Below the pieces are notes generated by a model. It worked only from the letters and a program-made list of their open reading frames with translations, did not search any database and was not told the DNA's origin. A stretch of DNA of 62,906 nt from an uncultured Pseudomonadota bacterium (GTDB lineage Bacteria > Pseudomonadota > Alphaproteobacteria > RF32 > CAG-239). This document shows, in pieces, positions 1 through 62,906 of this stretch (position 1 is the stretch's first letter; each line of letters opens with the position of its first letter). Both the position numbers and the translations under genes were made by a program. The stretch lies in the NCBI GenBank assembly GCA_949290295.1, contig CASERH010000009.1, positions 1 through 62,906 on the forward strand, given 5' to 3'.

Positions 1-448
1 TTTTAACATTTATAACACCCCCGTTTTTGCCAAATTGCTGACAGTGGCCTCCCTAAGCGGTATGGTCAATCTGCTGACCGGGGAAGGAATAGCTTTTTCT
101 CATTTTGATGCCCCGTTCCAGTACAAAAAATCGGTTTTGAAGATAAACGAGGGCAAAGCATTCGGAAATGTTGTCGGAATCACGGCCAGCGGAACATATT
201 CAATGCGCTATCAAGAGTTTGATGTGAAAGGGTTGATTGCACCGGCATACGGGCTAAATACCTTCATTGGCAGCATTCCGCTGGTAGGCAGCTTGTTGAG
301 TGGGCGCGACGGAACGGTTTTTGCCGCCAATTATAGTATTACCGGAGATATAGATGACCCCAAAATCAACATCAATCCGCTTTCAGCCTTAAGCCCCAAT
401 TCTCTGAAAGAGCTGATGTCATCGATGTTTGGAGCAACAGATGAATAA
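1..448 (+). CDS. AsmA/YhdP-family protein, C-terminal fragment (gene begins upstream of window)
   Basis: The frame of ORF 35..448 stays open back to base 2. The C-terminal pattern (ITGDIDDPKININPLSAL...) resembles the conserved C-terminus of AsmA-like proteins (from-memory similarity). Confidence 0.5.
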   Translation, partial: FNIYNTPVFAKLLTVASLSGMVNLLTGEGIAFSHFDAPFQYKKSVLKINEGKAFGNVVGITASGTYSMRYQEFDVKGLIAPAYGLNTFIGSIPLVGSLLSGRDGTVFAANYSITGDIDDPKININPLSALSPNSLKELMSSMFGATDE

Positions 449-923
449 AAAAGTGAAAATAAAGATTGGGCTGGATTATCATGGCGTGATAAATATGCAC
501 CCAAAATATTTCAGCGCCTTTGCTAAAGAAGCTCTGGCTCGGGGCGATGAAATTCATGTTATCACGGGCGGCAGTGAGCAAGAGGTGGCTAGTAACTTAA
601 AAAACTGGAATATTCCATACAGCAAGATATTTTCGATTCCGGACTATTATAAGGCCAAGGGAGAAGTGATTTATTTTGCAGACGGAGCGTACAAGATTCC
701 CGATGATTTGTGGGACAAGGCCAAGGCCGAATACTGCAATCTTGAAGGGATAAATATGCACGTAGACGACAGCCAAGAATATATAAAATGGTTCACAACG
801 CCTTATTGCCGCTATGATGGCAAAAATCCACAATGCATAACAGAAGACGGCCACGTTATTGATTTTAGCGCGCCACCAGCTGAGGTACTGGATTGTATTG
901 AGAAATTTATTGCCGCAAATTAA
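429..923 (+). CDS. hypothetical protein, HAD-like fold suspected
   Basis: 164-aa ORF (ATG alternative at 441). The N-terminal IGLDYHGV resembles HAD motif I but with His in place of the second Asp. No firm family assignment. Confidence 0.45.
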   Translation: MEQQMNKKVKIKIGLDYHGVINMHPKYFSAFAKEALARGDEIHVITGGSEQEVASNLKNWNIPYSKIFSIPDYYKAKGEVIYFADGAYKIPDDLWDKAKAEYCNLEGINMHVDDSQEYIKWFTTPYCRYDGKNPQCITEDGHVIDFSAPPAEVLDCIEKFIAAN

Positions 924-1002
924 TATTTTGCCTCCAACTTTACGATTTATTTAGATATTTCCTATAGAAAAAACAAAAGCCGAGATAACAAAGGGCTAAA
1001 AG

Positions 1003-1728
1003 ATGATTCGTGAAGAAATAGTTCATATTAACGGAGTGCCAAAGAAGCTGATAGTTTTTTTGCACGGCTATTTGGACAGCTCCGATGCTATTGATCAGAA
1101 GCTGCGTATGTTGAGCGATTCTCTGCCTTCTGTGGCAGTGCACATCCCGCAGGCTCCCTTTGCCTGCGAGGTTGAGCCGCATATGCGCCAATGGTATTCC
1201 ATGTACCGCTTTGATCCCGGTTATGAGCGGAAAAATGCCCCCTCAATGAAAGAGTTTATCAGCTACTATAACCGTATGACCTTAGGATTGGAAGAGGCCT
1301 ACGGATATCTCCAGCCCTATCTGGAACAAACCCTGTCAGAGTATGGTCTTGAGTATAAGGACTTATTTTTATGCGGTTTCTCGCAAGGGGCGATGACGGC
1401 GATTTACACGGCGTTAATGTGCCCGGAAGAGATAGGTGGGCTGATAAGTTTCAGCGGCATTATGGCCGGACACGAGCATTTGCTCAAGCATGCAAGGTCG
1501 CACCCAAGAACAATGTTGCTGCACGGAACCAAAGATACCTGCTTGCGCCCGCAGTCTATGGAGTTCACCGCCAAGCAGTTGGAAAAACTTGGCTGCCAGG
1601 TCGAGTGCAAAAAGCTGGCAGGCATTGGCCACGCTGTAAGCACGGAGGCCATCGAAAGCGCCATAGACTTTATCAAAAAAATCATAAAAGAAGATGATAA
1701 ATCGGAAAAATTACAAAAAATCGGCTGA
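1003..1728 (+). CDS. phospholipase/carboxylesterase-family alpha/beta hydrolase
   Basis: 241 aa with a GFSQGA nucleophile elbow, an LHG...D segment and a late GHAV His motif, typical of the esterase family. Confidence 0.75.
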   Translation: MIREEIVHINGVPKKLIVFLHGYLDSSDAIDQKLRMLSDSLPSVAVHIPQAPFACEVEPHMRQWYSMYRFDPGYERKNAPSMKEFISYYNRMTLGLEEAYGYLQPYLEQTLSEYGLEYKDLFLCGFSQGAMTAIYTALMCPEEIGGLISFSGIMAGHEHLLKHARSHPRTMLLHGTKDTCLRPQSMEFTAKQLEKLGCQVECKKLAGIGHAVSTEAIESAIDFIKKIIKEDDKSEKLQKIG

Positions 1729-1730
1729 GT

Positions 1731-2750
1731 TCAGATAAAAGGCTGAGCACTGATGAGGCCGCCTTTTTCAATCAAATAGTTTTTGTCTCTGTCAATACCG
1801 AGTTCAGATTCTTTTCCCAAATTTCGCTCAAACATTTCACTGAAGTTTCCTCTAGCTTCGACAGCCTGAGCAACCCATTTAGGATTAAGTCCGAACGATT
1901 TCCACAAGCCTTCATCTTCTCCTAAAAGGTTGCGTAAAGAGGCGTCTCTCACGCCAATGAAAGCATCGGTATTTTTAGAGGTGATTCCCTGTTGTTCGGC
2001 AAGTTTCGGAGCGTTAATGATCCATTTACCGATAATTCGCAAAGTTGGGTTAGTTTTGGCACTGTAAGCATAAATCGGACGGTAAGCGATTATTTCTGGT
2101 AGCAGTTGAATAGAACTGTCTTTAGCAACAACGCTACGATTCAAACTCCGTAAAAATATCTCACTTCCGCTGATAAGCTGACAACGATTAAGAAGAAAGG
2201 CTTGTTTTGCGGCATCTAGTGTAGGAAAGGGGAGAATCTTGAATTCAAGAGCATACCTGTGATTATACTCATTAAGATTAGCCATATCAATGGAATTGTC
2301 CAATACACAAACTTTAGCGCCCTTAAAATCCTCCATGGAAGTTGCTTTCGTTTCCTGTCTGGAGGCAAAGACTTGTTTATCATAATATAAGATGTCTATT
2401 GCGGCAACAGGCGATAAAATCTCTTGTTTTGCAGAGAGGGTAGAGTTTCCGAGCATGAAATCGACTTGATTGTTGTTAAGAGCGTATGCCGCTTTGTCTG
2501 CAGGAACATTTCTGAGGCGAAAATATTCATCGTTTCCGAAAATGGCTTGAGCAAAATTACGGCAAATATCAGCATCGATTCCTTTCCAAAAACCGTCTTC
2601 ATCTTTATAGGCAAGTGTTTTGGAAGATAGATCGGTTCCGCAAACGACATAACCTCTGCTTTTAATAAAGCGCAAGCCGGCATCATCAGCTCGCACCGGA
2701 GTAATAAACAGGCAAAGAACAAAGCTCAAAAAGATGGCATAAAGTTTCAT
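1731..2750 (-). CDS. amino-acid ABC transporter periplasmic substrate-binding protein (AapJ-like)
   Basis: Signal peptide MKLYAIFLSFVLCLF...ADD. Size and motifs fit a family-3 solute-binding protein. ATG at 2750 is preferred over the TTG at 2762. Confidence 0.7.
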   Translation of the reverse strand: MKLYAIFLSFVLCLFITPVRADDAGLRFIKSRGYVVCGTDLSSKTLAYKDEDGFWKGIDADICRNFAQAIFGNDEYFRLRNVPADKAAYALNNNQVDFMLGNSTLSAKQEILSPVAAIDILYYDKQVFASRQETKATSMEDFKGAKVCVLDNSIDMANLNEYNHRYALEFKILPFPTLDAAKQAFLLNRCQLISGSEIFLRSLNRSVVAKDSSIQLLPEIIAYRPIYAYSAKTNPTLRIIGKWIINAPKLAEQQGITSKNTDAFIGVRDASLRNLLGEDEGLWKSFGLNPKWVAQAVEARGNFSEMFERNLGKESELGIDRDKNYLIEKGGLISAQPFI

Positions 2751-2808
2751 TTTATTAACCAATTTATGTTAAAGTTATAGTTCAAGAAAAACTATAAGGC
2801 AAAATTTT

Positions 2809-3459
2809 ATGAAAAGTAACCTTTTTTTGCGAGTTATCAGCGTTTTGGTAACGATTTTATTTTTTGGCCAAGCTCAGGCTGCAGCATTAACACCCTCGCA
2901 GGCTCAAGGTTGGGCGGAAGAAAACGGCCGACTGCTGCTGGAGACGTTTAGAGAAAAAGATGCAAAAAAACGCTACAAAGATTTGGATAAGTTGCTTTTA
3001 GAGTATGTGGATTTGGAATATATCAGTCAATTTGTGGTTGGAAAATATTGGCGGACCATGAGTGCAGAGCAACAAGCAGAATACCGGCAAATATTTAAGC
3101 GTTATGCTTTAGCCTTGTATAAGACGTTTCCTTTAGATTTTGTAGATGGTTTGAGTTATGAGGTGGGCCAAGCTTATAAAGATGGCAAGTTCGTGGTTGT
3201 CCCTGCCACCGTGCATGTCGCATTAGGCGGAGATAGGCCACAAGATATTCTACTTCAGTTTAGGCTGCATAATATACAAACGGGTATTAAGCTTGTTGAT
3301 ATCAAATTGGCAGAAAGCAGTTTGATACTTTCATATCGCAGTAAATTTTATGAAATAATAGCAGCAGATGACGGAGAAATGAGCTGGTTCTTAGAAGATT
3401 TGGAGGCTATGGCGGTATCTGCTGAGAGAAATAATCAATTATACCTAGGTAGAGAATAA
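2809..3459 (+). CDS. MlaC/Ttg2D-family phospholipid-binding periplasmic protein
   Basis: 216 aa with a signal peptide. The FVVGKYWR...F..Y pattern is typical of toluene-tolerance Ttg2D/MlaC (HpnM-like) proteins. Confidence 0.65.
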   Translation: MKSNLFLRVISVLVTILFFGQAQAAALTPSQAQGWAEENGRLLLETFREKDAKKRYKDLDKLLLEYVDLEYISQFVVGKYWRTMSAEQQAEYRQIFKRYALALYKTFPLDFVDGLSYEVGQAYKDGKFVVVPATVHVALGGDRPQDILLQFRLHNIQTGIKLVDIKLAESSLILSYRSKFYEIIAADDGEMSWFLEDLEAMAVSAERNNQLYLGRE

Positions 3460-3534
3460 AAATATCCTTGAAATTATGGAGCAAAGCTTATAGTATCTGG
3501 GGTTAGTCTATAATAAAATACAGGTAAAATTCAA

Positions 3535-4857
3535 ATGAGTAACATAAAAGTCAGATTTGCGCCGAGCCCGACCGGCTATATGCATATCGGCAATACACGT
3601 ACAGCAGTGTTTAACTGGCTTCTTGCCCGCAAGTTGGGTGGAAAGTTCATGCTCCGTATAGATGATACGGATGTTTTGCGCTCCAAAAAAGAATATGAAG
3701 ATGCCCTAAGAGATATTCTGAAATGGCTGGGACTGAACTGGGAAGAAGAAGCTCGCCAATCAGCTCGCTTGGACAGATATCGGGAGGTTGTAGCCAAATT
3801 GCAGGCAGAGGGAAGAATTTATGCCTGCTATGAAACGGCAGAAGAATTGGAGGTTATGCGCAAACGTCTGATGAACAGAGGTTTGCCGCCGATCTATGAT
3901 CGTGGTGCATTGAGCCTGACCAACGAGCAAATAGCTGCTTATGAGGCAGAAGGCAGACGCCCGCATTACCGTTTTAAGCTGGTTCCGGGTGTGATTGAGT
4001 GGCAGGATTTGGTTCGTGGCCATTGCCGCTACGATGCTGCCAATCTGGCAGATCCGGTTATCATCAGAGAAGATGGTTCTTTCTTATATCATTTGCCCTC
4101 TGTTATTGATGACGCCGATTTTGGCATTACGCACATCATCAGAGGAGAAGACCACGTTACCAACACAGCTTTGCAGATTCAGATGTTTGAGGCCTTAGGA
4201 GCAAAGGTTCCGGAGTTTGGGCATTTGCCGCTTTTGACCGGTACTGAGGGCAAGCTCTCCAAACGTTTGGGTTCACTTGGTGTCAGAGAGCTAAGAGAAG
4301 AGGGAATAGAGGCCATGGCCATCAGTTCTTTCTTGGCCAAGCTCGGAACATCTGAGGCTATCGAGCCGTTTTATGATTTGGATACTTTGGCAGCAAGCTT
4401 GGATTTAAGCAAGCTTGGCCGCTCGCAGCCCAAATTTGATGTCGAGGAGTTGCGCAATTTCAACACCCACTATGTCCGCTCCCTTCCTTATGAAAAAGTG
4501 GCGGCAAGGATTGGCGTCAATGAAGAATTTTGGAACTCTGTCAGAGGCAACTTGAATGTGGTTGCAGATATTAATGTTTGGAAAAAAATCTGCTGTCAAA
4601 AACTTAAACCTGTACTTGAGGATGCTGAGCTAACCAAACAGGCAGCCGGAGTTTTGCCGCCGGAGCCATGGAACGGTGAGACCTATTCCGCATGGATATC
4701 AGAGCTCAAAAAAATGAGTGGCAAGTCAGGCCGGGTGCTGTTCCACCCCATTCGTATGGCCCTAACGGCAGCGGCAGAAGGACCGGAGTTAAAAGCCTTA
4801 CTGCCTTTGATCGGCAGAGAAAAAGCTTATAGCCGTTTGATGGGAATCGAGGCATAA
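3535..4857 (+). CDS. gltX: glutamate--tRNA ligase
   Basis: FAPSPTGYMHIGNTRTA (HIGH motif) and KLSKR (KMSKS motif); 440 aa. Confidence 0.95.
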   Translation: MSNIKVRFAPSPTGYMHIGNTRTAVFNWLLARKLGGKFMLRIDDTDVLRSKKEYEDALRDILKWLGLNWEEEARQSARLDRYREVVAKLQAEGRIYACYETAEELEVMRKRLMNRGLPPIYDRGALSLTNEQIAAYEAEGRRPHYRFKLVPGVIEWQDLVRGHCRYDAANLADPVIIREDGSFLYHLPSVIDDADFGITHIIRGEDHVTNTALQIQMFEALGAKVPEFGHLPLLTGTEGKLSKRLGSLGVRELREEGIEAMAISSFLAKLGTSEAIEPFYDLDTLAASLDLSKLGRSQPKFDVEELRNFNTHYVRSLPYEKVAARIGVNEEFWNSVRGNLNVVADINVWKKICCQKLKPVLEDAELTKQAAGVLPPEPWNGETYSAWISELKKMSGKSGRVLFHPIRMALTAAAEGPELKALLPLIGREKAYSRLMGIEA

Positions 4858-4870
4858 AGGAACCAAAGAG

Positions 4871-6244
4871 ATGCAAATATCACTTTATAACACACTGCGC
4901 CGCAGAAAAGAAGAGTTTACCCCCATAGATGCTTCTAATGTGAGGATGTACGTTTGCGGCCCCACGGTTTATGATCGCGCGCATTTGGGCAATGCCAAAA
5001 CGCCGGTAGCTTTTGATGTTTTGTACCGCCTACTGAGATATGTCTACGGGCCGGAACACGTAACCTATGTTTCCAACATTACCGATGTTGATGACAAGAT
5101 ATTAAACAAGCACAAAGAGACCGGAAAATCGATTCGAGAGATTACGGAGGAAACCTACCAGTGGTATATTGACGATATGGCCAAACTAAACGTTTTGGCT
5201 CCGAATTATCGTCCGCGTGCAACTGAATATATTGATGAGATGATAGAGCTGGTAAAGCTCTTGTTACAAAACGGACATGCCTATGAGGCAGAAGGCCATG
5301 TTTTGTTTGATGTCGATTCGATGCCGGGCTACGGCTATTTATCTGGTCGCTCCATGAAAGAGATGTTGGCCGGTGCCAGAATAGAGGTGGCAGATTATAA
5401 GAAAAATCCGGCAGATTTTATTTTATGGAAGCCCTCATCACCGGACCAGCCCGGCTGGGATAGCCCTTGGGGTTATGGGCGTCCGGGATGGCATTTGGAA
5501 TGCTCGGCAATGAGCTCAAAGTTGCTGGGTAACACATTTGATATTCACGGCGGCGGTTCAGATTTAATATTTCCGCACCACGAGAACGAGTGTGCTCAAT
5601 CCTTGTGTGCTCACCCCGGAGAGAAATTCGCCAAATATTGGGTCCATAGCGGCATGCTGATGGTAGACGGTGTCAAGATGAGCAAATCTTTGGGCAACTT
5701 CTATCTGATAGATGAGGTTTTGGAGAAAGCTCCGGCCGAGGCCTTGCGCCTTTTGTTTTTAAGCACACATTATCACCAACCGTTTAACTTCACGTTTGAA
5801 GGCTTAAATCAGGCTAAAGCAACTTTGGATAAGTTTTATAATGCGTTGCTGCGGGTAAAAGAGGTGGAAACGGTCAAAGCCGAACCCGATGAGAGAGTTG
5901 TTGCCGCCTTGGCTGATGATATGAACACGCCGTTGGCTTTGAGCCATCTGCATGAGTTGGCTAATATTTTAAACAAGGCCTCTACGGTAGAAGCCCAAAA
6001 AGAGGCAAAAGCCAGATTGCTGGCTTCGGCGGAGTTGCTTGGAATTTTGTGGCAAGATCCCGAAAAGTGGTTCAAAGGTGGCAATGATGATGAAGCGGCC
6101 ATGATTGAAGCTAAAATAGCCGAGCGTGCAGCAGCCAAGAAGGCTAAAGACTATGCCTTGGCAGATAAAATCCGAGAGAAGTTAAAAGCCCAAGGGATAA
6201 TACTGGAAGATACACCGCAAGGCACTACCTGGAAAAAAGCTTAA
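4871..6244 (+). CDS. cysS: cysteine--tRNA ligase
   Basis: CGPTVYDRAHLGN (HIGH), KMSKSLGN, and a WHLECSAM zinc-site region; 457 aa. Confidence 0.95.
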   Translation: MQISLYNTLRRRKEEFTPIDASNVRMYVCGPTVYDRAHLGNAKTPVAFDVLYRLLRYVYGPEHVTYVSNITDVDDKILNKHKETGKSIREITEETYQWYIDDMAKLNVLAPNYRPRATEYIDEMIELVKLLLQNGHAYEAEGHVLFDVDSMPGYGYLSGRSMKEMLAGARIEVADYKKNPADFILWKPSSPDQPGWDSPWGYGRPGWHLECSAMSSKLLGNTFDIHGGGSDLIFPHHENECAQSLCAHPGEKFAKYWVHSGMLMVDGVKMSKSLGNFYLIDEVLEKAPAEALRLLFLSTHYHQPFNFTFEGLNQAKATLDKFYNALLRVKEVETVKAEPDERVVAALADDMNTPLALSHLHELANILNKASTVEAQKEAKARLLASAELLGILWQDPEKWFKGGNDDEAAMIEAKIAERAAAKKAKDYALADKIREKLKAQGIILEDTPQGTTWKKA

Positions 6245-6257
6245 AACCACAAAAAAA

Positions 6258-6286
6258 CAGCCTCTTCAAAAGGGGCTGTTTTTTTG
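6258..6286 (+). terminator. rho-independent terminator after cysS
   Basis: CAGCCTCT-tcaaa-AGGGGCTG stem followed by a T7 run. Confidence 0.8.
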
Positions 6287-6451
6287 TTGGGTGTCGATTT
6301 TTTTGACTCAGAAACATCGTCGTCAATTTCTGAATTTATAAGTTTGTTGTATCATTAAAAGGACTAATGATACTTTCAATTATAAACCAAAAGCAGAGGT
6401 TGAAAAGGCGGATTAATTCCGAAACACTAAACGAAAAATTCGTACACCGCG

Positions 6452-7021
6452 CTATGCGCGCCCGCAAGAAGATGAAAGATGCAACGGGTCAATACCTAAG
6501 GTCTCAAGCGCCTTTTCCCATTTGTCCTCATCTTTGGTGCGAAAGATAAGCTCAGGGGATGCCGGAGCCACCAGCCAGAAGTTGTTGATGATTTCTTTTT
6601 CAAGTTGTTGTGGCGCCCAGTTGGCATAGCCAAGAGCAATGAGATTCTCTCTTGGACCTACGCCAAAAGCAATATCTGTTAGGATATCAACAGAGGAAGA
6701 TATGGCGATTCCGCCGCCGGGAGCAATCGTGTCGCCTCTGAGATAATCCATAGAATGCAAGACAAAACCTCTGACCTTGTCTAAAGGCCCGCCGAGATAC
6801 AGACTTATAGGGGTCGAGTGGTAGGGAATATTGATATGCAAAGGCACTGCCAAGTCATTAAATGAAAATTCTTTGATTCGTTTGTTAACGACAAACCCAA
6901 CCGCCCCGTCTTTGCTGTGAGAGCAAAGATAGATGACGGACCTGGTAAAATTCTCATCTTCAAGAGCCGGGGTTGAGATCAAGCATTTTCCGGCCAGATA
7001 ATCTGTCAAATTCTTTTCCAT
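6452..7021 (-). CDS. YqgE/AlgH-family protein (UPF0301)
   Basis: The LIS(T)P.L.D.NF.R(S)VIYLC.H...GA.G.V(V)N pattern is present. The internal ATG at 7021 gives the family-typical ~189 aa and removes the overlap with the next gene. Confidence 0.8.
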   Translation of the reverse strand: MEKNLTDYLAGKCLISTPALEDENFTRSVIYLCSHSKDGAVGFVVNKRIKEFSFNDLAVPLHINIPYHSTPISLYLGGPLDKVRGFVLHSMDYLRGDTIAPGGGIAISSSVDILTDIAFGVGPRENLIALGYANWAPQQLEKEIINNFWLVAPASPELIFRTKDEDKWEKALETLGIDPLHLSSSCGRA

Positions 7022-7119
7022 TTTATCCCTAAGAGTGTTTTTCTCGTTTACTACACCATTATATTGTAACATAATATATCGTAATTGAAAAATAAAATTT
7101 AAATACCCAGAGAAAATAA

Positions 7120-9792
7120 ATGTCATTTATATTCAGAATAATTTTATGTGGTTGTTTTCTTCTCGTCCCTTGGCAGGTTGCCAATGCCCAGGGCGGCAAA
7201 GTTATTTTGGATATAAAGGAAGATAAAAGAGAGCTGATAGACTACCCCAATCTTTATAAAGAATATATAGAAGAGGTAAAAGAGTTTGATAAAAAATATC
7301 CCGGCAATAAGATAGAGGAAGACTTTAGCGATGATGTTTTGTCACTCCACCCCGACTACAGCGATGAAGAAGCCGAAAACAAAACAGTGCTCTTAAGGCT
7401 GGGTATTAAAGGTTTCAGAAGCTACCAATTTTGGAAAGAAAAGATACAAGATTTTTTGCTGGAAAATGAGATTCCGTTGCAATTCGATGATGACGAATAT
7501 GAGATGGGTGAAGCTGTTGCGTACCAGAAAACGGATAAGCCTTTAATTATCAAAGATTTTAAGAAGGTCGTGGCCTACTCAGATTCACAAAGAGATAAGG
7601 CCGCCATAGAAGATAAATTGGCCAGGGATTCCGGACGTATGACCCCCTATGAGCGTAGACAGATAATGAAAAAAGCTTTACTGGACAGGGACTGGAAAAC
7701 GTTGCTGTCATATGGATTGTTTGATGGTACGGTTTTAAATGATAAGAGAGGAATTGGGGAGTGGAACAAAACGGAGGAATTGCAGGCAAGGCTCTTATCA
7801 ACCGTCAAGACAATAGTAAAGTTAAAAGAACAAGAAGAACAGAGTATAGAAGGGGCACTGCAACTCTACACTATGCCCGGATGGTTTTTATTAAATCGCG
7901 AATATCAGGGGCATCAGGGTTTGCGTGTTGATTTCACGAGATCTGAAAATTTAAAATCAATAGCACTCAATTGGCCTTTACCGCAAAGATATTTCATAAA
8001 TTTAAATGAGAGTTTCAGCGGCTATTTGGGGCTAACGACCATTCCTTTCAAGGCAACAATAAAAGATGCAGCTAAGGAGCTGGTGCTGATTGCCGATATA
8101 TCAGCCGGAATGTGTAATGAAAAAGGTTGTAAGCTGGTAAAACTACATCCCGCATTAAAATTACTTCCCGGCGACAAAGAGGAAGAGAGCTCTTCAGCCG
8201 TAAGCTTGCGACTGATAGCAGAACAAAGCCCTAAAACGCAAAGTGAAGACTTAAAGCTTGAGCGTCTGGTGGTAGAAGATGGCAAGCCTCAGGTCTTGCG
8301 TTTGGAAGCATATTCCGAGGATGCACCTTCAAGCTTTGATGCGTTTATAGAGGGAGATGGGCCGGAAGAATTTTTGCCACCATTGGTTAGAATAGACGGC
8401 CATAGAATAATCGCACGTTTTGTGCCGGTAGATTCGCAGGCAAACCTTGAAGGAAGAGAGTTCAGCATTGTAGCCGGAACAGCTCCAAATATGGCCGTCC
8501 GTCAGAGTATGAAAGCTCAAAAAGCCTCCCTGATTGATACGGAAGAAAACAAGCTAAATCTAAGATGGTTGTGGCTGGCTTTTCTGGGGGGATTGCTTCT
8601 GAATGTGATGCCTTGCGTCTTTCCTGTTTTGGCCTTAAAGGTCATGTCTTTTTCCGGATTTGGCGCGCTTAATTTGCCGCAAATCAGAAAAACATTTTGT
8701 GCCAATTTGCTGGGCATAGCCAGCTCTTTTGTTTTACTTATTCTTGGGCTGATAAGTCTGAAAGAATTAGGAAAAGCCATCGGCTGGGGCATGCAATTTC
8801 AAAGTACAGGCTTTTTGACCGTGATGGTCTTCGTTATCAGCGGATTCATTGCCCACTTGTGGGGACTAATACAGTTGCCAGGCCCAGGTTTTTGGGAAAA
8901 CATCATCAACCGCCAAAAAAGCGAGTTTATGATACAGTTTCTGAGTGGAGCATTTGTGGTGCTGCTCTCCACATCTTGCACGGCGCCATATTTAGGAACG
9001 GTTCTTGGCCTAGCACTGGCGGGAACGCCTTGGGAAATAGCTCTAACCTTAAGCTGCGTGGGCTTGGGTTTGGCGGCTCCTTATATCTTGTTTGCATCGT
9101 TTCCGTCCGCCGCGTTTTATATGCCAAGACCGGGCAAATGGTTGCGCTGGATAAATTTACTGATGTTTGCATTTCTATTTGCCACTTTGGCTTGGTTGTT
9201 ATCTTTACTGGAAGCTCAAAAAGGTGGCGTCATATGGTGGCAATTTAGTTTGTTTATAGGAGCGTTTTGGCTGTTGCTGTTGTTTAGAAAATTAGCTTTT
9301 AATGCTTTAGAAGAACAGGAGCAAGATGCCGATATTTATAATAAAGTTCGGCAGATATTTAATATCGGAACAATAGTCCTGAGTGTGGGGTTGATTGTGT
9401 GGGCGACTAATGTCTCAGAAATTTCAAAGCCTAAAGAAAAACAAGATTTTTCAATTGCGCAAGAACACAAGCAAATAGAGCAACACTTGAATGAAGGACA
9501 CATGGTTTTGCTAAAAATAGGCGCTGACTGGTGTTTAAGTTGCAAGTATAATGATTTTGCCGCCTTTGATGCGCCGCAGGTAAAACAATTGGTGGAGAAA
9601 TATGGCATTGTTGAGATGACAATAAACTGGACCGATTATGACGAGGAGGTCCTGTCCTTCATGCAAAAGTTTGGCCGTAGCGGTTTGCCTTTTTATGTGA
9701 TCTTCACACCCCAAATCCCCTCCGGCATGGTCTTGCCGGAGATATTAAATGAGCAGGATCTGAGAAGAACTATTGAGGCTCTTGCGAACTAG
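7120..9792 (+). CDS. DsbD/ScsB-family thiol:disulfide interchange protein with a large N-terminal periplasmic domain
   Basis: 890 aa: signal peptide, a ~480-aa N-terminal domain, a multi-TM core ([17 protein letters not shown] Cys motifs) and a C-terminal thioredoxin fold (WCLSCK). Confidence 0.8.
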
Positions 9793-10234
9793 ATTGAGCA
9801 AGATATGCCTTTGCTTGGTCACGAGCCAGTTTATCAACACGTTCATTTTCAGGGTGCCCGTTGTGCCCTTTAACCCATACCCACTTGATCTTATGCTGGG
9901 ATAGAAGACCATCAAGCTCTTGCCAGAGTTCAAGATTTTTGACCGCTGATTTTTTATTGGTGGTTTTCCAGTTATTGAGTTTCCAATTGGGCATCCACTT
10001 GGTTACCCCATCCATCACATAGCGGCTGTCGGTATAAAGGGTGATCTGGCATGTCTTTTTCAAAGCTTTCAGAGCCTCGATAACGGCTTTTAGCTCCATT
10101 CGATTATTCGTGGTCAGAGCCTCTCCGCCACTCAGCTCTTTTTCGGTTTTGCCATAGCGCAGAATAACACCCCAACCGCCGGCACCGGGGTTGCCGGAAC
10201 ATGCTCCGTCGGTATAGATTTCAATCTCCGGCAT
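9770..10234 (-). CDS. rnhA: ribonuclease HI
   Basis: [17 protein letters not shown]...TNNRMEL...DS.Y...W...GH.G...NE..D signature; 154 aa. Confidence 0.92.
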
Positions 10235-11301
10235 TAGAGTTCTCCGGCCACATATTCACTGAAAAACTCTGCCAAGAGTTGGGTCGAATTTTCTTCTCCG
10301 CGAATAACTTTTGCCACATAAGAGCGCAGCTTGTTTTTGGGTATATAAATTCTGAAATCTCTCGGCGCAGCTTGGTCAGCACCGATAACCCCTTCAAGCT
10401 TAAAGTCTTCGTCAATATAAGGAGAGAGAATAATTTCCACATTGCAAAATTTGATGATGCCTCTGGGCGGCAACCGTAGCTCAGGCCTGGTGATAAGATT
10501 AAGTTGTCCCTCAATTCCGGGGATGGAGTCCATCTGATTATAATTGGCAAAACGTACTTTGTTGTATTCTCCGCCATCTTCTATGACACGGCAAGAGAGA
10601 TAAAGCTCTCTGGCAATAACATTACTACTGTTTGAGGCTTGGAGAGCAAAGCTGATTTTGACATATTGAGAAGGAGGGTTATCAATGCTGTTGGGGTAAA
10701 GCATATCTTCATCAACATTTTCAAGGGCCTCAATTTTGCGGTCTCCCATCAGGAGCTCAACATTTGGCTGAGGAGCTTTGCCAAACATTCCGGCAATTAC
10801 GGCATAAGGAGCAGGAACATTGTTAGAGCCTGAGCGGATATAAATACTATTGCTGCCGGTTGTCATAAGCGGGGCAATATCGCACTTGGGAATATAGGTT
10901 GCCACAAACCCGTCTCCGTTTTCATCGACACTGACAATGTGGTTGCGCACTTTGTTGTGGCTGGGAATGGTGCACCCGGAGATGGCGTTTTCAAGCCAGC
11001 TCAAGAAACGGTGCACGTTTCTGACTTTCACTTTAGCTTTTGCCACATCGCCGGCTTCCAGGTCTCTGGAACACTCCACGCCCCAAAGCACCACGCCGCC
11101 TTCGGAGTTTCCAAAACCGGAAATGGCTTTGGCCAAGTTTTTGCGGTCATCGCGGTGGAGAGTGGTAAAATTTTTGCCATCAGAAACGGCTTGTTTAAAA
11201 TCCAAAAACAGCTCTTCGGTTTGGCGGTTTAAGATAAACTCATCAATGGCATCTTCACCAAAATAGATGAGTTTCTGAAAGATATCTTCTGCGCGAGACA
11301 T
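10234..11301 (-). CDS. AlbA_2 (Schlafen-like) domain protein with an uncharacterised ~220-aa C-terminal domain
   Basis: N-terminal E..FLDFK ... [17 protein letters not shown] matches the AlbA_2/putative DNA-binding domain pattern. Its stop overlaps the rnhA start (TAATG). Confidence 0.6.
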
Positions 11302-11375
11302 AATAAAGCTCCACTATTAGAAATAAGATACCTTAAACTAGCACAAAGAATCTTAAGATTCGGATAATAAAGGGC

Positions 11376-12638
11376 TTAAATCTTGAGTAGGCGTTTCAGC
11401 TCGTCGTATTCAATCTTCTGGTCAATGGCACCGAGCAGGGTGTAGGTTGGATTAGAAGAAAATATTCGTCTGGCCAAGCGCATAATATCATCTTGTGAAA
11501 CTTTTTCGATTCTCTCAACCATTTCTTCAACCGGAATAATGCGGTTATAGATGAGTAGTTGCCTGGCCAACATTTCGGCAGTGGAGGAGGGGCTTTCAAG
11601 CGCCATCAGCATACTGGCTTTCATCTGTGTTTTGGCTCGTTGCAGCTCTTTGGCAGAAACCGGCTCTTGGCAAATTTTGTTAATTTCGGTAGCAATAACC
11701 GGCAGCAGTTGTTTTAGGTCCTTGGCTCCCGTGCCGGCATAAATACCGAGCAGGCCGGTGTTGGTATGGGCCGCGGTAAAACTGTAGACGGTGTAGGCAA
11801 GGCCTCGTTTTTCGCGCACTTCTTGGAACAGACGCGATGTCATACCACCCCCCAACAGATTAGCCAAAATAACGCTTGGGTAGTAGTCTTCGGTTTCATA
11901 AGGCAGGCCCTGGAAACCAAGCATAACGTGAGCTTGTTCGATTTGGCGCGGTTCAAAGAAGGAGCCTCCCTGATATTTTTGTGTATCAGGTGAAAAATGA
12001 GTGTGCGGCTGTAGGGAGGAAAGGCGCTGCTCAATCATTTTTACAAAATTTTCGTGGTCAATATTGCCGACTGCGCAAGCTACGATATTTTCTGCCGCAT
12101 AGTTGGTTTTGAGGTAGTTAAACAACGTTTCGCGGCTAAAAGAGCGAACATGTTTTTTTGAGCCCAAAATCGGACGTCCCAAAGCTTGGTTTGGAAAGGC
12201 TGTTTCCTGCAGATAGTCAAAAATGATATCATCCGGCGTGTCAAAAGTTTGTTTGATTTCTTGAACGACAACTTCTTGTTCTTTTTTGAGTTCATCTGCC
12301 GGAAAGATTGAATTGCAAAGAGAATCCGTTAAGACATCAACTGCCAGCTCCAAATCATTTTTAAGCATTTTTGCATAATAGGCGGTAAACTCTCTGGCGG
12401 TATAAGCATTAGATTGTCCGCCGGCATCTTCGATTTCCTCAGATATTTGCAAAGCCGTGCGGGTGTTGGTTCCCTTAAAGGACATATGTTCCAAAAAGTG
12501 AGAAATTCCATTAATTTCTTCCGTCTCATAAGCAGAACCGGTCTTAACCCACAAGCCAACCGTCACGCTCTCAAGCTGAGGAAAGTTAGAGGTGATAATG
12601 CGAAGACCGTTTTTCAAAGTGGTAATTTGAGATTGCAT
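11376..12638 (-). CDS. M16-family zinc peptidase (processing-peptidase-like)
   Basis: GISHFLEHMSFKG (inverted HxxEH zinc motif); 420 aa. Confidence 0.87.
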   Translation of the reverse strand: MQSQITTLKNGLRIITSNFPQLESVTVGLWVKTGSAYETEEINGISHFLEHMSFKGTNTRTALQISEEIEDAGGQSNAYTAREFTAYYAKMLKNDLELAVDVLTDSLCNSIFPADELKKEQEVVVQEIKQTFDTPDDIIFDYLQETAFPNQALGRPILGSKKHVRSFSRETLFNYLKTNYAAENIVACAVGNIDHENFVKMIEQRLSSLQPHTHFSPDTQKYQGGSFFEPRQIEQAHVMLGFQGLPYETEDYYPSVILANLLGGGMTSRLFQEVREKRGLAYTVYSFTAAHTNTGLLGIYAGTGAKDLKQLLPVIATEINKICQEPVSAKELQRAKTQMKASMLMALESPSSTAEMLARQLLIYNRIIPVEEMVERIEKVSQDDIMRLARRIFSSNPTYTLLGAIDQKIEYDELKRLLKI

Positions 12639-12748
12639 AATTTTAGTTGCTTTCGTTTCAAGACTAATTATATTGTAGAAAAGATAAGGATATTTATAAA
12701 GCGAACAAAGCCGTTTGACAACAGCTATTTTAACGAAAGGAATTTTTG

Positions 12749-13435
12749 ATGGAAGAACAAGCCCCCAAATTTGCGGTAATACTCTCTGGTTGCGGAGTTT
12801 TTGACGGCTCGGAAATCCACGAGGCCGTATGCACCATGTTGGCGATAGAACAGTCGGGCTGCACCTACCAGTGTTTTGCCCCCAACACCTGGCAAGCCCG
12901 AACCATAGATCATTTTACCGGCCATGCGGTAGCCATTGCCGGCGATGAAGATAATCGCAATGTTTTGGCAGAATCCGCACGCATTGCCAGAGGAAACGTT
13001 AAAGATATTGCTGAGTTCAAGGCCAAAGATTATGACGCAATAGTGTTTCCCGGCGGTTTTGGCGCCGCGCTCAATTGGAGCGATTTTGCGGTTAAGGGCG
13101 CGGAATGTGACGTTAATGTTGAAATCCGTCGTGCTCTGGAAGAAAGCTATAAGGAAGGTATCGTTATCGGTGCAATGTGTATTGCGCCGGTTGTCGTTGC
13201 CAAGGTTTTGGGTAAAGAGGGGATTCATCTAACAATCGGTAATGATAAGAAAGTAGCCGCCGGCTTGGCCAAAATGGGTGCCGTAGCAGAGGAGAAAAGA
13301 GCAACAGAGGTTTGCGTGGATGCAGAGCATAAGATTGTAACCACGCCATGCTATATGTTGGCCACCTCTTTGCCTGAGATTTATGATGCTACTCGGAATT
13401 TGGTAGATGAGATGCTGGAGCTGATGGATTATTAG
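12749..13435 (+). CDS. elbB: isoprenoid-biosynthesis glyoxalase ElbB (DJ-1/PfpI family)
   Basis: FAVILSGCGVFDGSEIHE...FPGGFGA...GAMCIAP motifs. ATG at 12749, just after the TTG at 12746. Confidence 0.8.
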   Translation: MEEQAPKFAVILSGCGVFDGSEIHEAVCTMLAIEQSGCTYQCFAPNTWQARTIDHFTGHAVAIAGDEDNRNVLAESARIARGNVKDIAEFKAKDYDAIVFPGGFGAALNWSDFAVKGAECDVNVEIRRALEESYKEGIVIGAMCIAPVVVAKVLGKEGIHLTIGNDKKVAAGLAKMGAVAEEKRATEVCVDAEHKIVTTPCYMLATSLPEIYDATRNLVDEMLELMDY

Positions 13436-14508
13436 CTTTTTATTGCCTCAGAAACAGCTCTCTTGGCAGACAAGACGGCTGTTTCCATGCAACAGGGGTA
13501 GTTCTTCATTGTCCAGTCCCCGGCAATAAAGACATTTGGATATTGGGTTCCGGCGTTTTCGGGACGCCGTGCGTTTGCGTCTGTATCTTGAGCGATGGTG
13601 GCATGCTTGTGGTACAAAACCTTAAACGGCGGAACAAAAGCTGAAGTGACCCCGCGCAATTTATCAAGCTCCTGCCATACTTCTCTGGCTAAATCTTGAA
13701 GATTAACATAGTCCTCTCCAACGGCTGAAATCGTCACTCCCAAAATATTGTTATGAACAAAAATCCAGTCGGCAATGCCATTTACCACCGCCACAAAGGA
13801 AACACCATGGGGCAGAAAGATCTTTTGCGAGGTACGGTAGAAAATATTGATGATACCGTTATGGGCAAGAGGCTCAACTTTGAGCAGCTTAGCACAGTTG
13901 CGGTTATCAAGCGCCAGAATGACCTTGTCATCGGCACCGAGTTCCACCTGACGATTATTAAAGTCAAGCTGCGCTGCACGTCCAAATTGGGTTTCTATTT
14001 TAAGCAATTTGGTACCATAAAAAATCTCGTCGGCAAAAGGTGTCAACAAGTTGATTATTCTTTGGCTCAAATCATGCTTGGAAAAATAGATTTTGCGTTT
14101 GTAGGGCAGCCAGGGGAAAGTCTGCTTTATGATGCTTTTAACAATCTCTGAAGAGATTTGTTCGGCCTTGGTATTGCAGCAAGATTTTAGAATATGATCT
14201 TTAAAAGGTAATAATTTAGAAGACAAAGTTTCGTCTTTAACATTCCAAAACAGGCATTTTTTTTCCCATTCATCAGATTTAACAAAATGCCTCATTTCCC
14301 TGTTGGCGCTAAGAATGACATGAGTGGCACAATCAAGCACCTGCGAAAAATCATCGTCCTGGTAAGAACGGCATCTGCCTCCTGGAGCATCTGCCGCCTC
14401 ATATACAATTGTGTGTATCCAAGGATACTTTTGCTTGAGAATACGTGCGCAAGACAATCCAGCCAACCCGGCACCGATGATATGATATGTTGCGTGCTTT
14501 TTTTCCAT
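13432..14508 (-). CDS. hpnE: hydroxysqualene dehydroxylase HpnE-like FAD-dependent oxidoreductase
   Basis: N-terminal IIGAGLAGLSCA dinucleotide fold. It is the last gene of the hpnC-hpnD-hpnE arrangement. At 358 aa it is shorter than I remember typical HpnE. Confidence 0.7.
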   Translation of the reverse strand: MEKKHATYHIIGAGLAGLSCARILKQKYPWIHTIVYEAADAPGGRCRSYQDDDFSQVLDCATHVILSANREMRHFVKSDEWEKKCLFWNVKDETLSSKLLPFKDHILKSCCNTKAEQISSEIVKSIIKQTFPWLPYKRKIYFSKHDLSQRIINLLTPFADEIFYGTKLLKIETQFGRAAQLDFNNRQVELGADDKVILALDNRNCAKLLKVEPLAHNGIINIFYRTSQKIFLPHGVSFVAVVNGIADWIFVHNNILGVTISAVGEDYVNLQDLAREVWQELDKLRGVTSAFVPPFKVLYHKHATIAQDTDANARRPENAGTQYPNVFIAGDWTMKNYPCCMETAVLSAKRAVSEAIKS

Positions 14509-15342
14509 TTATTTTCCAAACCAGGCTTTAAGCAACAAGCACAATTTCACCGGCCGACTAATACGCGGCTTTGGGGAGATAATTTCCCAACCTCGATTTT
14601 TCATGATATCAAAATATCTCTTGTAGATATAAGCCATCATCTTCACCGGGCGCGCCGCTTTTTTCGGCAGCTTTTTGATATATTCAAAAGCTTTTTTATA
14701 ATCTTCTTCGGCAATTTTAGAGAGCTCCTCTCTGGCAATGGCCAAATTCTTATCAAACAATACTGCCTCTGGGTCGCGTGAAGATATATTTGCCTTATCT
14801 AGCATTTCTGACGGAATATAAATACGCCGGGCCTGAGCATCTTCTTTGACATCACGCAAAATATTGGTAATCTGCAAAGCCCTGCCAAGCGAGGAAGAAA
14901 GATTCTTAATCAAATTTTCATCCGTACAGCCGAAAATGCGCAAAGTCAACCTTCCTGGGACACCGGCAACGCCCTGACAATATTTGTTAAAAACCTCAAG
15001 AGTCGGCGCCTGCAAAGGGTCTGGCAAATCCATTGAGATGCTGTCTAGCATTTGGATAAAATCTTCCTTGGGGAGTTTAAAGCGCATACAGTTTTTATAA
15101 ATTTTGCGTCCGATTTCGGTGGTGGGAACTTTTTTATCATAAATATTATCAAGCTCCTGGCGCCAGGCTTCAATCAACTCCTGTTTTTCAGCCACGGGGG
15201 CATCGCCGTCGACAATATCATCAATATGGCGGAAAAAAGCATAAATCGTATACATGGCATTGCGCTTTGGTGAGGGCAGCATCCTGATACTCCAAAAGAA
15301 AGAAGTTCCGGATTTCTTCACCATTTTTTTTATATTTTTCAT
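14509..15342 (-). CDS. hpnD: presqualene diphosphate synthase HpnD (squalene/phytoene synthase family)
   Basis: SGTSFFWSIRMLP and Asp-rich motifs (RHIDDIVDGD; NILRDVKEDA). The ATG at 15342 overlaps the hpnC stop (ATGA). Confidence 0.8.
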   Translation of the reverse strand: MKNIKKMVKKSGTSFFWSIRMLPSPKRNAMYTIYAFFRHIDDIVDGDAPVAEKQELIEAWRQELDNIYDKKVPTTEIGRKIYKNCMRFKLPKEDFIQMLDSISMDLPDPLQAPTLEVFNKYCQGVAGVPGRLTLRIFGCTDENLIKNLSSSLGRALQITNILRDVKEDAQARRIYIPSEMLDKANISSRDPEAVLFDKNLAIAREELSKIAEEDYKKAFEYIKKLPKKAARPVKMMAYIYKRYFDIMKNRGWEIISPKPRISRPVKLCLLLKAWFGK

Positions 15343-16175
15343 TTGATTTTGTTGTTGCTTTTGCACAATTTCATCCTTGTAAATAGTCCTAACCCGATAC
15401 CGGCCAGGAAAGCTTTCTGCCAATCAAGCAAATTCAGTTTCGGTCTTAAGGCAATAACATCGCCTTTTTCTATCTTTTTTAACATAGAATTGGTTAAGGA
15501 AAAGATAACGCCAAGCTCTGCTTTTAACCTGCGACTTTGAATTAAAGAAAAAAGAATTTTCGCATCTTTGAGCATAGCCTTAAGGCGGATAGTGATGTCT
15601 TTTATAAGAGCTTGCAAGGCGGGTGTGGCCTTGGTTAAGTAAATATCAGTAAATTCAACACCATATTTATTCATCATTTGGGTCGGCAGATAGCAGCGTC
15701 TAAGAGTGCAGGCGTCCGTCTTCATATCTTGTAGGTGATTTGTTATTTGCAAGACGGCGCATAATGTTTCTGCCGGCAGATAAGCCGCCGCCGATTCGTC
15801 ATGAATGGCAAGCATAAATCTACCAACCGGTGCGGCAGAATATTTGCAATAATCAAGCAACTGTTCCCAAATTTCGATGGGCGTATTCTTAGCATCGCGC
15901 CTAAAAGCTTCCAAAAGGTCGGTATAAAGGTGGCAGTCGAGATTTTCGCCAACAAAAATACGTCCCAAATCTCCGGCTACTGTGTCATTTACAGCAAAGA
16001 AATTTTTTTCTTCTTCATTTAAGAGCAGTAATTTTTGTGTATCGGAAAGGTTGGGGGCATCAGCAATATCATCAGCCTTTCTGGCAGCGGCATAATAAGC
16101 CTGCACGACTGGGCGAAGCTTTGGGCTAACCAAACGCCCGACCGGAAAATTTTCATCTCTTGCAGTTTTATTCAT
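15339..16175 (-). CDS. hpnC: hydroxysqualene synthase HpnC (squalene/phytoene synthase family)
   Basis: N-terminal ENFPVGRL, RKADDIAD and NHLQDMKTD motifs. Its start overlaps the trmFO stop (ATGA). Confidence 0.8.
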   Translation of the reverse strand: MNKTARDENFPVGRLVSPKLRPVVQAYYAAARKADDIADAPNLSDTQKLLLLNEEEKNFFAVNDTVAGDLGRIFVGENLDCHLYTDLLEAFRRDAKNTPIEIWEQLLDYCKYSAAPVGRFMLAIHDESAAAYLPAETLCAVLQITNHLQDMKTDACTLRRCYLPTQMMNKYGVEFTDIYLTKATPALQALIKDITIRLKAMLKDAKILFSLIQSRRLKAELGVIFSLTNSMLKKIEKGDVIALRPKLNLLDWQKAFLAGIGLGLFTRMKLCKSNNKIK

Positions 16176-17518
16176 AGTGATTCAATCCATTCATCTATTT
16201 TGGCCAGTGCCCGTTGGCAATAAGCCTGTTTTCGCTCTGTCCCCTTAATTTTTCTAAATTTACCGTTGACGGTTGTTTCTCCGCTGATGGTAGGAAATAA
16301 GCCAAAATTGATATTCATTGGCTGAAAATTTTCAACATTGGTATCATCTTGCAGATGATAAAGCATAGAGCCGATGGCGGTTTCTCTGGGTGGCAGCTGG
16401 GGCGTGGTTCCCCTCAGCTCGCAAGCGGCAAAAAATCCGGCCAGCCAGCCGATGGAGGCGCTCTCGATATATCCCTCACAACCGGTGATCTGCCCTGCAA
16501 AAGATATGTTGGGAGATTTTTTAAGGCGCAAAAAATTGTCAAGAAGAACGGGGCTTTTGATGAATGTGTTTTTATGTATGCCGCCAAGCCGTGCAAATTT
16601 GGCATTTTCAAGCCCGGGGATCATTCTAAAGATGCGTTGCTGTTCGCCATGTTTAAGCTTGGTCTGAAAACCGACCATATTGCGCAGAGTGTCTTCTTTG
16701 TTGTCTTGGCGCAGTTGTACTACGGCATAAGGTTTTTGCCCCGGTGTATGCGGGTTTGTAAGGCCGACAGGTTTCATGGGGCCAAAAAGCAGGGTGTCAA
16801 GGCCTCTTTCTGCCATGACCTCAATCGGCAGACAGCCGTCAAAATATTCGGCTTTTTCAAAGTCGTGGAATTCAACTTTATCACCGCTTTTCAAGGCCTC
16901 GACAAAGGTGTAATATTCATCCTTATCAAGCGGACAGTTGATGTAGTCGTATTTATCTCCCTTATCATAACGAGATTGATACCAGGCCTTGTCAAAATCA
17001 ATGCTGTCCTTATAGACAACCGGCGCAATAGCATCATAGAAATTGAGAGATTGGTGGTCAACTTCAGATAAAATTGCTTCAATCAGAGAGGGGGAGGTCA
17101 AGGGTCCGCTTGCCACAATCCAGCGCTCTGAAGAGTTAATGGGAAGATTTGTAATTTCTTCTGCGACAAAGCGGATTTTAGGGTGTTGGCGAAGTTTTTG
17201 CGTCACCATCTGGGCAAAGCCATCTCTATCAACGGCCAAAGATCCACCGGCCGGAACTTTTGTGGCATCAGCGCATTGCATAATGAGTGATTTCAAGCGT
17301 CGCATTTCTTCATGCAATAGTCCGACAGCGGAACAAGCGCTGTCATCCGAGCGTAAAGAGTTAGAACAAACAAGCTCGGCGCAATATTCAGTTTTGTGGG
17401 CTGGAGAAGCTTTTTTTGGCCGCATTTCATGAATGATTACATCAATTCCTCTGTTGGCAAGCTGCCAAGCCGCCTCGCTTCCGGCCAGACCGGCGCCGAT
17501 GATATGAATTTCTGGCAT
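16172..17518 (-). CDS. trmFO: methylenetetrahydrofolate--tRNA-(uracil-5-)-methyltransferase TrmFO
   Basis: IHIIGAGLAGSEAAWQLA...ELVCSNS...GQITGCEGYIES motifs. ATG at 17518 preferred. Confidence 0.9.
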   Translation of the reverse strand: MPEIHIIGAGLAGSEAAWQLANRGIDVIIHEMRPKKASPAHKTEYCAELVCSNSLRSDDSACSAVGLLHEEMRRLKSLIMQCADATKVPAGGSLAVDRDGFAQMVTQKLRQHPKIRFVAEEITNLPINSSERWIVASGPLTSPSLIEAILSEVDHQSLNFYDAIAPVVYKDSIDFDKAWYQSRYDKGDKYDYINCPLDKDEYYTFVEALKSGDKVEFHDFEKAEYFDGCLPIEVMAERGLDTLLFGPMKPVGLTNPHTPGQKPYAVVQLRQDNKEDTLRNMVGFQTKLKHGEQQRIFRMIPGLENAKFARLGGIHKNTFIKSPVLLDNFLRLKKSPNISFAGQITGCEGYIESASIGWLAGFFAACELRGTTPQLPPRETAIGSMLYHLQDDTNVENFQPMNINFGLFPTISGETTVNGKFRKIKGTERKQAYCQRALAKIDEWIESL

Positions 17519-17673
17519 GATAAAAATCCCGTACAAAAATTTTTATTCTTATACGTTTTTTGAAGGTATTTGTAAACAAAAACTTCTTATGATAAGTTGA
17601 GTATAGTATTTGCCAAGCGAGATAAAAGAGAATATAGTAGAAAAAAATAAAAACGAGAAGCACCAAAAAGATA

Positions 17674-18870
17674 ATGTTACGTCTTGGTTTTATAGGGCTG
17701 ATAGCCGCTGTTTTTTTTAATCCTGCCTGGGTGAAAGCCAGCGAGGATATGGATCTGTTTGTCTTTGGAGATGAGATTCCGGTTGAAGAGGTTGACTCAG
17801 CTAAGGTTTCTCCCGTCACCTGGCACGAGGAAGAAGCTCCTGTCCTGCAAAGCAGTATTCCCGCAGAAGATGAATTACCAACAACGGCTGAAAAGGCAGT
17901 TTCACCTTCATCAAACCAAGATTTTACACCGCCGCCTTCAGACATTCCGTTTAATATAGAAACACAAAAGCCAACTGCGCAAAAAAGCGATTCTTCGGAT
18001 AATCCTCAGACAGGTACTCAAAACGCCCAAGAAGTTTCTTTACCCAATGTATCTCAAGAAAAAACACTGACAGAAACTCTTAAATCAGATACGGGAGCAG
18101 AAAAGCCATCGATTCCGATACCAGATGTAAAAGACACCTGGGTTGGCAAATTGGCAGAGAACAATCCTCTATCGCTGCTGAAAAACGATGAAACTTCCAA
18201 GACCGACAGCGCAACGCTTGAAAGTTTGGTTGATGATGCCAGAGGGACGGCAGAAAACCCAAATCGCCGTTCAAATGCCTCGGTGTTTGATATTTCGGGC
18301 GTGATGCTGAGAATGAGCCTGAAACAAGTAGATTCCACCATGCAAAACCGTGGTTTCAGGAAAGTGATGCAAAAGTACCAAATACCAAATTTCATCAAGT
18401 GGCGCAATGAGGAGTATTGCCGCAACAGTGGCGTTGTCGGCTATGAAAGGCTGGAGGCCTGTATAGCACAAAAAGCCAAAAAAGATAACCATCAGTATGT
18501 ACAAACGACCCAATACATGAAGTATGACACCAAAGAAGAAATGGTTGTGACATTCAGCAGCAATTTTACGGATAACAAGGTCATCAAGATTGTCTATAAA
18601 AGCCAAGCAGCCAACATCACCGGCAATAGTCCCAAGGCTGTTTACCTGCGAAATATAAAAATTTACGATTTTTGGAAAAAAATTAACCAAAAGTATGGTA
18701 AACCGGACGATAAAGAAAACGTAACCTGGGGAATGGGCGGAGATAAACCTTTCTTGAAGGCATCAACGGGTTATCTGAAATTGGAAGATCCGATGCTAAG
18801 GGAACTTGATTATACCAGAATGTCAAGGGAAGACCAGCGTTACATGAACACGGATTTATATAGCTTTTAA
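17674..18870 (+). CDS. hypothetical secreted protein
   Basis: 398 aa with a signal peptide (LIAAVFFNPAWVKA), a Pro/Ser/Glu-rich low-complexity middle and a structured C-terminal ~200 aa. It ends 8 nt before chpT. Confidence 0.6.
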   Translation: MLRLGFIGLIAAVFFNPAWVKASEDMDLFVFGDEIPVEEVDSAKVSPVTWHEEEAPVLQSSIPAEDELPTTAEKAVSPSSNQDFTPPPSDIPFNIETQKPTAQKSDSSDNPQTGTQNAQEVSLPNVSQEKTLTETLKSDTGAEKPSIPIPDVKDTWVGKLAENNPLSLLKNDETSKTDSATLESLVDDARGTAENPNRRSNASVFDISGVMLRMSLKQVDSTMQNRGFRKVMQKYQIPNFIKWRNEEYCRNSGVVGYERLEACIAQKAKKDNHQYVQTTQYMKYDTKEEMVVTFSSNFTDNKVIKIVYKSQAANITGNSPKAVYLRNIKIYDFWKKINQKYGKPDDKENVTWGMGGDKPFLKASTGYLKLEDPMLRELDYTRMSREDQRYMNTDLYSF

Positions 18871-18878
18871 GGTGAAAA

Positions 18879-19475
18879 ATGAATAGTCTTGTTTCAGAAC
18901 TGATATGTACACGCATAAGCCATGATTTGATAGGAAACATCGGGGCCGTTTCCAACGCGGTTGAACTGTTGGAAGATGGAGATATGGATTTTTTAGGTGA
19001 TATCAAGTCGATTCTCAAAACCAGCTCAAGCGTGCTGTCTTCCAGACTGAAATTCTTTCGCATGGCTTTTGGCCTAAGCAATGCCAATTTGGAAAATCTG
19101 GACCAGGTGAAAGATGTAACGGCGGCATACCTTTCGACAGTTGGCGGCAAGACTCCTCCTACTTTGAAATTTGGCTTGACGGATGCTCGTTACAGCCGCG
19201 CGGTAATGTTGGTAGTGATGTCTGTCTCTGACCTGTTGGTGAAAGGCGGAGAGATAGCCGTTTTAAGTCAGGATGGCAAAGTTTATGTCAGCGTGGAAGC
19301 CGGAGCAAGACTGGCAGAAGAAAAAAAAGCACAAACGCTGTCTGTGCTGAAAGGCGCGGCCAAAGAGGTAGGCGCACAAGATGCCCCGACATTATACTTA
19401 TTAGAGGTGTGCAAGGCAAAAGGTTTTAGACTATCTTGCAGCGATGCCCCTGTTTTACGCTTTATTTTGGAGTAA
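18879..19475 (+). CDS. chpT: histidine phosphotransferase ChpT
   Basis: ICTRISHDLIGNIGAVSNAVELL matches the ChpT H-box region. 198 aa; next to ctrA. Confidence 0.75.
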   Translation: MNSLVSELICTRISHDLIGNIGAVSNAVELLEDGDMDFLGDIKSILKTSSSVLSSRLKFFRMAFGLSNANLENLDQVKDVTAAYLSTVGGKTPPTLKFGLTDARYSRAVMLVVMSVSDLLVKGGEIAVLSQDGKVYVSVEAGARLAEEKKAQTLSVLKGAAKEVGAQDAPTLYLLEVCKAKGFRLSCSDAPVLRFILE

Positions 19476-19478
19476 GAA

Positions 19479-19844
19479 ATGCCGCATTGTTTGATAGCAG
19501 ATGATTCCAAAATTATGAGAATGTTGCTCCGCAAAATCATGGAGAACTTTGGTTTTGATGTGACAGAGGCGGAAGACGGGGAAGAAGTCTTAGAGCATTG
19601 TGTTTCGGACCGTCCTGATTTAATCATCAGTGATTGGTCCTTGCCGCTGATAGACGGAATAGATGTACTATATAAAATAAGAGCAGATCGGAAGATAAAG
19701 CAACCACGCTTTTTGTTTTGCTCATATGTTACCGATGCAGCCATTATTCGCCAGGCATTAGACGGAGGGGCAGATGACTTCATTATGCGTCCGTTTGACG
19801 AGGACATTATTGGCAGTAAATTAGCCATCTTGGGACTATTGTAG
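19479..19844 (+). CDS. single-domain response-regulator receiver (CheY/CpdR-like)
   Basis: 121 aa with IADD, DLIISDWSLP (phospho-Asp) and FCSYV motifs. The conserved KPF position reads RPF. Confidence 0.85.
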   Translation: MPHCLIADDSKIMRMLLRKIMENFGFDVTEAEDGEEVLEHCVSDRPDLIISDWSLPLIDGIDVLYKIRADRKIKQPRFLFCSYVTDAAIIRQALDGGADDFIMRPFDEDIIGSKLAILGLL

Positions 19845-19853
19845 AGGGCAGGC

Positions 19854-20798
19854 ATGAAAAGACAAGACTTTGAATTTTTAGTAACGCTGTTAAGAGAAAA
19901 TGCCGGCTGGGATTTTGACGAAGAGCAGTATTTTGTGGTTGATAAAAAGATGTCAAATTTCATCCGCGAGAAAGGCTATGCCTCGGTAGAAGAGCTAATC
20001 GCGGAGCTCAAATTGGGTAGCCGCCCGCTCATCGCTCAGGTAGTTGAAAGTATGGCATTCTCAGATACCTCTTTTTACAGAGATTATGATGTATTCACAA
20101 GGTTTGAGAATTCTTTGTTGCCAAATCTCCGAGAAAATAACCGTGCCAGCAAAAAACTCCGTTTTTGGAGCTTGGGGTGCAGCACCGGGCAAGAAACTTA
20201 TTCGATTGCCTTTGCCATCAAGCGCAAGTTTATTGGCTTAGATAGCTGGGATATAAATATATTGGGAACAGATTTATCATCAATTGCCATAGCCAAGGCC
20301 CAAAGGGGACAATATAATAATTTTGAAGTCCAGATGGGCCTGAATGCACGGATGATTTTGGAATTTTTCCATCAAGACAGCAATAATCAGTGGTCAATCA
20401 ATGAAGATATTGCCAAGATGGTGGAATTTAGGCGCTACAATATGTTGGATGACGTGACCTATACATCAAAATACGAAGTTATTTTTTGCCGCAATGTTTT
20501 ACGTTACTTTGCTCCGGAGTATCAACAGCAGATTTTGGAGCGCATCAGCAATTGCCAAAACAGAGGCGGTATTCTTTATTTGGGCAAGAATGAGCATATT
20601 CCGGGGATAGAGGAATATTATGAAAAATTAGGCGGCTACAATTGTGTTTACGTTTGCAAGGGTGTTGAAAAACACCAAAGCAGCGAGCCGATATCGCAAA
20701 TTCCTTCTGCCACAACAGGAAACGGTATGCCAAAATTTGTAAGGCCGGATATTTTGAGTACCAAACGGCCGCTTGCCTCAGAATTCATCGGAAAGTAG
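19854..20798 (+). CDS. cheR: CheR-type protein-glutamate O-methyltransferase
   Basis: TSFYRD, RFWSLGCSTGQETYSIA (SAM-binding) and IFCRNVLRYF motifs. Confidence 0.85.
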   Translation: MKRQDFEFLVTLLRENAGWDFDEEQYFVVDKKMSNFIREKGYASVEELIAELKLGSRPLIAQVVESMAFSDTSFYRDYDVFTRFENSLLPNLRENNRASKKLRFWSLGCSTGQETYSIAFAIKRKFIGLDSWDINILGTDLSSIAIAKAQRGQYNNFEVQMGLNARMILEFFHQDSNNQWSINEDIAKMVEFRRYNMLDDVTYTSKYEVIFCRNVLRYFAPEYQQQILERISNCQNRGGILYLGKNEHIPGIEEYYEKLGGYNCVYVCKGVEKHQSSEPISQIPSATTGNGMPKFVRPDILSTKRPLASEFIGK

Positions 20799-20803
20799 GA
20801 AAC

Positions 20804-20832
20804 AAAAAAGCCGCCCAAAGGCGGCTTTTTTT
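20804..20832. terminator. bidirectional rho-independent terminator between cheR and ctrA
   Basis: AAAAAAGCCGCC-caaa-GGCGGCTTTTTTT. Confidence 0.85.
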
Positions 20833-20843
20833 GAAAAATAAGA

Positions 20844-21533
20844 CTAGCGCTTCGGCTCATCCGGATCTCTCAAGACATAGCCACGGCCCCAAACGGTTTC
20901 AATATAGTTTTTGCCGCCGGATGCTTTTTCAAGTTTTTTGCGTAGTTTGCAAATAAAGACATCAATAATCTTGAGTTCCGGCTCATCAATACCGCCATAG
21001 AGGTGGTTGAGGAATTGGTCTTTGTTGAGGGTAGATCCCTTGCGCAGAGACAAAAGCTCCATAATTCCATATTCTTTGCCGGTTAGGTGCAGAGCTTTAC
21101 CGCAAACAGTAACGGTCTGGTTGTCAAGGTTAACCTCGACATCGCCGGTGCGAATAATTGAGTTTGAGTGCCCTTTAGAGCGGCGGACGACGGCCTGAAT
21201 TCTGGCCAAAAGCTCTGATTTGTCAAAAGGCTTGGTCAAATAGTCATCAGCTCCATAGCCAAGACCTTTCACTTTCTTATCAGGCTCGCTCAAGCCAGAC
21301 AAGATAAGCACCGGCGTATTGACTTTTGCAGCGCGCAGGCTTTTTAAGACCTCATAGCCGTTCATATCCGGCAACATCAAATCCAAGATAATGATGTCGT
21401 AATCATAAAGCTTACCAATCTCCAATCCGTCTTCACCCAGGTCGGTGGTATCCACAATCATGCCTTCTTTTTTGAGCATTGTTTCAATGCTTTGGGAGAT
21501 GGCATAATCATCTTCAACAAGTAACACACGCAT
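20844..21533 (-). CDS. ctrA: cell-cycle response regulator CtrA (OmpR family)
   Basis: MRVLLVEDD...[16 protein letters not shown]...TKPF, plus a winged-helix C-terminus ending [11 protein letters not shown]. 229 aa; chpT is a neighbour. Confidence 0.85.
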
Positions 21534-21728
21534 ATCAAGCTTCCCCCGTTAACAATTTATTTTTGATTTATGCGTTCATCATACTGCGTATTTTTTGATT
21601 TGTTAACTTTTTTGACGGGGCTGTTAATAATTATTAACAAGATAAGTGTTGATAAAAATAAAAATGGCTTAAAACTGTGAGATAAAGACTTTATATTAGA
21701 GAGGATAAAGGGACAAAAGGGGATAAAA

Positions 21729-23069
21729 GTGTCGGAATTAACAGACAATATCATACAAGAAATAAGAAAACTAGATACCGCGGCTTATTACGGCAAAGTA
21801 ACGGGCGTTCAGGGCTTGTTTATTGAGGTAAGCGGCATTCCGGCCAAGTTATCAATAGGAGATCGCTGCAGCGTCATTAACAATAATGATAAAAGAGTCG
21901 CCTGCGAGGTTGTGAGCTTCAAGGAAGATAAGCTGCTGCTAATGCCTTATGGCTCGCTAGAGGGAATAGGGCTGGGCTGCAGAGTAGAGGTTGATGATGC
22001 TCACCCGGTTATATATCCGCACCCATCCTGGCTTGGGCGCATAGTCAATGCTTTTGGCGAGGCCATAGATGGCAAAGGTCCGCTGATAAAAGGGGATAAG
22101 CCCTATTTCATCAAGTCATCGCCGCCGCCGGCTCAGTTCAGAGATAGGGTAAAAGGCAAGGTAGATTTAGGCGTCAAGGCGGTCAATACTTTTCTGACTG
22201 TTTGCAAAGGGCAACGTATGGGTATTTTTGCCGGTTCCGGAGTCGGCAAGTCAACTCTGATGTCTATGATGGCGCGGAACACCAACTCTGATATTTCGGT
22301 GATAGGGCTGATTGGCGAGCGCGGCAGAGAGGCCAAAGAGTTTGTGGAAGATGTTTTGGGCGCCGAGGGGTTGGAAAAATCTGTTTTGGTGTTGGCTACC
22401 TCGGATGAAAGCCCGCTTTTGCGCCGTCAAGCTGCTTATGTGACTATGGCAATAGCCGAATATTTCAGAGATGAAAATAAAGACGTGTTATGCATGATGG
22501 ATTCAATCACCCGTTTTGCGATGGCACAAAGAGAAATTGCCCTTTCAATCGGTGAACCCCCAGCCTCCAAGGGCTATACGCCGAGCGTCTTTTCAGAATT
22601 GCCAAGATTGCTGGAGAGAGCAGGTCCAGGTTCCGGCAACGGCACGATTACGGGGTTGTTTACGGTTTTGGTTGATGGTGATGACCACAATGAGCCGGTG
22701 GCAGATGCCGTGCGCTCAATTTTAGATGGCCACATTGTGCTGGACAGAGCCATCGCCGAGAGAAACCGCTATCCGGCCATAAACATTTTGCGCTCGATAT
22801 CAAGAACCATGCCGGATTGTGATACCAAAGAGGAATATGCACTGGTGGCCAAAGCCAGAAAATATATCGCCTCGTATGAGGATATGGCAGAGCTGATTCG
22901 TTTAGGCGCCTATAAGAAGGGGTCTAATAAAGAAGTGGATGAGGCAATTTTTTATTATCCCAAGCTGGAGGCGTTTTTATCCCAGGGCAAGCAAGAGCGT
23001 TTCTCCTTGGCGGAGTGCTACGAGCTTTTGGGAAATATTTTGGCCATTCCTTATACAATGGAAGTCTGA
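21729..23069 (+). CDS. fliI: flagellum-specific ATP synthase FliI
   Basis: Walker A GSGVGKSTL and Walker B LCMMDSITRFA; 446 aa; GTG start as given in the track. Confidence 0.92.
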   Translation: MSELTDNIIQEIRKLDTAAYYGKVTGVQGLFIEVSGIPAKLSIGDRCSVINNNDKRVACEVVSFKEDKLLLMPYGSLEGIGLGCRVEVDDAHPVIYPHPSWLGRIVNAFGEAIDGKGPLIKGDKPYFIKSSPPPAQFRDRVKGKVDLGVKAVNTFLTVCKGQRMGIFAGSGVGKSTLMSMMARNTNSDISVIGLIGERGREAKEFVEDVLGAEGLEKSVLVLATSDESPLLRRQAAYVTMAIAEYFRDENKDVLCMMDSITRFAMAQREIALSIGEPPASKGYTPSVFSELPRLLERAGPGSGNGTITGLFTVLVDGDDHNEPVADAVRSILDGHIVLDRAIAERNRYPAINILRSISRTMPDCDTKEEYALVAKARKYIASYEDMAELIRLGAYKKGSNKEVDEAIFYYPKLEAFLSQGKQERFSLAECYELLGNILAIPYTMEV

Positions 23070-23074
23070 GTTAG

Positions 23075-23500
23075 ATGGGTAAATCACTAAAAATACTGAG
23101 CCGAATCCAAAAATTTAACATAGATGAGCAACGTAAAAAACTCTCCGAGAAAATGGATGAGGAAGCTCAAGTCATAGAGAATATCAAACAACTAGACGCC
23201 AAGTATGAGGAGGAAAAGCGTTTTGCCACGCAGAATCCAGGTGTTGGCGACTTTGGCTTGTTTACCAAGAGATATTTGAAGATAAGGCGCGGAGAGGAGG
23301 AACACTTGCGCCGTGTGAAGGCAGAGATAGAGGCGATTCGCGACAAGATATCGGAGATGTTTAAGGAGCAAAAGACCTTTGAGATAGTAGACGAGCACCG
23401 CGAGGCGGTTGAGCGCTATGAAAATGAACAAAAAGAACAAAAGATGCTTGATGAAATCGGAACCAATGCCTATATCAAACAACATGGAGATAACACTTAA
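23075..23500 (+). CDS. fliJ: flagellar export chaperone FliJ-like coiled-coil protein
   Basis: 141-aa highly charged helical protein immediately after fliI. Called from position and composition. Confidence 0.6.
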   Translation: MGKSLKILSRIQKFNIDEQRKKLSEKMDEEAQVIENIKQLDAKYEEEKRFATQNPGVGDFGLFTKRYLKIRRGEEEHLRRVKAEIEAIRDKISEMFKEQKTFEIVDEHREAVERYENEQKEQKMLDEIGTNAYIKQHGDNT

Positions 23501-23515
23501 AAGGAGGAAAAACTA

Positions 23516-24094
23516 ATGTTTGAAATGTTACTATTGCCATATCCGGCAGATGCCCTTGCCCCATATATGACGGAGCAAACTTTTGAGTATCACTACGGCA
23601 AGCACTATAAGAACTATGTAGATACCCTAAACAAACTGGTCGCCGGAACAGAATATGAGAATATGAGCTTGGAAGAGATTATTCAAGCCACCTACGGCAA
23701 AGCAGATAAGCAGGCGATATTCAACAATGCCGGCCAGGCTTTGAACCACCAGATGTTTTGGATGTCAATGAAGCCGAACGGCGGTGGCGCTCCCAAGGGC
23801 AAGTTGCTGGAAATGATTATTGAGCAATACGGAAGCTATGACAACTTCAAGCAAGAGTTAAAGAACGCGGCCGTGACACAATTTGGCAGTGGCTGGGCTT
23901 GGGTCGTCATAGAAGACGGCAAGGTCAAGATCCTCAAGACCTCAAACGCCGATACGCCGGTGGCCAAGGGCTTAAAACCGCTGATAGCCATAGATGTATG
24001 GGAGCATGCTTACTACTTGGATTATCAGAATCGCCGAGCCGACTTTGTTGAGGCCTTTTTGGACAAACTTGTAAATTGGCCTGAGGTCAAGTAA
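23516..24094 (+). CDS. sodB: Fe/Mn superoxide dismutase
   Basis: LPYPADALAPYM...HYGKHH-like, FNNAGQALNH and DVWEHAYYLDYQNRR motifs. Confidence 0.93.
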   Translation: MFEMLLLPYPADALAPYMTEQTFEYHYGKHYKNYVDTLNKLVAGTEYENMSLEEIIQATYGKADKQAIFNNAGQALNHQMFWMSMKPNGGGAPKGKLLEMIIEQYGSYDNFKQELKNAAVTQFGSGWAWVVIEDGKVKILKTSNADTPVAKGLKPLIAIDVWEHAYYLDYQNRRADFVEAFLDKLVNWPEVK

Positions 24095-24111
24095 GGGGAA
24101 GCTATCCGTAA

Positions 24112-24141
24112 AAGCCGCTTTGAGAGAAGCGGCTTTTTTGT
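24112..24141 (+). terminator. rho-independent terminator after sodB
   Basis: AAGCCGCTT-tgagag-AAGCGGCTTTTTT. Confidence 0.85.
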
Positions 24142-24262
24142 TGGTTAAGTGTTCCTTAAACATTTATCGGTAAAATAGCATAAAAACAGAAAGCAGAGAT
24201 TGCTTTTGTGTTGACAAATTTTGTCCAAAGTGCTATTGTAAAGATAGTAAAAGCACTTACGC

Positions 24263-24826
24263 GTGGAGAATAAAATGAACGACCAATACAACCAATATCC
24301 GTGTGGAAAAGAAGCATACAATGCATACATAAAAGCACCTATGGATTGGTATGTTTCCAAGTTAGATAGTAAATACGAAAAATTAACAAAAAAAATTCCC
24401 AGCAAGATGTTGCGAGAAGCCGCCAACAGTCATGCGGCTAAGTCTCTTGTTTATTCCCTTGGCGCCGGAGTTGCTTTTGCCGGATCTGCGGTTGCGGCAA
24501 AAGTAGTGAATGATGGAACGCCCGTCATGGGCGGCATTTTGGCGGCAACGGCATTGGGTGCGGCAGCATTGCATCATGCCAAGAATAGTAAATTAGTTCG
24601 AGCCTTTGCTCATGGAGCAAAAAACATGGCCAAAACGATTGAAAAGGATACCAGGGCAGACCGCAAAAAAATGGCTGCCAAAATATCAACTTTTGCAAAA
24701 GTTGCAGCTAAAAGGTTGCATAAGGGGTTTAGTAATTTTGTGCATAAAATAGGCGAAAATAATAATCCGCTGGGAAAAAATGTCAGAAACCTCTTAGGCA
24801 GATTGGCTTTGGGAAAGGGGCGCTAA
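24263..24826 (+). CDS. hypothetical membrane-associated protein
   Basis: 187 aa (ATG alternative at 24275). It has a Gly/Ala-rich hydrophobic core (LGAGVAFAGSAVAAKV...GGILAATALGAAAL) and a basic C-terminus. A TTGACA-17-TATTGT promoter-like site lies at 24211-24239. Confidence 0.55.
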   Translation: MENKMNDQYNQYPCGKEAYNAYIKAPMDWYVSKLDSKYEKLTKKIPSKMLREAANSHAAKSLVYSLGAGVAFAGSAVAAKVVNDGTPVMGGILAATALGAAALHHAKNSKLVRAFAHGAKNMAKTIEKDTRADRKKMAAKISTFAKVAAKRLHKGFSNFVHKIGENNNPLGKNVRNLLGRLALGKGR

Positions 24827-25176
24827 TGTCAGGATACACAACGGAAAATGACTTTGTAATAGCTGAAGGCTCCGAAGGAGAGCTATATATTTATATCTCC
24901 GCCAAGGCTGCCACACCATCAAATCCTCAGATTGTTTATGACGGCTGTGATCACGCAATTTTTATGCGCAGACCGGAAGAGCGAATTATCTTGGACTACA
25001 TTAATCCGCAGGTCAGAGATAAATTACGCAAAGCGCCGGCAGTTGTGGTAGTTGAAACAATTTTGGAAAATATCAAGGACTGTTACATAGCCAACATGAA
25101 AATGGTAGACAAGATACCGGTAGACTGGAACAAAATAGGGCTAAAGAGCTGGGAAGAAGTCGCCCTCAAAAAATAA
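24826..25176 (+). CDS. hypothetical protein
   Basis: 116 aa. Its start overlaps the preceding stop (TAATG). No recognisable motif. Confidence 0.55.
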   Translation: MSGYTTENDFVIAEGSEGELYIYISAKAATPSNPQIVYDGCDHAIFMRRPEERIILDYINPQVRDKLRKAPAVVVVETILENIKDCYIANMKMVDKIPVDWNKIGLKSWEEVALKK

Positions 25177-25201
25177 GTGATAAAAGACAATGTTTTGAGA
25201 C

Positions 25202-25234
25202 CTTAACCATATAGATATGGTTAAGATTTTTTTT
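25202..25234. terminator. bidirectional terminator between the 116-aa gene and crcB
   Basis: CTTAACCATA-taga-TATGGTTAAG followed by T8. Confidence 0.8.
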
Positions 25235-25235
25235 G

Positions 25236-25610
25236 CTACAAAAATAAGCGCCTAACGACAAATCCGGCGGCATAAATGCTGCAAATTCCCAAAATGACGG
25301 AAGAAGATACATAAACCAGCATATGCAAAAAGGCAAATTTGTTGATAAGTCCAACCGCGTCCAATCCAAAGGTTGAAAACGTGGTAAAAGCGCCCAAAAA
25401 TCCTGTAATCAAAAAGATTCTGGCCTCTTGGGGTAAGTGTGCCTTAATGGCAAAAAACTCGCTCAATCCGCCGATTAAGAAACATCCCAGAATATTGACA
25501 ACAAAAGTCGAGAAAGGAAAAGAGGTGCTTTTGTCAGCCAAAACGGAAACACAAAAATATCTGGCAACAGCTCCAAGCATTCCACCAAAAGCAACAAACA
25601 AATAATTCAT
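25236..25610 (-). CDS. crcB: fluoride ion channel CrcB/FluC
   Basis: MNYLFVAFGGMLGAVARY...GAFTTFSTF motifs. The ATG at 25610 gives 124 aa. A fluoride riboswitch precedes it. Confidence 0.88.
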   Translation of the reverse strand: MNYLFVAFGGMLGAVARYFCVSVLADKSTSFPFSTFVVNILGCFLIGGLSEFFAIKAHLPQEARIFLITGFLGAFTTFSTFGLDAVGLINKFAFLHMLVYVSSSVILGICSIYAAGFVVRRLFL

Positions 25611-25638
25611 AACCCAAAAACTCCTTTCATTTAAAAAT

Positions 25639-25730
25639 AAAAAAACTTCTCCCATTATCAAAAAATGGCAGAAGTCATCAGCCCTAGGGGCGGTTTGGTC
25701 CAATCAGAACCGGGGAGAACATCATTCCCT
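25639..25730 (-). promoter_or_regulatory. fluoride riboswitch (crcB motif) with terminator expression platform
   Basis: The minus strand reads GGGAAUGAUGUUCUCCC...AAACCGCCCCUAGGGCUGAUGACUUCUGCC, matching the conserved GGxGAUGxxGUUCxCC...AAACCGCC...GCUGAUGA core. A CUUCUGCCAUU...AAUGGGAGAAG hairpin plus U-run overlaps the aptamer 3' end. Confidence 0.8.
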
Positions 25731-25791
25731 CTCGAGAGGATATAATCAGCAAATACAAATAAAATCAAGCAAAAAAATTTATCTTTCTGAG

Positions 25792-25898
25792 TGAGAGCAA
25801 GGTAACGAAGCGAAGCAACGCTTATAGTCGGAATTGAGTAGTCTCGCTTGATTAACAAAAAAAAGCGCTCTCAAAGGAGCGCATTTTTGATTGGTGAT
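25792..25898 (+). repeat. direct repeat copy A (~107 nt) of the tRNA-Glu 3'-flank element
   Basis: By eye about nine tenths identical to 26871..26979. It includes the terminator hairpin GCGCTC-N6-GAGCGC and ends in ATTGGTGAT (the first 7 nt of the tRNA-Glu 3' end). Confidence 0.8.
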
Positions 25899-25905
25899 GC
25901 TTAAC

Positions 25906-26523
25906 TCACAGTTTACGATTTAAATGAAAATAATGCTCTGGAAATTCTCCTTCGTTTTCTAATAAATACAAATATCTCTCTTTAAATCTTTCTTTTACCT
26001 CTGGTAGCGTAACTTTCCTAAACCAGTCTTTTTTGGCTTTTTTTACACCACTTTCTAAAAGCTCTTCAATGGATTTATTTGGATTTTCATACCAATAGAG
26101 CGACATAAAAGGCCCAATAAGATGTGATGCGGCATCGGCAGAAGATACAATTTGAACTTCTATCGGTGCAAAATGCAAATCCTCTTCCATTTTTCTCTCC
26201 ATATTCTGCAGAGATGAAATGATACTATCAGTAAACTCAGAAGAAAATCCCAATTCTAACAAAAGTTCTTTGCCTTTGGTGAATGTCAAAAAATCCCCTT
26301 TATCATAATTTTCAGGGCGTTGGGCTAGAATTTTGCCATAATCATGTAACCAAACCATAGCAAAACAAAGGTCTTTGTTGGCATTGGGATAAATTTCACA
26401 AAGCTCGTTTGCCAATCTTTCAACAATTTGAAGATGCCATTTGACATACCACTGATGATGAACAAAATTTGGATTTTGCGCTTCTTTAATAACTTTTTCT
26501 TTTAACTTAATCAATTTATTCAT
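25906..26523 (-). CDS. HD-domain metal-dependent phosphohydrolase-family protein
   Basis: 205 aa with an H...WLHDYGK...D pattern (HD motif). It lies between the two long repeat copies. Confidence 0.7.
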   Translation of the reverse strand: MNKLIKLKEKVIKEAQNPNFVHHQWYVKWHLQIVERLANELCEIYPNANKDLCFAMVWLHDYGKILAQRPENYDKGDFLTFTKGKELLLELGFSSEFTDSIISSLQNMERKMEEDLHFAPIEVQIVSSADAASHLIGPFMSLYWYENPNKSIEELLESGVKKAKKDWFRKVTLPEVKERFKERYLYLLENEGEFPEHYFHLNRKL

Positions 26524-26791
26524 AAATTCTTCCCTTTGTGATTATAATTATAAAATAATTATGATTAAATATAAACTACAATTTCAGATAAGATCACAAT
26601 AAAATCTCCAAAAATTTTATATATCATTTTTTATAGATAAATATTTTGTAATCTATTGAAAAACAAATAAACCAGATTAAAAAAGTTCGGACAAATTGAA
26701 AAAAAGACTATTTTTGAAAATAAAACATCCGAACTCAAGATAAGCCTTGGAAATAAAAGAAAAAGCAGCCGTTTTACCGACTGCCGTTTGT

Positions 26792-26805
26792 ATTGGTGAT
26801 CCCAG
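26792..26805 (+). repeat. 14-nt copy of the tRNA-Glu 3' end junction (ATTGGTGATCCCAG)
   Basis: Identical to 26971..26984, which spans the tRNA-Glu 3' terminus. Like the genuine junction, it is preceded by a hairpin. Confidence 0.7.
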
Positions 26806-26870
26806 TGCTGAGAAATAAAAAACACCGTTGCTCCGGTGTTTTTTATGAGCCAAGCAATGAGACTAGCGGT

Positions 26871-26979
26871 TGAGAGCAAGGTAACGAAGCGAAGCAAGCG
26901 CTTCAGTCGGAATTGTATAGTCTCGCTTGATCATCAACAAAAAAAGCGCTCTTAACGGAGCGCATTTTTAATTGGTGAT
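26871..26979 (+). repeat. direct repeat copy B (~109 nt) abutting and overlapping the tRNA-Glu 3' end
   Basis: TGAGAGCAAGGTAACGAAGCGAAGCAAGCGCTT...GCGCTCTTAACGGAGCGCATTTTTAATTGGTGAT; see copy A. Confidence 0.8.
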
Positions 26980-27048
26980 CCCAGCGAGACTCGAACTCGC
27001 GTTACCGCCGTGAGAGGGCGATGTCCTAGGCCGCTAGACGATGGGACC
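26973..27048 (-). tRNA. tRNA-Glu (anticodon CUC), CCA encoded
   Basis: The reverse complement GGTCCCATCGTCTAGCGGCCTAGGACATCGCCCTCTCACGGCGGTAACGCGAGTTCGAGTCTCGCTGGGATCACCA folds as a cloverleaf. The anticodon loop is CU-CUC-AC. Confidence 0.9.
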
Positions 27049-27145
27049 TTTGCAAGAAACATCACCTTAATAATCTAAAAAACTTTAATTTGCAAGAAGT
27101 TTTTTTGCTAAAAACAAAATAAACTTCAAAACCTTTGCTTTCAGC

Positions 27146-28732
27146 TTATACCATTGGTGGCGCCGCCAGCAGATAGACATTATTAAATCCCCGTTGCGAC
27201 AAAATGCAGTAAGCGAGGTAGGCTGCATAACCATTATGGCAATAAAGCGCGATTTTTTTATCTTTGGGGATGATGGCTAAGCTTTTTCTGAGCGTGGTCA
27301 GGGGAAGATTGACAGCGCCAGGCAAATGTCCGAGAGCAAAGTTTTCCGGATTTCTGACATCCACAGGGGTAATGTCATCGGTCAAATCTTCAACATCAAT
27401 ATACCTAAGTTTTCCGCTCAAAACTTCCCAAGCCAGCGCGCCGATATTGTTGATGATATCTTTGGCTGTGCTGTAGGGTGGAGCAAATGCAACTTCTTCA
27501 AAAATCAAGTCTGATACACGTCCGCCATGTTGCATTTGGACGCTGAGTGCATCAATACGCTCGGCCGCGCCGGCCTCACCGATAATTTGCGCGCCGAGGA
27601 TGAGGCCGTTGGCGGCAAACAAAAGTTTCATGGCCAGCGGCTTGGCGTCGGGAAGGTAGAAGGCTTTATCTTCTTGCCGCAGATAGACTTTTTGATAATC
27701 GATATTGGCGGCTTTCAGCTTGGTCTCGTTGCAGCCGACAACCGCCGCCGTAAGCCTGAAAACTTTGCAGATATTGGTACCGATGATATCTCCAAAAATA
27801 GAATTAGCGCCACAAATATGCTCTGCCGCCACGCGCGCCTGCTTGAGAGCGTTGGAGGCATTGGGCCAGCGTTCAGATACTCCGGTAATGCGATTGATGA
27901 CTTCCACATTATCTCCGCAGGCATAGATATTGGCATCATTAGTTTGCATATATTTGTTAACCAATATTCCGCCGCTTTGCCCGATATCCAAATCAGCCAT
28001 AATCGGCAGCTTGACATCCGGTTTGACGCCGGTGGCAATAATTGCCATATCAAATTTAAGCCTTTTGCCGTTATCAAGTACAACCTCGGAATCTCCAAAT
28101 TTTTTGATCTGAGTGTTAAGCAGAAGCCTGATATCGCGAGAGTTAAGCTCTTTTTCCAGGGAGGTTGTCATATCGGCGTCAAAATAGGGGAGAATATGGT
28201 CACTCTTGTCGATGAGGGTGACTTTGGCCTTAAGCTGGGAAAAAGCCTCTGTTGCCTCGATTCCGATATCTCCGGCGCCTAAGATAATGATGTCCGAGGC
28301 ATTGGTGCTGAGATAATAGTCTTTAATGCGCTGGATTCCGCTCAAAGTGCGAATGGTAAAGATATTATCACCCAAGATACCGGGAATGTCTGGCCGCAGC
28401 TGCAAAGCGCCGGTAGCAATAATTAGTTTGTCATAAGTTTCCGGCTTTTGATCTGCAATCAAGACTTTTTTCTCGTTCCTTTCAATAGAGAGAACCTCAT
28501 GGTTGAGCTTAACCTCGATTTTAAAAATATTTTGCATTTGCGATACGGTAGCACCGGTCAAATCATCAGCTTCTTTAACAATATCAGAGAGCAGGTAGGT
28601 TAAACCGCAGCTAGCGATGGCAAATTCATTATTTTTTTCCAAGATGACGATTCTTGCATCTTCGTTCAGCCGACGCAATCTGGTTGCTGCGGCCATACCG
28701 GCGCTTCCGCCGCCAATAATCACAATTTTCAT
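27146..28732 (-). CDS. CoA-disulfide reductase/NADH-oxidase-family flavoprotein fused to a C-terminal rhodanese domain
   Basis: MKIVIIGGGSAGMAAA, a redox Cys in AIASCGLTY, a second GAGDIGIE dinucleotide fold, and a C-terminal rhodanese loop (YCHNGYAA). Confidence 0.8.
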   Translation of the reverse strand: MKIVIIGGGSAGMAAATRLRRLNEDARIVILEKNNEFAIASCGLTYLLSDIVKEADDLTGATVSQMQNIFKIEVKLNHEVLSIERNEKKVLIADQKPETYDKLIIATGALQLRPDIPGILGDNIFTIRTLSGIQRIKDYYLSTNASDIIILGAGDIGIEATEAFSQLKAKVTLIDKSDHILPYFDADMTTSLEKELNSRDIRLLLNTQIKKFGDSEVVLDNGKRLKFDMAIIATGVKPDVKLPIMADLDIGQSGGILVNKYMQTNDANIYACGDNVEVINRITGVSERWPNASNALKQARVAAEHICGANSIFGDIIGTNICKVFRLTAAVVGCNETKLKAANIDYQKVYLRQEDKAFYLPDAKPLAMKLLFAANGLILGAQIIGEAGAAERIDALSVQMQHGGRVSDLIFEEVAFAPPYSTAKDIINNIGALAWEVLSGKLRYIDVEDLTDDITPVDVRNPENFALGHLPGAVNLPLTTLRKSLAIIPKDKKIALYCHNGYAAYLAYCILSQRGFNNVYLLAAPPMV

Positions 28733-28806
28733 ATTTCTAACTCCTTATAAAACATAGATATTCTTAAAAAGCTAGAATTTAAGCCCTGTATAAAAATAAA
28801 TTGTGT

Positions 28807-28835
28807 TTGACAAATTTGAGAAAACGAATTATATC
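28807..28835 (+). promoter_or_regulatory. sigma70-like promoter (TTGACA-17 nt-TATATC)
   Basis: Consensus -35 at 28807-28812, a 17-nt spacer and TATATC at 28830-28835, about 55 nt upstream of the ATG at 28891. Confidence 0.55.
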
Positions 28836-28890
28836 AACCTTACATTTTTTACAATTAACACTATTACTTAACTTTAAAACCCAAATTACT

Positions 28891-29529
28891 ATGGAAAAGA
28901 AAATTTATCTCCAGAAGGAGCGGACAACGAAAGACGGAAAGACCGAGCGTCTTTATTTTCCCGAGCTGGGAGTAGGTTTCGATGATGAGTTCAACTTCCT
29001 TGAGGTGGCAGTAGTCGACGGTGAAGTTTATGCTCGCCTCAAGAATGCCAACGGAAAAAACAAGTGGGCCACGCTCTACCGGAACAAGCTCCTGGGAGGT
29101 GCAACAGTCTTCGTGGTACGAAACGAATTCGAAGAGGACGGAAAGAAGTATAGCAAAGATCTTATCTACAACGGCGACGGAGCATCTTCCCAATACGGCC
29201 GTTTGTGCGGAAAGTTCATCGTTCTTTTCGGCCGACTTGAAGGACTTGTGTCTGTCAGAAAGGTCGATGTGGTACCGATCCTGGAACCTGAAAAGGCATT
29301 CACCTTCTCGATCAATTCAGGTAACCCCTGGATCAGCTGCCAGATGATGAACACCTCCGGCGGCGTCCTGAGCATTCACGGACACAACTACAAGTTCGTG
29401 AAAGGTGAGGACGGCCAGTATGTGCAGGAGGAAATCACGGATCGTCAGGCCGCGGCAATGAGGCGCAAGGCCAATGCCGACAGCGACGGTGCCGACTGGG
29501 TGCCCGTGGAGTTCTGCTCCGAAAAATAA
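28891..29529 (+). CDS. hypothetical protein (orphan, foreign codon usage)
   Basis: 212 aa from the ATG at 28891. Strong preference for C/G-ending codons (about 11 TTC vs 1 TTT; AAG, AAC, GAC and ATC favoured), unlike the neighbouring genes. It has its own promoter and terminator. Confidence 0.65.
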   Translation: MEKKIYLQKERTTKDGKTERLYFPELGVGFDDEFNFLEVAVVDGEVYARLKNANGKNKWATLYRNKLLGGATVFVVRNEFEEDGKKYSKDLIYNGDGASSQYGRLCGKFIVLFGRLEGLVSVRKVDVVPILEPEKAFTFSINSGNPWISCQMMNTSGGVLSIHGHNYKFVKGEDGQYVQEEITDRQAAAMRRKANADSDGADWVPVEFCSEK

Positions 29530-29550
29530 CGAGGAGATTTTACAATTCGA

Positions 29551-29588
29551 GAGCCGATTGTCTTTAGTGACAATCGGTTCTTTTTTTG
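29551..29588 (+). terminator. rho-independent terminator
   Basis: GAGCCGATTGTC-tttagt-GACAATCGGTTC followed by T7. Confidence 0.85.
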
Positions 29589-29589
29589 C

Positions 29590-29618
29590 TTGACTCTTAG
29601 AGATAAAATAGGTATAAA
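29590..29618 (+). promoter_or_regulatory. sigma70-like promoter for ffh (TTGACT-17 nt-TATAAA)
   Basis: -35 at 29590-29595 and -10 at 29613-29618. This would give a ~105-nt leader containing an extended hairpin (29674-29706) before the ffh ATG. Confidence 0.5.
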
Positions 29619-29731
29619 ACCACCAGATTTTTCAAATTATATAACGAAAAATTAATACACTCCAAGGAGTGCCGCCAGTCAGCGAGGGTTCGCACACTGG
29701 CGCGTTAGAGGTTTAAATTAAGAGTTAGGCA

Positions 29732-31117
29732 ATGTTTGAGACACTGACAGATAAGCTAACCGCTGTTTTTAATAAGATCACCTCACGCGGTGTTTTGAGT
29801 GAGGAAGATATTAATAACACCATGCGGGAGATTCGCATCGCTTTGTTGGAAGCTGATGTTGCTCTGCCGGTGGTAAAAGAGTTTATTGCCAAAGTAAAAG
29901 AGCAGGCCTTGGGCGAAAAAGTTGTTCGTTCCATTCAGCCGGGGCAGATGGTGGTCAAGATTGTCCACGATGAGCTGTTAAAGCTTTTGGGCGAGGGAGA
30001 CACATCTCTTAATTTTCAGGCAGTTCCTCCGGTATCAATATTGATGGTAGGTTTGCAGGGCTCAGGCAAGACCACGTCTTCTGCCAAGCTGGCCAAGAGA
30101 ATAAACGCCAAGACCGGCAAAAAAGTTTTGTTGGCCTCTTTGGACATATATCGTCCGGCGGCGCAAGAGCAGTTGGCTCAATTAGCTGAGCAAATCAAAG
30201 GTCATGCCTTGCCGATTATCGAAGGAGAAAAACCGGCCGCCACCACCCACCGAGCCATTGACTATGCCAAAAAAGGCGGTTTTGATGTCATTATATTGGA
30301 TTCGGCCGGGCGTTTGCACATAGACCAACAGCTGATGGACGAGGTGGTAGAGGTCAAGAAGATTGCCAACCCGACAGAGGTTTTGCTGGTGGCAGATGCC
30401 ATGATTGGGCAAGATGCCTGCAACGTTGCCAAAGAGTTCAAAGAGCAAGTCGGTGTAACCGGTTTGGTTTTAACGAGGATAGACGGCTCCTCTCGTGCGG
30501 GAGCGGCCTTATCCATGAAGATGATTGCCGGGGTTCCCATCAAATTTTTGGGTACCGGTGAGAAGTTAGACGAGTTTGAGGAGTTTCATGCAGACCGTCT
30601 GGCCGGGCGAATTTTGGGCCAGGGCGATGTTGTCTCGCTGGTGGAAAAAGCCATTGAGAACGTAGATCGCCAAGAGACCGAGAAATTAGCCGCGCAGATG
30701 ATGAAGGGGCGTTTTGACCTCAACATGATGTTGTCGCAACTGAAACAAGTTCAAAAATTGGGCTCGCTGGGAGGCATTATCGGAATGATTCCCGGTCTGT
30801 CCAAATTTAAGAATCAAATTGAAGCTGCCGGAGTTGGTGACAATTTGATTAAGAAGCAAGAGGCGATAATTCTTTCCATGACACCTATGGAGAGAAGAAA
30901 TCCCGATATTATCAAGGCATCTCGCAAGAAAAGAATTGCGAAAGGCTCCGGAGTAGAGGTTCATGAGGTAAACAAGCTGCTAAAATCATTTGAGCAGATG
31001 TCTACTTTGATGAAGAAGATGGGTCCCTTGGGCGGCATGTCCAAGTTGGCCATGTTAAAGAACTCTCCGTTTGGCTCCATGCTGGGCGGAGGCATGGGAA
31101 AATTCCCGTTTAAGTAA
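29732..31117 (+). CDS. ffh: signal recognition particle protein Ffh
   Basis: GLQGSGKTTSSAKLA, DSAGRL and TRIDGSSRAGAALS motifs, plus a Met-rich M domain. Confidence 0.95.
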   Translation: MFETLTDKLTAVFNKITSRGVLSEEDINNTMREIRIALLEADVALPVVKEFIAKVKEQALGEKVVRSIQPGQMVVKIVHDELLKLLGEGDTSLNFQAVPPVSILMVGLQGSGKTTSSAKLAKRINAKTGKKVLLASLDIYRPAAQEQLAQLAEQIKGHALPIIEGEKPAATTHRAIDYAKKGGFDVIILDSAGRLHIDQQLMDEVVEVKKIANPTEVLLVADAMIGQDACNVAKEFKEQVGVTGLVLTRIDGSSRAGAALSMKMIAGVPIKFLGTGEKLDEFEEFHADRLAGRILGQGDVVSLVEKAIENVDRQETEKLAAQMMKGRFDLNMMLSQLKQVQKLGSLGGIIGMIPGLSKFKNQIEAAGVGDNLIKKQEAIILSMTPMERRNPDIIKASRKKRIAKGSGVEVHEVNKLLKSFEQMSTLMKKMGPLGGMSKLAMLKNSPFGSMLGGGMGKFPFK

Positions 31118-31138
31118 ACTATATAGAAAGGAAAATAA

Positions 31139-31549
31139 ATGTCAGTACGTATCAGACTGTCTCGTGGTGGTTCTAAAAAGCGTCCGTTTTACAAGGTAGT
31201 TGCAGCCGATCAGCGCGCTCCTCGTGATGGCCGTTTTATTGAGAGATTGGGTTCTTACAATCCGATGCTTCCCAAAGACCATGCTGAGAGATTTGTAATC
31301 AACGAAGAGCGTGTAAAATATTGGCTTTCCAACGGTGCTGAGCCGACCGAGAGATTGCAGAAGATGTTGTCTTCTTTGGGTTTGGTTGCTGCCCCTGCTA
31401 AGCGTGAACAGCCCAAGAAATCTGCTCCCAAAGCCAAAGCTTTAGAGCGCATTAAGGAAAAAGAAGAGAAAGCTAAAGCTGCTGCTGAGGCTGCCGCCGC
31501 TGCTGCTGCCGAGGCTGCTGCTCCTGCAGAAGAAGCTTCTGCTGAGTAA
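31139..31549 (+). CDS. rpsP: 30S ribosomal protein S16 with Ala/Lys/Glu-rich C-terminal extension
   Basis: [24 protein letters not shown]...; the ~50-aa tail reads [19 protein letters not shown]. Confidence 0.93.
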
Positions 31550-31590
31550 CAAATTTTTAAGTTACCTGCCGTTTTGAGAGGGAATTAAGA

Positions 31591-32121
31591 ATGAGCACAC
31601 CAGCAAAAATTTGTTTAGGCGCCATAGTTGGGGTTCACGGCATCAGAGGCGAGGTCAAAGTCAAAAGCTTTACCGCCGAAGAGAAAGGCCTCACGCAATA
31701 TGGCCCGCTGACGGACCAAACCGGCGGCCGCAAATTTGAGCTGAAGATTGTGGGCCACTCCAAAGATTTGCTGAGGGTAAAGGTCAAAGGCGTTGAAGAC
31801 CGCACCACGGCCGAGGGATTAATCGGCACCGGGTTGTATATTGAGCGCAATCTTTTGCCTGAGCTGGAGGAGGAAGAGTTCTACCACTCAGACTTGATTG
31901 GTCTGATGGCCTTGAGCGAGAGCGGTGAAAAAGTTGGTGTTGTAAATGCAATATACAACTTTGGTGCCGGCGATATCATAGAGCTCAAGACACAAGAAAA
32001 TCGCTTAGAGATGCTTCCCTTTACCAAGGCCTATGTGCCAACCGTAAACCTCAAAGACGGGTTTATTATTGTAAAGATGATGCAGTATTCTTCCGTGGAT
32101 GAAGAGGATGCTGAAAGTTAA
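31591..32121 (+). CDS. rimM: 16S rRNA processing protein RimM
   Basis: [19 protein letters not shown]...EFYHSDLIG motifs, within the conserved ffh-rpsP-rimM-trmD-rplS order. Confidence 0.9.
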
Positions 32122-32800
32122 GGTTCTGACCATATTTCCGGAGCTTTTCCCCGGTTTTTTGGGCCATTCCCTAACCGGCAAGGCCTATGCTGAGGGCAAA
32201 TGGAGCTTGGAGGCTGTCAACATTAGGGATTTTGCTTTTGATAAGCATGGTTCCGTGGATGATACGCCGATGGGCGGTGGTGCCGGAATGGTTATGCGCC
32301 CGGATGTTTTGGGCGCGGCTTTGGAGAAGCACTACACGGGCGGTCGCCTGTTGAACATGAGCCCCCGAGGCAAGCCCTTAACTCAGCAACTGGTAAGGGA
32401 ACTGGCACAAGAGCAAGAGCTGACCATTATTTGCAGCCGGTTTGAGGGAATAGACGAGAGAGTATTAGAGGCCTATGGGGCAGAAGATATCTCAATCGGG
32501 GACTATGTCTTAACCGGGGGAGAGCAGGCAGCAGAGATTATGCTAGATGCCGTCATCCGCTTGCTGCCGGGGGTCTTGGGTAATGAGGATTCCGCCAAAG
32601 AAGAGAGTTTTGAGAACTACCTTCTGGAATATCCGCAATATACCAAGCCGAGCAATTGGCAAGGAAGAAACGTTCCTGAGGTATTATTGAGCGGGCATCA
32701 TCAAAAGATAAAAGATTGGCGCTTAGCGCAATCAAAACAGGTAACAGAGGCCAGACGGCCTGATTTGTGGAAAAAATATCTTGATTCTGAAAAGAATTAG
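32099..32800 (+). CDS. trmD: tRNA (guanine37-N1)-methyltransferase TrmD
   Basis: [13 protein letters not shown]...[13 protein letters not shown]...[11 protein letters not shown]...GDYVLTGGE. The start is either 32099 or 32108 (the MLKVKV alternative). Confidence 0.93.
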
Positions 32801-32840
32801 GTGTACAAGCAAACCAAATACTTACAAAAGGGTAAAAGTG

Positions 32841-33245
32841 ATGAACATTATTGAAAACATTGAAAAAGAGCAGATGTCAAAGCTGATGGAAGGCAAAAAT
32901 CTGCCTGACTTCAAACCGGGTGACACCTTGAAGGTTCACACCAAAGTAAAAGAGGGTGACCGTGAGCGTATCCAGGTTTACGAGGGCGTTTGCATTGCTC
33001 GCAAAAACGATGGCTTGAATTCTTCATTCACCGTTCGTAAAATTTCATTTGGCGAGGGTGTAGAGCGTGTATTCCCGCTTTATTCTCCGAATGTAGCCAA
33101 GATTGAGGTATCTCGTATTGGTAAGATCCGCCGTGCAAAATTGTATTTCTTGCGTGCATTGCGTGGTCGTTCGGCTCGTATTGCAGATGACTTGTCTGCC
33201 ACAGCCAAAGCCAAAGACGAAACTCAAGCCGAAGAAAGCAAATAA
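32841..33245 (+). CDS. rplS: 50S ribosomal protein L19
   Basis: The internal ATG at 32841 gives [12 protein letters not shown]...[10 protein letters not shown]...[11 protein letters not shown]...[21 protein letters not shown]; 134 aa. Confidence 0.93.
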
Positions 33246-33264
33246 TTTAAGGCTTTGCGTAAAG

Positions 33265-33296
33265 AAAAAACCGCTCATATATGAGCGGTTTTTTTG
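33265..33296 (+). terminator. rho-independent terminator after rplS
   Basis: AAAAAACCGCTCAT-at-ATGAGCGGTTTTTTT. Confidence 0.88.
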
Positions 33297-33350
33297 TGCG
33301 TTAAAGATAGAATAATTTTAATTGTAATTTAAGCAAAATGTTTTAATATT

Positions 33351-33526
33351 GGCTCTGCGGGTGCGAGTTGCGCCAGCGGAGTGTCAGAGCTCCTTAACAC
33401 AAAAAACTACTCCTCTTTTGGGGAGCTGCCGATATAAGCGTGTGTATGCGTCGAATAAGGCAGACTGTTGTGTTACAGTTCTGAACTCCCCGCCTTTTTT
33501 TACCAAAAAGGCGGTTTTGTTTTAGG
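33351..33526 (+). ncRNA. candidate structured small RNA (~170 nt), class unassigned
   Basis: A TTGTAA-16-TAATAT promoter-like site sits at 33322-33349. A long-range helix (33378-33388 with 33480-33489) encloses three hairpins (33389-33426, 33427-33462, 33464-33479). A strong terminator follows: CCGCCUUUUU-loop-AAAAAGGCGG plus a U-run (33490-33524). There is no ORF longer than 12 codons. Confidence 0.45.
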
Positions 33527-33549
33527 TAACAAAATAAAGGAGTTTCAAG

Positions 33550-33783
33550 ATGAGAAATAAGGAAATAAAAGAGTTAATACGTCTGCAGGGTAGCCTTGCC
33601 CAGCAGCTCCACCAGATACGCAGCTCCAAGCAGCTGAGCATGGAAAGGGTCTGTGCCGAAACCGGTGTCCCGATGTATATTTTAGATAATTTGGAGCTAG
33701 GCCGCGGCGGCATAAATATGGGCGCAGTCTATACCCTGGCCAAATACTACGGCAAGAAAGTCAAGATTTTGTTGCAGGATTAG
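33550..33783 (+). CDS. XRE-family helix-turn-helix protein
   Basis: 77 aa with an SD (AAGGAG) 7 nt upstream. QLSMERVCAETGVPMYILDNLELGR is a typical HTH_3 pattern. Confidence 0.65.
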   Translation: MRNKEIKELIRLQGSLAQQLHQIRSSKQLSMERVCAETGVPMYILDNLELGRGGINMGAVYTLAKYYGKKVKILLQD

Positions 33784-33788
33784 GAAAG

Positions 33789-33818
33789 AAAAAGCCGCTT
33801 AATGTAAGCGGCTTTTTT
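33789..33818. terminator. bidirectional terminator between the XRE gene and hisS
   Basis: AAAAAGCCGCTT-aatgt-AAGCGGCTTTTTT. Confidence 0.85.
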
Positions 33819-33823
33819 CAAGA

Positions 33824-35125
33824 TTATTTCACCAGTTTGATGAGTTCTTCCAAAGTAACTCTCGATTGCTCGCCGGTTGTCATGTTTTTGAGGGTGTAGT
33901 TGTTGTTGGCAGCCTCATCCTCACCAATAATGATAAGGTAAGGAATTTTGATTTTGTTGGCGTATTCCATTTTTTTCTTAAACTTGCAATCTCTGAGCAT
34001 CACATCAGCCGGGATATCGTTTTGTCTGAGCTGGCCAATGAGGTGAATGGCCTTGTCCGCAAATTCGGGGCTTTGAGTGATAACCAAAGCTTTGTTGGGG
34101 GTCAGCCCGCCAAATTTCAGCAAATTGTTATCACGCAACTGGTCAAACAAACGTGTGAGGCCGATAGATATGCCAACACCAGGGAATTTCTTGTCCATAA
34201 ACACGCTTGAGAGGTTATCATAACGGCCGCCGGAGCATACCGAACCAAATTGCGGATAATCATCAAAAAATGTCTCATAAACCGTGCCCGTGTAGTAATC
34301 AAGCCCGCGGGTAATACTCAAATCAATTTGAATATTGTCCGAGTTAATTCCGAGGTTTTGCGCCTGAGAAATAACGGTTTTGAGCTCCTCAAGCCCGTTT
34401 TGGAAATTCTCATTGGAGATGTTTAAATCTTCAAGTTTTGCAATAATTTCTTGGTTTGACCCATTGATTTTTATGAAATTTAAGAGTTCTTTGTTTTTCT
34501 CTTCCGGCAACCCCATGTCACCAAGCTCACCCAAAAATGCGGCCTCGGGAATTTTTTTGATTTTATCAACAAGGCGCAAAACATCGACTGTTTTGTCGGC
34601 AATTTCCAAACTCTCCAAAAAGCCGGATAAGATTTTGCGGTTGTTGATGTAGATTTTGAAAGCTGGCAGCTCCAGTTTGTTGAAAACAGTATAGATTACT
34701 GCCAGAACCTCGGCATCATAGACAATGCTCAATTCATCGCGGTCAATGATGTCGATATCGCATTGATAAAATTCTCTGAACCGACCTTTTTGCGGGCGCT
34801 CTCCGCGATAAACTTTACCGATTTGATAACGCTTGAACGGAAAGGTGAGGTTGTTGTGATAAAGAGCCACATATTTGGCCAAAGGCACGGTCAAATCAAA
34901 CCGCATGGCCAAGTGGTTGTCGCCTTTTTGAAATTCATAAATTTGTTTTTCGGTATCGCCGCCTGATTTTGAGAGCAAAACATCAGCCAGTTCCAAAACA
35001 GGTGTATCAATCGGGGCAAAGCCAAAAAGCTCATAAGTATGGGCAATGACGGCCTTCATTTTATTCATCACAATCTGCTCTTCGGGCAGAAGTTCCATAA
35101 AACCTTGTAAAGTACGCACCGTCAT
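33824..35125 (-). CDS. hisS: histidine--tRNA ligase
   Basis: Class II motifs: KQIYEFQKGD...MRFDLTVP, FKRYQIGKVYRGERPQKGRFREFYQCD and GGRYDNL, with a C-terminal anticodon-binding domain. ATG at 35125. Confidence 0.9.
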   Translation of the reverse strand: MTVRTLQGFMELLPEEQIVMNKMKAVIAHTYELFGFAPIDTPVLELADVLLSKSGGDTEKQIYEFQKGDNHLAMRFDLTVPLAKYVALYHNNLTFPFKRYQIGKVYRGERPQKGRFREFYQCDIDIIDRDELSIVYDAEVLAVIYTVFNKLELPAFKIYINNRKILSGFLESLEIADKTVDVLRLVDKIKKIPEAAFLGELGDMGLPEEKNKELLNFIKINGSNQEIIAKLEDLNISNENFQNGLEELKTVISQAQNLGINSDNIQIDLSITRGLDYYTGTVYETFFDDYPQFGSVCSGGRYDNLSSVFMDKKFPGVGISIGLTRLFDQLRDNNLLKFGGLTPNKALVITQSPEFADKAIHLIGQLRQNDIPADVMLRDCKFKKKMEYANKIKIPYLIIIGEDEAANNNYTLKNMTTGEQSRVTLEELIKLVK

Positions 35126-35350
35126 TTTCTTATTCCTTTTTTGTATAATTAAAACTAAGCTTTCATTTAGCCTTAAAAAAGAAGTGTTGTCAAGCAAGTA
35201 GTGAGCAAAAGAAGGTATGTCAGTAAGTTATAAAACAGATTGAAATCAATAAATAAATATAGTATACAACAGATGAGATGCCAGAGGAAGAAAATTTAGC
35301 TATCCAGTTACTGTCACTAAAAAATCACCCACAAAAGTAAAAGATTATCA

Positions 35351-36391
35351 ATGAAAGAGACTCCCCTAATATCAATCATCGTTCCCGTTTACAACAGCAA
35401 CAACTCTTTACCCAAGTGCTTAGATAGTCTTTTGCAACAGACATTGCAAGATATTGAGGTCATAGCCTTAGATGATGCTTCAACGGACGGAAGTTTAGAT
35501 CTTTTACAGAAATATGCCGCTTCAGATGAAAGAGTAAAGGTGTTTTCCGATGGGAATAATTTAGGACCGGGTCGGCGTCGCAACCAAGGTATTTCCCAAG
35601 CACGAGGAAAATATATCATGATGGTAGACAGTGACGATTGGCTAGAACAAGATGCTTGTCGCCAGTTAGCAGAAAAGGTAAAAGAAGTAGATTATGATGC
35701 CGTCAGCTTTAATGCATATATTGATTATCAAGATAAAAGCATAGAGAATAATTACTATCAAATAAAACAAGAATTTTGTGGAACTTGGAGAGATGTATCT
35801 TCTCTTATATTCAAAACTCCATTTCATTCCTGCCATTGGTTATATAAGCGTTCTTTTTTAGAAAAAAGCAAGGTAGCGTATTCAGAATGTTCTTTTTTAG
35901 AGGATGCTCCGTTTGTCTTGTCTGTTCTTATGAAAGCTGACAACATTTTATTTTATCCTCAGAATTTATATCATTATGTCCAAAATGATGAAAGTATCGT
36001 TCACAAACAATCAGATAAATTCATGAGCATATTTGATGTGGTGACGGCAATAGATGCAATATTGGCGCAGGCAGGACAAAAAGAAGCATTTAAAACCCAA
36101 CTTCAAAAATGGATAGAACGTCACATAAATTTTTGTTCAAACCAGTTGAGTTTTTGTCTGCGCCCCATATTCTTGCAGAGACTCAAAAAAGAAGGATTTC
36201 CATATTCTCCAAAGAAATTATTTCTGAGCAAAAAAATAAAGTGGTTGGGAATAAGGATATATCGCCCAGATGAAAAAAGTTTTTACTGTTGTTTTTGCCG
36301 AATAAAAATCATTTCCGGAGAGATGAGAGCCAAGAGCATAAAGATTCGTTTTCTGGGGTTCCCAATCTTAAAAATCACCAAAACGGAATAA
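35351..36391 (+). CDS. family-2 glycosyltransferase
   Basis: ISIIVPVYNS...LDDASTDGS...MVDSDDW motifs (GT-A fold, DxD). Confidence 0.85.
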   Translation: MKETPLISIIVPVYNSNNSLPKCLDSLLQQTLQDIEVIALDDASTDGSLDLLQKYAASDERVKVFSDGNNLGPGRRRNQGISQARGKYIMMVDSDDWLEQDACRQLAEKVKEVDYDAVSFNAYIDYQDKSIENNYYQIKQEFCGTWRDVSSLIFKTPFHSCHWLYKRSFLEKSKVAYSECSFLEDAPFVLSVLMKADNILFYPQNLYHYVQNDESIVHKQSDKFMSIFDVVTAIDAILAQAGQKEAFKTQLQKWIERHINFCSNQLSFCLRPIFLQRLKKEGFPYSPKKLFLSKKIKWLGIRIYRPDEKSFYCCFCRIKIISGEMRAKSIKIRFLGFPILKITKTE

Positions 36392-36487
36392 AAGGCTGTT
36401 ACTTTATTGCTAAAATAGTTGTAATTCTTGTTTTTAAAATGCTATTATCAAAGGCAAAGAAGATAATTTTTATTTTAGAGGTAAGAA

Positions 36488-37486
36488 ATGCAAAAAGTTG
36501 CAATTATTGGTGTTGAGGAAGGCGTTGGCCGCGAAGTTTTAAATTTGTTGGCAGAACAAGGCATAAAACCCAAAGATGTGGTGGCATTGGAGCCGCGCTC
36601 AGCTCTGGGCAATATGGTCTCCTATGGTGAAGATGACGAGCTAGATGTCTTAAGCCTGGACGGATTTGATTTCTCAAAGGTAAAGTTAGCTGTTTTTGCC
36701 ACTTCGGCAGAAGTTGCCAAGAAGTATATTCCTCATGCCCTCAAAGCCGGAGTAAAGGTCGTTGATGCCTCCGGTGCTTCAAGCGAGAGCGGCAAAGCAC
36801 CGATGATTGTCTGCGGTATCAATGAAGATAAGCTGCAAGAAGACCAAAATTTGGTATCTGTGCCGACCTCTGAGGTTTGCCAAATGTTATTGCCGCTGCA
36901 AGCCATACACAAAGATAATAAAATCAAACGGATAGTCGTTTCCACATACAGTTCAACCTCTGTATATGGTCGCCCTGCCATGGACGAGCTTTTTAACCAA
37001 ACCCGCAAGATTTTCATGAATGATACCTTGGTTGACGACCAAGCTGTTTTCCATAAACAAATTGCCTTTAACGTTATTCCGCATATGGGCGACTTTATCG
37101 GGGAAGAGACCTCCAGCGAGTGGAGCTTCAATACCGAGACCAAGCAAGTTTTGGGAGGAGATGTAAAAGTCCATGCCAATTGCGCCATTATTCCGGCCTT
37201 TATCGGCTCTGCGCAATATGTTAATGTTGAATGTGCAAAAGATATTGATGTTTCAAAAGTAAGAGAGCAGATGAAGAAGATTAAAGGCGTTATCGTGTTT
37301 GACAAGCAGGTTGATGGCGGCTATGTCACCTTGCACGATGTCCAGGGAGAAGATGACATCTATGTCAGCCGTTTGCGCCAAGATGTAAGTGTTGAAAACG
37401 GCATCAGTTTTTGGTGTGTGGCAGATAACCAAAGAGCTGCCGGAGCCAAAAATATCATGAATATATTGCACTTGTTGGCCAAATAA
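36488..37486 (+). CDS. aspartate-semialdehyde dehydrogenase-family protein with substituted catalytic residues (possible pseudoenzyme)
   Basis: Overall ASD architecture and motifs are retained (KQIAFNVIPH, VSRLRQD, VADN). However IANPNC reads SVPTSE, STYQxVSG reads STYSSTSV, CVRVPVxxGHS reads CAIIPAFIGSA, and GATGxVG reads GVEEGVG. Confidence 0.7.
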   Translation: MQKVAIIGVEEGVGREVLNLLAEQGIKPKDVVALEPRSALGNMVSYGEDDELDVLSLDGFDFSKVKLAVFATSAEVAKKYIPHALKAGVKVVDASGASSESGKAPMIVCGINEDKLQEDQNLVSVPTSEVCQMLLPLQAIHKDNKIKRIVVSTYSSTSVYGRPAMDELFNQTRKIFMNDTLVDDQAVFHKQIAFNVIPHMGDFIGEETSSEWSFNTETKQVLGGDVKVHANCAIIPAFIGSAQYVNVECAKDIDVSKVREQMKKIKGVIVFDKQVDGGYVTLHDVQGEDDIYVSRLRQDVSVENGISFWCVADNQRAAGAKNIMNILHLLAK

Positions 37487-37504
37487 CCCTAACCGGAGCA
37501 CCAT

Positions 37505-39958
37505 ATGAAAAAAATCGGACAATTAATATTTGCAGTGCTTTTGCTAACCGGCCTGTTTGGCGGTGAGGTTTGGGCACAAGCCGCAGTCAATGAAATTGGC
37601 GAGAACCTGAAATATAGCGAAATCAGCGCCAAACTAAACAAGATAGATTCCCAGCTTAAAAAGGAAAATATCACGTCTGAAGCTTTAAGCGAAGATGTTG
37701 AATATCTTCGCAATTTACGTATGCAGCTGGAAAACAGCAAAAAAGAAATTGAGGGCGATATCAAGTTTGTAGAAAAGAAAGTTGAAGCCTTAGGAGAGGC
37801 TCCCGCCGATGGTAATGAGGTTAGGATTATTGCCCAAAAACGCAAAGAGTTTCAACAAGACTTAGCCGAGGAGCGAGCCCGTTTATCAGAGGCAGAATTG
37901 TTGCTGACAAGGATAGATGAAATTGATTTGGCCATTTTTAATTTGCGCAATCAAGAGCTTTGGGGAAATCTACTGATTTCAAGCGAGCCGTTAATATATC
38001 CATCAACATTTGCCAGCTCTGGTAAAATGTTTTTGGGATTGATAGCTGATATTGTGGAATCCCCTGTTCCCTGGTATGAAAAGCTGAGTGAGGAAAACAA
38101 GGCAAAATTGCAATCTAATCTGCTGCCGGTTCTATTGGTGGTAATATTTATTAGTTTCATCGGTTGGTGGTTGAGACGTTTTATCTTGCGTAGTGTTGGT
38201 TACCGATCAGAAATTGAGCATCCGAGGTTTGGCCGCAAGATTTTTGCCGCCGTCATGGTTTGGATTGCCTATGGTGTTATTCCCACCTCAATCATTGGCT
38301 TTCTATTGGTATGGATTATCCATGGAAAAATCTTAGCCACCGGCTTTTTAGGCCTGGTGTTGAGTAGCCTTTTATACTACTCTCTTTATGTCATTATGTG
38401 CAATGCCATTTGTCGAGTAATTTTCACACCGTATAATGAGCGTTGGCGTTTAATAAATATTCCAACCGACAGAGCCAAAAGGGTCGTCTCAGCACTGTAT
38501 ATATCCGTCACATTAGTTGGAACAATGGCTTTCTTGCGCCACATTGTTAGTGTCCATAATTATCCAATAGAATTACTTACATTCCTAATAGCGGCCTCTG
38601 CGACCATCAAAGCCTTCTGCATGGTCTGGATTTTGCACCGTTTGTTGTGGGAAAACCACCCGGTTCCGAGTGATGCTGAACTCTCAGAGATGGAAGAAGA
38701 TGATGAGGCCGAAGATGAGACGGAAGATGCCGATACCTTTGTTGTAAAGGTAACGCTGTTTTCAATGCTTGCTGCTTTAGGTATTTTGGGGCTTTCTGTT
38801 CTGGGCTATCCTTACTTGGCGCTGTTTATTACCGACAGAATAGTTCTTTCGGTGGTATTGATTTGTGTTTTTATGGGACTGCGCAAAGTCATTCACGAGG
38901 TATTGCACCGAGTATTGTTCCTCAAATTTTGGTTTAAGACATTTCGCATGCGTCGGCGGGTTATTCGCAAGCTTGATTTCTGGTCAAGTTTCTTGATTGA
39001 TCCGGCCTTGGCTTTGAGCGGCTTTTTTATCTTCTTGGCTCTGTGGGGTGTTCCATCAGATGTCCTAAAGGGAATTATTTATAAACTCCTCACCGGATTT
39101 ACGGTAGGAGATATCAGAATATCACTTCTCTCAATCATCTTGGGCATAGTGGTATTTCTGGTCTTGATAGCCATTGTTAAATCGCTCCGCCAAAAGATAG
39201 AAAACGGGCTATTGGCGCGAATGGAAATAGAGGAGGGCACGCGCCACTCGCTGGCGGCAGGCTTCTCATCCATCGGTTACGTGGCCTCGGCCTTAATTGC
39301 CATAGTGATTATGGGCGGAAACTTAACCAGCTTGGCATTGGTTGCCGGTGCTCTTTCCGTTGGTATTGGTCTTGGCTTGCAAAATGTGGTTAACAACTTT
39401 GTGTCTGGCATCATTTTGTTGTTTGAGCGTCCGATAAAAGTTGGTGACTGGGTTATAATCAATGGTGAGGAAGGTCGGGTTAAGCAGATTAATATTCGCT
39501 CCACCGAGATAGAAACATTCCGCCGCTCCAGCTTAATCATCCCCAATGCTGATTTGCTTTCCAACACGGTCACCAACCTAACGCACGGAAACAACTGGTC
39601 CAGACAATCCGTGAGTGTTGGCGTGGCATATGGAACAGATACGGAAAAGGTCAGAGATATCTTGTTGGAGTGCGCCGCAAATCATAAGAGGGTTTTGCGC
39701 AAGCCGGAGCCATATGTTTTGTTCAAGGATTTTGGCGCCAGCAGCTTGGATTTTGAGCTCAGATGTTATACCAGCGATATTTGGAGCGGCTGGACCATTC
39801 CGAGTGACTTGCGCTATGAAATAAACAAACGCTTTGCCGAGGAGGGAATAGAGATTCCGTTCAATCAGCTGGTGGTTCACAGCGGCAGCTCTGTAGCCCA
39901 AGAGACAGAGAGTATGTTCTATGCCTCCAAAAAGAAAGGAAAAAAGAATGCTGATTAA
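37505..39958 (+). CDS. MscS-family mechanosensitive channel with a long N-terminal periplasmic/multi-TM extension (MscK/MscM-like)
   Basis: 817 aa with a signal peptide, an N-terminal coiled coil and ~10 TM segments. The C-terminal MscS core contains LQNVVNNFVSGIILLFERPIKVGDWV. Confidence 0.85.
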   Translation: MKKIGQLIFAVLLLTGLFGGEVWAQAAVNEIGENLKYSEISAKLNKIDSQLKKENITSEALSEDVEYLRNLRMQLENSKKEIEGDIKFVEKKVEALGEAPADGNEVRIIAQKRKEFQQDLAEERARLSEAELLLTRIDEIDLAIFNLRNQELWGNLLISSEPLIYPSTFASSGKMFLGLIADIVESPVPWYEKLSEENKAKLQSNLLPVLLVVIFISFIGWWLRRFILRSVGYRSEIEHPRFGRKIFAAVMVWIAYGVIPTSIIGFLLVWIIHGKILATGFLGLVLSSLLYYSLYVIMCNAICRVIFTPYNERWRLINIPTDRAKRVVSALYISVTLVGTMAFLRHIVSVHNYPIELLTFLIAASATIKAFCMVWILHRLLWENHPVPSDAELSEMEEDDEAEDETEDADTFVVKVTLFSMLAALGILGLSVLGYPYLALFITDRIVLSVVLICVFMGLRKVIHEVLHRVLFLKFWFKTFRMRRRVIRKLDFWSSFLIDPALALSGFFIFLALWGVPSDVLKGIIYKLLTGFTVGDIRISLLSIILGIVVFLVLIAIVKSLRQKIENGLLARMEIEEGTRHSLAAGFSSIGYVASALIAIVIMGGNLTSLALVAGALSVGIGLGLQNVVNNFVSGIILLFERPIKVGDWVIINGEEGRVKQINIRSTEIETFRRSSLIIPNADLLSNTVTNLTHGNNWSRQSVSVGVAYGTDTEKVRDILLECAANHKRVLRKPEPYVLFKDFGASSLDFELRCYTSDIWSGWTIPSDLRYEINKRFAEEGIEIPFNQLVVHSGSSVAQETESMFYASKKKGKKNAD

Positions 39959-41261
39959 TGAGTTAAAAAAACAAAACATCATCATTTGGGGGCTCGGCTC
40001 AGAGGGGCAAGCTGCCAAAGCTTATCTTGAGCAACACAAAATAACCAATAACATCATGATATATAATGATAGCGATGGTTCAGAAAAGTTTGAGGAACTT
40101 TTATCCAAAGCAGACGTGATTATCCGCTCTCCGGGGGTAAGTATCTATAAAAAAGAAATCGCCAGAGCCAAAGAAATGGGCATCAAGATTACTTCTTGTT
40201 CAGATATATTTTTATCTGAGATGAGAGTAAATCATCCCAACACCAAGGTGATAGGGATTAGCGGCTCTAAGGGCAAAAGCACCAGTGCTAGTATGCTTTT
40301 TCATATGCTGAGAAGGCTTGGATATAATGCCGCACTGGGGGGCAATATCGGCAAGCCGCTGATAGAGCTTTTGGATAAAAATTATGACTATGTGGTTTGC
40401 GAGTTTTCAAGCTACCAGGCAAGTGATTTAAGCGTTTCGCCAGAGATTGTTATGTTTACAAACCTGTTTTCGGTGCATACGGATTGGCATGGTGGTCATG
40501 ATAATTATTGCCGCGACAAAGTACACTTGGCCGCTCATCAGCAAAAGGGAGATGTTTGCGTGGTTAACGCCAACAATGCCCAGCTGGTTGAATACTGCAA
40601 GAACTTGCCCAATGTTGTTTATTATGGCGAAAACACGGGTTTCCATGCCAACGGCAAGGATTTGTATTATAAAGACGAGCTATTGCTAAAGATAGATGAC
40701 CTGCACATCAGCGGCAATCACAATATGGATAATTTGGCCGGTGTCATGACGGTACTGAAACTTTTGGGAATAGATTTTAGAAAAGGGGCAGAAACGCTAA
40801 AGACCTTTGAACCTTTGCCGCATCGCCTGCAAAAAGTCTGCACGATAAATGGGGTTTTGTTTATCAACGATAGTATTTCAACCGCGCCGGAGGCAGCCAT
40901 CAGTGCCATGCAGAGCTTTGATGAGGATATGGCGATAATTTCCGGAGGTATAGAAAATAAGCAGGACTATACGCAATATGCGATGACAATTGAACATAAT
41001 CCAAAGGTGAAGATGGCAGTGACGCTGTTTCAGTGCGGCCCGCAGATAGCGGAGACCTTGCGCCGCATTGTCAAACGCCCTGGGTTCAAGTTGGTTGAGG
41101 CAGAAAATTTGGAAGAGGCAGTGAAACTTGCTTATGAAGAAATGCAAAGAGTCGGCGGCAAGTTGGTATTATTTTCGCCGACGGCACCAAGTTTTGGTTA
41201 TTACAAAAACTTCATGGAGCGTGGCGACGACTTTATCCGCATTGTAAAAGGATTGAAATAG
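39948..41261 (+). CDS. murD: UDP-N-acetylmuramoyl-L-alanine--glutamate ligase (MurD family)
   Basis: N-terminal Rossmann WGLGSEGQA, GISGSKGKSTSASM P-loop, SSYQ, HTDWHG, NMDNLAG and PHRLQ motifs. The ATG at 39948 overlaps the channel gene end by 11 nt. Confidence 0.8.
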   Translation: MLINELKKQNIIIWGLGSEGQAAKAYLEQHKITNNIMIYNDSDGSEKFEELLSKADVIIRSPGVSIYKKEIARAKEMGIKITSCSDIFLSEMRVNHPNTKVIGISGSKGKSTSASMLFHMLRRLGYNAALGGNIGKPLIELLDKNYDYVVCEFSSYQASDLSVSPEIVMFTNLFSVHTDWHGGHDNYCRDKVHLAAHQQKGDVCVVNANNAQLVEYCKNLPNVVYYGENTGFHANGKDLYYKDELLLKIDDLHISGNHNMDNLAGVMTVLKLLGIDFRKGAETLKTFEPLPHRLQKVCTINGVLFINDSISTAPEAAISAMQSFDEDMAIISGGIENKQDYTQYAMTIEHNPKVKMAVTLFQCGPQIAETLRRIVKRPGFKLVEAENLEEAVKLAYEEMQRVGGKLVLFSPTAPSFGYYKNFMERGDDFIRIVKGLK

Positions 41262-41281
41262 AAAAGAGTGTGTAAAAGACT

Positions 41282-41983
41282 ATGGGGTTATTAAAATCTA
41301 TTCGTCGTTGGCTGGATTCTGAGATAAAAATTAGAGTTGATAAAGGCAACCAAATAAAGCTTCCATGTAAGAAAAATTTTAGAACGTTGGATATAAAAAT
41401 TTCCGGCCGGGGTAACATCGTGGAAGTAGGAGATATCGGCGGACATAATAATGAATTGACAATACATGTTTATGGTAACGATAATGTAGTTAAAATAGGA
41501 GAACATAACGGTTTTCACGCTTCAGTAAAAATCGGCTATTGGAAGATGCCTGTAACTGGTGCTATCTTTGAAATCAAAAAGGGATATAGCATTGGTGGTG
41601 CAGATTTTGTAATGATGGAAGATAAAAGCAAGATATCCATTGGCCGAGATTGTCTGATGTCCACAGGTATTGTAATTTGGTGTACGGATACGCATAGTAT
41701 CCTTGATGAAACGGGAAAGTTGCTTAATGAAGGAAAAAGCATAGAGATAGGTGACCATGTATGGATAGGAAAAGATGTCCATATATGCAAGAACAGTTCA
41801 ATAGGAAGTAATTGTGTGGTTGGCTGGAGGAGTGTTGTCACCGGGCATCATCCTGAAAACAATTCTATTTTAGCGGGGGTTCCAGCAAAAGTAGTCAAAA
41901 GGGGAATTAATTGGGATACCAAAGGTCCAAAGGAATATTTAGCTTATTATCTTTCCGAGAATTTTGCTAAAAAAGCAGAATAA
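41282..41983 (+). CDS. left-handed beta-helix (hexapeptide-repeat) acyl/acetyltransferase
   Basis: IGDHVWIGKDVHICKNSSIGSNCVVGWRSVV...GVPAKVV is a hexapeptide pattern; 233 aa. Confidence 0.75.
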   Translation: MGLLKSIRRWLDSEIKIRVDKGNQIKLPCKKNFRTLDIKISGRGNIVEVGDIGGHNNELTIHVYGNDNVVKIGEHNGFHASVKIGYWKMPVTGAIFEIKKGYSIGGADFVMMEDKSKISIGRDCLMSTGIVIWCTDTHSILDETGKLLNEGKSIEIGDHVWIGKDVHICKNSSIGSNCVVGWRSVVTGHHPENNSILAGVPAKVVKRGINWDTKGPKEYLAYYLSENFAKKAE

Positions 41984-42026
41984 AGGCTTGCTAAATAAGA
42001 ATCTATGATGTAAATAGGTAAGCAAC

Positions 42027-42089
<63 letters not shown>

Positions 42090-42102
<13 letters not shown>

Positions 42103-42296
42103 TTTTTCAAGCGCCCTTTTTTAGAGGGCGTTTTTTTATTTTGAGAGGCGAAGATATTATCAAAGCAAAATTGATAGTATTCCCAAGAGATTTTGTTTTG
42201 CGTCTGAGGAGGAGAGGGCATTTTGAAGGTATCAAAAAGCTTGATTTCGTCTTCTTCAACATCTTGGTAAGTGTAAGAATTTTTTGCCTTGTCCAT
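42090..42296 (-). CDS. hypothetical small protein (68 aa) at the tRNA-proximal end of the element
   Basis: A strong SD (AGGAGG) lies 8 nt upstream of the ATG at 42296. The reading frame runs through the tRNA-Thr terminator and the last 13 nt of the tRNA, so the C-terminus is uncertain. Confidence 0.4.
42112..42137 (+). terminator. rho-independent terminator after tRNA-Thr
   Basis: CGCCCT-N7-AGGGCG followed by T7. Confidence 0.75.
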
Positions 42297-42324
42297 AAGA
42301 AATCCTCCTAAAAAGAAAATAATT

Positions 42325-42591
42325 TTAATAGCATATGGTTTTGATTTGGTCGCCAAGCCACGCATCTGCGCCCTGATTAATAAAATTGCGAAAAGCTTTT
42401 ATTTCAGGGATGTCTTGAGTGTTGAGCCAGTCACAAAGTTGCCAATCGGGCATATCGTTGATGTAGTCGCAAAAAGCCAAAACCAGATTAATTCTGCGGG
42501 CATAAGGGAGAGCATCGTCCGTAAAGTTCACCTCAAAATAGGTAAACATATCGGCGGCAATATTTTTGAACTTTTGATTTTTAATAAACAT
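42325..42591 (-). CDS. hypothetical protein (88 aa), downstream of the repressor
   Basis: Intact ORF on the repressor strand, preceded by a 14-bp perfect palindrome. No recognisable motif. Confidence 0.5.
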   Translation of the reverse strand: MFIKNQKFKNIAADMFTYFEVNFTDDALPYARRINLVLAFCDYINDMPDWQLCDWLNTQDIPEIKAFRNFINQGADAWLGDQIKTICY

Positions 42592-42594
42592 AAC

Positions 42595-42627
42595 GATTCA
42601 TCCGTATAACAACTATACGGATGAATC
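42595..42627. promoter_or_regulatory. perfect 14-bp inverted repeat (GATTCATCCGTATA-acaac-TATACGGATGAATC)
   Basis: Seen directly. It sits 3 nt upstream of the 88-aa gene start. It overlaps the -10/+1 of a minus-strand TTGACC-18-TAGATT promoter-like site (-35 at 42648-42653). Confidence 0.55.
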
Positions 42628-42662
42628 TACGATAAAAGTATTTGAGGGGTCAAGATAAAAAT

Positions 42663-42677
42663 ATACGCTGTGCGTAT
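42663..42677. promoter_or_regulatory. operator-like palindrome ATACG-N5-CGTAT
   Basis: ATACGCTGTGCGTAT, 5 nt downstream of the repressor stop. It has the same half-sites as the sites in the divergent control region. Confidence 0.45.
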
Positions 42678-42681
42678 CTTT

Positions 42682-43488
42682 TTAAATACGCTTAATCAAA
42701 CCGACAACACGTCCTATGATACGACATTCGTCTATTGAGCGCTCATAGGTGCTGTGCTTTGGGTTGTCGGAAATAATTTTCAGAGTCTGCGGGTCGCTGT
42801 TGGGAATAAGCTCGATTCGCTTAATCGCTACACCCAGTCCGTCCCAAAGGGCAAAGACACCGGCCGGAGAGGGGATTCGCCCCTTGGCAGAGGTATCAAC
42901 AATAACCTTGTCGCCGGTGGCAATAGTTGGGTACATGCTATCGCCCAAGGCCTCAATGATGTAGACATTTTTGGTCTGCACGTTCATCTCACTCAAGTAT
43001 TCGGAAGGAATCCTCCAATTATCTTTAATACGGCGAGTAGAAAGGTTGTCCGCATTATAGTTATAAGAAATGTCGTTTAAGAATCCGGTGGAGATATCCC
43101 AAGTATCTTTAATGTTGTCTTGAGAGATTGTGTTACCAAACTCATCGGTTGTGTTAATGAGGTTTGCGCCCGAGGCGTTGCCGCAACCACCGTAGACGTC
43201 AATTTCAGGAATAGAGTTTTCCGGCTCGCGGTAAGCATAGTCGGATTCGTTTTTACTCAAGAACTGAACATCATCAGACAAGCCGGAGTTAAAATCGAGC
43301 ATACTGTCGAGTCTCACCCTGAGAATCGCAGCAGCTTTAGCGACTCTGTCTAAGGGGATGGCTTTTGTTTTTCCTGAAAAAAGTTCATATATGCGGCTTG
43401 GCGGCCAGCTCAAATCTTTTGCGAATCGGGAGGGATTGCTTCCGAGTTCTGTTAGTCTTTCTCTTAGCCAATTCCATCGTTGTTGCAT
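42682..43488 (-). CDS. phage repressor, XRE-type HTH fused to an S24 (LexA-like) autopeptidase domain
   Basis: N-terminal HTH (SRFAKDLSWPPSRIYELFSG). C-terminal ALGDSMYPTI (Ser nucleophile) and VAIKRI (Lys). 268 aa with an SD (AAGGAG). Confidence 0.85.
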   Translation of the reverse strand: MQQRWNWLRERLTELGSNPSRFAKDLSWPPSRIYELFSGKTKAIPLDRVAKAAAILRVRLDSMLDFNSGLSDDVQFLSKNESDYAYREPENSIPEIDVYGGCGNASGANLINTTDEFGNTISQDNIKDTWDISTGFLNDISYNYNADNLSTRRIKDNWRIPSEYLSEMNVQTKNVYIIEALGDSMYPTIATGDKVIVDTSAKGRIPSPAGVFALWDGLGVAIKRIELIPNSDPQTLKIISDNPKHSTYERSIDECRIIGRVVGLIKRI

Positions 43489-43519
43489 AACTATGGCTCC
43501 TTATAAGTTTTTGTTTTTA

Positions 43520-43608
43520 ATACGAAAAGAGTATCTTTTAAAATGCATTTTGTAAATATACGAACAGTGTAGAAAAAAGCACTTGACTTGCCGATACGCA
43601 AATCGTAT
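43520..43608. promoter_or_regulatory. three tandem operator-like sites (ATAC-N7-GTAT family) in the divergent control region, overlapping a rightward promoter
   Basis: 43594-43608 ATACGCAAATCGTAT is perfect. 43558-43572 ATACGAACAGTGTAG is imperfect. 43520-43534 ATACGAAAAGAGTAT is near-perfect. Centres are 36-38 nt apart. TTGACT at 43583-43588 places the first site in the promoter spacer. Confidence 0.5.
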
Positions 43609-43661
43609 TTAATATATACTATAATAGTTATTAATATTTTATTTACAAGAGGAAAAATGCC

Positions 43662-44111
43662 ATGAATACCGCAAAAACGCATTCAAATTGCCTGAAAAAG
43701 AAAGAAATTTCAGAGCCGTTGTTGTATCGGCGTCGCCTGCAAGATATCAGAATTTGGCGTCATATCAGCGAAAAAGGGTTTGAAAGAGTAGCGGTAAGGC
43801 TATGCCAGGGATATAAATTTATCTGCTGGGGAGGCAGAATGAGAACATCATCTTGGTCAGAGAAAATATCTCGCAGTTACCATCAAGACGTAGACAGTTT
43901 CAATAACGATTCGCTGGATTATCTTATGCACTGCAAGAAAGATTATTTGCATTGGGCAGAGGCTTGCGAGCAAGAAGGGGTTAATCACAGAGCGGTGATG
44001 GAGATAATTTTTTTTGGTCGCAATACGGCAGAAGTAGAGAAGATGTTTCGGCATCGTCATGGCTGGGCATTAAAGAATATGATGCAAGCCTTTGAATTAT
44101 ATAGGAAATAG
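43662..44111 (+). CDS. putative late-gene regulator (Q-like antiterminator or sigma-region-4-like activator)
   Basis: 149 aa, divergent from the repressor and immediately upstream of a promoter-terminator leader. The C-terminal R.V.EIIFFG....EVE......GWA.K....A segment resembles a sigma70 region-4 HTH. Several Cys/His are present. Confidence 0.45.
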   Translation: MNTAKTHSNCLKKKEISEPLLYRRRLQDIRIWRHISEKGFERVAVRLCQGYKFICWGGRMRTSSWSEKISRSYHQDVDSFNNDSLDYLMHCKKDYLHWAEACEQEGVNHRAVMEIIFFGRNTAEVEKMFRHRHGWALKNMMQAFELYRK

Positions 44112-44130
44112 CAAAAGTTATCCACAGGGC

Positions 44131-44157
44131 TTGACAAACGGGGAGAAAAGTTATACA
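44131..44157 (+). promoter_or_regulatory. candidate late promoter (TTGACA ... TATACA, short 15-nt spacer)
   Basis: Consensus -35 at 44131-44136 with the best -10 hexamer at 44152-44157. CGTATAC-tagaatt-CGTATAT repeats follow at 44163-44183. Confidence 0.35.
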
Positions 44158-44207
44158 AAAAACGTATACTAGAATTCGTATATCCTTTTGGGGAAAAGTT
44201 TTAATTT

Positions 44208-44240
44208 ACCGGTGCCGGTGTTGAAGGCGCCGGTTTTTTT
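44208..44240 (+). terminator. strong intrinsic terminator in the leader upstream of the terminase gene
   Basis: ACCGGTGCC-N9-GGCGCCGGT (9-bp GC-rich stem) followed by T7, 48 nt before the TerL ATG. Confidence 0.8.
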
Positions 44241-44287
44241 ATGCCGAATTTATCGGTAGGGGAGATTAAGAAAGAAGGGGAAGAATA

Positions 44288-45796
44288 ATGACAACAAAAG
44301 CCGGAAGAAATAAGGTAATGGGAGGGAGCGTCGAAAAGTCTGACGCGATGATGGTCAACAAGAGAGAAAAAGGCAGCCCAAGGAAAATAAAAAAATCTGC
44401 CTCCAGGGAAGCAAAGACCATCATTGGGGAAGTCATTTCTTCCGGCCGCAAAGCACCAAAAAAGCGAGTTCAAAAATCAGAAGAGTTAAAGATAGAAATA
44501 GCCGAGGTTTTCAAACCTCTGTTGAGTGAGGCCTGGCGCGTAAAGTTTTATTATGGCGGCAGAGGCGGCGGTAAATCTTATGCCTTTGCTGACAGCTTGC
44601 TTCTTTTAGGGCGGCAAAAAAAATTGTTTATAGCCTGCCTGCGGGAGATCCAAGACAGCATCAAAGATTCGGTCTACAAATTGCTGTGTGATAGAATTTC
44701 TGCTTGGGGGTTAACCGATTATAAGATTTATGAAAACAGAATAGAAAACAAAGTAACCGGCACGCGCTTTATCTTCAGAGGCCTAAGAGATCAAGATATA
44801 AACAATATTAAATCTTTGGAAGGTGTGGATATTGCTTGGATAGAAGAAGCGCACACCATCACCAAAAAATCTTGGAATATTCTAAGCCCGACCATTCGCA
44901 AAAACGGCTCAGAGATTTGGATATCCATGAACCGAGAAGAAGAGAATGATCCTTTGTGGGTGTTGGTGGGCAGCAAACCAGATGAGCGAACTTTGGTACG
45001 CAAAGTGAATTATTATGATAACCCGTTTTGTCCGGAGGAGCTTAAACTTCAGGCTGAAAAATGCAAGCGTGAAAGTCCCGAGGACTATGAGCACATCTGG
45101 CTTGGCGAGCCGATAAGGCAAGGAAATTATAAGCTGATATCCTCTCAAAGGGTTAAGGATGCTTTTGTAAAAAAGATGGATTCTTCAACTTCCCCCTTGG
45201 TCATTGGGTTGGATATTGCCCGCTTTGGCGATGACAAGACCTCATTTTGTTTCAGACGCGGGCGTTGGTGTATGAAATTTGAGACTTATAAGAAATTGGA
45301 TAATGTGGAGGTTGCCAATGTCACCACCAATTTCATCCGCCAATATCAGCCCTATCGAATATTTATGGATGTCGGCGGGCAGGGAGCCGGTGTGTATGAT
45401 ATCTTAAAAGACCGAGGTTATGGTGAGATTATCCGCGGTGTCTATTTTGGGGAGAAAGCCCTAAACGACGAGCGTTATTATAACCGCCGTGCCGAGATGT
45501 GGGATGAGATAAGACACTGGCTGGACCAAAAGCCACCGGTGGAGCTGCCGCAAGATGAAGAACTTTTGGATGATTTGACTTCCATCAATAAAAAATATGA
45601 CCAAAGAGGCCGCCTGCGCCTAGAGGAAAAAGATGAGTTGAAAAAACGCTTGGGCCGCTCTCCCGACAAGGGCGATGCCTTGGCTCTGACCTTTGCTGAG
45701 CCGGTATATGACACCGGCCAACCGAGATTATACGGCAATGGGCAGGTGACATTTGAAGATTTATTTAAAGCACAATCAAGGAGTGTTGAATGGTAA
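44288..45796 (+). CDS. terminase large subunit (PBSX/Terminase_3-like) with a basic N-terminal extension
   Basis: Walker A YYGGRGGGKSYAF sits at residues ~88-100 and Walker B-like DIAWIEEA follows. The C-terminal nuclease region has GLDIARFGDD. The first ~65 aa are Lys/Arg-rich. Confidence 0.85.
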   Translation: MTTKAGRNKVMGGSVEKSDAMMVNKREKGSPRKIKKSASREAKTIIGEVISSGRKAPKKRVQKSEELKIEIAEVFKPLLSEAWRVKFYYGGRGGGKSYAFADSLLLLGRQKKLFIACLREIQDSIKDSVYKLLCDRISAWGLTDYKIYENRIENKVTGTRFIFRGLRDQDINNIKSLEGVDIAWIEEAHTITKKSWNILSPTIRKNGSEIWISMNREEENDPLWVLVGSKPDERTLVRKVNYYDNPFCPEELKLQAEKCKRESPEDYEHIWLGEPIRQGNYKLISSQRVKDAFVKKMDSSTSPLVIGLDIARFGDDKTSFCFRRGRWCMKFETYKKLDNVEVANVTTNFIRQYQPYRIFMDVGGQGAGVYDILKDRGYGEIIRGVYFGEKALNDERYYNRRAEMWDEIRHWLDQKPPVELPQDEELLDDLTSINKKYDQRGRLRLEEKDELKKRLGRSPDKGDALALTFAEPVYDTGQPRLYGNGQVTFEDLFKAQSRSVEW

Positions 45797-46047
45797 AAGC
45801 AGTAATGGACCGAGTTTTTATTCGGCTTGATGCAAAAGAAACCGCCACCAGGGGCGGTATTATTTTAACCGATGACCATGATTATGAGCGCACCATCGGC
45901 GTGGTCGAGAGTGTGGGCCCAAGCGTCAAAAGCGTCAAGGTTGGGGACAGAGTTTTGTTTCACGTTTTTGATGAGCTTCCCTCTTATGATCCTGATGTTG
46001 TTGTCGTGCGTGAGAATTCTTTACTAGGAGTATTTGAAAATGACTAA
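45790..46047 (+). CDS. GroES/Cpn10-like co-chaperonin
   Basis: 85 aa. The pattern DRVFIRL...TRGGIIL......IGVVESVGP......VKVGDRVLF matches the GroES fold. Its start overlaps the TerL stop (ATGGTAA). Confidence 0.65.
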   Translation: MVKAVMDRVFIRLDAKETATRGGIILTDDHDYERTIGVVESVGPSVKSVKVGDRVLFHVFDELPSYDPDVVVVRENSLLGVFEND

Positions 46048-47959
46048 ACAGCAAGAAGTTGAGAAATGGCTGAAAAAAATTTCCGTCGCGGAAAAAAAGT
46101 ATAATGATTATTACGAGCTGATAAAAGAGACCAGAGAGTTTTATAAAGACAACAGAGGCATGAGCCGCAGAGACGGACACTATAACATTTTTTGGTCAAC
46201 GGTTGAAACACTCAAGCCCTTTCTCTATTTCAAACAACCAAAACCATATATTGAGCGAGGCAACAAATCTGCCAACAAGGCGGAGAAACTTGCCTGCGAT
46301 ATTTTGACCAAAGCGCTTGAGTGGGATTTGCAGCAATTTGATTTTGACAGCATCATAAAATATGCGCGCAATGACTTTTTAATCAGCGGTTGCGGCATTA
46401 TCTGGGAGAGATATCAGCCGGAGTTCAAACAAATTCCGGCCGCCTTTGTGCCGGATAAAACCATCGAGGTAAAAAGCTCTGAAAAAGTCATTTCCGAATA
46501 TGTTAACCCGGAGCATTTTTTGGCAGATTGTGACCAAGTCGGCATTTGGGAAGATGTGAGTTGGATTGCCCGCAAGATTTTCATGACCAAACAAGAGGCC
46601 GTAGATATTTTCGGAGAGGCCGCTTGTATTAATCTGGTGGAGGCAAATGAGAAAGACTATGAGAACAAAGAAGTTTGCATCTACGAGGTCTGGGACAAAC
46701 CAAGCCGCAAGGTTTATTGGTTGGCCAAAGAAAAAACGGATGACTTTTTGAAAGTCGCAGAAAATCCCTTGCACGTGAGCGGATTCTTTCCATGCCCAAA
46801 ACCGATTTTTGCCACCCTAACCAACGACAGCATCATCCCGGTTCCGGATTATTGCCTGATAAAAGAATTGCTAAGTGAGCTCAACGGGATAAATACCAGA
46901 ATGCGCCTGACCATGCAGGCCTTAAAAGTGAGCGGTGCTTATGATAATTCTTTTCCGGAATTGGCTAGTATTTTGAACAAGGATGTCACTTTGGTTGCCG
47001 CCAAAGATTTCCAAAGATTGAAAGATGCCGGCGGCTTGAAGGGAATTTTGGATTTTGTTCCCATTGAGCAATATATCACGGCCCTAGAGCAGTTATCCGC
47101 TCGCCGCCAAGATGTCATTACTCAGATTTATGAAGTCACCGGAGTTTCAGACATCATGCGCGGCAGTGCCAACAGCAGTGAGACAGCAACCGCCGTCACC
47201 AAAAAGACCAACTTCGGCACCTTGCGCAATCAAGACCGCCAAAATGATATGCAACGCTTTATCAAAGATTTGTTTGCCATCAAGGCAGAAATTATTTGTG
47301 AGCAGTTTTCAGCCCAGACATTGCTTGCCTTTCTTCCGGCAGAAAACCGTGGAACACCGGAGGCTTTGGCCGCGGTTGCTTTGCTCAAAGATGAGAAAAT
47401 GCGAGGCATGTGCCTGGATATTGAAAACGACAATGTTTTCAATGCCGATGAAGAGGCTCAAAAGATTTTAGAAGGCATCAAATCCATCAACGAGTTGGTC
47501 GGAGCGGCGTTGCCAAACGTGAGCCAACAGCCGTTGTTGCTGCCGCTATACAAGAGCATGATAGAAGCTGTTTGTGCGGCTCTGCCGAAAGCACGTCCGT
47601 TTGAGGCAGTGATAGAGAAAGTGTTTAACGATGTTGCCGCCGAGCTCTCCAAGCCAGAACAGCCGCAGCCGAATCAGCAGTTGCAAATAGAGCAAGATAA
47701 ATTGGCCATAGAAAGAGAGAAGAATCAGCTAAAATCGAGAGAGCTTGATATCAAGGCCAAGAGCGAGGAAGCCAAGTTGCGGCTGACCGAGCAAGAGATG
47801 AGATTGCAAAGCGGTCTAAAAGTTCAGCAGCTCTCAGATGAAAGGAAAAAACAGGCAGACAAAAGCGATCCGGTTGTGATTCATGAGAAAGAGCCGTTGC
47901 CGGTACCGTCCAAGAAAGTAGATACCAACATCAGCACCGGCCTTGTCAAAGGATTTTAG
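46040..47959 (+). CDS. portal protein (putative) with a C-terminal coiled-coil/basic tail
   Basis: ~640 aa, directly after TerL, with an SD (AGGAG) 9 nt upstream of the ATG at 46040. Called from size and position. Confidence 0.6.
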   Translation: MTKQQEVEKWLKKISVAEKKYNDYYELIKETREFYKDNRGMSRRDGHYNIFWSTVETLKPFLYFKQPKPYIERGNKSANKAEKLACDILTKALEWDLQQFDFDSIIKYARNDFLISGCGIIWERYQPEFKQIPAAFVPDKTIEVKSSEKVISEYVNPEHFLADCDQVGIWEDVSWIARKIFMTKQEAVDIFGEAACINLVEANEKDYENKEVCIYEVWDKPSRKVYWLAKEKTDDFLKVAENPLHVSGFFPCPKPIFATLTNDSIIPVPDYCLIKELLSELNGINTRMRLTMQALKVSGAYDNSFPELASILNKDVTLVAAKDFQRLKDAGGLKGILDFVPIEQYITALEQLSARRQDVITQIYEVTGVSDIMRGSANSSETATAVTKKTNFGTLRNQDRQNDMQRFIKDLFAIKAEIICEQFSAQTLLAFLPAENRGTPEALAAVALLKDEKMRGMCLDIENDNVFNADEEAQKILEGIKSINELVGAALPNVSQQPLLLPLYKSMIEAVCAALPKARPFEAVIEKVFNDVAAELSKPEQPQPNQQLQIEQDKLAIEREKNQLKSRELDIKAKSEEAKLRLTEQEMRLQSGLKVQQLSDERKKQADKSDPVVIHEKEPLPVPSKKVDTNISTGLVKGF

Positions 47960-47970
47960 GAGCAAAGCCA

Positions 47971-48180
47971 ATGACCATCAAAAAGAGCAAATTAACTTTT
48001 GAGGATATATTAGAAGAGTTGGAAGAGGCCAGAAAGTTGGCGGTTCAGAATGAATCGCCGACAGCGGCCATTTCAGCCTCATTGGGCAAGGCAAAGGTTT
48101 TGGCGCTGATAAATGATAAAATTGCGGCAAAACCGAGCACAGAAGACGCCTACAAACAAATTTTGGTTGAATTTATTTAG
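47971..48180 (+). CDS. hypothetical phage protein (69 aa)
   Basis: SD plus ATG; acidic helical protein with no motif. Confidence 0.5.
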   Translation: MTIKKSKLTFEDILEELEEARKLAVQNESPTAAISASLGKAKVLALINDKIAAKPSTEDAYKQILVEFI

Positions 48181-48196
48181 AGCATATCGGCGTTTT
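48179..48196 (+). repeat. 18-nt direct repeat, left copy (AGAGCATATCGGCGTTTT), flanking the moron
   Basis: Identical to 49269-49286. The left copy is a decayed version of the terminator hairpin found at the right copy. Confidence 0.8.
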
Positions 48197-48233
48197 ATAA
48201 AAAAACACCGACTAAAATAGCAAAGGATAAAAA

Positions 48234-48836
48234 ATGGGAATATATACTAATTCATTCGGAGAGACACCCGAAGAACAAGAAAAACGTCGCCAGCATTTAT
48301 ATCAAGTATACGATGCATCAGTTAAGAAAAACGAGCAACAGACAGCTTATAAAGATACCCCTCAAGATCAAATGACACGGGAAACAAATAATAATGAAAT
48401 AGGGAGTAAAAGTATACAACATAACAATAACTCAGCATTAAAAGAAAACACTACAAACAACATCCATAATTTTGCCTCTCAAATAAAAAACGCAGCAGAG
48501 GCTATGAGTAATGAATATTTTTTGATGCATAAGCATAATTATAAAAACTTAGATGATTATTATCATTGTAAGGCTAATTATAATGCGACGAAACAAGGAG
48601 TTTTTGGAAAAGCAACTTCTCATATTTTAGGCACGGGAAAGGAAGTTGTTGACTTAGTACGAAATACAACATATAAAAGAATGCCAATACAAAATGCCAT
48701 TAAAGACATGAACCATGATTTAAATATTAATCAAATAGGTAGAAATAGAGCTGATAAAAATATTGGTATTTCTGCCCAAGATGCGTGTGCGGATTTTAGA
48801 TGGAAAAATCCTAAATTACCAGAGGAATATTGGTGA
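48234..48836 (+). CDS. serum amyloid A (SAA)-like domain protein with an Asn/Gln-rich N-terminal region
   Basis: The C-terminal ~105 aa align without large gaps to vertebrate SAA from memory. MSNEYFLMHKHNYKNLDDYYHCKANYNATKQGVFG aligns with [42 protein letters not shown]...DFRWKNPKLPEEYW aligns with [23 protein letters not shown]. Confidence 0.7.
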   Translation: MGIYTNSFGETPEEQEKRRQHLYQVYDASVKKNEQQTAYKDTPQDQMTRETNNNEIGSKSIQHNNNSALKENTTNNIHNFASQIKNAAEAMSNEYFLMHKHNYKNLDDYYHCKANYNATKQGVFGKATSHILGTGKEVVDLVRNTTYKRMPIQNAIKDMNHDLNINQIGRNRADKNIGISAQDACADFRWKNPKLPEEYW

Positions 48837-48838
48837 AT

Positions 48839-49243
48839 ATGATATCAATAAGAAAAATTCTGAACATCATAGTTGTTATATTTCTGATAACTATCATGGT
48901 AACTCCGTTGTTGGGAGTTCTGTATATCTTTTTTAATGATAAAGGAGCCTGTTTGGAAACAGGAGGTGTTTGGGATGAAGAAGAAGGCCGTTGCCGACAA
49001 GATTGTTTGGTTTGGAACAAAAAATTCGGATGCATTGAATTAACAGCAGAACAAGTCAAAAAAATGGAAAGTTGTCGTTCAATAAATAAACATTGCCTTT
49101 CAATTGATGACTTTTTTGTTATTTGTCAAAACAACAACAAAGCTTGGAATTTAGATAACAAAAGTTGTCGTTTTGAGTTTAAAATATCTGAGTGTGGAAA
49201 GCTTTCAGGACATTGGCAATACCCTTCTTTATGTAAAGAGTAA
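48839..49243 (+). CDS. membrane-anchored Cys-rich protein
   Basis: An N-terminal TM helix (ILNIIVVIFLITIMVTPLLGVLYIFF) is followed by a ~100-aa domain with 10 Cys. Possible starts are ATG 48839, GTG 48833 or TTG 48830. It overlaps or abuts the SAA-like gene stop. Confidence 0.6.
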   Translation: MISIRKILNIIVVIFLITIMVTPLLGVLYIFFNDKGACLETGGVWDEEEGRCRQDCLVWNKKFGCIELTAEQVKKMESCRSINKHCLSIDDFFVICQNNNKAWNLDNKSCRFEFKISECGKLSGHWQYPSLCKE

Positions 49244-49268
49244 TAACATAATAAAGCATCAAACAAAG

Positions 49269-49307
49269 AGAGCATATCGGCGTTTTTTATAAAACGCCGA
49301 TATTTTT
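49269..49307 (+). terminator. right copy of the 18-nt repeat, forming a 13-bp-stem rho-independent terminator
   Basis: ATATCGGCGTTTT-ttat-AAAACGCCGATAT followed by a T-run. Confidence 0.8.
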
Positions 49308-49321
49308 ATGCGGAGAATCAG

Positions 49322-49546
49322 ATGTATTTCACCAAAGAGTGGACGGACAGCCTGCTGCTGCCCGACGGTTCGGTTGTTTCATCAAACGCCGGGCTTGACA
49401 GATATTTGCGGGACAACGATTTGTCCCTCTCACAAGATTATTCCGAGGCCTGGCTGCAACAGCGGCGTCGGCATAACGAAAAAGTTCAGAGAGAAGAGCT
49501 TTTCTCTGACTTCATTCATAATTATAAAAGGAGTATTTGGAAATGA
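49322..49546 (+). CDS. hypothetical phage protein (74 aa)
   Basis: SD (GGAG) plus ATG. Its stop overlaps the next start (ATGA). Confidence 0.5.
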   Translation: MYFTKEWTDSLLLPDGSVVSSNAGLDRYLRDNDLSLSQDYSEAWLQQRRRHNEKVQREELFSDFIHNYKRSIWK

Positions 49547-50208
49547 CCAGTGAACTAAGAAAAGAATTAGAACGTCAATATGACCGGGCAGTTGCTGAAG
49601 CCGCCAAAAAAGAGCAAGAGCAGCAAATTTGCCCACCGGAAGAAGATGAATTTTTGCTTCCGCCGCGGTCATATAAAAAAGAATATGCGGAATGCTTCAA
49701 GTCTCTTCCGCCCGAGATGCGCAGGTACCTGCATGAACGGGAGAGCGAGACCGAGAAAGGATTTTCGCGCTTAAATAATGAGCTCAACAATCGCCGCTGG
49801 TTGGATGATGCCTTCAGTGCTCGTTCTGCCAGATTAGGACGTTTGGGAATTTGCAAAGCCAAAGATTGGGTAGAAACCATGGCCAAAATAGATGACGACC
49901 TGGAAAAAGACCCGTTTGGCACCTTGCAAACTCTGGCCAAAGCTTATGGCGTTCATTTGGGAGCCCCCATCCAACCAACCGCAGCAGTAGATGTTGCGCC
50001 ATTGTTGGAACGGCTTGAGGAGCTAAACAGCAAATTCAGCCGTTTTGTAGACGAGTTCAGAGCCAAAACCATAGAGGAAGAGCAGATTGCCGAGAGCAAA
50101 AAAGCCAAAGAAGCTTCGTTTTCTCCCAAAGGCAAAAACTCCAACCGTGATTTATCCAAACTCACCACGCGTGAGGTTTTGGAGCTAAAGTTGGCAGACT
50201 ACGAATAA
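49543..50208 (+). CDS. scaffolding-like protein
   Basis: ~221 aa, highly charged and helical, immediately upstream of the capsid-like gene. An SD (AAAGGAG) lies 9 nt upstream of the ATG at 49543. Confidence 0.5.
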   Translation: MTSELRKELERQYDRAVAEAAKKEQEQQICPPEEDEFLLPPRSYKKEYAECFKSLPPEMRRYLHERESETEKGFSRLNNELNNRRWLDDAFSARSARLGRLGICKAKDWVETMAKIDDDLEKDPFGTLQTLAKAYGVHLGAPIQPTAAVDVAPLLERLEELNSKFSRFVDEFRAKTIEEEQIAESKKAKEASFSPKGKNSNRDLSKLTTREVLELKLADYE

Positions 50209-50254
50209 GTCTTTTGATTTTTTAACCCTAAATTTTTAAGTAAAAGGAAAATAA

Positions 50255-51226
50255 ATGTCTAATCCTGATTTTGATGATGTCTTAACATCGACGATTGCCA
50301 GCCGCTCAGGTCAGTTGGCTGACAATATGACAAACAACAACGCTCTTTTGCGTCGCCTAAAGAGCAAAGGAAAAATCCGTCCGATTTCAGGCGGTTCCAA
50401 AATTGTGGAAGAGCTGGAGTACGGCGAAGGAGATCTGACCTGGTATTCAGGTTATGATACCATTGAATACACGCCCAAACAGTTGTTTACGGCGGCAGAA
50501 TATAGCCTCAAACTCTGTGCGGTTCCGGTAGCCATTTCCGGTGAGGATCTTTTGAAGAACTCCGGCAAAGAACGTATTGTTGATCTTTTTGAGAAACGTG
50601 TAGAAAACGCCATCAAGACCATCGGCAACAAAATGTCTGCCGCCATCTACAGCGATGGTACCGGTTCTTCCGGTAAGGAGATTGGCGGTTTGGCCTTGTT
50701 GGTAGCCGATACCCCGACCACCGGTACTGTTGGCGGCATTAACCGTGCCACAGCAGGCAATGAGTTTTGGAGAAACAAATCCACCCAAATGACCGAGGCC
50801 TTGAGCACCGACAACATCCACGCCGCTATGGATAAGATGTATATGTCTCTCTGCCGCGGAACCGACAAACCCGATTTGATTATCTGCAACAACGACATTT
50901 ACGGCATCTATGAAGCAACATTGTTGCCGCAGCAGCGTTATTCAGACAACAAATTGGCTGACGCCGGTTTCACCAGCATCAAGTTCAAAGGAGCAGATTT
51001 GATTTGTGACGGCGGCCAAAACGGTCATTGCCCGAATGATAAGATTTACTTCCTTAATACTGACTATTTGTATCTGCGTCCGCACAAAGACAGAGATATG
51101 AAAGTCATCGGCGGTGAGCGTATGGCAGTTAACCAAGATGCTTTGTATAAGATTATCGGTTGGGCAGGCAACATGACCATGTCCAATGCCTCTTTGCAAG
51201 GTGTTCTGATTAACAAGACAGCCTAG
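50255..51226 (+). CDS. major capsid protein (putative)
   Basis: 323 aa, following the scaffold-like gene and followed by two terminators. It has good codon usage. Called from position and size, with no confirmed motif. Confidence 0.6.
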   Translation: MSNPDFDDVLTSTIASRSGQLADNMTNNNALLRRLKSKGKIRPISGGSKIVEELEYGEGDLTWYSGYDTIEYTPKQLFTAAEYSLKLCAVPVAISGEDLLKNSGKERIVDLFEKRVENAIKTIGNKMSAAIYSDGTGSSGKEIGGLALLVADTPTTGTVGGINRATAGNEFWRNKSTQMTEALSTDNIHAAMDKMYMSLCRGTDKPDLIICNNDIYGIYEATLLPQQRYSDNKLADAGFTSIKFKGADLICDGGQNGHCPNDKIYFLNTDYLYLRPHKDRDMKVIGGERMAVNQDALYKIIGWAGNMTMSNASLQGVLINKTA

Positions 51227-51240
51227 GACTCATAAAAATT

Positions 51241-51276
51241 CGTGCCGTTGAGGAAACTTAGCGGCACGAGCTTTTT
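51241..51276 (+). terminator. rho-independent terminator after the capsid gene
   Basis: CGTGCCG-N14-CGGCACG then AGCTTTTT. Confidence 0.7.
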
Positions 51277-51354
51277 CTTGTAAAATATATTTTTCAAAAA
51301 ATCATTATACATACATACCTCCATAGAAGTTGATGACAAAATAATTGAACATAA

Positions 51355-51389
51355 GCCCGGTAGCTAAATAAGAGCGCCGGGCATTTTTT
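51355..51389 (+). terminator. second hairpin plus T-run ~80 nt downstream
   Basis: GCCCGG-N16-CCGGGC then ATTTTTT. Confidence 0.55.
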
Positions 51390-51413
51390 ATTTATAACAG
51401 AAAGGAAAGAATT

Positions 51414-51971
51414 ATGGACATGGATTTTCCCGCATTTGAGTATTTGGCTCGCAGCACTAAACCGGAAGAAGGGGTTTGCGCCCGCTTTTATGACCGCAGC
51501 ATCAAAACCGATAAAATAGATGCACACGGGTTTCCGATTTTTGAAAATGTGTGTTTCTGCGAGATACGCATAAGAGATAACAACTCCGAGATTTTTGACC
51601 AGCCGGCCACGGAAGAAAAGATAAAACGTTTTCCGGTTGAATATGCCAGATACCAACTGGCCAAAAAACAGGCACAAACCGGCACGCCGCTGGAGCAGTT
51701 TGCCTTTTTGAGCCTGGCAGAGGTAGATTCCTTAAAAAGCCGCGGCATTTTTACGGTAGAGGCCTTGAGCGAGATGGATATGGCTAGGGCTGAAAACTTA
51801 GGCATCAGCCGCGAGAAAGAATTGGCGGATAAATTCATGCAACAGGCCTCCGGCAACAAAGGGCTGGTGGCTTGGCAAGAGACTGAAGATAGGTACAAAA
51901 CCAAGATAAAGAAACTGGAAGCAGAGGTAAGAAATTTGCGCGCAGCACTTAAAAAAGGAGAACAGGAATGA
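51414..51971 (+). CDS. hypothetical virion-associated protein (185 aa)
   Basis: Intact ORF in the structural block with a C-terminal coiled coil. ATGA overlap with the next gene. Confidence 0.5.
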   Translation: MDMDFPAFEYLARSTKPEEGVCARFYDRSIKTDKIDAHGFPIFENVCFCEIRIRDNNSEIFDQPATEEKIKRFPVEYARYQLAKKQAQTGTPLEQFAFLSLAEVDSLKSRGIFTVEALSEMDMARAENLGISREKELADKFMQQASGNKGLVAWQETEDRYKTKIKKLEAEVRNLRAALKKGEQE

Positions 51972-52687
51972 AGAATATCTTACAAATTTGCCAAGAGGCT
52001 GCCAGTTTGGTCGCCACTCAAAAGCCACAAGACTTGTTCAATGAAGACAGCCAACAAGAGGCCATATTTTTAAGCGTTGCCAAAGACACGTTAGACAGCC
52101 TTTTAAGATATGGAGATTGGCAGGAACTGACCAGAGAAGGAGAAATCAGAACCATAGAGGGAAAGACAAATTATCTGTTGGCGGATTATTGTCCTGATTT
52201 TTATAGCCTGATAAATAACACGGTTTTCATCAAAGACACTGCAGAAAAAGTTGTCGGCGCCATCACACCGGAGCAGTGGATGAGAGAAAAGTATTTCAAT
52301 GTTCCCTCTCTTGATTTGAAGTTTAAAATACAAAACGGAATGTTCAAGTTTTTAACACCGCCGCCGGGAAATTTGCGCATTGTTTTTCAGTATCGCTCGG
52401 CCGGCATTGTTTATGAAGGCGGTGGTGATTTTTGCGGAGAAGAAAAATCTGTTTTAAGCAAAAATACGGATATCCCGGTTTTTGATGAATATTTGGTCAA
52501 AAAAGGCATTGTTTGGCGTTGGTATCGCCGCAACGGCATGCCCTATGAAGAAGAATACAATGAATATGAGCGAGAAGTAAAAAATCGTTTTGCCTCCGGG
52601 CTGGCAACCAAAGATATCAATCTGGCTGCCGGAATTTATGATGGCAGATTAGAAGGAGTGGTAATCAATGCAGCAAAGAGCAACTAA
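51968..52687 (+). CDS. hypothetical virion protein (239 aa; head-tail adaptor-sized)
   Basis: Translationally coupled on both sides. No motif recognised. Confidence 0.5.
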   Translation: MKNILQICQEAASLVATQKPQDLFNEDSQQEAIFLSVAKDTLDSLLRYGDWQELTREGEIRTIEGKTNYLLADYCPDFYSLINNTVFIKDTAEKVVGAITPEQWMREKYFNVPSLDLKFKIQNGMFKFLTPPPGNLRIVFQYRSAGIVYEGGGDFCGEEKSVLSKNTDIPVFDEYLVKKGIVWRWYRRNGMPYEEEYNEYEREVKNRFASGLATKDINLAAGIYDGRLEGVVINAAKSN

Positions 52688-54218
52688 CCGAGGCAACACC
52701 TCCACCAACTATACTTTGCCGGCGCCGATCGGCGGCCTAAACGTGAGAGACAGCCTTGACACGATGGATGAAAAAGATGCCATTGTGATGGATAATTATC
52801 TTCCGACAGAAACTAAGGTTGTGCTGCGTAAGGGGTATACCTCTTATGCCGTGCTGGGGGCCAAAATACACACGCTGATAGAGTATAAGAAGCCATCATA
52901 TGAGCGTTTTTTTGCCTGCGGCGGTGGCAAGGTGTGGAATATCAGCAGTAAGGAAAACGTAGAAGAAATAGCCTCAGGCTTTAACAATAATGATTGGCAA
53001 TATTGCCAGTTTAAGGACCGTTTGATTTTTGTTAACGGCTATGATAAACCGCAGACTTTTTATGTAAGTGATGGCGAGGAACATTGGGAAGAAGCCACAT
53101 TTGAGGGTAGTAATTTGTCATCACAAAAACTTATCAATGTAACGGTGAGCAAGCAACGCTTATTTTTTGTGGAGAAAGGTACTCTTTCTGCCTGGTATAG
53201 CCAAGGCGCAGGAGAAGTGCAGGGAACGCTGGTAAAATTTGATTTATCAGCAATTTTCAAAAAAGGTGGAGAGCTTTTAGCCGTAGCTTGTTGGACACAA
53301 GATGCCGGCCAAGGCATGGATGACTTAACCGTGTTTATCACCAGCGAGGGAGAGGTGGCGGTTTACACCGGCAATGATCCTGGTGATGCCTCAGATTGGA
53401 GTTTAAGAGGAGTTTATCAGATGAGCAGGCCGATAGGCTATCGTTGTACCATGCAATATCAAGGAGATATTGTGATTATTTCGGAAGACGGTTATATCCC
53501 GATGTCAAAAGCCTTGTCATTGGATAAAGCCAATGCCTCGCAAGTTTCGTTTTCAGACAAGATAAGAGGACTTGTGCTGGAGCGCACCAAGAACGGCCGC
53601 AATAAATTTGGTTGGCAGTCGGTTATTTATGGGCGTGGCGGATATGCCGTTTTTAATGTTCCGGTGTCAGAACAGTTTGAGCAACACGTTGTCAATGTTA
53701 ACACGGGAGCTTGGTGCAGATTTACGAACATCAGAGCTTTTTGTTGGGGATTATTTCAAAATCGACTATACTTTGGTTCGGATGAAGGTGTTTTTCTGTT
53801 TGATGAAGGCTATGCAGACAATGGTACCCATATTTGCGGTGTGGTTGAGCAGGCTTACAGCAATTTGGGCAATCCGAATTTAAAAAGGATACAACTAATA
53901 AATCCACGGACCAAGTCATCAGTAAAATATGCTTTGGTGGTGTATACCAACATGGATTTTGACAGCCAAGATAAAGCCTATGCAGAAAATATAGGGACAG
54001 TAGGAATAACCAAGTGGGATAAGGTTAAGTGGAGCTCGCTTGCCAAGCCGATAGGAACCAAATGGGCCACCTTGAAAGGTAAAATCCGCTCGCAGTGGAT
54101 AGGTAATTCGGCCACCGGTTTTAAGGCCAGTGTAGTTTTTAAGACCAAGACCAGAGGCAATTTGATAGAATGGTACGATACGGGGTTTCGCTATGAACAA
54201 GGAAGCAGCATCTTGTAA
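52668..54218 (+). CDS. hypothetical virion protein (516 aa; tail-hub/nozzle-sized)
   Basis: A large ORF at the position where podoviruses encode tail tube/hub proteins. No motif recognised. Confidence 0.5.
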   Translation: MQQRATNRGNTSTNYTLPAPIGGLNVRDSLDTMDEKDAIVMDNYLPTETKVVLRKGYTSYAVLGAKIHTLIEYKKPSYERFFACGGGKVWNISSKENVEEIASGFNNNDWQYCQFKDRLIFVNGYDKPQTFYVSDGEEHWEEATFEGSNLSSQKLINVTVSKQRLFFVEKGTLSAWYSQGAGEVQGTLVKFDLSAIFKKGGELLAVACWTQDAGQGMDDLTVFITSEGEVAVYTGNDPGDASDWSLRGVYQMSRPIGYRCTMQYQGDIVIISEDGYIPMSKALSLDKANASQVSFSDKIRGLVLERTKNGRNKFGWQSVIYGRGGYAVFNVPVSEQFEQHVVNVNTGAWCRFTNIRAFCWGLFQNRLYFGSDEGVFLFDEGYADNGTHICGVVEQAYSNLGNPNLKRIQLINPRTKSSVKYALVVYTNMDFDSQDKAYAENIGTVGITKWDKVKWSSLAKPIGTKWATLKGKIRSQWIGNSATGFKASVVFKTKTRGNLIEWYDTGFRYEQGSSIL

Positions 54219-54624
54219 TGTTATTTTTGATAAGAATGACGTCATCACCAACTGGGTGTGTGATAATTTAAAAAGTGGCAATAAATGGTTAGGAGAGCAC
54301 TTAACCATAGGCTTTACACTGGGAGATAGATTAATCGGCGGGCTGATTTATCATGATTGCCGTATGGGACACGATGTCTGGTGGACGATTTATACGAATG
54401 ATAAACATTGGTGCACCAGAAAGATACTTCGTTTTATTTTTTCGGTAGCCTTTGATTATTTAGGCTGTCGGCGTATAAGCATTTTAACCAACGTAAATAA
54501 CAAGGAGTGCTTAAAATTGGTTTCAAAACTAGGTTTTAGGCAAGAAGGTCTGCTCAAAGAATATGATGATGATGGCAGCGATGTTGCCGTCATGGCTTTA
54601 CATAAACAATTTTCAAAATTTTAA
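54193..54624 (+). CDS. GNAT-family N-acetyltransferase-like protein
   Basis: 143 aa. The central segment ...ILRFIFSVAFDYLGCRRISILTNVNNKECLKLVSKLGFRQEG resembles the GNAT acetyl-CoA-binding core. Confidence 0.55.
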   Translation: MNKEAASCNVIFDKNDVITNWVCDNLKSGNKWLGEHLTIGFTLGDRLIGGLIYHDCRMGHDVWWTIYTNDKHWCTRKILRFIFSVAFDYLGCRRISILTNVNNKECLKLVSKLGFRQEGLLKEYDDDGSDVAVMALHKQFSKF

Positions 54625-54634
54625 GGAGAAAAGA

Positions 54635-55507
54635 ATGTCAAAAAGTGTGGGAAAATTACTCGGTGTTGGTAATGCCAAAACCGGTTATTACGGATCAGAA
54701 CAAGATGTACTTAATTATTTGGATAATTACGATACATCGCAAACAGACAGTGCCTATAACAACATGGCAACGCTTGGCAATCAGATGACAACCGAGTTGT
54801 CTAATCGCCCTGGCTATGTCTATTCGGTGAATGGTTCAGATGATGCGGCCAGAAGAGCAGAAACCGCAACCTACCAAAGTGCAGTGAGCCAAATTACACC
54901 TCAGTTTGACAGCCGCCGCCGACAGCTGGAAACTCAGTTGCAAAATCAGGGCTTGTCCGTTGGCAGTGAGGCCTACCAAAGCGCCATGAATAATCTGGAG
55001 CAACAGCAAAATGACGCTTATACGCAGGCAGCTTATCAGGCTATTCAGCAGGGACAAAATGCTTATACCAATAGCCTGAATAATCAGATTGCGGCCGGAA
55101 ATTTCCAGAATTCGGCACAGATTTTGCCTGTTAATGAGATATTGAGTTTGCTTTCAAACAGCAAGAGCGGCTACGATGTTGCAATGGATAAATATAACGT
55201 TGCCAACAAGGCAGATTTAAGAAGCTCTGCCGCCAGTGAGGCCAATGCCGATGCCAGAAACTCGGCTGGTTGGAATATTATCAATACCGGACTAGGGGCT
55301 CTGTTTTCAGATGAGGACTTGAAAGAAAATATCATAGAAGTCGGACGTTTGTATAACGGCTTGAAAGTATATTTATTCACTTATCGCGGAGATACGGTAC
55401 CACATATCGGCCTGCTGGCTCAGGAGGTTGTGCAAGTGCGTCCCGAGGCAGTAAGTGTTGAGAAAAACGGCTATATGAAAGTAAATTATGCTCTTGCTTG
55501 CCGTTAA
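54635..55507 (+). CDS. tail/fiber-associated protein with a C-terminal S74 intramolecular-chaperone autoprocessing domain
   Basis: C-terminal SDEDLKENI...VYLFTYRGDTVPHIGLLAQEVVQVRPEAV...GYMKVNY matches the Peptidase_S74 pattern. The middle is Gln/Asn-rich and helical. SD (AAGGAG) upstream of the ATG at 54635. Confidence 0.65.
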   Translation: MSKSVGKLLGVGNAKTGYYGSEQDVLNYLDNYDTSQTDSAYNNMATLGNQMTTELSNRPGYVYSVNGSDDAARRAETATYQSAVSQITPQFDSRRRQLETQLQNQGLSVGSEAYQSAMNNLEQQQNDAYTQAAYQAIQQGQNAYTNSLNNQIAAGNFQNSAQILPVNEILSLLSNSKSGYDVAMDKYNVANKADLRSSAASEANADARNSAGWNIINTGLGALFSDEDLKENIIEVGRLYNGLKVYLFTYRGDTVPHIGLLAQEVVQVRPEAVSVEKNGYMKVNYALACR

Positions 55508-55582
55508 TTTTTGATTTGACAGCAACCTAAAGGAGATTATACTCAAATCATATTTGCAAGAGTTTCAAAATAGGAGCAGGTC

Positions 55583-55963
55583 ATGACATATATCTTTGCA
55601 GAGCTATTGGGCAGCTTGGCCTTAAGTGGTATTATCCGTGCGTTGATATTGTATTTATATAAAAAATATGATGGAAAATCACATTGGGTAATAGCTAACC
55701 TAAGTACGGCAATTTTGCGTACTTTGTTTGTGGTGCCGAGATTGCTGAGCAGCCCATATGTTGTGCTGGATATATCAGTTATGCTTGTAATTTATTTTTT
55801 GGAACAGCTGGTATGGTTTTTATATGACTATATCCAACAGCGCCGAGGCAATAAAGCAGCCGGCTGGGGCCTGATATTTGGCATTATCATCGGCGGTGTC
55901 TTGTGGTTGTTTGTTTTAAGACTGCTTACTTTTTATATAAGCAGCCTGTTCATGTCTATCTAG
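55583..55963 (+). CDS. small multi-pass membrane protein (holin-like or immunity)
   Basis: 126 aa with 3-4 predicted TM helices, upstream of the spanin pair. Confidence 0.5.
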   Translation: MTYIFAELLGSLALSGIIRALILYLYKKYDGKSHWVIANLSTAILRTLFVVPRLLSSPYVVLDISVMLVIYFLEQLVWFLYDYIQQRRGNKAAGWGLIFGIIIGGVLWLFVLRLLTFYISSLFMSI

Positions 55964-56153
55964 ATTGTACATAAGCTAAATAATAGCTGTCGAGCTGAGG
56001 TTCGGCGGCTTTTTTATAAGAGGAAAAAATGCTCAAAAAGTATAGATTAGCTATATTTTCCGTAGGGCTGATAATATTATCCATAGTTTCTCTCCTAAAG
56101 CCCGAGGCGGCAGAAAATGTCGCCCGGGCATTTTTATTATTATGGGGGATGGG

Positions 56154-56351
56154 ATGATAAAAAAAATATTATTGGTCACGATGCTATGCGTAGTCAGTTA
56201 TGCTTTGGGACGCTCACAGGCCAAAGAGGAAATCATTACCAAGCAGGTGGAGGTAATCAAATATGTTGAGAAAGAAAAAGCCAAGATACATTCTCGTCCT
56301 AACGCTGACAGGTCTGCTTTGCTTGCTCTCATGTACTCCGACAAAATGTAA
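56154..56351 (+). CDS. i-spanin (Rz-like)
   Basis: An N-terminal TM (ILLVTMLCVVSYAL) is followed by a charged helical domain. It overlaps the lipoprotein gene in another frame. ATG at 56154 (alternative at 56142). Confidence 0.6.
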   Translation: MIKKILLVTMLCVVSYALGRSQAKEEIITKQVEVIKYVEKEKAKIHSRPNADRSALLALMYSDKM

Positions 56352-56493
56352 TCATATTTGTCCGGCGTATCCGATAGCCGGCAGCAAAGTGGCAAGAGAG
56401 CTGGAACGAGCAAGCGGAGAAGAATACCCCAACACCTGGGAGTGGTTGGGAAGAATAGATAAACTGCGACAAGAGCTGGAGCTTTGTCGCTAA
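56263..56493 (+). CDS. o-spanin (Rz1-like lipoprotein)
   Basis: Lipobox LTGLLCLLS-C after a basic N-terminus. It starts inside the i-spanin gene, giving an overlapped spanin architecture. Confidence 0.65.
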   Translation: MLRKKKPRYILVLTLTGLLCLLSCTPTKCNHICPAYPIAGSKVARELERASGEEYPNTWEWLGRIDKLRQELELCR

Positions 56494-56516
56494 TTTTTTA
56501 ATATAAGGAGAAAAAA

Positions 56517-57299
56517 ATGCCATATGATAGTGAAGGAAATTTCACCCGAGTTCACAATTGGGAAGATGACAGGATAAATGACATAGACATTGTAACTGAT
56601 CATCATGATGAAGAAGACGACAACTTTGCCGATGGGCTCAGCAGTTGTTTCTTGCGAGATGGTCGTAGCGCCATGAAAGGCGATATAAATTGCGCCGGTT
56701 TCAAAATTAAGAATGTCGGCAACGGAACCTTGAGTGGAGACGGAGTAAATCGCGGACAATTAGATGAAACGATAGATCATTTAGAGGCAGCAATTTTATC
56801 GGCTGCCAACAAACTATTTAAGCTTGGAGATATCAAAGCCTCACTGCAAACCGCTAACCATGACAATTGGTTTTTGTGCAATGGGCAGGCTATATCAAGA
56901 ACGGATTATGCAGATTTATTTGAGATGATAGGCACCAATTTTGGAGCCGGAGACGGTGTAAATACATTTAATCTGCCAGATTATCAAGGAAAGTTTTTGC
57001 GAGGCTTGGGAGGAGATTCTGAAAGTGATTTTTATACTACGCAAGAAGAAAGTTTGCCCGATATAACCGGTACGGCAGGAAAAATTTTCAATGGTGTCAA
57101 TATTAACAAATTAACGGCGACAGGAGCATTTAAGTCATCAACAACTTCAACGGGAACCGGAGCAGATGCAAATTTCACGGATACAATTATTGATTTGGAT
57201 TTTAAGGCATCAAATTCCAATGAAATTTACGCGGGTACCCACGTAACGCCGATTAACCAAGCTGTAAACTATTTTATAAAAGTAAAAGAGGAGGCTTAA
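56517..57299 (+). CDS. tail fiber protein with a phage tail-collar domain
   Basis: WFLCNGQAISRTDYADLFEMIGTNFGAGDGVNTFNLPDYQGKFLRG matches the tail-collar (Collar) motif. Confidence 0.75.
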   Translation: MPYDSEGNFTRVHNWEDDRINDIDIVTDHHDEEDDNFADGLSSCFLRDGRSAMKGDINCAGFKIKNVGNGTLSGDGVNRGQLDETIDHLEAAILSAANKLFKLGDIKASLQTANHDNWFLCNGQAISRTDYADLFEMIGTNFGAGDGVNTFNLPDYQGKFLRGLGGDSESDFYTTQEESLPDITGTAGKIFNGVNINKLTATGAFKSSTTSTGTGADANFTDTIIDLDFKASNSNEIYAGTHVTPINQAVNYFIKVKEEA

Positions 57300-57302
57300 A
57301 AC

Positions 57303-57653
57303 ATGGCAGGTATATTAAACAGTAGAGGAATAACCGTTCGCAAAGGAGACAGTTTCGCAATTGCGATTCGTTTTAAAACAGAAGACGGAGCTTTAGACAT
57401 CAGCGGAGCAACGATAAAGATGGATGTCAAAGACATGGACAACAAACTCCTTTTTAGCAAGGCCGGACAAATCACCGATGCCATCAATGGATTGGCAGGT
57501 ATAGAGTTAACGCCGCAAGATACCAAATTAGACGAGGGAGATTATAAGACAGATATCCAGATTACATATGCAAATGGACAAGTGCATACCATTTTCCCGC
57601 AGGATATTAATAAGGTTGCCTATTTTAGAGTGACCAGCCAGGTAACGGAGTAG
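57303..57653 (+). CDS. hypothetical tail-associated protein (116 aa, Ig-like/BppU-N-like suspected)
   Basis: Lies between two fiber genes, with a beta-rich sequence. Weak from-memory similarity only. Confidence 0.45.
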   Translation: MAGILNSRGITVRKGDSFAIAIRFKTEDGALDISGATIKMDVKDMDNKLLFSKAGQITDAINGLAGIELTPQDTKLDEGDYKTDIQITYANGQVHTIFPQDINKVAYFRVTSQVTE

Positions 57654-57658
57654 ATAAC

Positions 57659-59269
57659 ATGAATGAGAAATCAGAATTAGCCGTTTTTGACGGATATGAT
57701 AAACAAAAGATAGAAGTAATGTTTCAAGAAGAGGCGAATTTAGAAGTAAAGATGCCTCTTTTTTATGTTAATTCCGGAAAGAAGGAAATAGAAAATTATG
57801 TTGAAAACAATTGTAAACCAGAGTTGGCAAGATACACGTTTTCTAAACAAGAAGAGCTAAATGCGTCAGTAGACGGAGTCTATAAGCCGGAATTGAAATC
57901 ATATACAGAATCACGCAAAGAAGATATTTTGTATTATGTTGAAAATACCAGCAAGCCTAAAATTGATGATTATATTGATGCAGAAGTAGCCCCATATAGC
58001 ACATCGGCACAAAGTGCGGCTGCAGTAGCTTTAGCAAGCGAGCAAGCTACAAAAATCTCAGAAGACAAAGCCAAAGAATCAGAACTTTCGGCAGCAGCAA
58101 GTGCGGCAGAAGCCAAGCAATATCGAGATGAGGCAGAAGAAATAATCCATCCTACCCAAGCAACGGAAGATGATTTGGGGCTTGCGGCAATAGCTACGGA
58201 AGAAGATGTTGCAGCGGGGGTTAATGATAGTAAATTTATCACTCCTCTAAAGGCAGCTGGATATTATCAGAGCAAAACGGAAGCTAATTCCAAGTACGAA
58301 AATATTCAAGAAGTATTGGCGCAAAAAGCTAACAAGACTGAGATATTTTCAGCCGGAAATATTGGAGACATAAAATACACCTCACGAGTTGATGTGCCGG
58401 CTGGGGGAGTTTGGTGCGATGGGGCAGAATACACAAAAGCAACTTTTCCTGATGTTTATCAGATGCTGTTAGATGGTAACTTACAAAATACCGACTATGC
58501 AACCTATAATAACTCAGTATCAACAAACGGTTCTTGCGGATTTTTTGCACTTGATGCAAGCAACGAAAAATTTAAAGTTCCAACTTTGAGCAATGTATAC
58601 ATAAAAGCAGGACAAACACCATTAATGTTCGGTGTTGAAAGTTTACCGAATATTACGGGAAGTTTTACACTTCAAAACGATATGTTCTTCACAGGAACAG
58701 GAGTTTTTTCCACCTCTGGAAACCTCACAAGATATGTAGCTGGTATAAATGCAGGAAATAGCGGCGCAAATGGAGAAAGTTTTGATGCCTCTCGCAGTTC
58801 TCCCATCTATCAAAACGGAGCAAAAGTAAACCCCGACCACGTTGTTTATAGAGCCTATGTTGTATTATATGCAAGCGCGGCAGAGGCAAGCGAGGCACAG
58901 ATTGCTGAGTTTTTAACCACTATGGATAGTAAAGCTAATGCCGATATGAGTAATGTCAATGTTTCGGGAAAAGAGTTTATATCAATACAGGGAAAACCAA
59001 GTAATCGGTATACTAACGTAGCGTTGCAAGCAAGTGGAACAACTTATACAGCTCCTGCGAGTGGCTACATTGTGATAAGTGGAACTAACGATTGGTTAGA
59101 TATTTCTGTTCCACCTATTAATTTGGGATTTTGTGCTGGAGGAAGGACTTCAGACGGATTTTCTCGTGGTTATATCCCAATTAGAAAAGGAGAAGCTTTT
59201 GTCGTTTATTATGGCCCTTCTTTCGTAAAAACAGATTTCAGATTCACTTATGATGAGGGAGCAAAATAA
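57659..59269 (+). CDS. long tail fiber protein
   Basis: 536 aa with N-terminal short repeats (YVEN..KPE / YKPELKSYT / YVENTSKPK), an Ala-rich coiled segment and a Gly/Asn-rich distal domain. Confidence 0.65.
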   Translation: MNEKSELAVFDGYDKQKIEVMFQEEANLEVKMPLFYVNSGKKEIENYVENNCKPELARYTFSKQEELNASVDGVYKPELKSYTESRKEDILYYVENTSKPKIDDYIDAEVAPYSTSAQSAAAVALASEQATKISEDKAKESELSAAASAAEAKQYRDEAEEIIHPTQATEDDLGLAAIATEEDVAAGVNDSKFITPLKAAGYYQSKTEANSKYENIQEVLAQKANKTEIFSAGNIGDIKYTSRVDVPAGGVWCDGAEYTKATFPDVYQMLLDGNLQNTDYATYNNSVSTNGSCGFFALDASNEKFKVPTLSNVYIKAGQTPLMFGVESLPNITGSFTLQNDMFFTGTGVFSTSGNLTRYVAGINAGNSGANGESFDASRSSPIYQNGAKVNPDHVVYRAYVVLYASAAEASEAQIAEFLTTMDSKANADMSNVNVSGKEFISIQGKPSNRYTNVALQASGTTYTAPASGYIVISGTNDWLDISVPPINLGFCAGGRTSDGFSRGYIPIRKGEAFVVYYGPSFVKTDFRFTYDEGAK

Positions 59270-59649
59270 TGTTTATAGGTTACCAAATTAATGAACAAGG
59301 CCAAGAGTTTATTGCAAGTATTGCCGACACTCGCGATGAGCTTGAGAACAATCTTTTTGTAAAATATACAAGGATTGAGGAAAGCAATGAGGATTGGCAA
59401 TTAATCAATGGACAGTACCGTATAGGAGGATTGACAAGTGAGGAACTATCAGCACAAAAGCGCTCAGAGCGCGATACTATGCTTAAGGCAACAGATGTTT
59501 ATATGCTGATTGATTTTCCCATCAGCGATGAGCAAAGGGAGCATTATAAGCAATATCGGCAGTATTTGAGAGATTTGCCAACAATAGAGAACTTTCCGGA
59601 AGTTGAGATCATGAGTTTTAAGGAGTGGCAACAATGGATTGGGGATTGA
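59269..59649 (+). CDS. tail fiber assembly chaperone
   Basis: 126 aa. The pattern R.ERD..L.ATD......D.P.....R..Y..YRQ.LRDLP is typical of Tfa proteins. TAATG overlap with the fiber gene. Confidence 0.6.
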   Translation: MFIGYQINEQGQEFIASIADTRDELENNLFVKYTRIEESNEDWQLINGQYRIGGLTSEELSAQKRSERDTMLKATDVYMLIDFPISDEQREHYKQYRQYLRDLPTIENFPEVEIMSFKEWQQWIGD

Positions 59650-59879
59650 TAGCAGGTTTGGCAGCCTTGGCCGGAGTTTTTATGAACTTTGTCCGCCTTG
59701 GCCACTGGCAAGGCAGTATTGAAAGCCGGGTTAAATCTCTGGAGCAGGCCTCATCCAATGCTCTGACCAAGTTTGATGCCATTTCACAAGTTTTGGACAA
59801 GAACACGGTTATCTTAACCGAGCTAAAAACAAGGCTTGACTTGATTTTTGACGAGAAAAGGGGGAGGCGCCTGCAATGA
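59634..59879 (+). CDS. single-TM holin-like protein
   Basis: 81 aa from the ATG at 59634 (SD AAGGAG) with an N-terminal TM (WGLIAGLAALAGVFMNFV) and a coiled coil. ATGA overlap with the lysozyme gene. Confidence 0.5.
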   Translation: MDWGLIAGLAALAGVFMNFVRLGHWQGSIESRVKSLEQASSNALTKFDAISQVLDKNTVILTELKTRLDLIFDEKRGRRLQ

Positions 59880-60346
59880 TAGAAATAAGAAAAGCCTCCG
59901 AGCGTTTGGCGATGCACGAGGGGGTGAGGTTGCAGCCTTATTTTTGTACCAAAGGCAAACAGACCATAGGGGTGGGGAGAAATTTAGATGACAATCCCAT
60001 TACCCCGGAAGAGGAAAAAGTCATCGGCGATTGGCGGCACGGTATCACAAAAGAGGCCGCCTTTTTTTTGCTTCGTCACGACATCAATCGGGTTGTGGCC
60101 GAGTGCGAGAAACATATTCCGTTTTGGAAAAAATTAGATGATGAGCGGCAATATGCGCTGATGGATATGGCCTTTAATATGGGAATAAAAAGACTGCTTG
60201 GTTTTAAGAAAATGATGGCATTTTTAGGCGTCGGCAATTATCGTCAGGCGGCGGTGGAGTGTTTGGCCTCACAATACGCCAAAGAGGTAGGCCGCCGTGC
60301 CCAACGAATTGCCAAAACAATAGAAACAGGGAGGTTTGAAGTATGA
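59876..60346 (+). CDS. GH24 (T4-type) lysozyme/endolysin
   Basis: HEGVRLQPYFCTKGKQTIGVGRNL aligns gaplessly to T4 lysozyme residues 10-32 (E11 and T26 conserved; the D20 position is Cys). Confidence 0.85.
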   Translation: MIEIRKASERLAMHEGVRLQPYFCTKGKQTIGVGRNLDDNPITPEEEKVIGDWRHGITKEAAFFLLRHDINRVVAECEKHIPFWKKLDDERQYALMDMAFNMGIKRLLGFKKMMAFLGVGNYRQAAVECLASQYAKEVGRRAQRIAKTIETGRFEV

Positions 60347-60942
60347 CGAATGTGTTATTTGCCGTTTTTTACGGTGTGGTAATGGGCTTCTGGCGGCGCT
60401 GGTTTGGCGGTGGTTTTGCCAATAAATATAAATGGCTGGAAAACAGAGGCCTGCAAGCAACAGTCGGTATCTTTTTAATGATGCCGATTTTTTTATATCG
60501 ATTGGATAGCTGGTTGAATTGGTTACTGGCAATGGTTTTTGCCGTGTACTTATATGCGCAGTTTTGGAGCCGCGGTCATGGTGCCTGCTTTGATATCGGT
60601 CGCGATACAAATCCTTCTGCATCAGCGATTGAGAGATATAACGAAAGGTGGTACCACTTGGTATGCGATTGGCTTTTGCCAGAGAAAAAATATGGCTTTG
60701 CCTATGATTTTGTATATATGGCCTTGCGCTATACGTGTCCTCTGGTTCCAATGGCTTTACTGGATTGGCGGATTTTACTCATCGGTTTGAGTGTCAGCCC
60801 GATTTATGCCTTTTGCCACAGCCTTGGCGAAAGAGAAAGCTGGTTGTTGGATAATGCTCCGGAATGGCTCAATAAACCGGTCAAATGGGCGGAACTGGCA
60901 ACAGGTTTTGTCTTTGGTTTTGGAATGTGGATGATAAGATAA
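60343..60942 (+). CDS. multi-pass membrane protein of unknown function, translationally coupled to the lysozyme
   Basis: 199 aa with ~5 TM segments and an ATGA overlap. It is the last gene before the terminator. Confidence 0.55.
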   Translation: MTNVLFAVFYGVVMGFWRRWFGGGFANKYKWLENRGLQATVGIFLMMPIFLYRLDSWLNWLLAMVFAVYLYAQFWSRGHGACFDIGRDTNPSASAIERYNERWYHLVCDWLLPEKKYGFAYDFVYMALRYTCPLVPMALLDWRILLIGLSVSPIYAFCHSLGERESWLLDNAPEWLNKPVKWAELATGFVFGFGMWMIR

Positions 60943-60943
60943 T

Positions 60944-60975
60944 AAAAAAAGCCCTCACAAAAGTGGGGGCTTTTC
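60944..60975. terminator. bidirectional terminator at the right border of the element
   Basis: AAAAAAAGCCCTCAC-aaaa-GTGGGGGCTTTT. Confidence 0.8.
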
Positions 60976-60978
60976 GGT

Positions 60979-62394
60979 TTACTTTTTAGCCATTTTAGGC
61001 TCTTTACCTTGAGCGAACATCGACTTGTAAGATGTCTGCAAATCAGCCACAACTTTTTTGAAGTTTTTAAGATCGGCACCTTTGAGGTTCTCTCCCGTAG
61101 CGGCTCTGATAGTTCTCGGATTTACGCGGCGTCCGTTTTGAACCACTTCATAGTGCAGGTGAGGCCCCGTGGAGCGGCCGGTACTGCCGACATAGCCGAT
61201 AACCTGTCCTTGCTTAACTCTAACACCGGGTCTAATTCCTTTGGCAATACGTTGCATATGCCCATAGGCAGTTGAGAACTCGGAGTTGTGTCTGATTTTT
61301 ACATAATTGCCGTAAGAACCATTGTATTTTGCAACTTGGACGACACCATCACCGCCGGCAAAAATTTTCGTACCTCTCGGAGCAGCATAGTCAATACCCC
61401 AGTGGATTTTGGTTTGTTTCAAAATCGGGTGATATCTCTTGCCGAAGGGAGAAGATATTCTGGCATTTCTGAAAGCTAATGGTTTTTTATCCAAAGTCTT
61501 TTTCAGGGCCTGTCCTTTTTCGGTGTAATAATCCACATTTCCTTTTTTGTCTTTGAAACGATACATGGCAATTTTATCTTTACGGAGAATGAGCGCCGCA
61601 TAGAGAATATTACCGGATTTCACCATTTCGCCGTTTTTATCAATATAGTTTTCATAGATAATCTCGAAGCGATCACCTTTTCTTATATCTCTGCGGAAAT
61701 CGACGGCATAGTTAAAGATGGCAACAAAATTATTAACAACACGATTCGGCACACCCTTGTTGCGCATAGCGGTAGAAATAAGTCCGTCAATGGAGCCGGA
61801 GGCGCTGTTGACCTCTTCTATAAGTTCATCTTTAGCCTTAGAAACTTGTACTTGCCCGTTTTCATCAAGAGCAGCCACGATTCTTTCTCCAACCGTAGGC
61901 TCAATGGTGAGGCTGTTAAATTGAACAATTTCCTGGGAACGATTATTAACGGTGACATTAGCAGAAAGTTTTTGACCTGCGCGCAAATCCCGCGGATCAT
62001 AATAATCTTCCAAAGCATAGAAGACATCATTAGCCTGCTCACGATCCAAACCAAGATCACTCAAGATAGAGATGAGGGTATCACCCTTTTGAACAGTGAT
62101 TTCCTTATCAACATCTTTTTGGCTTACGAGCGAGCTGACCATAGAGAAGAGGGACTTAATGTTGTCAACAGAATCTTCCGGATATATGGTTTGCGGGTCG
62201 GAGAGGTTATTAACAACATTATTTTCAATCATCAGGTAGTCAAGACGTTCTTCTTTAGAAACGGATGCTTCCACCTGATTATTTGTAAGAGAGAGAATAA
62301 AAGCAAAAGTAACGGCCATGGCATAACCGATGGTTATGACTTTTTGGCGATTTTTATGCTTAAGATTTACTTTCAAATATTTTAATATTTGCAT
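60979..62394 (-). CDS. M23-family metallopeptidase with an N-terminal membrane anchor and LysM/OapA-like segment
   Basis: HWGIDYAAPRGT...GSTGRSTGPHLHYEV motifs and VQKGDTLISILSDLG. ATG at 62394. Confidence 0.85.
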   Translation of the reverse strand: MQILKYLKVNLKHKNRQKVITIGYAMAVTFAFILSLTNNQVEASVSKEERLDYLMIENNVVNNLSDPQTIYPEDSVDNIKSLFSMVSSLVSQKDVDKEITVQKGDTLISILSDLGLDREQANDVFYALEDYYDPRDLRAGQKLSANVTVNNRSQEIVQFNSLTIEPTVGERIVAALDENGQVQVSKAKDELIEEVNSASGSIDGLISTAMRNKGVPNRVVNNFVAIFNYAVDFRRDIRKGDRFEIIYENYIDKNGEMVKSGNILYAALILRKDKIAMYRFKDKKGNVDYYTEKGQALKKTLDKKPLAFRNARISSPFGKRYHPILKQTKIHWGIDYAAPRGTKIFAGGDGVVQVAKYNGSYGNYVKIRHNSEFSTAYGHMQRIAKGIRPGVRVKQGQVIGYVGSTGRSTGPHLHYEVVQNGRRVNPRTIRAATGENLKGADLKNFKKVVADLQTSYKSMFAQGKEPKMAKK

Positions 62395-62614
62395 AAATTT
62401 TCCTTTTAAAATATGTAGGTTTGGCATAGCCGTTATTCCTGCAATTTAAAATTCATCTCTGCAATATAACTCTCCCCCACAAAAATATAAAGCGTTTTGT
62501 AGAGGTTATGTGTATAAACAACATAGTAATAACAAGTTATGAAAAAAATATAAATAAAAATGAAAAAAAAGCTTGCTTTTATAATTTTTGTTGTTTATAA
62601 GAGAAAACGCCCGA

Positions 62615-62691
62615 GGGGGTGTAGCTCAGTTGGTTAGAGCGCCTGCCTGTCACGCAGGAGGTCGCGAGTTCGAGCCTCGTCACTCCCGCCA
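62615..62691 (+). tRNA. tRNA-Asp (anticodon GUC), CCA encoded
   Basis: GGGGGTGTAGCTCAGTTGGTTAGAGCGCCTGCCTGTCACGCAGGAGGTCGCGAGTTCGAGCCTCGTCACTCCCGCCA. The anticodon loop is CT-GTC-AC. Confidence 0.9.
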
Positions 62692-62696
62692 TTTGT

Positions 62697-62730
62697 AAAG
62701 AGCCGTCGAAAGAGACGGCTCTTTAGTTTT
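62697..62730 (+). terminator. rho-independent terminator after tRNA-Asp
   Basis: AAAGAGCCGTC-gaaaga-GACGGCTCTTT then AGTTTT. Confidence 0.75.
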
Positions 62731-62784
62731 AAAGATATTTTTGAGGCGAGAAGGAGCGACCTCGGTCGCGAGCTCGAGGATAAA

Positions 62785-62906
62785 ATCAACCGCTGCTCCG
62801 GTTGATTTTACCGCAAGAGGCGTAAGCTTTCTTGCTTGAGTGAGCAAAGCGTGAGCAAGCGAAACGAAACTAGAAAGCAAGTGCCCGACGCGCGGTTAGT
62901 GAGTGC
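62785..62906 (+). repeat. element related to the tRNA-Glu-flank repeat (truncated by the window end)
   Basis: The hairpin core ACCG-CTGCTC-CGGT compares with ACCG-TTGCTC-CGGT at 26824-26837. About 30 nt later, TGAGTGAGCAAAGCGTGAGCAAGCG compares with TGAGAGCAAGGTAACGAAGCGAAGCAAGCG at 26871. Confidence 0.5.

Follow-up and report, generated by a model that had tools for sequence, protein, structure and literature searches.

An intact Mx8/SU10-type podovirus module, comprising head, packaging, tail, fibre and lysis genes together with a CI/LexA-type S24 repressor, occupies 42.3-60.95 kb of the window, by which is meant the whole 62,906-nt stretch of DNA that was analysed. Its genes were identified by PHROGs and Pfam profile searches of the ORFs and form a single cluster of 18.6 kb, which encodes all the recognisable modules that a short-tailed particle needs for its assembly, filling and release. 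The left border is a host tRNA-Thr(CGT) gene (42027..42102, + strand, found with ARAGORN) with its 3' end toward the element, and the right border is a strong intrinsic terminator with a 12-bp stem (60947..60974, +), both as originally predicted. The host flank on the right (60979..62691) carries an M23 peptidase gene (60979-62427, -; Peptidase_M23 at 1.3e-32) and a tRNA-Asp gene (62615-62691, +, from the tRNA search), a block that is inverted relative to its orientation in the related loci L002, L171 and L172. The observation in the original prediction was borne out, but the count of some 30 genes was not and stands at about 27; the TerL, GroES-like, portal, capsid, S74, fibre, fibre chaperone, GH24 lysozyme and S24/LexA-type repressor genes that it named all have PHROGs or Pfam matches.

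The repressor gene (42682..43488, -) encodes an N-terminal HTH and a C-terminal S24 self-cleaving peptidase (phrog_4 at 7e-29; Peptidase_S24 at 8.5e-14), retains the GDSM serine and the downstream lysine, and has a dN/dS of 0.01. Outermost on this side is an 88-aa conserved gene of family f20 (42325..42591, -), which has no Pfam or PHROG match, adjoins the repressor in 17 loci and shows a within-species dN/dS of 0-0.18. A pattern count revealed five operator-like palindromes, ATACG-N5-CGTAT, at 42663, 42719, 43520, 43594 and 44153 (42663..44167). They frame the repressor gene as well as the divergent promoter and a promoter-like site before TerL. The window holds six matches to this pattern against 0.68 expected, a number reached in 0/100 shuffles, and five of the six fall in the 1.5-kb control region. 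First in the rightward operon is a 149-aa gene (43662..44111, +) whose product has no sequence match in Pfam, PHROG or PDB; its AF2 model is all-alpha (pLDDT 82) and the top fold matches, ECF sigma region 4 and the KorA HTH, are not significant (E>=0.05). It is a putative DNA-binding activator or antiterminator, and not a small terminase (TerS). In relatives a DUF6456 (GafA-family) gene occupies its position, with no homology between the two by hhalign. Between the 149-aa gene and TerL lies an intrinsic terminator (44214..44234, +; 9-bp GC-rich stem and T7), with a promoter-like TTGACA...TATACA site upstream of it. An ORF at 43491-43682 (-) is probably not a gene, since it overlaps the divergent promoter and its homologues are confined to the same species.

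The packaging and head genes begin with the large terminase TerL (44288..45796, +; Terminase_3 at 2e-35, phrog_3717), which has a Lys/Arg-rich N-terminal extension of ~60 aa, followed by a GroES/Cpn10-like co-chaperonin (45790..46047, +; Cpn10 at 2.9e-12) that was found in 57/80 related genome loci, and by the portal (46034..47959, +; phrog_12082 at 6e-115 and a weak P22_portal match). The next gene (47971..48180, +) encodes a 69-aa stub with homology to the C-terminal portion of a small terminase of the Terminase_2 type; the N-terminal HTH domain for DNA binding is missing from the stub. The stub aligns to residues 127-194 of the TerS of L031/L032 (hhalign, 99% probability, E 3e-18), itself matched by Pfam Terminase_2 at 8.5e-11 over residues 72-145, although pairwise BLASTP gives only 40% over 57 aa. 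A homologue of the stub immediately precedes TerL in L175, and in L055 further ORFs separate the upstream homologue from TerL. Thus the claim that a classical small terminase is missing stands in so far as no TerS family was matched, but a TerS remnant exists. Some relatives have a recognisable TerS before TerL, whereas the window's clade has only the stub, which is 100% conserved within the species. Downstream are a 200-aa protein with a serum-amyloid-A-like domain (48234..48836, +; Pfam SAA 48.1 bits, cut-off 30.8), a 137-aa membrane-anchored protein with an N-terminal hydrophobic stretch and homologues in several loci (48830..49243, +) and a 74-aa head-module gene of the conserved family f12 (49322..49546, +; 46% identity to the f12 member of L085, E 8e-27). 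The latter is the real gene in place of an 81-aa ORF in another frame (49308-49553), which was rejected with a dN/dS of ~1 and stop codons in L009. A 223-aa scaffolding-like protein (49537..50208, +) has no family match, and its position and family are kept before the major capsid protein in nearly all loci. The major capsid protein (MCP; 50255..51226, +; phrog_9953 at 8e-105, weak SU10_MCP) is followed by a strong terminator (51239-51270).

The tail module opens with a 185-aa head-completion-like protein (p185) and a 239-aa tail adaptor (51414..52687, +; phrog_20268 and phrog_6013 'tail protein'), the L002 orthologue of this adaptor region giving a weak SU10_adaptor match. A conserved 516-aa tail protein, p516 (52668..54218, +), matches phrog_5107 at 1.5e-92, labelled 'amidase' by PHROG, and corresponds colinearly to p52 of phage Mx8; the GNAT acetyltransferase that follows (54193..54624, +; phrog_4470 at 1.6e-23) corresponds to Mx8 p53. 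Next come a fibre or spike with a C-terminal S74 intramolecular chaperone (54563..55507, +; Peptidase_S74 at 1.6e-8, phrog_6121), whose true start is probably near 54635, and a 126-aa membrane protein with a 76-aa lipoprotein (lipobox LLSC; 55583..56493, +). These last two are lysis-accessory or spanin-like candidates, and the 76-aa family adjoins lysis genes in other loci. The receptor-binding module (56517..59649, +) consists of a Collar-domain fibre (1.4e-18), a BppU_N protein, a 536-aa fibre and a tail-fibre assembly chaperone (Phage_tail_APC at 1.2e-14); between strains its dS is 1-2, against ~0.1 in neighbouring genes. The lysis cassette (59625..60942, +) encodes an 84-aa holin-like protein, the GH24 lysozyme (Phage_lysozyme at 6e-13) and a 199-aa multi-pass membrane protein.

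Relatives and inheritance of the cluster

Relatives of the MCP were found in 191 GTDB species-representative genomes, and the best 80 of these (69-100% identity) come without exception from alphaproteobacterial MAGs of gut or rumen. The element is carried by uncultured Alphaproteobacteria of these habitats that form a lineage. A colinear core is common to most of the best 80 loci, and compact integrase-less layouts of ~15-19 kb recur among the Pfam-annotated relatives; L002-L005, L175 and L176, for example, are 15-17 kb long and lie between host genes. In some rabbit-gut MAGs the cluster is divided: L046, L047 and L062 have host yceD and bamE immediately before the MCP gene, and their tail module is interrupted by a GT2 gene, a division by host genes that a mobile prophage could not undergo. 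Fuller phage relatives also exist, with MCPs 60-73% identical, as close as some compact elements, and with methylases, DUF2303, HNH, DUF6291 and a lambdoid-looking early region.

It is also clear from pairwise comparison that the element has diverged in step with its hosts. Identity of the host M23 protein and of the element core (TerL, portal, MCP and p516) are correlated at r=0.987 over 15 pairs, with a mean difference of 1.5 points, and MurD is 71.2-71.5% identical where the element is 72.0-72.5%. The trend was repeated in a second locus class and holds for a MAG with the element at another locus. Within the species the dN/dS of element genes is 0.01-0.1, similar to MurD and M23 and far below 1, in line with the original prediction, and its claim that no structural gene is interrupted was upheld. 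In-frame stops are absent from MCP (80/80), the 239-aa tail protein (68/68), p516 (64/64), p185 (74/74), GNAT (62/62) and GroES (57/57), and the compact layout is kept by hosts with housekeeping proteins that share only 58-85% identity. The composition of the element is indistinguishable from that of the host and fully ameliorated, the tetranucleotide correlation between them being 0.97-0.98 compared with 0.976 between the two host segments.

Mobility genes, chromosomal site and interpretation

Profile searches with Pfam and PHROGs gave no match to integrase, excisionase, replication or helicase/primase families among the ORFs of the cluster, in agreement with the original prediction. Neither was an integrase, excisionase or replication gene found across the 62.9-kb contig, the rest of which, where covered (most of it), consists of host housekeeping genes. 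For 20.8-29.5 kb this rests on Pfam searches of the window's own ORFs, three of which had no match, for 0-21 kb on a syntenic contig of the same species, and for 33.8-41.3 kb (hisS, a GT2 glycosyltransferase, asd, mscK and murD) on translations read by eye and on Pfam-annotated homologues in L172. No att-like direct repeat brackets the cluster, and the predicted lack of a second copy of the tRNA-Thr 3' end at the far border was confirmed, allowing up to 3 mismatches in 32 nt. The estimate that ~19 kb is about half a podovirus capsid-load was a fair one, since phages with related capsid proteins have genomes of 38-50 kb.

The lack of genes for copying or moving itself, combined with inheritance with the host chromosome across many species, suggests that the element is probably a domesticated phage of the GTA kind. 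At a probability of roughly 0.6, we regard it as derived from a temperate podovirus of the Mx8/SU10 type and fixed in the chromosome, a host-inherited particle locus of the GTA/PBSX kind that does not propagate itself. The original prediction had offered a GTA-like element or a helper-dependent or defective prophage; the comparative evidence from sequence (architecture, co-divergence, selection, splits and the TerS stub) supports a domesticated particle producer, with simple decay or a satellite disfavoured. DNA damage would activate RecA, upon which the S24 repressor would cleave itself and leave the ATACG-N5-CGTAT operators. The divergent promoter would then express the 149-aa HTH protein, which may activate or antiterminate through the terminator before TerL and the later internal terminators. 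Procapsids would assemble from portal, short scaffold and MCP with GroES-assisted folding, and TerL with the 69-aa TerS, lacking a DNA-recognition domain, would package unreplicated chromosomal DNA by the headful with little or no sequence preference. Adaptor, nozzle and fibres would be added, the holin, lysozyme and accessory proteins would lyse the producer, and the particles would bind neighbouring cells via fibres swapped between strains. There they may deliver their payload, as gene transfer, or mainly kill or signal; packaging host DNA at random and delivering it is what defines a GTA. The classical GTA criterion that an element cannot package its own genes may not hold here, because related capsids hold ~40 kb, more than the 18.6-kb locus. 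Counted against a GTA-like reading are the position between tRNA genes described below, with signs of some mobility or relocation, the fuller phage relatives, the element's own CI-type switch, the recognisable TerS (GP3_package or Terminase_2) of other compact clades, and MT835830, a 17-kb scaffold covering a related cluster only.

An unlikely alternative is a minimal temperate phage, or an element resembling one, that is still mobile: it would use replication and integration functions of the host or a helper, package itself with flanking host DNA in the style of lateral transduction, and re-enter by homologous or tRNA-site recombination. The element sits exactly between the 3' ends of two tRNA genes, tRNA-Thr and tRNA-Asp, and the 3' end of a tRNA gene is a classic integrase target and integration hot spot. 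In L172 this site is empty (tRNA-Thr/180 bp/tRNA-Asp) and the same MAG has its element at a tRNA-Met locus, while another related MAG has unrelated genes at the site, so that some mobility or relocation must have occurred. The M23 gene is without the element in L172, L173 and L179. The tRNA-Thr gene, which the original prediction suggested looking for in relatives, does flank the element in L006, L007, L017 and L021, but other lineages have the element elsewhere, in at least four different chromosomal contexts altogether. Relatives with an early region and at variable loci, named in the original prediction as evidence that would speak against it, were found in part: early-region relatives exist, as do other loci. 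The intact CI-type repressor, operators and late-gene terminator, the DNA-binding TerS retained in other clades, the fuller phage relatives, a ~40-kb capsid that could take the whole element plus flanks, and the deposition of MT835830 as a bacteriophage from human faeces also favour mobility. Against it, integrase, excisionase, replication gene and att repeat are missing from the window and from Pfam-annotated relatives alike, the element and the host genes show equal identity in each pair, also where the loci differ, host-split clusters could not move as a unit, and the TerS of the window's clade lacks its DNA-binding domain. The ends of MT835830 resemble assembly breaks, with no terminal repeats and one end in AT-rich intergenic DNA.

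Rather improbable is a domesticated particle producer with a role other than transfer, such as a PBSX-like killer, altruistic lysis or SOS-triggered release of DNA or public goods. All the evidence for domestication fits this equally, as does the SOS-type repressor control, and the fast exchange of fibres between strains is what a weapon that discriminates between strains would be expected to show. The window's clade also lacks the large 650-850-aa proteins, candidate ejection proteins, that follow the fibre genes in 40-kb phages, and a PBSX-like, non-injecting role was left open by the authors of the FpGTA study (PMC12946183). However, packaging motor, portal and TerS stub are under strong purifying selection and would be unnecessary for a pure tail-type bacteriocin, and family searches found no toxin domain among the structural proteins. 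Very improbable, and already contradicted, is a common defective prophage that arose by recent deletion and is decaying without function. The missing integrase and replication genes and the tRNA hot spot would fit, as would a partial copy of the tRNA-Asp T-arm nearby, which shows past integration events at the site, but nearly all of the best 80 species-representative loci have intact core genes, and the low dN/dS, the layout kept across divergent hosts and the ameliorated composition oppose it.

Comparison with known systems

The module is colinear with that of Mx8 and of ~40-kb podophages (Bradyrhizobium ppBjS10J-1, Stenotrophomonas BUCT555 and the Brucella Tb group). The order shared with Mx8 is TerL, portal, small ORF, scaffold, MCP, two small ORFs, tail protein, 'amidase', acyltransferase and virion proteins. 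The MCP shares 46% identity with the major head protein of Mx8, 44-46% with those of ppBjS10J-1 and BUCT555 and 26.5% with that of Brucella Tb. Missing from the element are the Mx8 integrase, Uoi, replication initiator, DnaC-like protein, methylase and antirepressor and the ~35 kb of non-structural genes in that phage, whereas the element has an additional GroES-like gene and S24 repressor, a scaffold of 223 rather than 373 aa and a shorter portal.

RcGTA and CcGTA (Rhodogtaviriformidae) are likewise chromosomal phage-derived structural clusters without replication or integration genes, vertically inherited under purifying selection in alphaproteobacterial hosts, and the DUF6456 (GafA-family) gene in the activator position of the element's relatives is a further likeness. 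Their structural modules are not homologous to the element, which has Terminase_3, a P22-like portal and an SU10-like MCP and adaptor, and no match to tape-measure, tail-tube or sheath families was found among its ORFs. Known alphaproteobacterial GTAs are controlled by host regulators, while the element brings its own repressor of the CI/LexA type and lacks a CtrA box; its lysis and fibre genes are inside the cluster, and the capsid load of its ancestral class is ~40 kb compared with ~4 kb. In RcGTA gp1, too, the N-terminal DNA-binding domain is missing, and this has been put forward as the defining trait of GTA-type TerS (PMC6854486). A terminator precedes the late genes of the element, an arrangement that suggests antitermination such as is reported for CcGTA (PMC11150451).

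It had been predicted that a podovirus-type, SOS-repressor-controlled GTA would be new. This is weakened by PBSX of Bacillus subtilis, described as 'GTA-like', an already existing SOS-inducible, repressor-controlled particle producer. PBSX, a defective prophage, resembles the element in being fixed in the chromosome and under repressor control, with induction by DNA damage as predicted for the element. Its tail, by contrast, is long and contractile and its host is Gram-positive, and as far as family matches go the two have no sequence relation. PBSX packages ~13-kb random host DNA and is released by lysis as particles that may not inject DNA (PMC12946183). The claim of novelty is further weakened by FpGTA of Faecalibacterium prausnitzii, a podovirus-like GTA-like element published in 2026 (PMC12946183). 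By its description it resembles the element in coming from a human-gut commensal, in its podovirus-like structural genes, in having no replication genes and a TerS without an obvious DNA-binding domain, and in being near-ubiquitous in its genus (PMC12946183). It differs in its Gram-positive Firmicute host, in being divided between one operon of 10.5 kb and another of 5.5 kb rather than forming one 18.6-kb cluster with a repressor, and in that particles and random packaging of 8.4-8.9 kb were demonstrated experimentally (PMC12946183).

Gene content and phage type of the cluster

The window spans one entire contig of 62,906 bp. The cluster begins after a tRNA-Thr(CGT) gene (42027-42102) and ends at a strong terminator (60947-60974), with a tRNA-Asp gene lying beyond it at 62615-62691. 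Searches with PHROGs and Pfam identified an S24/HTH CI-type repressor (42682-43488, minus strand), a large terminase (TerL) of the Terminase_3 family, a Cpn10/GroES-like protein, a portal, a major capsid protein (MCP; phrog_9953, E 8e-105), a tail adaptor-like protein followed by a 516-aa conserved tail protein (p516), a GNAT acetyltransferase, fibres (an S74-chaperone fibre, a Collar-domain fibre, a BppU_N protein and a 536-aa fibre), a fibre assembly chaperone and a GH24 lysozyme with small membrane proteins. Integrase, excisionase, replication, helicase/primase and small-terminase families gave no matches among the ~27 cluster genes in Pfam or PHROGs, and neither a second copy of the tRNA-Thr 3' end nor a bracketing direct repeat was found in the contig. 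The original prediction of a structural and lysis gene set running from tRNA-Thr to the terminator, with no integrase or replication genes and no tRNA-Thr 3' end at the far border, was borne out by the profile searches that it had proposed and by the repeat search, with the gene count lowered from about 30 to roughly 27. The element is a chromosomal cluster of phage structural genes without replication, integration or excision genes of its own, as is expected of a gene transfer agent (GTA).

To the left are host chemotaxis/flagellar genes, tRNA synthetases, ffh-rpsP-rimM-trmD-rplS, hisS, asd, mscK and murD, and to the right is a host M23 peptidase (60979-62427, minus strand). The host genes at 0-21 kb were taken from a syntenic contig of the same species, those at 20.8-29.5 kb from Pfam searches of the window ORFs (three had no match) and those at 33.8-41.3 kb from translations and Pfam-annotated homologues in a related MAG (L172). 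Within the cluster an 81-aa ORF (49308-49553) was rejected as a gene, being out of frame, with a dN/dS of ~1 and stop codons in the relative L009; the real gene overlapping it in another frame is 49322-49546 (74 aa; family f12, 44 loci). An ORF at 43491-43682 (minus strand), which overlaps the divergent promoter, is probably spurious. A 200-aa ORF of the head module (48234-48836, plus strand) matched the Pfam serum amyloid A (SAA) family with 48.1 bits against a curated cut-off of 30.8; three relatives (L010, L012, L018) have multiple members of a related family, f17, between portal and scaffold.

Identity of the MCP is 46% with its counterpart in Myxococcus phage Mx8 (covering 99% of its length), 44-46% with those in Bradyrhizobium phage ppBjS10J-1 and Stenotrophomonas phage BUCT555 and 26.5% with that in the Brucella Tb group. 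The structural module is colinear with genes p44-p54 of Mx8, including the odd acyltransferase inside the tail module. That GNAT gene (54193-54624, plus strand) has been kept from Mx8 (p53) through ~40-kb phages to the compact elements. Profile matches to SU10_MCP and P22_portal in the cluster, and to SU10_adaptor in the related locus L002, were weak. No cluster ORF matched tape-measure, tail-tube or sheath families in Pfam or PHROGs, the sole tape-measure matches falling on the M23 domain of the host flank gene. The Mx8 colinearity, the SU10/P22 matches and the lack of tape-measure, tube or sheath families together indicate that any particle would be short-tailed.

The element is not a complete phage of this type. 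It has none of the further genes of Mx8 (integrase, replication initiator, DnaC-like protein and ~35 kb of others), and no attachment site or early region accompanies it. By the functional definition of a GTA the capsid has room for less than the encoding locus; the phages with related MCPs and related IMG/VR contigs have genomes of 38-50 kb, larger than the 18.6-kb locus. Across L006-L165 scaffold length falls stepwise, with 354-416 aa in the ~40-kb phages, 283-334 aa in the fuller relatives from the rumen and 218-231 aa in the clade of the window (223 aa in the window itself), and portals shorten along the same series; a smaller capsid shell might result.

With one genome scanned per GTDB species, MCP relatives were detected in 191 genomes, all genomes compared being MAGs. 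The best 80 of these 191 (MCP 69-100% identical) were all gut or rumen alphaproteobacterial MAGs, as were the sources of the named homologues, which are labelled Alphaproteobacteria, 'Azospirillum sp.', Azospirillaceae or Rhodospirillales and come from the guts of humans, rabbits, deer, yaks and cattle. We take the MAGs bearing homologues to be the RF32/CAG-239 group. When the window proteins were mapped on the best 80 loci, a colinear core was kept in nearly all, in the order TerL, GroES, portal, small ORF, scaffold, MCP, p185 (a 185-aa protein), adaptor, p516, GNAT, S74 fibre, fibres and lysis genes. Six Pfam-annotated relatives are compact elements of 15-17 kb placed directly between host genes and without integrase, and one of them (L176) is missing even the repressor. 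Among the relatives the search for integrases is complete for the Pfam-annotated loci. A Pfam census of 120 non-core flanking ORFs found no common integrase among the matches listed (25 of 88 families), and some relatives may have a rare one.

Inheritance with the host chromosome

The right flank (M23 peptidase and tRNA-Asp) is common to the window's clade and several other clades, and the left flank (murD and tRNA-Thr) is common to part of the window's clade. The comparison across related genomes upheld the synteny of the core, with the expected tRNA-Thr flank shared in part of the clade and other loci used elsewhere. M23 was considered as a possible part of the element; since L172, L173 and L179 have M23 with no element beside it, it is a host gene and not cargo. 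Across 15 locus pairs the identities of host M23 and element core were near-equal (83/82, 72/73, 59/60 and so on), with a Pearson r of 0.987 and a mean difference of 1.5 points. Similarly, MurD identity was 71.2-71.5% where that of the element was 72.0-72.5%, and HisRS, RimM and TrmD identities bracketed the element values in other pairs. A second class of locus, with an ExbD-linked gene set on one side and an ABC transporter on the other, gave the same rank order for host and element.

Within the species (the window against L006 and L007) dN/dS was 0.01-0.1 for almost every element gene, matching MurD (0.02-0.03) and M23, so that the value below 1 that had been proposed as a check was obtained. 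No in-frame stops were found in MCP, adaptor, p516, p185, GNAT or GroES across 80 species loci; a few were flagged in TerL, portal and S74 fibre, and at least the L025 TerL alignment overruns the gene start. Base composition and tetranucleotide usage of the element are indistinguishable from those of the host. As judged from flanking genes, the element is vertically inherited under purifying selection. Exceptions to the shared locus comprise one relocation and two unoccupied sites.

The fibre region shows a different pattern. For the Collar fibre, BppU protein, 536-aa fibre and chaperone (56517-59649) dS is 1-2 between strains of one species, with amino-acid identities of 64-83%, as against a dS of ~0.1 in neighbouring genes. 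These divergences indicate that the receptor-binding cassette is exchanged by recombination, from which it can be argued that particles really would meet cell surfaces.

In three rabbit-gut MAGs the host genes yceD and bamE stand directly before the MCP gene, a GT2 glycosyltransferase lies inside the tail module, and no TerL or portal is present within 10 kb. Modules are reordered in other lineages. A cluster that host genes have split and that is nevertheless intact does not sit easily with a mobile prophage and is typical of domesticated elements. A tRNA-Lys(CTT) gene was observed at the junction of reordered modules in rabbit and deer MAGs (L046, 19074-19149; L048, 19760-19835; L052, 19891-19966; L062, 16270-16345).

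Evidence of a mobile past comes from L172, whose M23 is 63% identical to that of the window and where hisS, asd, mscK, murD, tRNA-Thr (plus strand), 180 bp, tRNA-Asp (minus strand) and M23 follow one another with the site empty. The element of the window's clade therefore occupies precisely the gap between two convergent tRNA genes, bounded by their 3' ends, which is a classic integrase target. The same MAG has its own element at a tRNA-Met locus, with a core ~64-66% identical to that of the window and still matching the host identity, and another relative has two unrelated genes at the tRNA-Thr/tRNA-Asp site. This test of empty sites was made through protein homologues and contig look-ups; a metagenome scan with the M23 flank protein returned only one locus, which was irrelevant. 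At 62764-62778, 100 nt downstream of tRNA-Asp, 15 nt of its T-arm recur in direct orientation with 1 mismatch, and the 180-bp spacer of the empty site (L172, 6556-6575) contains an inverted 12-nt T-arm fragment; both fragments are probably scars of older integrations at a tRNA hot spot. The M23/tRNA-Asp block (60979-62691) has one orientation in the window, L017 and L178 and the opposite one in L002, L171 and the empty site of L172.

Fuller relatives are known from IMG/VR contigs of 30-35 kb, with MCPs 60-73% identical, and carry upstream of the small terminase gene N6/N4 and C5 methylases, DUF2303, HNH, DUF6291 and a lambdoid-looking early region; early-region genes are present in rumen relatives and absent from the window. 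Relatives with a full early region at variable loci had been named in the original prediction as evidence that would count against domestication. Fuller relatives and other loci were both seen. In a neighbour-joining tree of four core proteins the fuller ones fall outside the window's clade, which is monophyletic and defined by a 149-aa gene and a 69-aa stub. The simplest history is that an Mx8-type temperate phage integrated at a tRNA site in an ancestor and subsequently lost its integrase and early region, the element thereafter being inherited with the chromosome with occasional relocation or loss. A DNA-level search of 50,697 phage records gave one weak match, the unverified faecal scaffold MT835830, which is 99.5% identical to a MAG locus and covers the cluster only. 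It was set aside as evidence of self-packaging, having no terminal repeats and ends like assembly breaks, and would fit self-packaging and contamination alike.

Small terminase stub and control region

In relatives the gene immediately upstream of TerL encodes a recognisable small terminase (TerS), of the Terminase_2 type in L031 and L032 (8.5e-11) and of the GP3_package type in families f30 and f106. At the corresponding place the window has no more than a promoter-like site and a terminator. Profile comparison matches a 69-aa ORF (47971-48180) that follows the portal gene with residues 127-194 of the TerS of L031/L032 (hhalign 99%, E 3e-18), the pairwise identity being 40% over 57 aa. The Pfam Terminase_2 match, including the HTH, covers residues 72-145 of that TerS, and the stub therefore retains the part after the DNA-binding domain, including a conserved C-terminal 'VLVxFV' tail. 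The claim that no classical small terminase is present consequently holds for TerS family matches in the cluster and must be amended to admit a TerS-like stub. The same short protein lies directly before TerL in a sister lineage (L175), and in L055 a homologue is upstream of TerL with other ORFs between. No variation in the stub was seen within the species, and its identities across the clade are 59-72%.

The TerS of RcGTA has no N-terminal DNA-binding domain, and its loss has been proposed as the defining trait of GTA-type TerS (PMC6854486); the TerS of FpGTA, a GTA-like element of Faecalibacterium, is likewise without it (PMC12946183). The stub has the form of such a TerS, a role suggested by the alignments. 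We infer that it acts as TerS and that packaging would therefore be non-specific; the HTH-less stub is the one indirect hint that host DNA would be packaged at random, with no preference for the encoding locus. The window TerL has a ~60-aa N-terminal extension (44288-44480), very rich in Lys/Arg and missing from relatives with a TerL of 436-456 aa, which might bind DNA non-specifically or reflect a mis-set start codon.

The repressor retains the S24 Ser/Lys dyad. Six copies of the palindrome ATACG-N5-CGTAT are present in the window, where 0.68 would be expected. All but one fall in 42.66-44.17 kb, where these five stand at either end of the repressor gene, within the divergent promoter and at the promoter-like site that precedes TerL. 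A perfect palindrome with a 15-bp stem and CGTATA (42595-42627), sharing the CGTAT half-site, lies immediately upstream of an 88-aa gene. A good terminator (44214-44234) separates the promoter-like site from TerL, and more follow the MCP gene and later genes.

The first rightward gene (43662-44111, plus strand) encodes a 149-aa protein, all-alpha in a structure model, with no family match and no PDB sequence match. The model from 46 sequences reached a pLDDT of 82 (one from five sequences, at 50, was useless), and fold searches with it gave ECF sigma region 4 and KorA HTH domains as the best matches, which were non-significant. In other clades its position is taken by a DUF6456 protein, the family to which the activator GafA of RcGTA, an alphaproteobacterial GTA, belongs (PMC9638019). 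That the 149-aa protein is a diverged DUF6456/GafA homologue was not supported by profile-profile comparison, which detected no homology. It was rejected as a TerS, having no TerS family match and being unrelated to the TerS families of relatives.

No CtrA box (TTAA-N7-TTAA) was found in the cluster. An OmpR/CtrA-type response regulator (Response_reg and Trans_reg_C, 229 aa) is encoded at 20844-21533 (minus strand), ~21 kb from the element, and a regulator of the same type stands directly beside the element in L002-L004 and L015 (L002, 2625-3314). With an S24 repressor and clustered operators of its own, no CtrA box and no detectable GafA homology, the element would be controlled by a phage switch and not by the host networks (CtrA, GafA, quorum sensing) associated with GTAs. 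The order of repressor, activator/antiterminator, late promoter, terminator and late genes would correspond to a lambdoid late switch, a mechanism suggested by the layout.

Comparison with known systems

From its genes the element would be expected to work like a GTA or a PBSX-type domesticated phage. PBSX, the defective prophage of Bacillus subtilis, is a non-replicating particle producer that is fixed in the chromosome, under a repressor and SOS-inducible. The element would fit this pattern in its architecture (S24 repressor with intact Ser/Lys dyad, no replication genes, fixed locus) and differs in tail type and sequence families. Membership of the RcGTA family is not indicated, because the structural gene families (Terminase_3, weak P22_portal and SU10_MCP, weak SU10_adaptor in L002, Collar, S74) and tail type differ; homologues of the RcGTA head and tail, including a siphovirus tail and tape measure, were not recognised, the distinction being drawn from profile family matches. 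A phage satellite (PICI, capsid-forming PICI or P4-like), with its own integrase and primase/replicase and a helper-dependent virion, is excluded because integrase and primase are missing and the cluster has its own tail, with tail adaptor, nozzle-like protein, fibres and lysis genes all present.

A more far-reaching interpretation, to which we give roughly one chance in three, is that this is a third independent phage-to-GTA domestication within Alphaproteobacteria, podovirus-derived, with an SOS-cleavable CI repressor still wired, and widespread in an uncultured gut/rumen lineage. The loss of TerS DNA recognition would parallel RcGTA and FpGTA, and sister clades with a full TerS or fuller early region would represent successive stages. 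The family offers a graded series within one phage lineage, which is rare: it runs from ~40-kb phages through fuller early-region relatives on 30-35-kb contigs and compact 15-19-kb elements with a normal TerS to compact elements with an HTH-less TerS and, finally, host-split clusters. With this series the old question of how phages turn into GTAs can be put to a direct test, through comparative genomics and through long reads of DNA from faecal particles. If particles carry host DNA, common uncultured gut and rumen bacteria would have a built-in, stress-triggered route of gene exchange, which current GTA detectors, having been trained on homologues of RcGTA, would probably miss. Three unrelated lineages now show, by observation or by inference from sequence, a TerS that has lost its DNA-binding domain, and this loss would gain strength as a general bioinformatic marker.

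Full-text literature searches found no paper tying RF32 to GTAs, CAG-239 to prophages or Mx8-type modules to GTAs. The novelty claimed for a podovirus-type, SOS-repressor-controlled GTA falls in part, since FpGTA had already been described, in January 2026, as the first podovirus-like GTA-like element (PMC12946183). Control by activation and antitermination, here suggested by the layout, recalls that reported for CcGTA, another alphaproteobacterial GTA (PMC11150451). The nearest functional precedent is FpGTA, which is likewise podovirus-like, from the gut and equipped with an HTH-less TerS (PMC12946183).

Follow-up and report, generated by a model that had tools for sequence, protein, structure and literature searches.

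A prok-SAA gene pair, probably a toxin-immunity cassette, as swappable cargo among the head genes of a podovirus-like prophage element

Described SAA-family toxins and related phage-linked systems

Bacterial members of the serum amyloid A family (prok-SAA) have been assigned to the SAA-Wnt clade of the Lipocone superfamily, where they form polymorphic-toxin tips paired with an immunity protein of the 'TM+Imm-SAA' architecture (Burroughs, Nicastro & Aravind, eLife 2025, PMC12419801). Active Lipocones of the SAW clade are defined by an H2 histidine, an H3 glutamate, an H4 aspartate and an sNxxGR motif, and the tables of the same paper give the delivery and immunity types of prok-SAA as 'T6SS, MuF, TM+Imm-SAA', counting 75 loci in which Imm-SAA follows prok-SAA and 19 with a MuF-prok-SAA fusion (PMC12419801). 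In that account prok-SAA is the ancestor of animal SAA, a transfer from bacteria to Metazoa being inferred. Only for TelC and PTDSS, members of other families of the superfamily, has chemistry on phosphate-linked lipid head groups been shown; for prok-SAA such an activity is predicted by extrapolation (PMC12419801), and no SAA-clade Lipocone is known to have been characterised biochemically.

The sole Lipocone toxin-immunity pair studied experimentally is TelC-TipC of Streptococcus intermedius (PMC12419801). TelC is soluble, is active only outside the cytoplasm, cuts lipid II at the undecaprenyl-diphosphate bond and is neutralised by a membrane/periplasmic immunity protein. It serves here as the mechanistic template, although it belongs to another Lipocone family, has an immunity partner of another fold, is exported by the type VII route via LXG and comes from a Gram-positive host. 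SAA-family tips are also found on polymorphic toxins of Gram-negative bacteria, namely the Rhs/PAAR toxins of E. coli O157:H7 with a C-terminal PF00277 domain, which have large N-terminal regions and type VI delivery (PMC7216683). Among toxins linked to phages, the MuF proteins combine a conserved N-terminal MuF (SPP1 gp7-like) domain with a variable toxin end and a small downstream immunity gene, and their usual position in temperate phages is beside the portal gene, within the packaging module (Jamet et al. 2017, PMC5576092).

The SAA-domain protein and its membrane-anchored partner

The window, that is, the whole 62,906-nt stretch of DNA analysed here, contains a podovirus-like element of about 18.8 kb with a P22-like portal, and a two-gene cassette lies in the head module of this element. 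Its first gene, ORF1 (48234-48836, + strand), encodes a protein of 200 aa whose sole Pfam match is SAA (PF00277). The match, with an E-value of 1.6e-12, joins residues 80-188 to model positions 3-93 of 102, about 90% of the model, and at 48.1 bits it clears the gathering cut-off of 30.8; a phmmer search of the PDB returned SAA chains only, mouse SAA3 among them, at 8e-5 to 4e-3. In the AF2 model, pLDDT is 85-95 over residues 111-190, and the domain is built of helices 80-100, 107-119, 123-146 and 152-175 plus a tail; the short helices that follow helix 4, at 181-184 and 187-191, supply the fifth helix expected of prok-SAA. The seven best Foldseek matches in the PDB are all SAA3 or SAA1 chains (6pxz, 6py0, 4q5g, 4ip8, 4ip9; E 6.5e-4 to 5.2e-3, TMt 0.79-0.82, rmsd 2.6-3.1, probability 1.0) over 120 columns, the next match having an E of 0.56. 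Superposition of the model on the SAA1/SAA3 helical bundle gives a TM score of 0.80-0.82. The C-terminal domain, which the earlier note had called SAA-like from the letters alone, is thereby confirmed as a member of the SAA family and fold.

The protein has three parts. Residues 1-40 (48234-48353, + strand) form an N-terminal module with the conserved helix ..N.[FW].E...EQ.[KR]RR..L...YD.., modelled at residues 12-40 with pLDDT 86-88, which is common to the SAA toxins of related elements and to proteins with unrelated C-termini. Residues 41-78 (48354-48467, + strand) are an Asn/Gln-rich, disordered linker that varies in length and sequence among homologues, with pLDDT below 50 at 42-71. Residues 79-200 and the stop codon (48468-48836, + strand) make up the SAA domain. 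An Asn/Gln-rich N-terminal half had been described earlier; the description holds for residues 41-78 or so, whereas residues from about 10 to 40 are the conserved helix.

Across 16 homologues His111, Glu137, Asp162 and Asn166 are invariant, Gly169 and Arg170 are at least 90% conserved, and Cys112 and Cys185 are conserved as well. The predicted catalytic codons lie on the + strand at 48564-48566 (His111), 48642-48644 (Glu137) and 48717-48719 (Asp162), and these residues, with NQIGR at 166-170, line up with the corresponding H, E, D and NEWGR in vertebrate SAA. With the His/Glu/Asp set and the NxxGR motif all present, the domain looks like a bacterial prok-SAA, with the detail that the residue before the Asn of sNxxGR is Ile or Val, not 'small'. 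The conserved pair of cysteines suggests a disulfide, from which an extracytoplasmic site of action would follow.

This placement is also reflected in the wider family. Identity of the ORF1 protein is 24-25% to vertebrate SAA1/SAA3 and 40-56% to the bacterial protein family, a profile of which matched the representatives of 781 clusters; the best 145 of these were scanned for domains, and some have PG-binding or phage MuF N-terminal domains (MuF in 5 of 145). Close relatives such as HIU52938.1 are present in the prok-SAA source data of PMC12419801. With vertebrate SAA1 and SAA3 (4ip8, 4q5g, 6pxz) the protein shares the four-helix bundle, the wrapping C-terminal tail, the H/E/D/NxxGR residues and the C-terminal FR...LPE.Y. 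The vertebrate proteins, however, are secreted with a signal peptide, have about 104-112 aa and lack the two conserved cysteines, whereas ORF1 encodes 200 aa with an extra helix and linker and has an immunity-type partner and a bacterial, phage-borne context. Because the N-terminus of ORF1 (MGIYTNSFGETPEEQEKRRQ...) is hydrophilic on direct reading, it has no signal peptide, as had been claimed, and by the same reading no hydrophobic segment is visible in the SAA domain.

The prok-SAA toxins described so far agree with ORF1 in the Pfam SAA match, the His/Glu/Asp and NxxGR residues, the soluble C-terminal domain, the variable N-terminus and the TM, Cys-rich gene that comes next (PMC12419801). 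The N-terminus of ORF1 is none of their delivery domains (T6SS/PAAR-Rhs, MuF, PG-binding, metallopeptidase-vWD), and a search of the protein for recognised trafficking domains (MuF/Phage_Mu_F, PAAR/Rhs, LXG/WXG, TPS) found none. In comparison to the Rhs/PAAR toxins, ORF1 is a short protein with an N-module specific to its phage group. PADLOC, NCBIfam and PHROGs returned nothing meaningful for the toxin or its partner, and PADLOC was likewise silent for P0017 and P0011.

The second gene, ORF2 (48839-49243, + strand; 134 aa), is a putative immunity gene that starts 2 nt past the toxin stop codon. Its translational coupling to the toxin gene, within the same unit, is an addition to the earlier account of the locus. 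At 9 of 9 genome loci, and at 22 of 25 from metagenomes, the next gene after the SAA gene is a homologue of ORF2. The encoded protein begins with a TM helix at about aa 7-32, flanked on its N-side by R5 and K6, and continues as a domain of about 100 aa with 10 conserved cysteines; with the TM helix oriented N-in, this domain is predicted to be periplasmic. An AF2 model of the partner (pLDDT 61, from a 3-sequence alignment) is confident for the TM helix only, and a PDB sequence search gave only noise. In its TM anchor and its place downstream of prok-SAA, ORF2 matches the published 'TM+Imm-SAA' architecture (PMC12419801) and, by architecture only, is a putative homologue of Imm-SAA; the Imm-SAA domain has one helix, four strands and 4 absolutely conserved cysteines, and ORF2 has 10. 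The partner can outlast the toxin: at a second cargo site of the related locus L024 (site B, below) the toxin is shortened to 51 aa, with His111 and Glu137 gone, next to an intact partner (L024:826-1242), and at the metagenome locus L081 the partner is intact beside a truncated toxin.

Cargo sites, composition and alternative toxins

The cassette is compositionally foreign and bounded by repeats. GC is 0.322 over 48181-49268, and 300-nt segments from 48150 to 49349 have a GC of 0.30-0.36, compared with 0.40-0.50 on both sides. Likewise, GC3 is 0.234 in ORF1 and 0.274 in ORF2, clearly lower than the 0.42-0.55 of TerL, GroES, portal, p69, p74, scaffold and MCP, and the AT-richer insert described in the earlier note is borne out in both measures. 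The 18-nt direct repeat AGAGCATATCGGCGTTTT occurs in exact copies at 48179 and 49269 and nowhere else in the 62.9-kb window (0 expected by chance in 100 shuffles), and it stretches to 26 nt at 92% identity. The right copy (49269-49308, + strand) is an intact intrinsic terminator, called as such by a terminator scan, in which a perfect 13-bp hairpin at 49274-49303 is followed by a T-run and the fold reaches -18.2 kcal/mol, whereas the left copy (48179-48204, + strand) is a decayed hairpin with a weak fold of -8.8 kcal/mol. Both the bounding repeat and the contrast between its two terminator copies had been read correctly from the sequence. A promoter scan found no sigma-70-like site upstream of the cassette on the + strand, and the region has 5 sites against 5.3 by chance, though the promoter type of the host may differ.

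The insertion point, site A, lies between two small conserved genes. On its left is p69 (47971-48180, + strand), which follows the portal gene and whose homologues directly precede the cargo site in five related loci (L012, L013, L018, L019 and L024); it has no Pfam or PHROG family and occurs only in relatives with N-module toxins, a co-occurrence confounded by relatedness. On its right is p74 (49322-49546, + strand), before the scaffold gene, which is kept across the phage group and directly follows the portal gene in distant relatives. In L012 site A is empty and p69 is directly followed by p74, while L013 and L024 hold other toxins there. A second site, site B, lies between p149 and TerL. 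In the window it is empty (44112-44287, + strand) and has a single terminator at 44214-44234; in L012, L013, L019 and L024 it holds the SAA cassette between duplicated terminators of 62, 68, 28 and 39 nt, respectively. Each of the single-cassette insertions checked (the window, L012, L013, L019 and L024) is thus set between duplicated, terminator-containing repeats of 26-68 nt.

The earlier note had taken the repeat as the footprint of a moron inserted at a terminator. For site A, insertion into a pre-existing terminator is not borne out, as nothing of the kind separates the two flanking genes at the empty site of L012. Site B, which has one terminator in the window, does agree with such an insertion. 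The term moron itself agrees with the cassette's absence from related phages, its distinct composition and its own terminator. At site A, L012 lacks the cassette, L013 and L024 have other genes in its place, and none of the more distant relatives (about 50% portal identity) carries it. These observations support the proposal that the gene is cargo, and on the same grounds a common structural component of the phage group is rejected.

The N-terminal module is not confined to SAA toxins. It is also found on proteins with unrelated C-termini (P0017/P0018, L013:7853-8290, L013:9537-10268, L024:5163-5600 and L019:9945-10748), giving at least three C-terminal types behind the same module. One is the SAA domain, another a '..NPDDDCDDLI..' type of 145 aa, and a third a Gly-rich type of 243-277 aa. 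Both of the latter come with one or more multi-TM small genes of their own downstream, and they occur in arrays in L013, L019 and L024. Short database fragments (P0059, P0061-P0063) that continue differently after the N-module may represent further toxin types. In L019, the remnant of a displaced toxin C-terminus lies past the SAA immunity gene. A shared N-terminus with alternative C-termini, a downstream partner, arrays, orphan partners and toxin fragments, all of which are hallmarks of polymorphic toxin systems, are therefore found in this phage group.

All copies in the head module of the group bear the N-module, and SAA toxins with other N-termini are found in L020-23 and most metagenome loci, with no homologue of the element's head genes within the flank. 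A PHROG search of the neighbours in L060 and L077, the two such loci searched directly for phage families, revealed no phage context, suggesting that some SAA toxins of the clade are not phage-borne. Used by itself as a profile, the N-module matched nothing but short fragments of its own family. In IMG/VR it recovered only two contigs, both already known, and the SAA alignment found nothing there; a first metagenome scan with the N-module was likewise negative, and none of these N-module searches turned up a relative whose function is known.

The location of the cassettes recalls that of MuF toxins, with site A after the portal gene and p69, and site B between p149 and TerL. The cassette and the MuF toxins (PMC5576092), Bxa of Bacteroides included (PMC11699363), have in common the packaging module near the portal, a conserved N-terminus, a variable toxin end, a small downstream immunity-type gene and a setting in gut bacteria, in an element with a repressor. 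On the other hand, ORF1 has a single helix of about 35 aa and no MuF domain, p69 stands between toxin and portal, and the action of the cassette toxin is predicted for the periplasm or membrane, whereas for most MuF toxins a cytoplasmic action is predicted. The carriage of prok-SAA cassettes by an element with a P22-like portal is absent from the published account of the family (PMC12419801). The element encodes an S24 repressor and lysis genes (holin-like, lysozyme and spanin-like), and no integrase or replication genes were found in it. In several species it is adjoined by MscS and MurD-like genes, and its hosts are Alphaproteobacteria of the human gut, represented here only by uncultured MAGs.

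A toxin-immunity reading and its rivals

In combination, these observations make it probable (about 0.7) that 48179-49308 encodes a polymorphic toxin and its immunity protein, a two-gene cassette that a podovirus-like prophage element bears as interchangeable cargo in its packaging/head module. The TM, Cys-rich gene downstream, the presence of the N-module on other toxins and the orphan immunity gene point to inter-bacterial toxin-immunity biology. The first gene would encode a three-part toxin, of N-helix, linker and prok-SAA domain, the last of which is predicted by Lipocone homology to cut phosphate-linked lipid head groups. At the periplasmic face of the inner membrane of a target cell, its likely substrates would be lipid II or another undecaprenyl-phosphate carrier, or else lipids of the outer leaflet, and their cleavage would block envelope synthesis there. 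The second gene would encode a single-pass membrane immunity protein whose disulfide-rich periplasmic domain neutralises the toxin, and cells with the element would thereby be protected. The N-helix may act as a trafficking module, either tying the toxin to the virion (portal or capsid) in a MuF-like manner or serving colicin-like release and uptake after phage-induced lysis.

The earlier note had instead proposed a eukaryote-like effector or host mimicry. On such a reading a phage copy of animal SAA, released in the gut, would act on the mammal by engaging SAA receptors, by binding retinol or HDL, or by Th17 induction. In its favour, the protein does have the SAA fold, the hosts live in the human gut, and the prophage MuF toxin Bxa acts on bacteria and also on epithelial cells of the host (PMC11699363). 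Yet the domain stands far closer to its large bacterial family, some of whose best matches have PG-binding or MuF N-termini, than to vertebrate SAA, the transfer inferred in the literature runs from bacteria to Metazoa (PMC12419801), and the protein has no secretion signal. The N-module, moreover, carries non-SAA toxins too, and a host-directed effector needs no immunity gene, so the partner found at nearly every locus, and kept as an orphan after toxin loss, counts against mimicry, which is very unlikely as the primary role. As a secondary role, an effect on the animal is still conceivable, with Bxa as its precedent (PMC11699363). Of even smaller likelihood is the reading of the cassette as a decaying hitch-hiker or an annotation artefact with a chance resemblance to SAA in a few short motifs. 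The very low GC3 and the failure to detect a promoter could be taken in its favour, but short-motif coincidence and decay are contradicted by the extent of the Pfam and Foldseek matches, by two intact reading frames, by key residues that stay invariant at 40-56% identity, and by the recurrence of the exact 200-aa protein, indexed in 57 blocks of the sequence collection and intact with its 134-aa partner in all 8 listed places, which leaves this reading with a negligible probability.

The remaining alternatives keep a bacterial function and differ in where and when the domain would act. As an effector of intracellular conflict, the SAA domain would act inside the lysogen, for instance on lipid II before it is flipped, in superinfection exclusion or abortive infection, with the second gene as a membrane regulator or sensor. 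A toxin with no signal peptide, carried as prophage cargo, suits this account, and phage-encoded intracellular Min-Wnt domains have been proposed as possible limiters of superinfection (PMC12419801). It is nevertheless unlikely, given that the 10 cysteines after the N-in TM helix of the partner point to the periplasm, that the cysteine pair of the toxin suggests an oxidising compartment, that PADLOC finds no match, and that toxin/immunity arrays with a common N-module and orphan immunity genes are typical of polymorphic toxins acting between cells. The cassette might also be an accessory to lysis, cleaving cell-wall lipid carriers late in infection, like the single-gene lysis proteins that block peptidoglycan synthesis, with the second gene as a timing inhibitor. 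The predicted substrate class is lipid II-like, and the weakness of the upstream hairpin makes co-transcription with the late head genes likely. However, the element already has lysis genes of three kinds, close relatives lack the cassette or have unrelated toxins instead, and homologous pairs occur at loci whose surroundings yielded no phage genes, making a lysis role highly improbable.

Within the toxin-immunity reading, a more specific and doubtful extension concerns delivery. The N-helix might be a capsid- or portal-targeting signal that loads interchangeable toxins, the SAA type and at least two others, into particles of a replication-defective, chromosomally fixed element, with p69 as a possible adaptor; such an element would be a domesticated GTA- or tailocin-like device that injects periplasm-acting toxins into rival gut Alphaproteobacteria. 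The element is called defective and fixed here because of its size of about 18.8 kb, its lack of integrase and replication genes, and the same MscS and MurD-like neighbours across species.

The toxin-immunity reading replaces the story of an animal-protein mimic with a testable account. It would bring an N-terminal module other than MuF to the small group of polymorphic toxin systems linked to phages, and it draws attention to two cargo hot-spots of the head module, where cassettes swap between duplicated terminators. The compact pair, a 122-aa domain and a 134-aa partner, is well suited to a test of the lipid-head-group enzymology of the SAA fold and of its block by an immunity protein, the outcome of which would matter for the dispute over what animal SAA does at the molecular level.

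A serum amyloid A domain paired with a cysteine-rich membrane protein

The AT-rich cassette of the head module (48179-49308) consists of a gene for a bacterial serum amyloid A (prok-SAA) domain, a putative toxin, together with a putative immunity gene, and is exchangeable cargo. GC content is 0.30-0.36 within ~48150-49350 compared to 0.40-0.50 around it in the window, and is 0.322 for 48181-49268. Similarly, GC3 is 0.234 in ORF1 and 0.274 in ORF2, compared to 0.42-0.55 in the genes for the large terminase (TerL), GroES, portal, scaffold and major capsid protein (MCP) and in the small phage genes p69 and p74, which marks the cassette as foreign in composition. Within the window, the 18-mer AGAGCATATCGGCGTTTT has exactly two copies (48179 and 49269), with none expected from 100 shuffles, and its extended form is a direct repeat of 26 nt with 92% identity. 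On the right, the repeat forms a perfect 13-bp hairpin with a T-run behind it and is scored as a terminator (-18.2 kcal/mol), while the left copy has a weaker fold (-8.8 kcal/mol). By GC profile and repeats, the insert lies where the earlier note had located it. ORF1 (48234-48836, 200 aa) is followed by ORF2 (48839-49243, 134 aa), which starts 2 nt past the ORF1 stop. A scan found no promoter-like site upstream of the cassette, and the hairpin on that side is weak, which makes it plausible that the cassette is transcribed late together with the head genes.

ORF1 has the domain, the fold and a conserved triad of the SAA family. It matches Pfam SAA (PF00277) with 48.1 bits against a gathering score of 30.8 (E=1.6e-12), and SAA chains are its sole matches in a sequence search of the PDB. 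The AlphaFold2 model, built from 16 homologues, contains a confident N-terminal helix (residues 12-40), a disordered stretch (42-71) and a four-helix bundle with a tail (80-191), with pLDDT of 85-95 at 111-190. Mouse SAA3 and human SAA1 account for all of the top seven Foldseek matches in the PDB (target-normalised TM 0.79-0.82, probability 1.0, 23-25% identity), and the first match after the SAA chains has E=0.56. The family assignment made in the earlier note thus passed the tests it had proposed, with a Pfam score above gathering and a model that superposes on SAA1 and SAA3. Among ORF1 homologues, H111, C112, K113, E137, D162 and N166 are invariant and G169, R170 and C185 nearly so; in phmmer alignments, H111, E137, D162 and N166-R170 match the H, E, D and NEWGR positions of vertebrate SAA. 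In the Lipocone superfamily, as defined by Burroughs, Nicastro and Aravind (eLife 2025, PMC12419801), the ancestral active site comprises a His in helix 2, a Glu in helix 3 and an Asp in helix 4. The SAA-Wnt clade, whose families include bacterial prok-SAA and animal Met-SAA, has a short fifth helix and an sNxxGR motif as its hallmarks (PMC12419801). The prok-SAA sequence list of that study contains close relatives of the window's SAA domain.

Searches of Pfam, NCBIfam, PHROGs and PADLOC gave no family for ORF2. Its N-terminal transmembrane helix has Arg and Lys before it and a domain of ~100 aa after it, in which ten cysteines are kept across 12 homologues. The positive-inside rule and the number of cysteines predict that this domain faces the periplasm; the structure model is unreliable (pLDDT 61). 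The SAA gene is obligately paired with this transmembrane, cysteine-rich type of gene: an ORF2 homologue accompanies it in all nine genome loci and in 22 of the 25 metagenome loci, and at least one of the three loci with no ORF2 match ends at a contig edge. Within public assemblies, 57 indexed blocks contain the exact 200-aa ORF1 protein, and the surrounding gene order is identical in 8 of 8 places among the matches listed. The genome matches are metagenome-assembled genomes labelled uncultured Alphaproteobacteria, several from human-gut samples. More broadly, a family profile search (E<=1e-3) matched 781 representative clusters; among the best 145, 134 carry PF00277, 12 also PG_binding_1 and 5 Phage_Mu_F.

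Two insertion sites and the exchange of cargo

In related phage-like elements (portal identity 75-85%), the SAA pair occupies two sites, each either filled or empty. Site A lies between p69, which follows the portal gene, and p74, which precedes the scaffold gene, and holds the pair in the window and in the homologous loci L018 and L019. Site B lies between another phage gene, p149, and TerL, and holds the pair in L012, L013, L019 and L024. All five single-cassette insertions checked are flanked by duplicated terminator-containing sequence, with repeats of 26 nt in the window at site A and of 62 nt (L012), 68 nt (L013), 28 nt (L019) and 39 nt (L024) at site B. At site A of L013, the duplicated stretch extends into the start of p74 and covers its first codons. 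Recombination of a circular cassette by one crossover at a short common terminator sequence would yield such a duplication. The earlier note had proposed a moron inserted at a terminator, which fits site B, as the window's empty copy of this site has one terminator (44214-44234). At site A, the empty copy in L012 joins p69 to p74 across 25 nt with no hairpin in the gap, and the terminators seem to have arrived with the cargo.

The N-terminus of ORF1 is a module shared with other C-termini. Site A of L013 and L024 contains 2.3-3.1 kb of other genes, whose proteins have the ~35-aa opening of ORF1 (M.D.RY.NMWGE..EEQ.KRR.WL..VYD; hereafter the N-module) but C-termini unrelated to it. One type has 145 aa and ends in ..NPDDDCDDLI.., and another is Gly-rich and 243-277 aa in length; the N-module is also found on the Gly-rich type in the database proteins P0017 and P0018. 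Each non-SAA type has its own small multi-transmembrane genes next downstream. Arrays and orphans occur as well. Tandem N-module genes lie downstream of the SAA pair in L018 and L019, and L019 retains a displaced remnant of the 145-aa type's C-terminus. At site B of L024 (587-1242), only the last 51 codons of the SAA gene remain, with His111 and Glu137 gone, and the partner is intact, making the latter a putative orphan immunity gene. In L081 (6001-6772), the SAA reading frame is split beside an intact partner. The database protein P0016 joins the N-terminal part of SAA in frame to a Cys-rich tail like that of the partner, and is probably a deletion product.

In relatives with ~50% portal identity, p74 directly follows the portal gene. 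Three other distant relatives have a gene of ~225 aa between the two (L035:7872-8549, L042:7888-8562, L043:7895-8557) that weakly matches Stealth_CR2, with E=1.3e-7 and a score under the gathering threshold. Stealth proteins resemble capsule phosphotransferases, and the presence of such a gene indicates that the portal-to-p74 site is a general cargo hot-spot that is not limited to toxins. The p69 gene (69 aa, 47971-48180) is found only in relatives carrying N-module toxins and is missing where the portal gene leads directly to p74, a correlation confounded by relatedness; p69 could be an adaptor for the toxins.

SAA pairs also occur at loci in which no homologues of the element's head genes were found, and there the toxins have other N-termini ('MGG...' or '..DY.NMTLREELEARF..'); a direct search of two loci, L060 and L077, found no phage families near the pairs. 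Standalone SAA toxins with none of the element's head genes nearby (L020-L023, 8001-8866; L014; L015; L016; L061-L072) begin with Met-Gly-Gly (MGGI/L/T..N..) and have neither the N-module nor a signal peptide. In one common human-gut lineage (L020-23), the pair directly follows valS. Separately, a contig binned as Lachnospiraceae (L017:448-2013) encodes a 412-aa protein whose C-terminal SAA domain is preceded by a long unrelated N-terminus; a 108-aa partner gene and then a large 593-aa gene come next. The contig may represent an independent second phage context, or else an error of binning.

The carrying element

The cassette is carried by a phage-like element of ~18.8 kb (42100-60950) located between host genes. 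The left border is a tRNA-Thr gene (42027-42102), preceded by 15 kb of housekeeping genes (ffh, rimM, trmD, hisS, asd, MscS), and the right border is a host-like M23 peptidase gene on the minus strand (60979-62427), beyond which lies tRNA-Asp (62615). The element encodes an S24/LexA-like repressor, p149, TerL, GroES, portal, scaffold, an SU10-type MCP, tail and fibre proteins, a holin-like protein and lysozyme; no integrase or replication genes were found in it. Its S24 repressor suggests regulation by the SOS response. More distant relatives in IMG/VR are 33-35 kb in length, and the element may be defective or domesticated. In different species, it adjoins the same genes for an MscS channel and a MurD-like ligase (window 37505-41261; L018:1-1672; L012:3-2724; L009; L010), with host proteins 69-93% and portals 78-85% identical; in L012, these host genes are inverted and ~3 kb from the element. 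This suggests vertical inheritance or a common integration site. The lack of integrase and replication genes, the small size and the shared neighbours leave room for a domesticated particle that delivers toxins, an unlikely reading.

A GroES/Cpn10 homologue (45790-46047, Pfam E=2.9e-12) overlaps TerL on one side and the portal gene on the other, and is kept throughout the phage group, down to ~50% portal identity. Within the tail genes, an acetyltransferase-like gene (54193-54624), flanked by the gene for a 516-aa protein and the first fibre gene, matches PHROG 4470, 'moron/auxiliary' (E=1.6e-23). A spanin-like overlapping pair (56142-56493), of 69 aa with a transmembrane helix and 76 aa with a lipoprotein-like start, lies between tail-fibre genes, away from the genes for the holin-like protein (59625-59879) and lysozyme (59876-60346). 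In L014, homologues of this pair come after the SAA cassette.

A probable toxin and immunity pair, and rival readings

Prok-SAA domains have been described as the toxin tips of polymorphic toxins (PMC12419801). Two Lipocone families have been studied experimentally, PTDSS1/2 and TelC, and each acts on lipid head groups linked through phosphate; TelC, which cleaves lipid II, is active only outside the cytoplasm (PMC12419801). All Lipocone immunity proteins are transmembrane proteins or lipoproteins with predicted periplasmic action, and one cysteine-stabilised type goes with Min-Wnt and prok-SAA (PMC12419801). The source data of the same study include the entry 'Prok-SAA: T6SS, MuF, TM+Imm-SAA' and list Imm-SAA downstream of prok-SAA at 75 loci and 19 MuF-prok-SAA fusions. 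By analogy, the SAA domain of ORF1 would be toxic, cutting lipid head groups in the periplasm, and ORF2 would neutralise it.

The earlier note had suggested host mimicry, in which a eukaryote-like effector is carried by the phage. The low identity to animal SAA, the immunity-type partner gene and the polymorphic locus all disfavour this reading, as does the direction of transfer: animal SAA is of bacterial origin and was acquired before cnidarians split from other animals (PMC12419801). A side effect on the host is nevertheless possible. An intracellular role in exclusion or abortive infection, as suggested for phage Min-Wnt (PMC12419801), is possible too, though it fits poorly with the predicted periplasmic partner and with the toxin arrays. 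A role as a lysis accessory is unlikely, given that close relatives are missing the cassette and that the element carries its own lysis genes.

ORF1 has no signal peptide and no recognised trafficking domain, and the N-module is seen only on toxins in the head module of the window's phage group; on these grounds, the N-module is proposed to be a trafficking element. In temperate phages, MuF polymorphic toxins are encoded beside the portal gene and followed by a small immunity gene, and carriage in the capsid has been proposed (PMC5576092); Bxa is a characterised gut example (PMC11699363). The N-module may likewise mediate association with the virion or, equally, uptake after lysis-mediated release, as in colicins. 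As the toxin domain and this kind of system have already been described, the central surprise of the earlier note dissolves. The new elements are an N-terminal module other than MuF, which sets apart a small group of phage-linked polymorphic toxins in gut Alphaproteobacteria, and the two cargo sites bounded by terminators.
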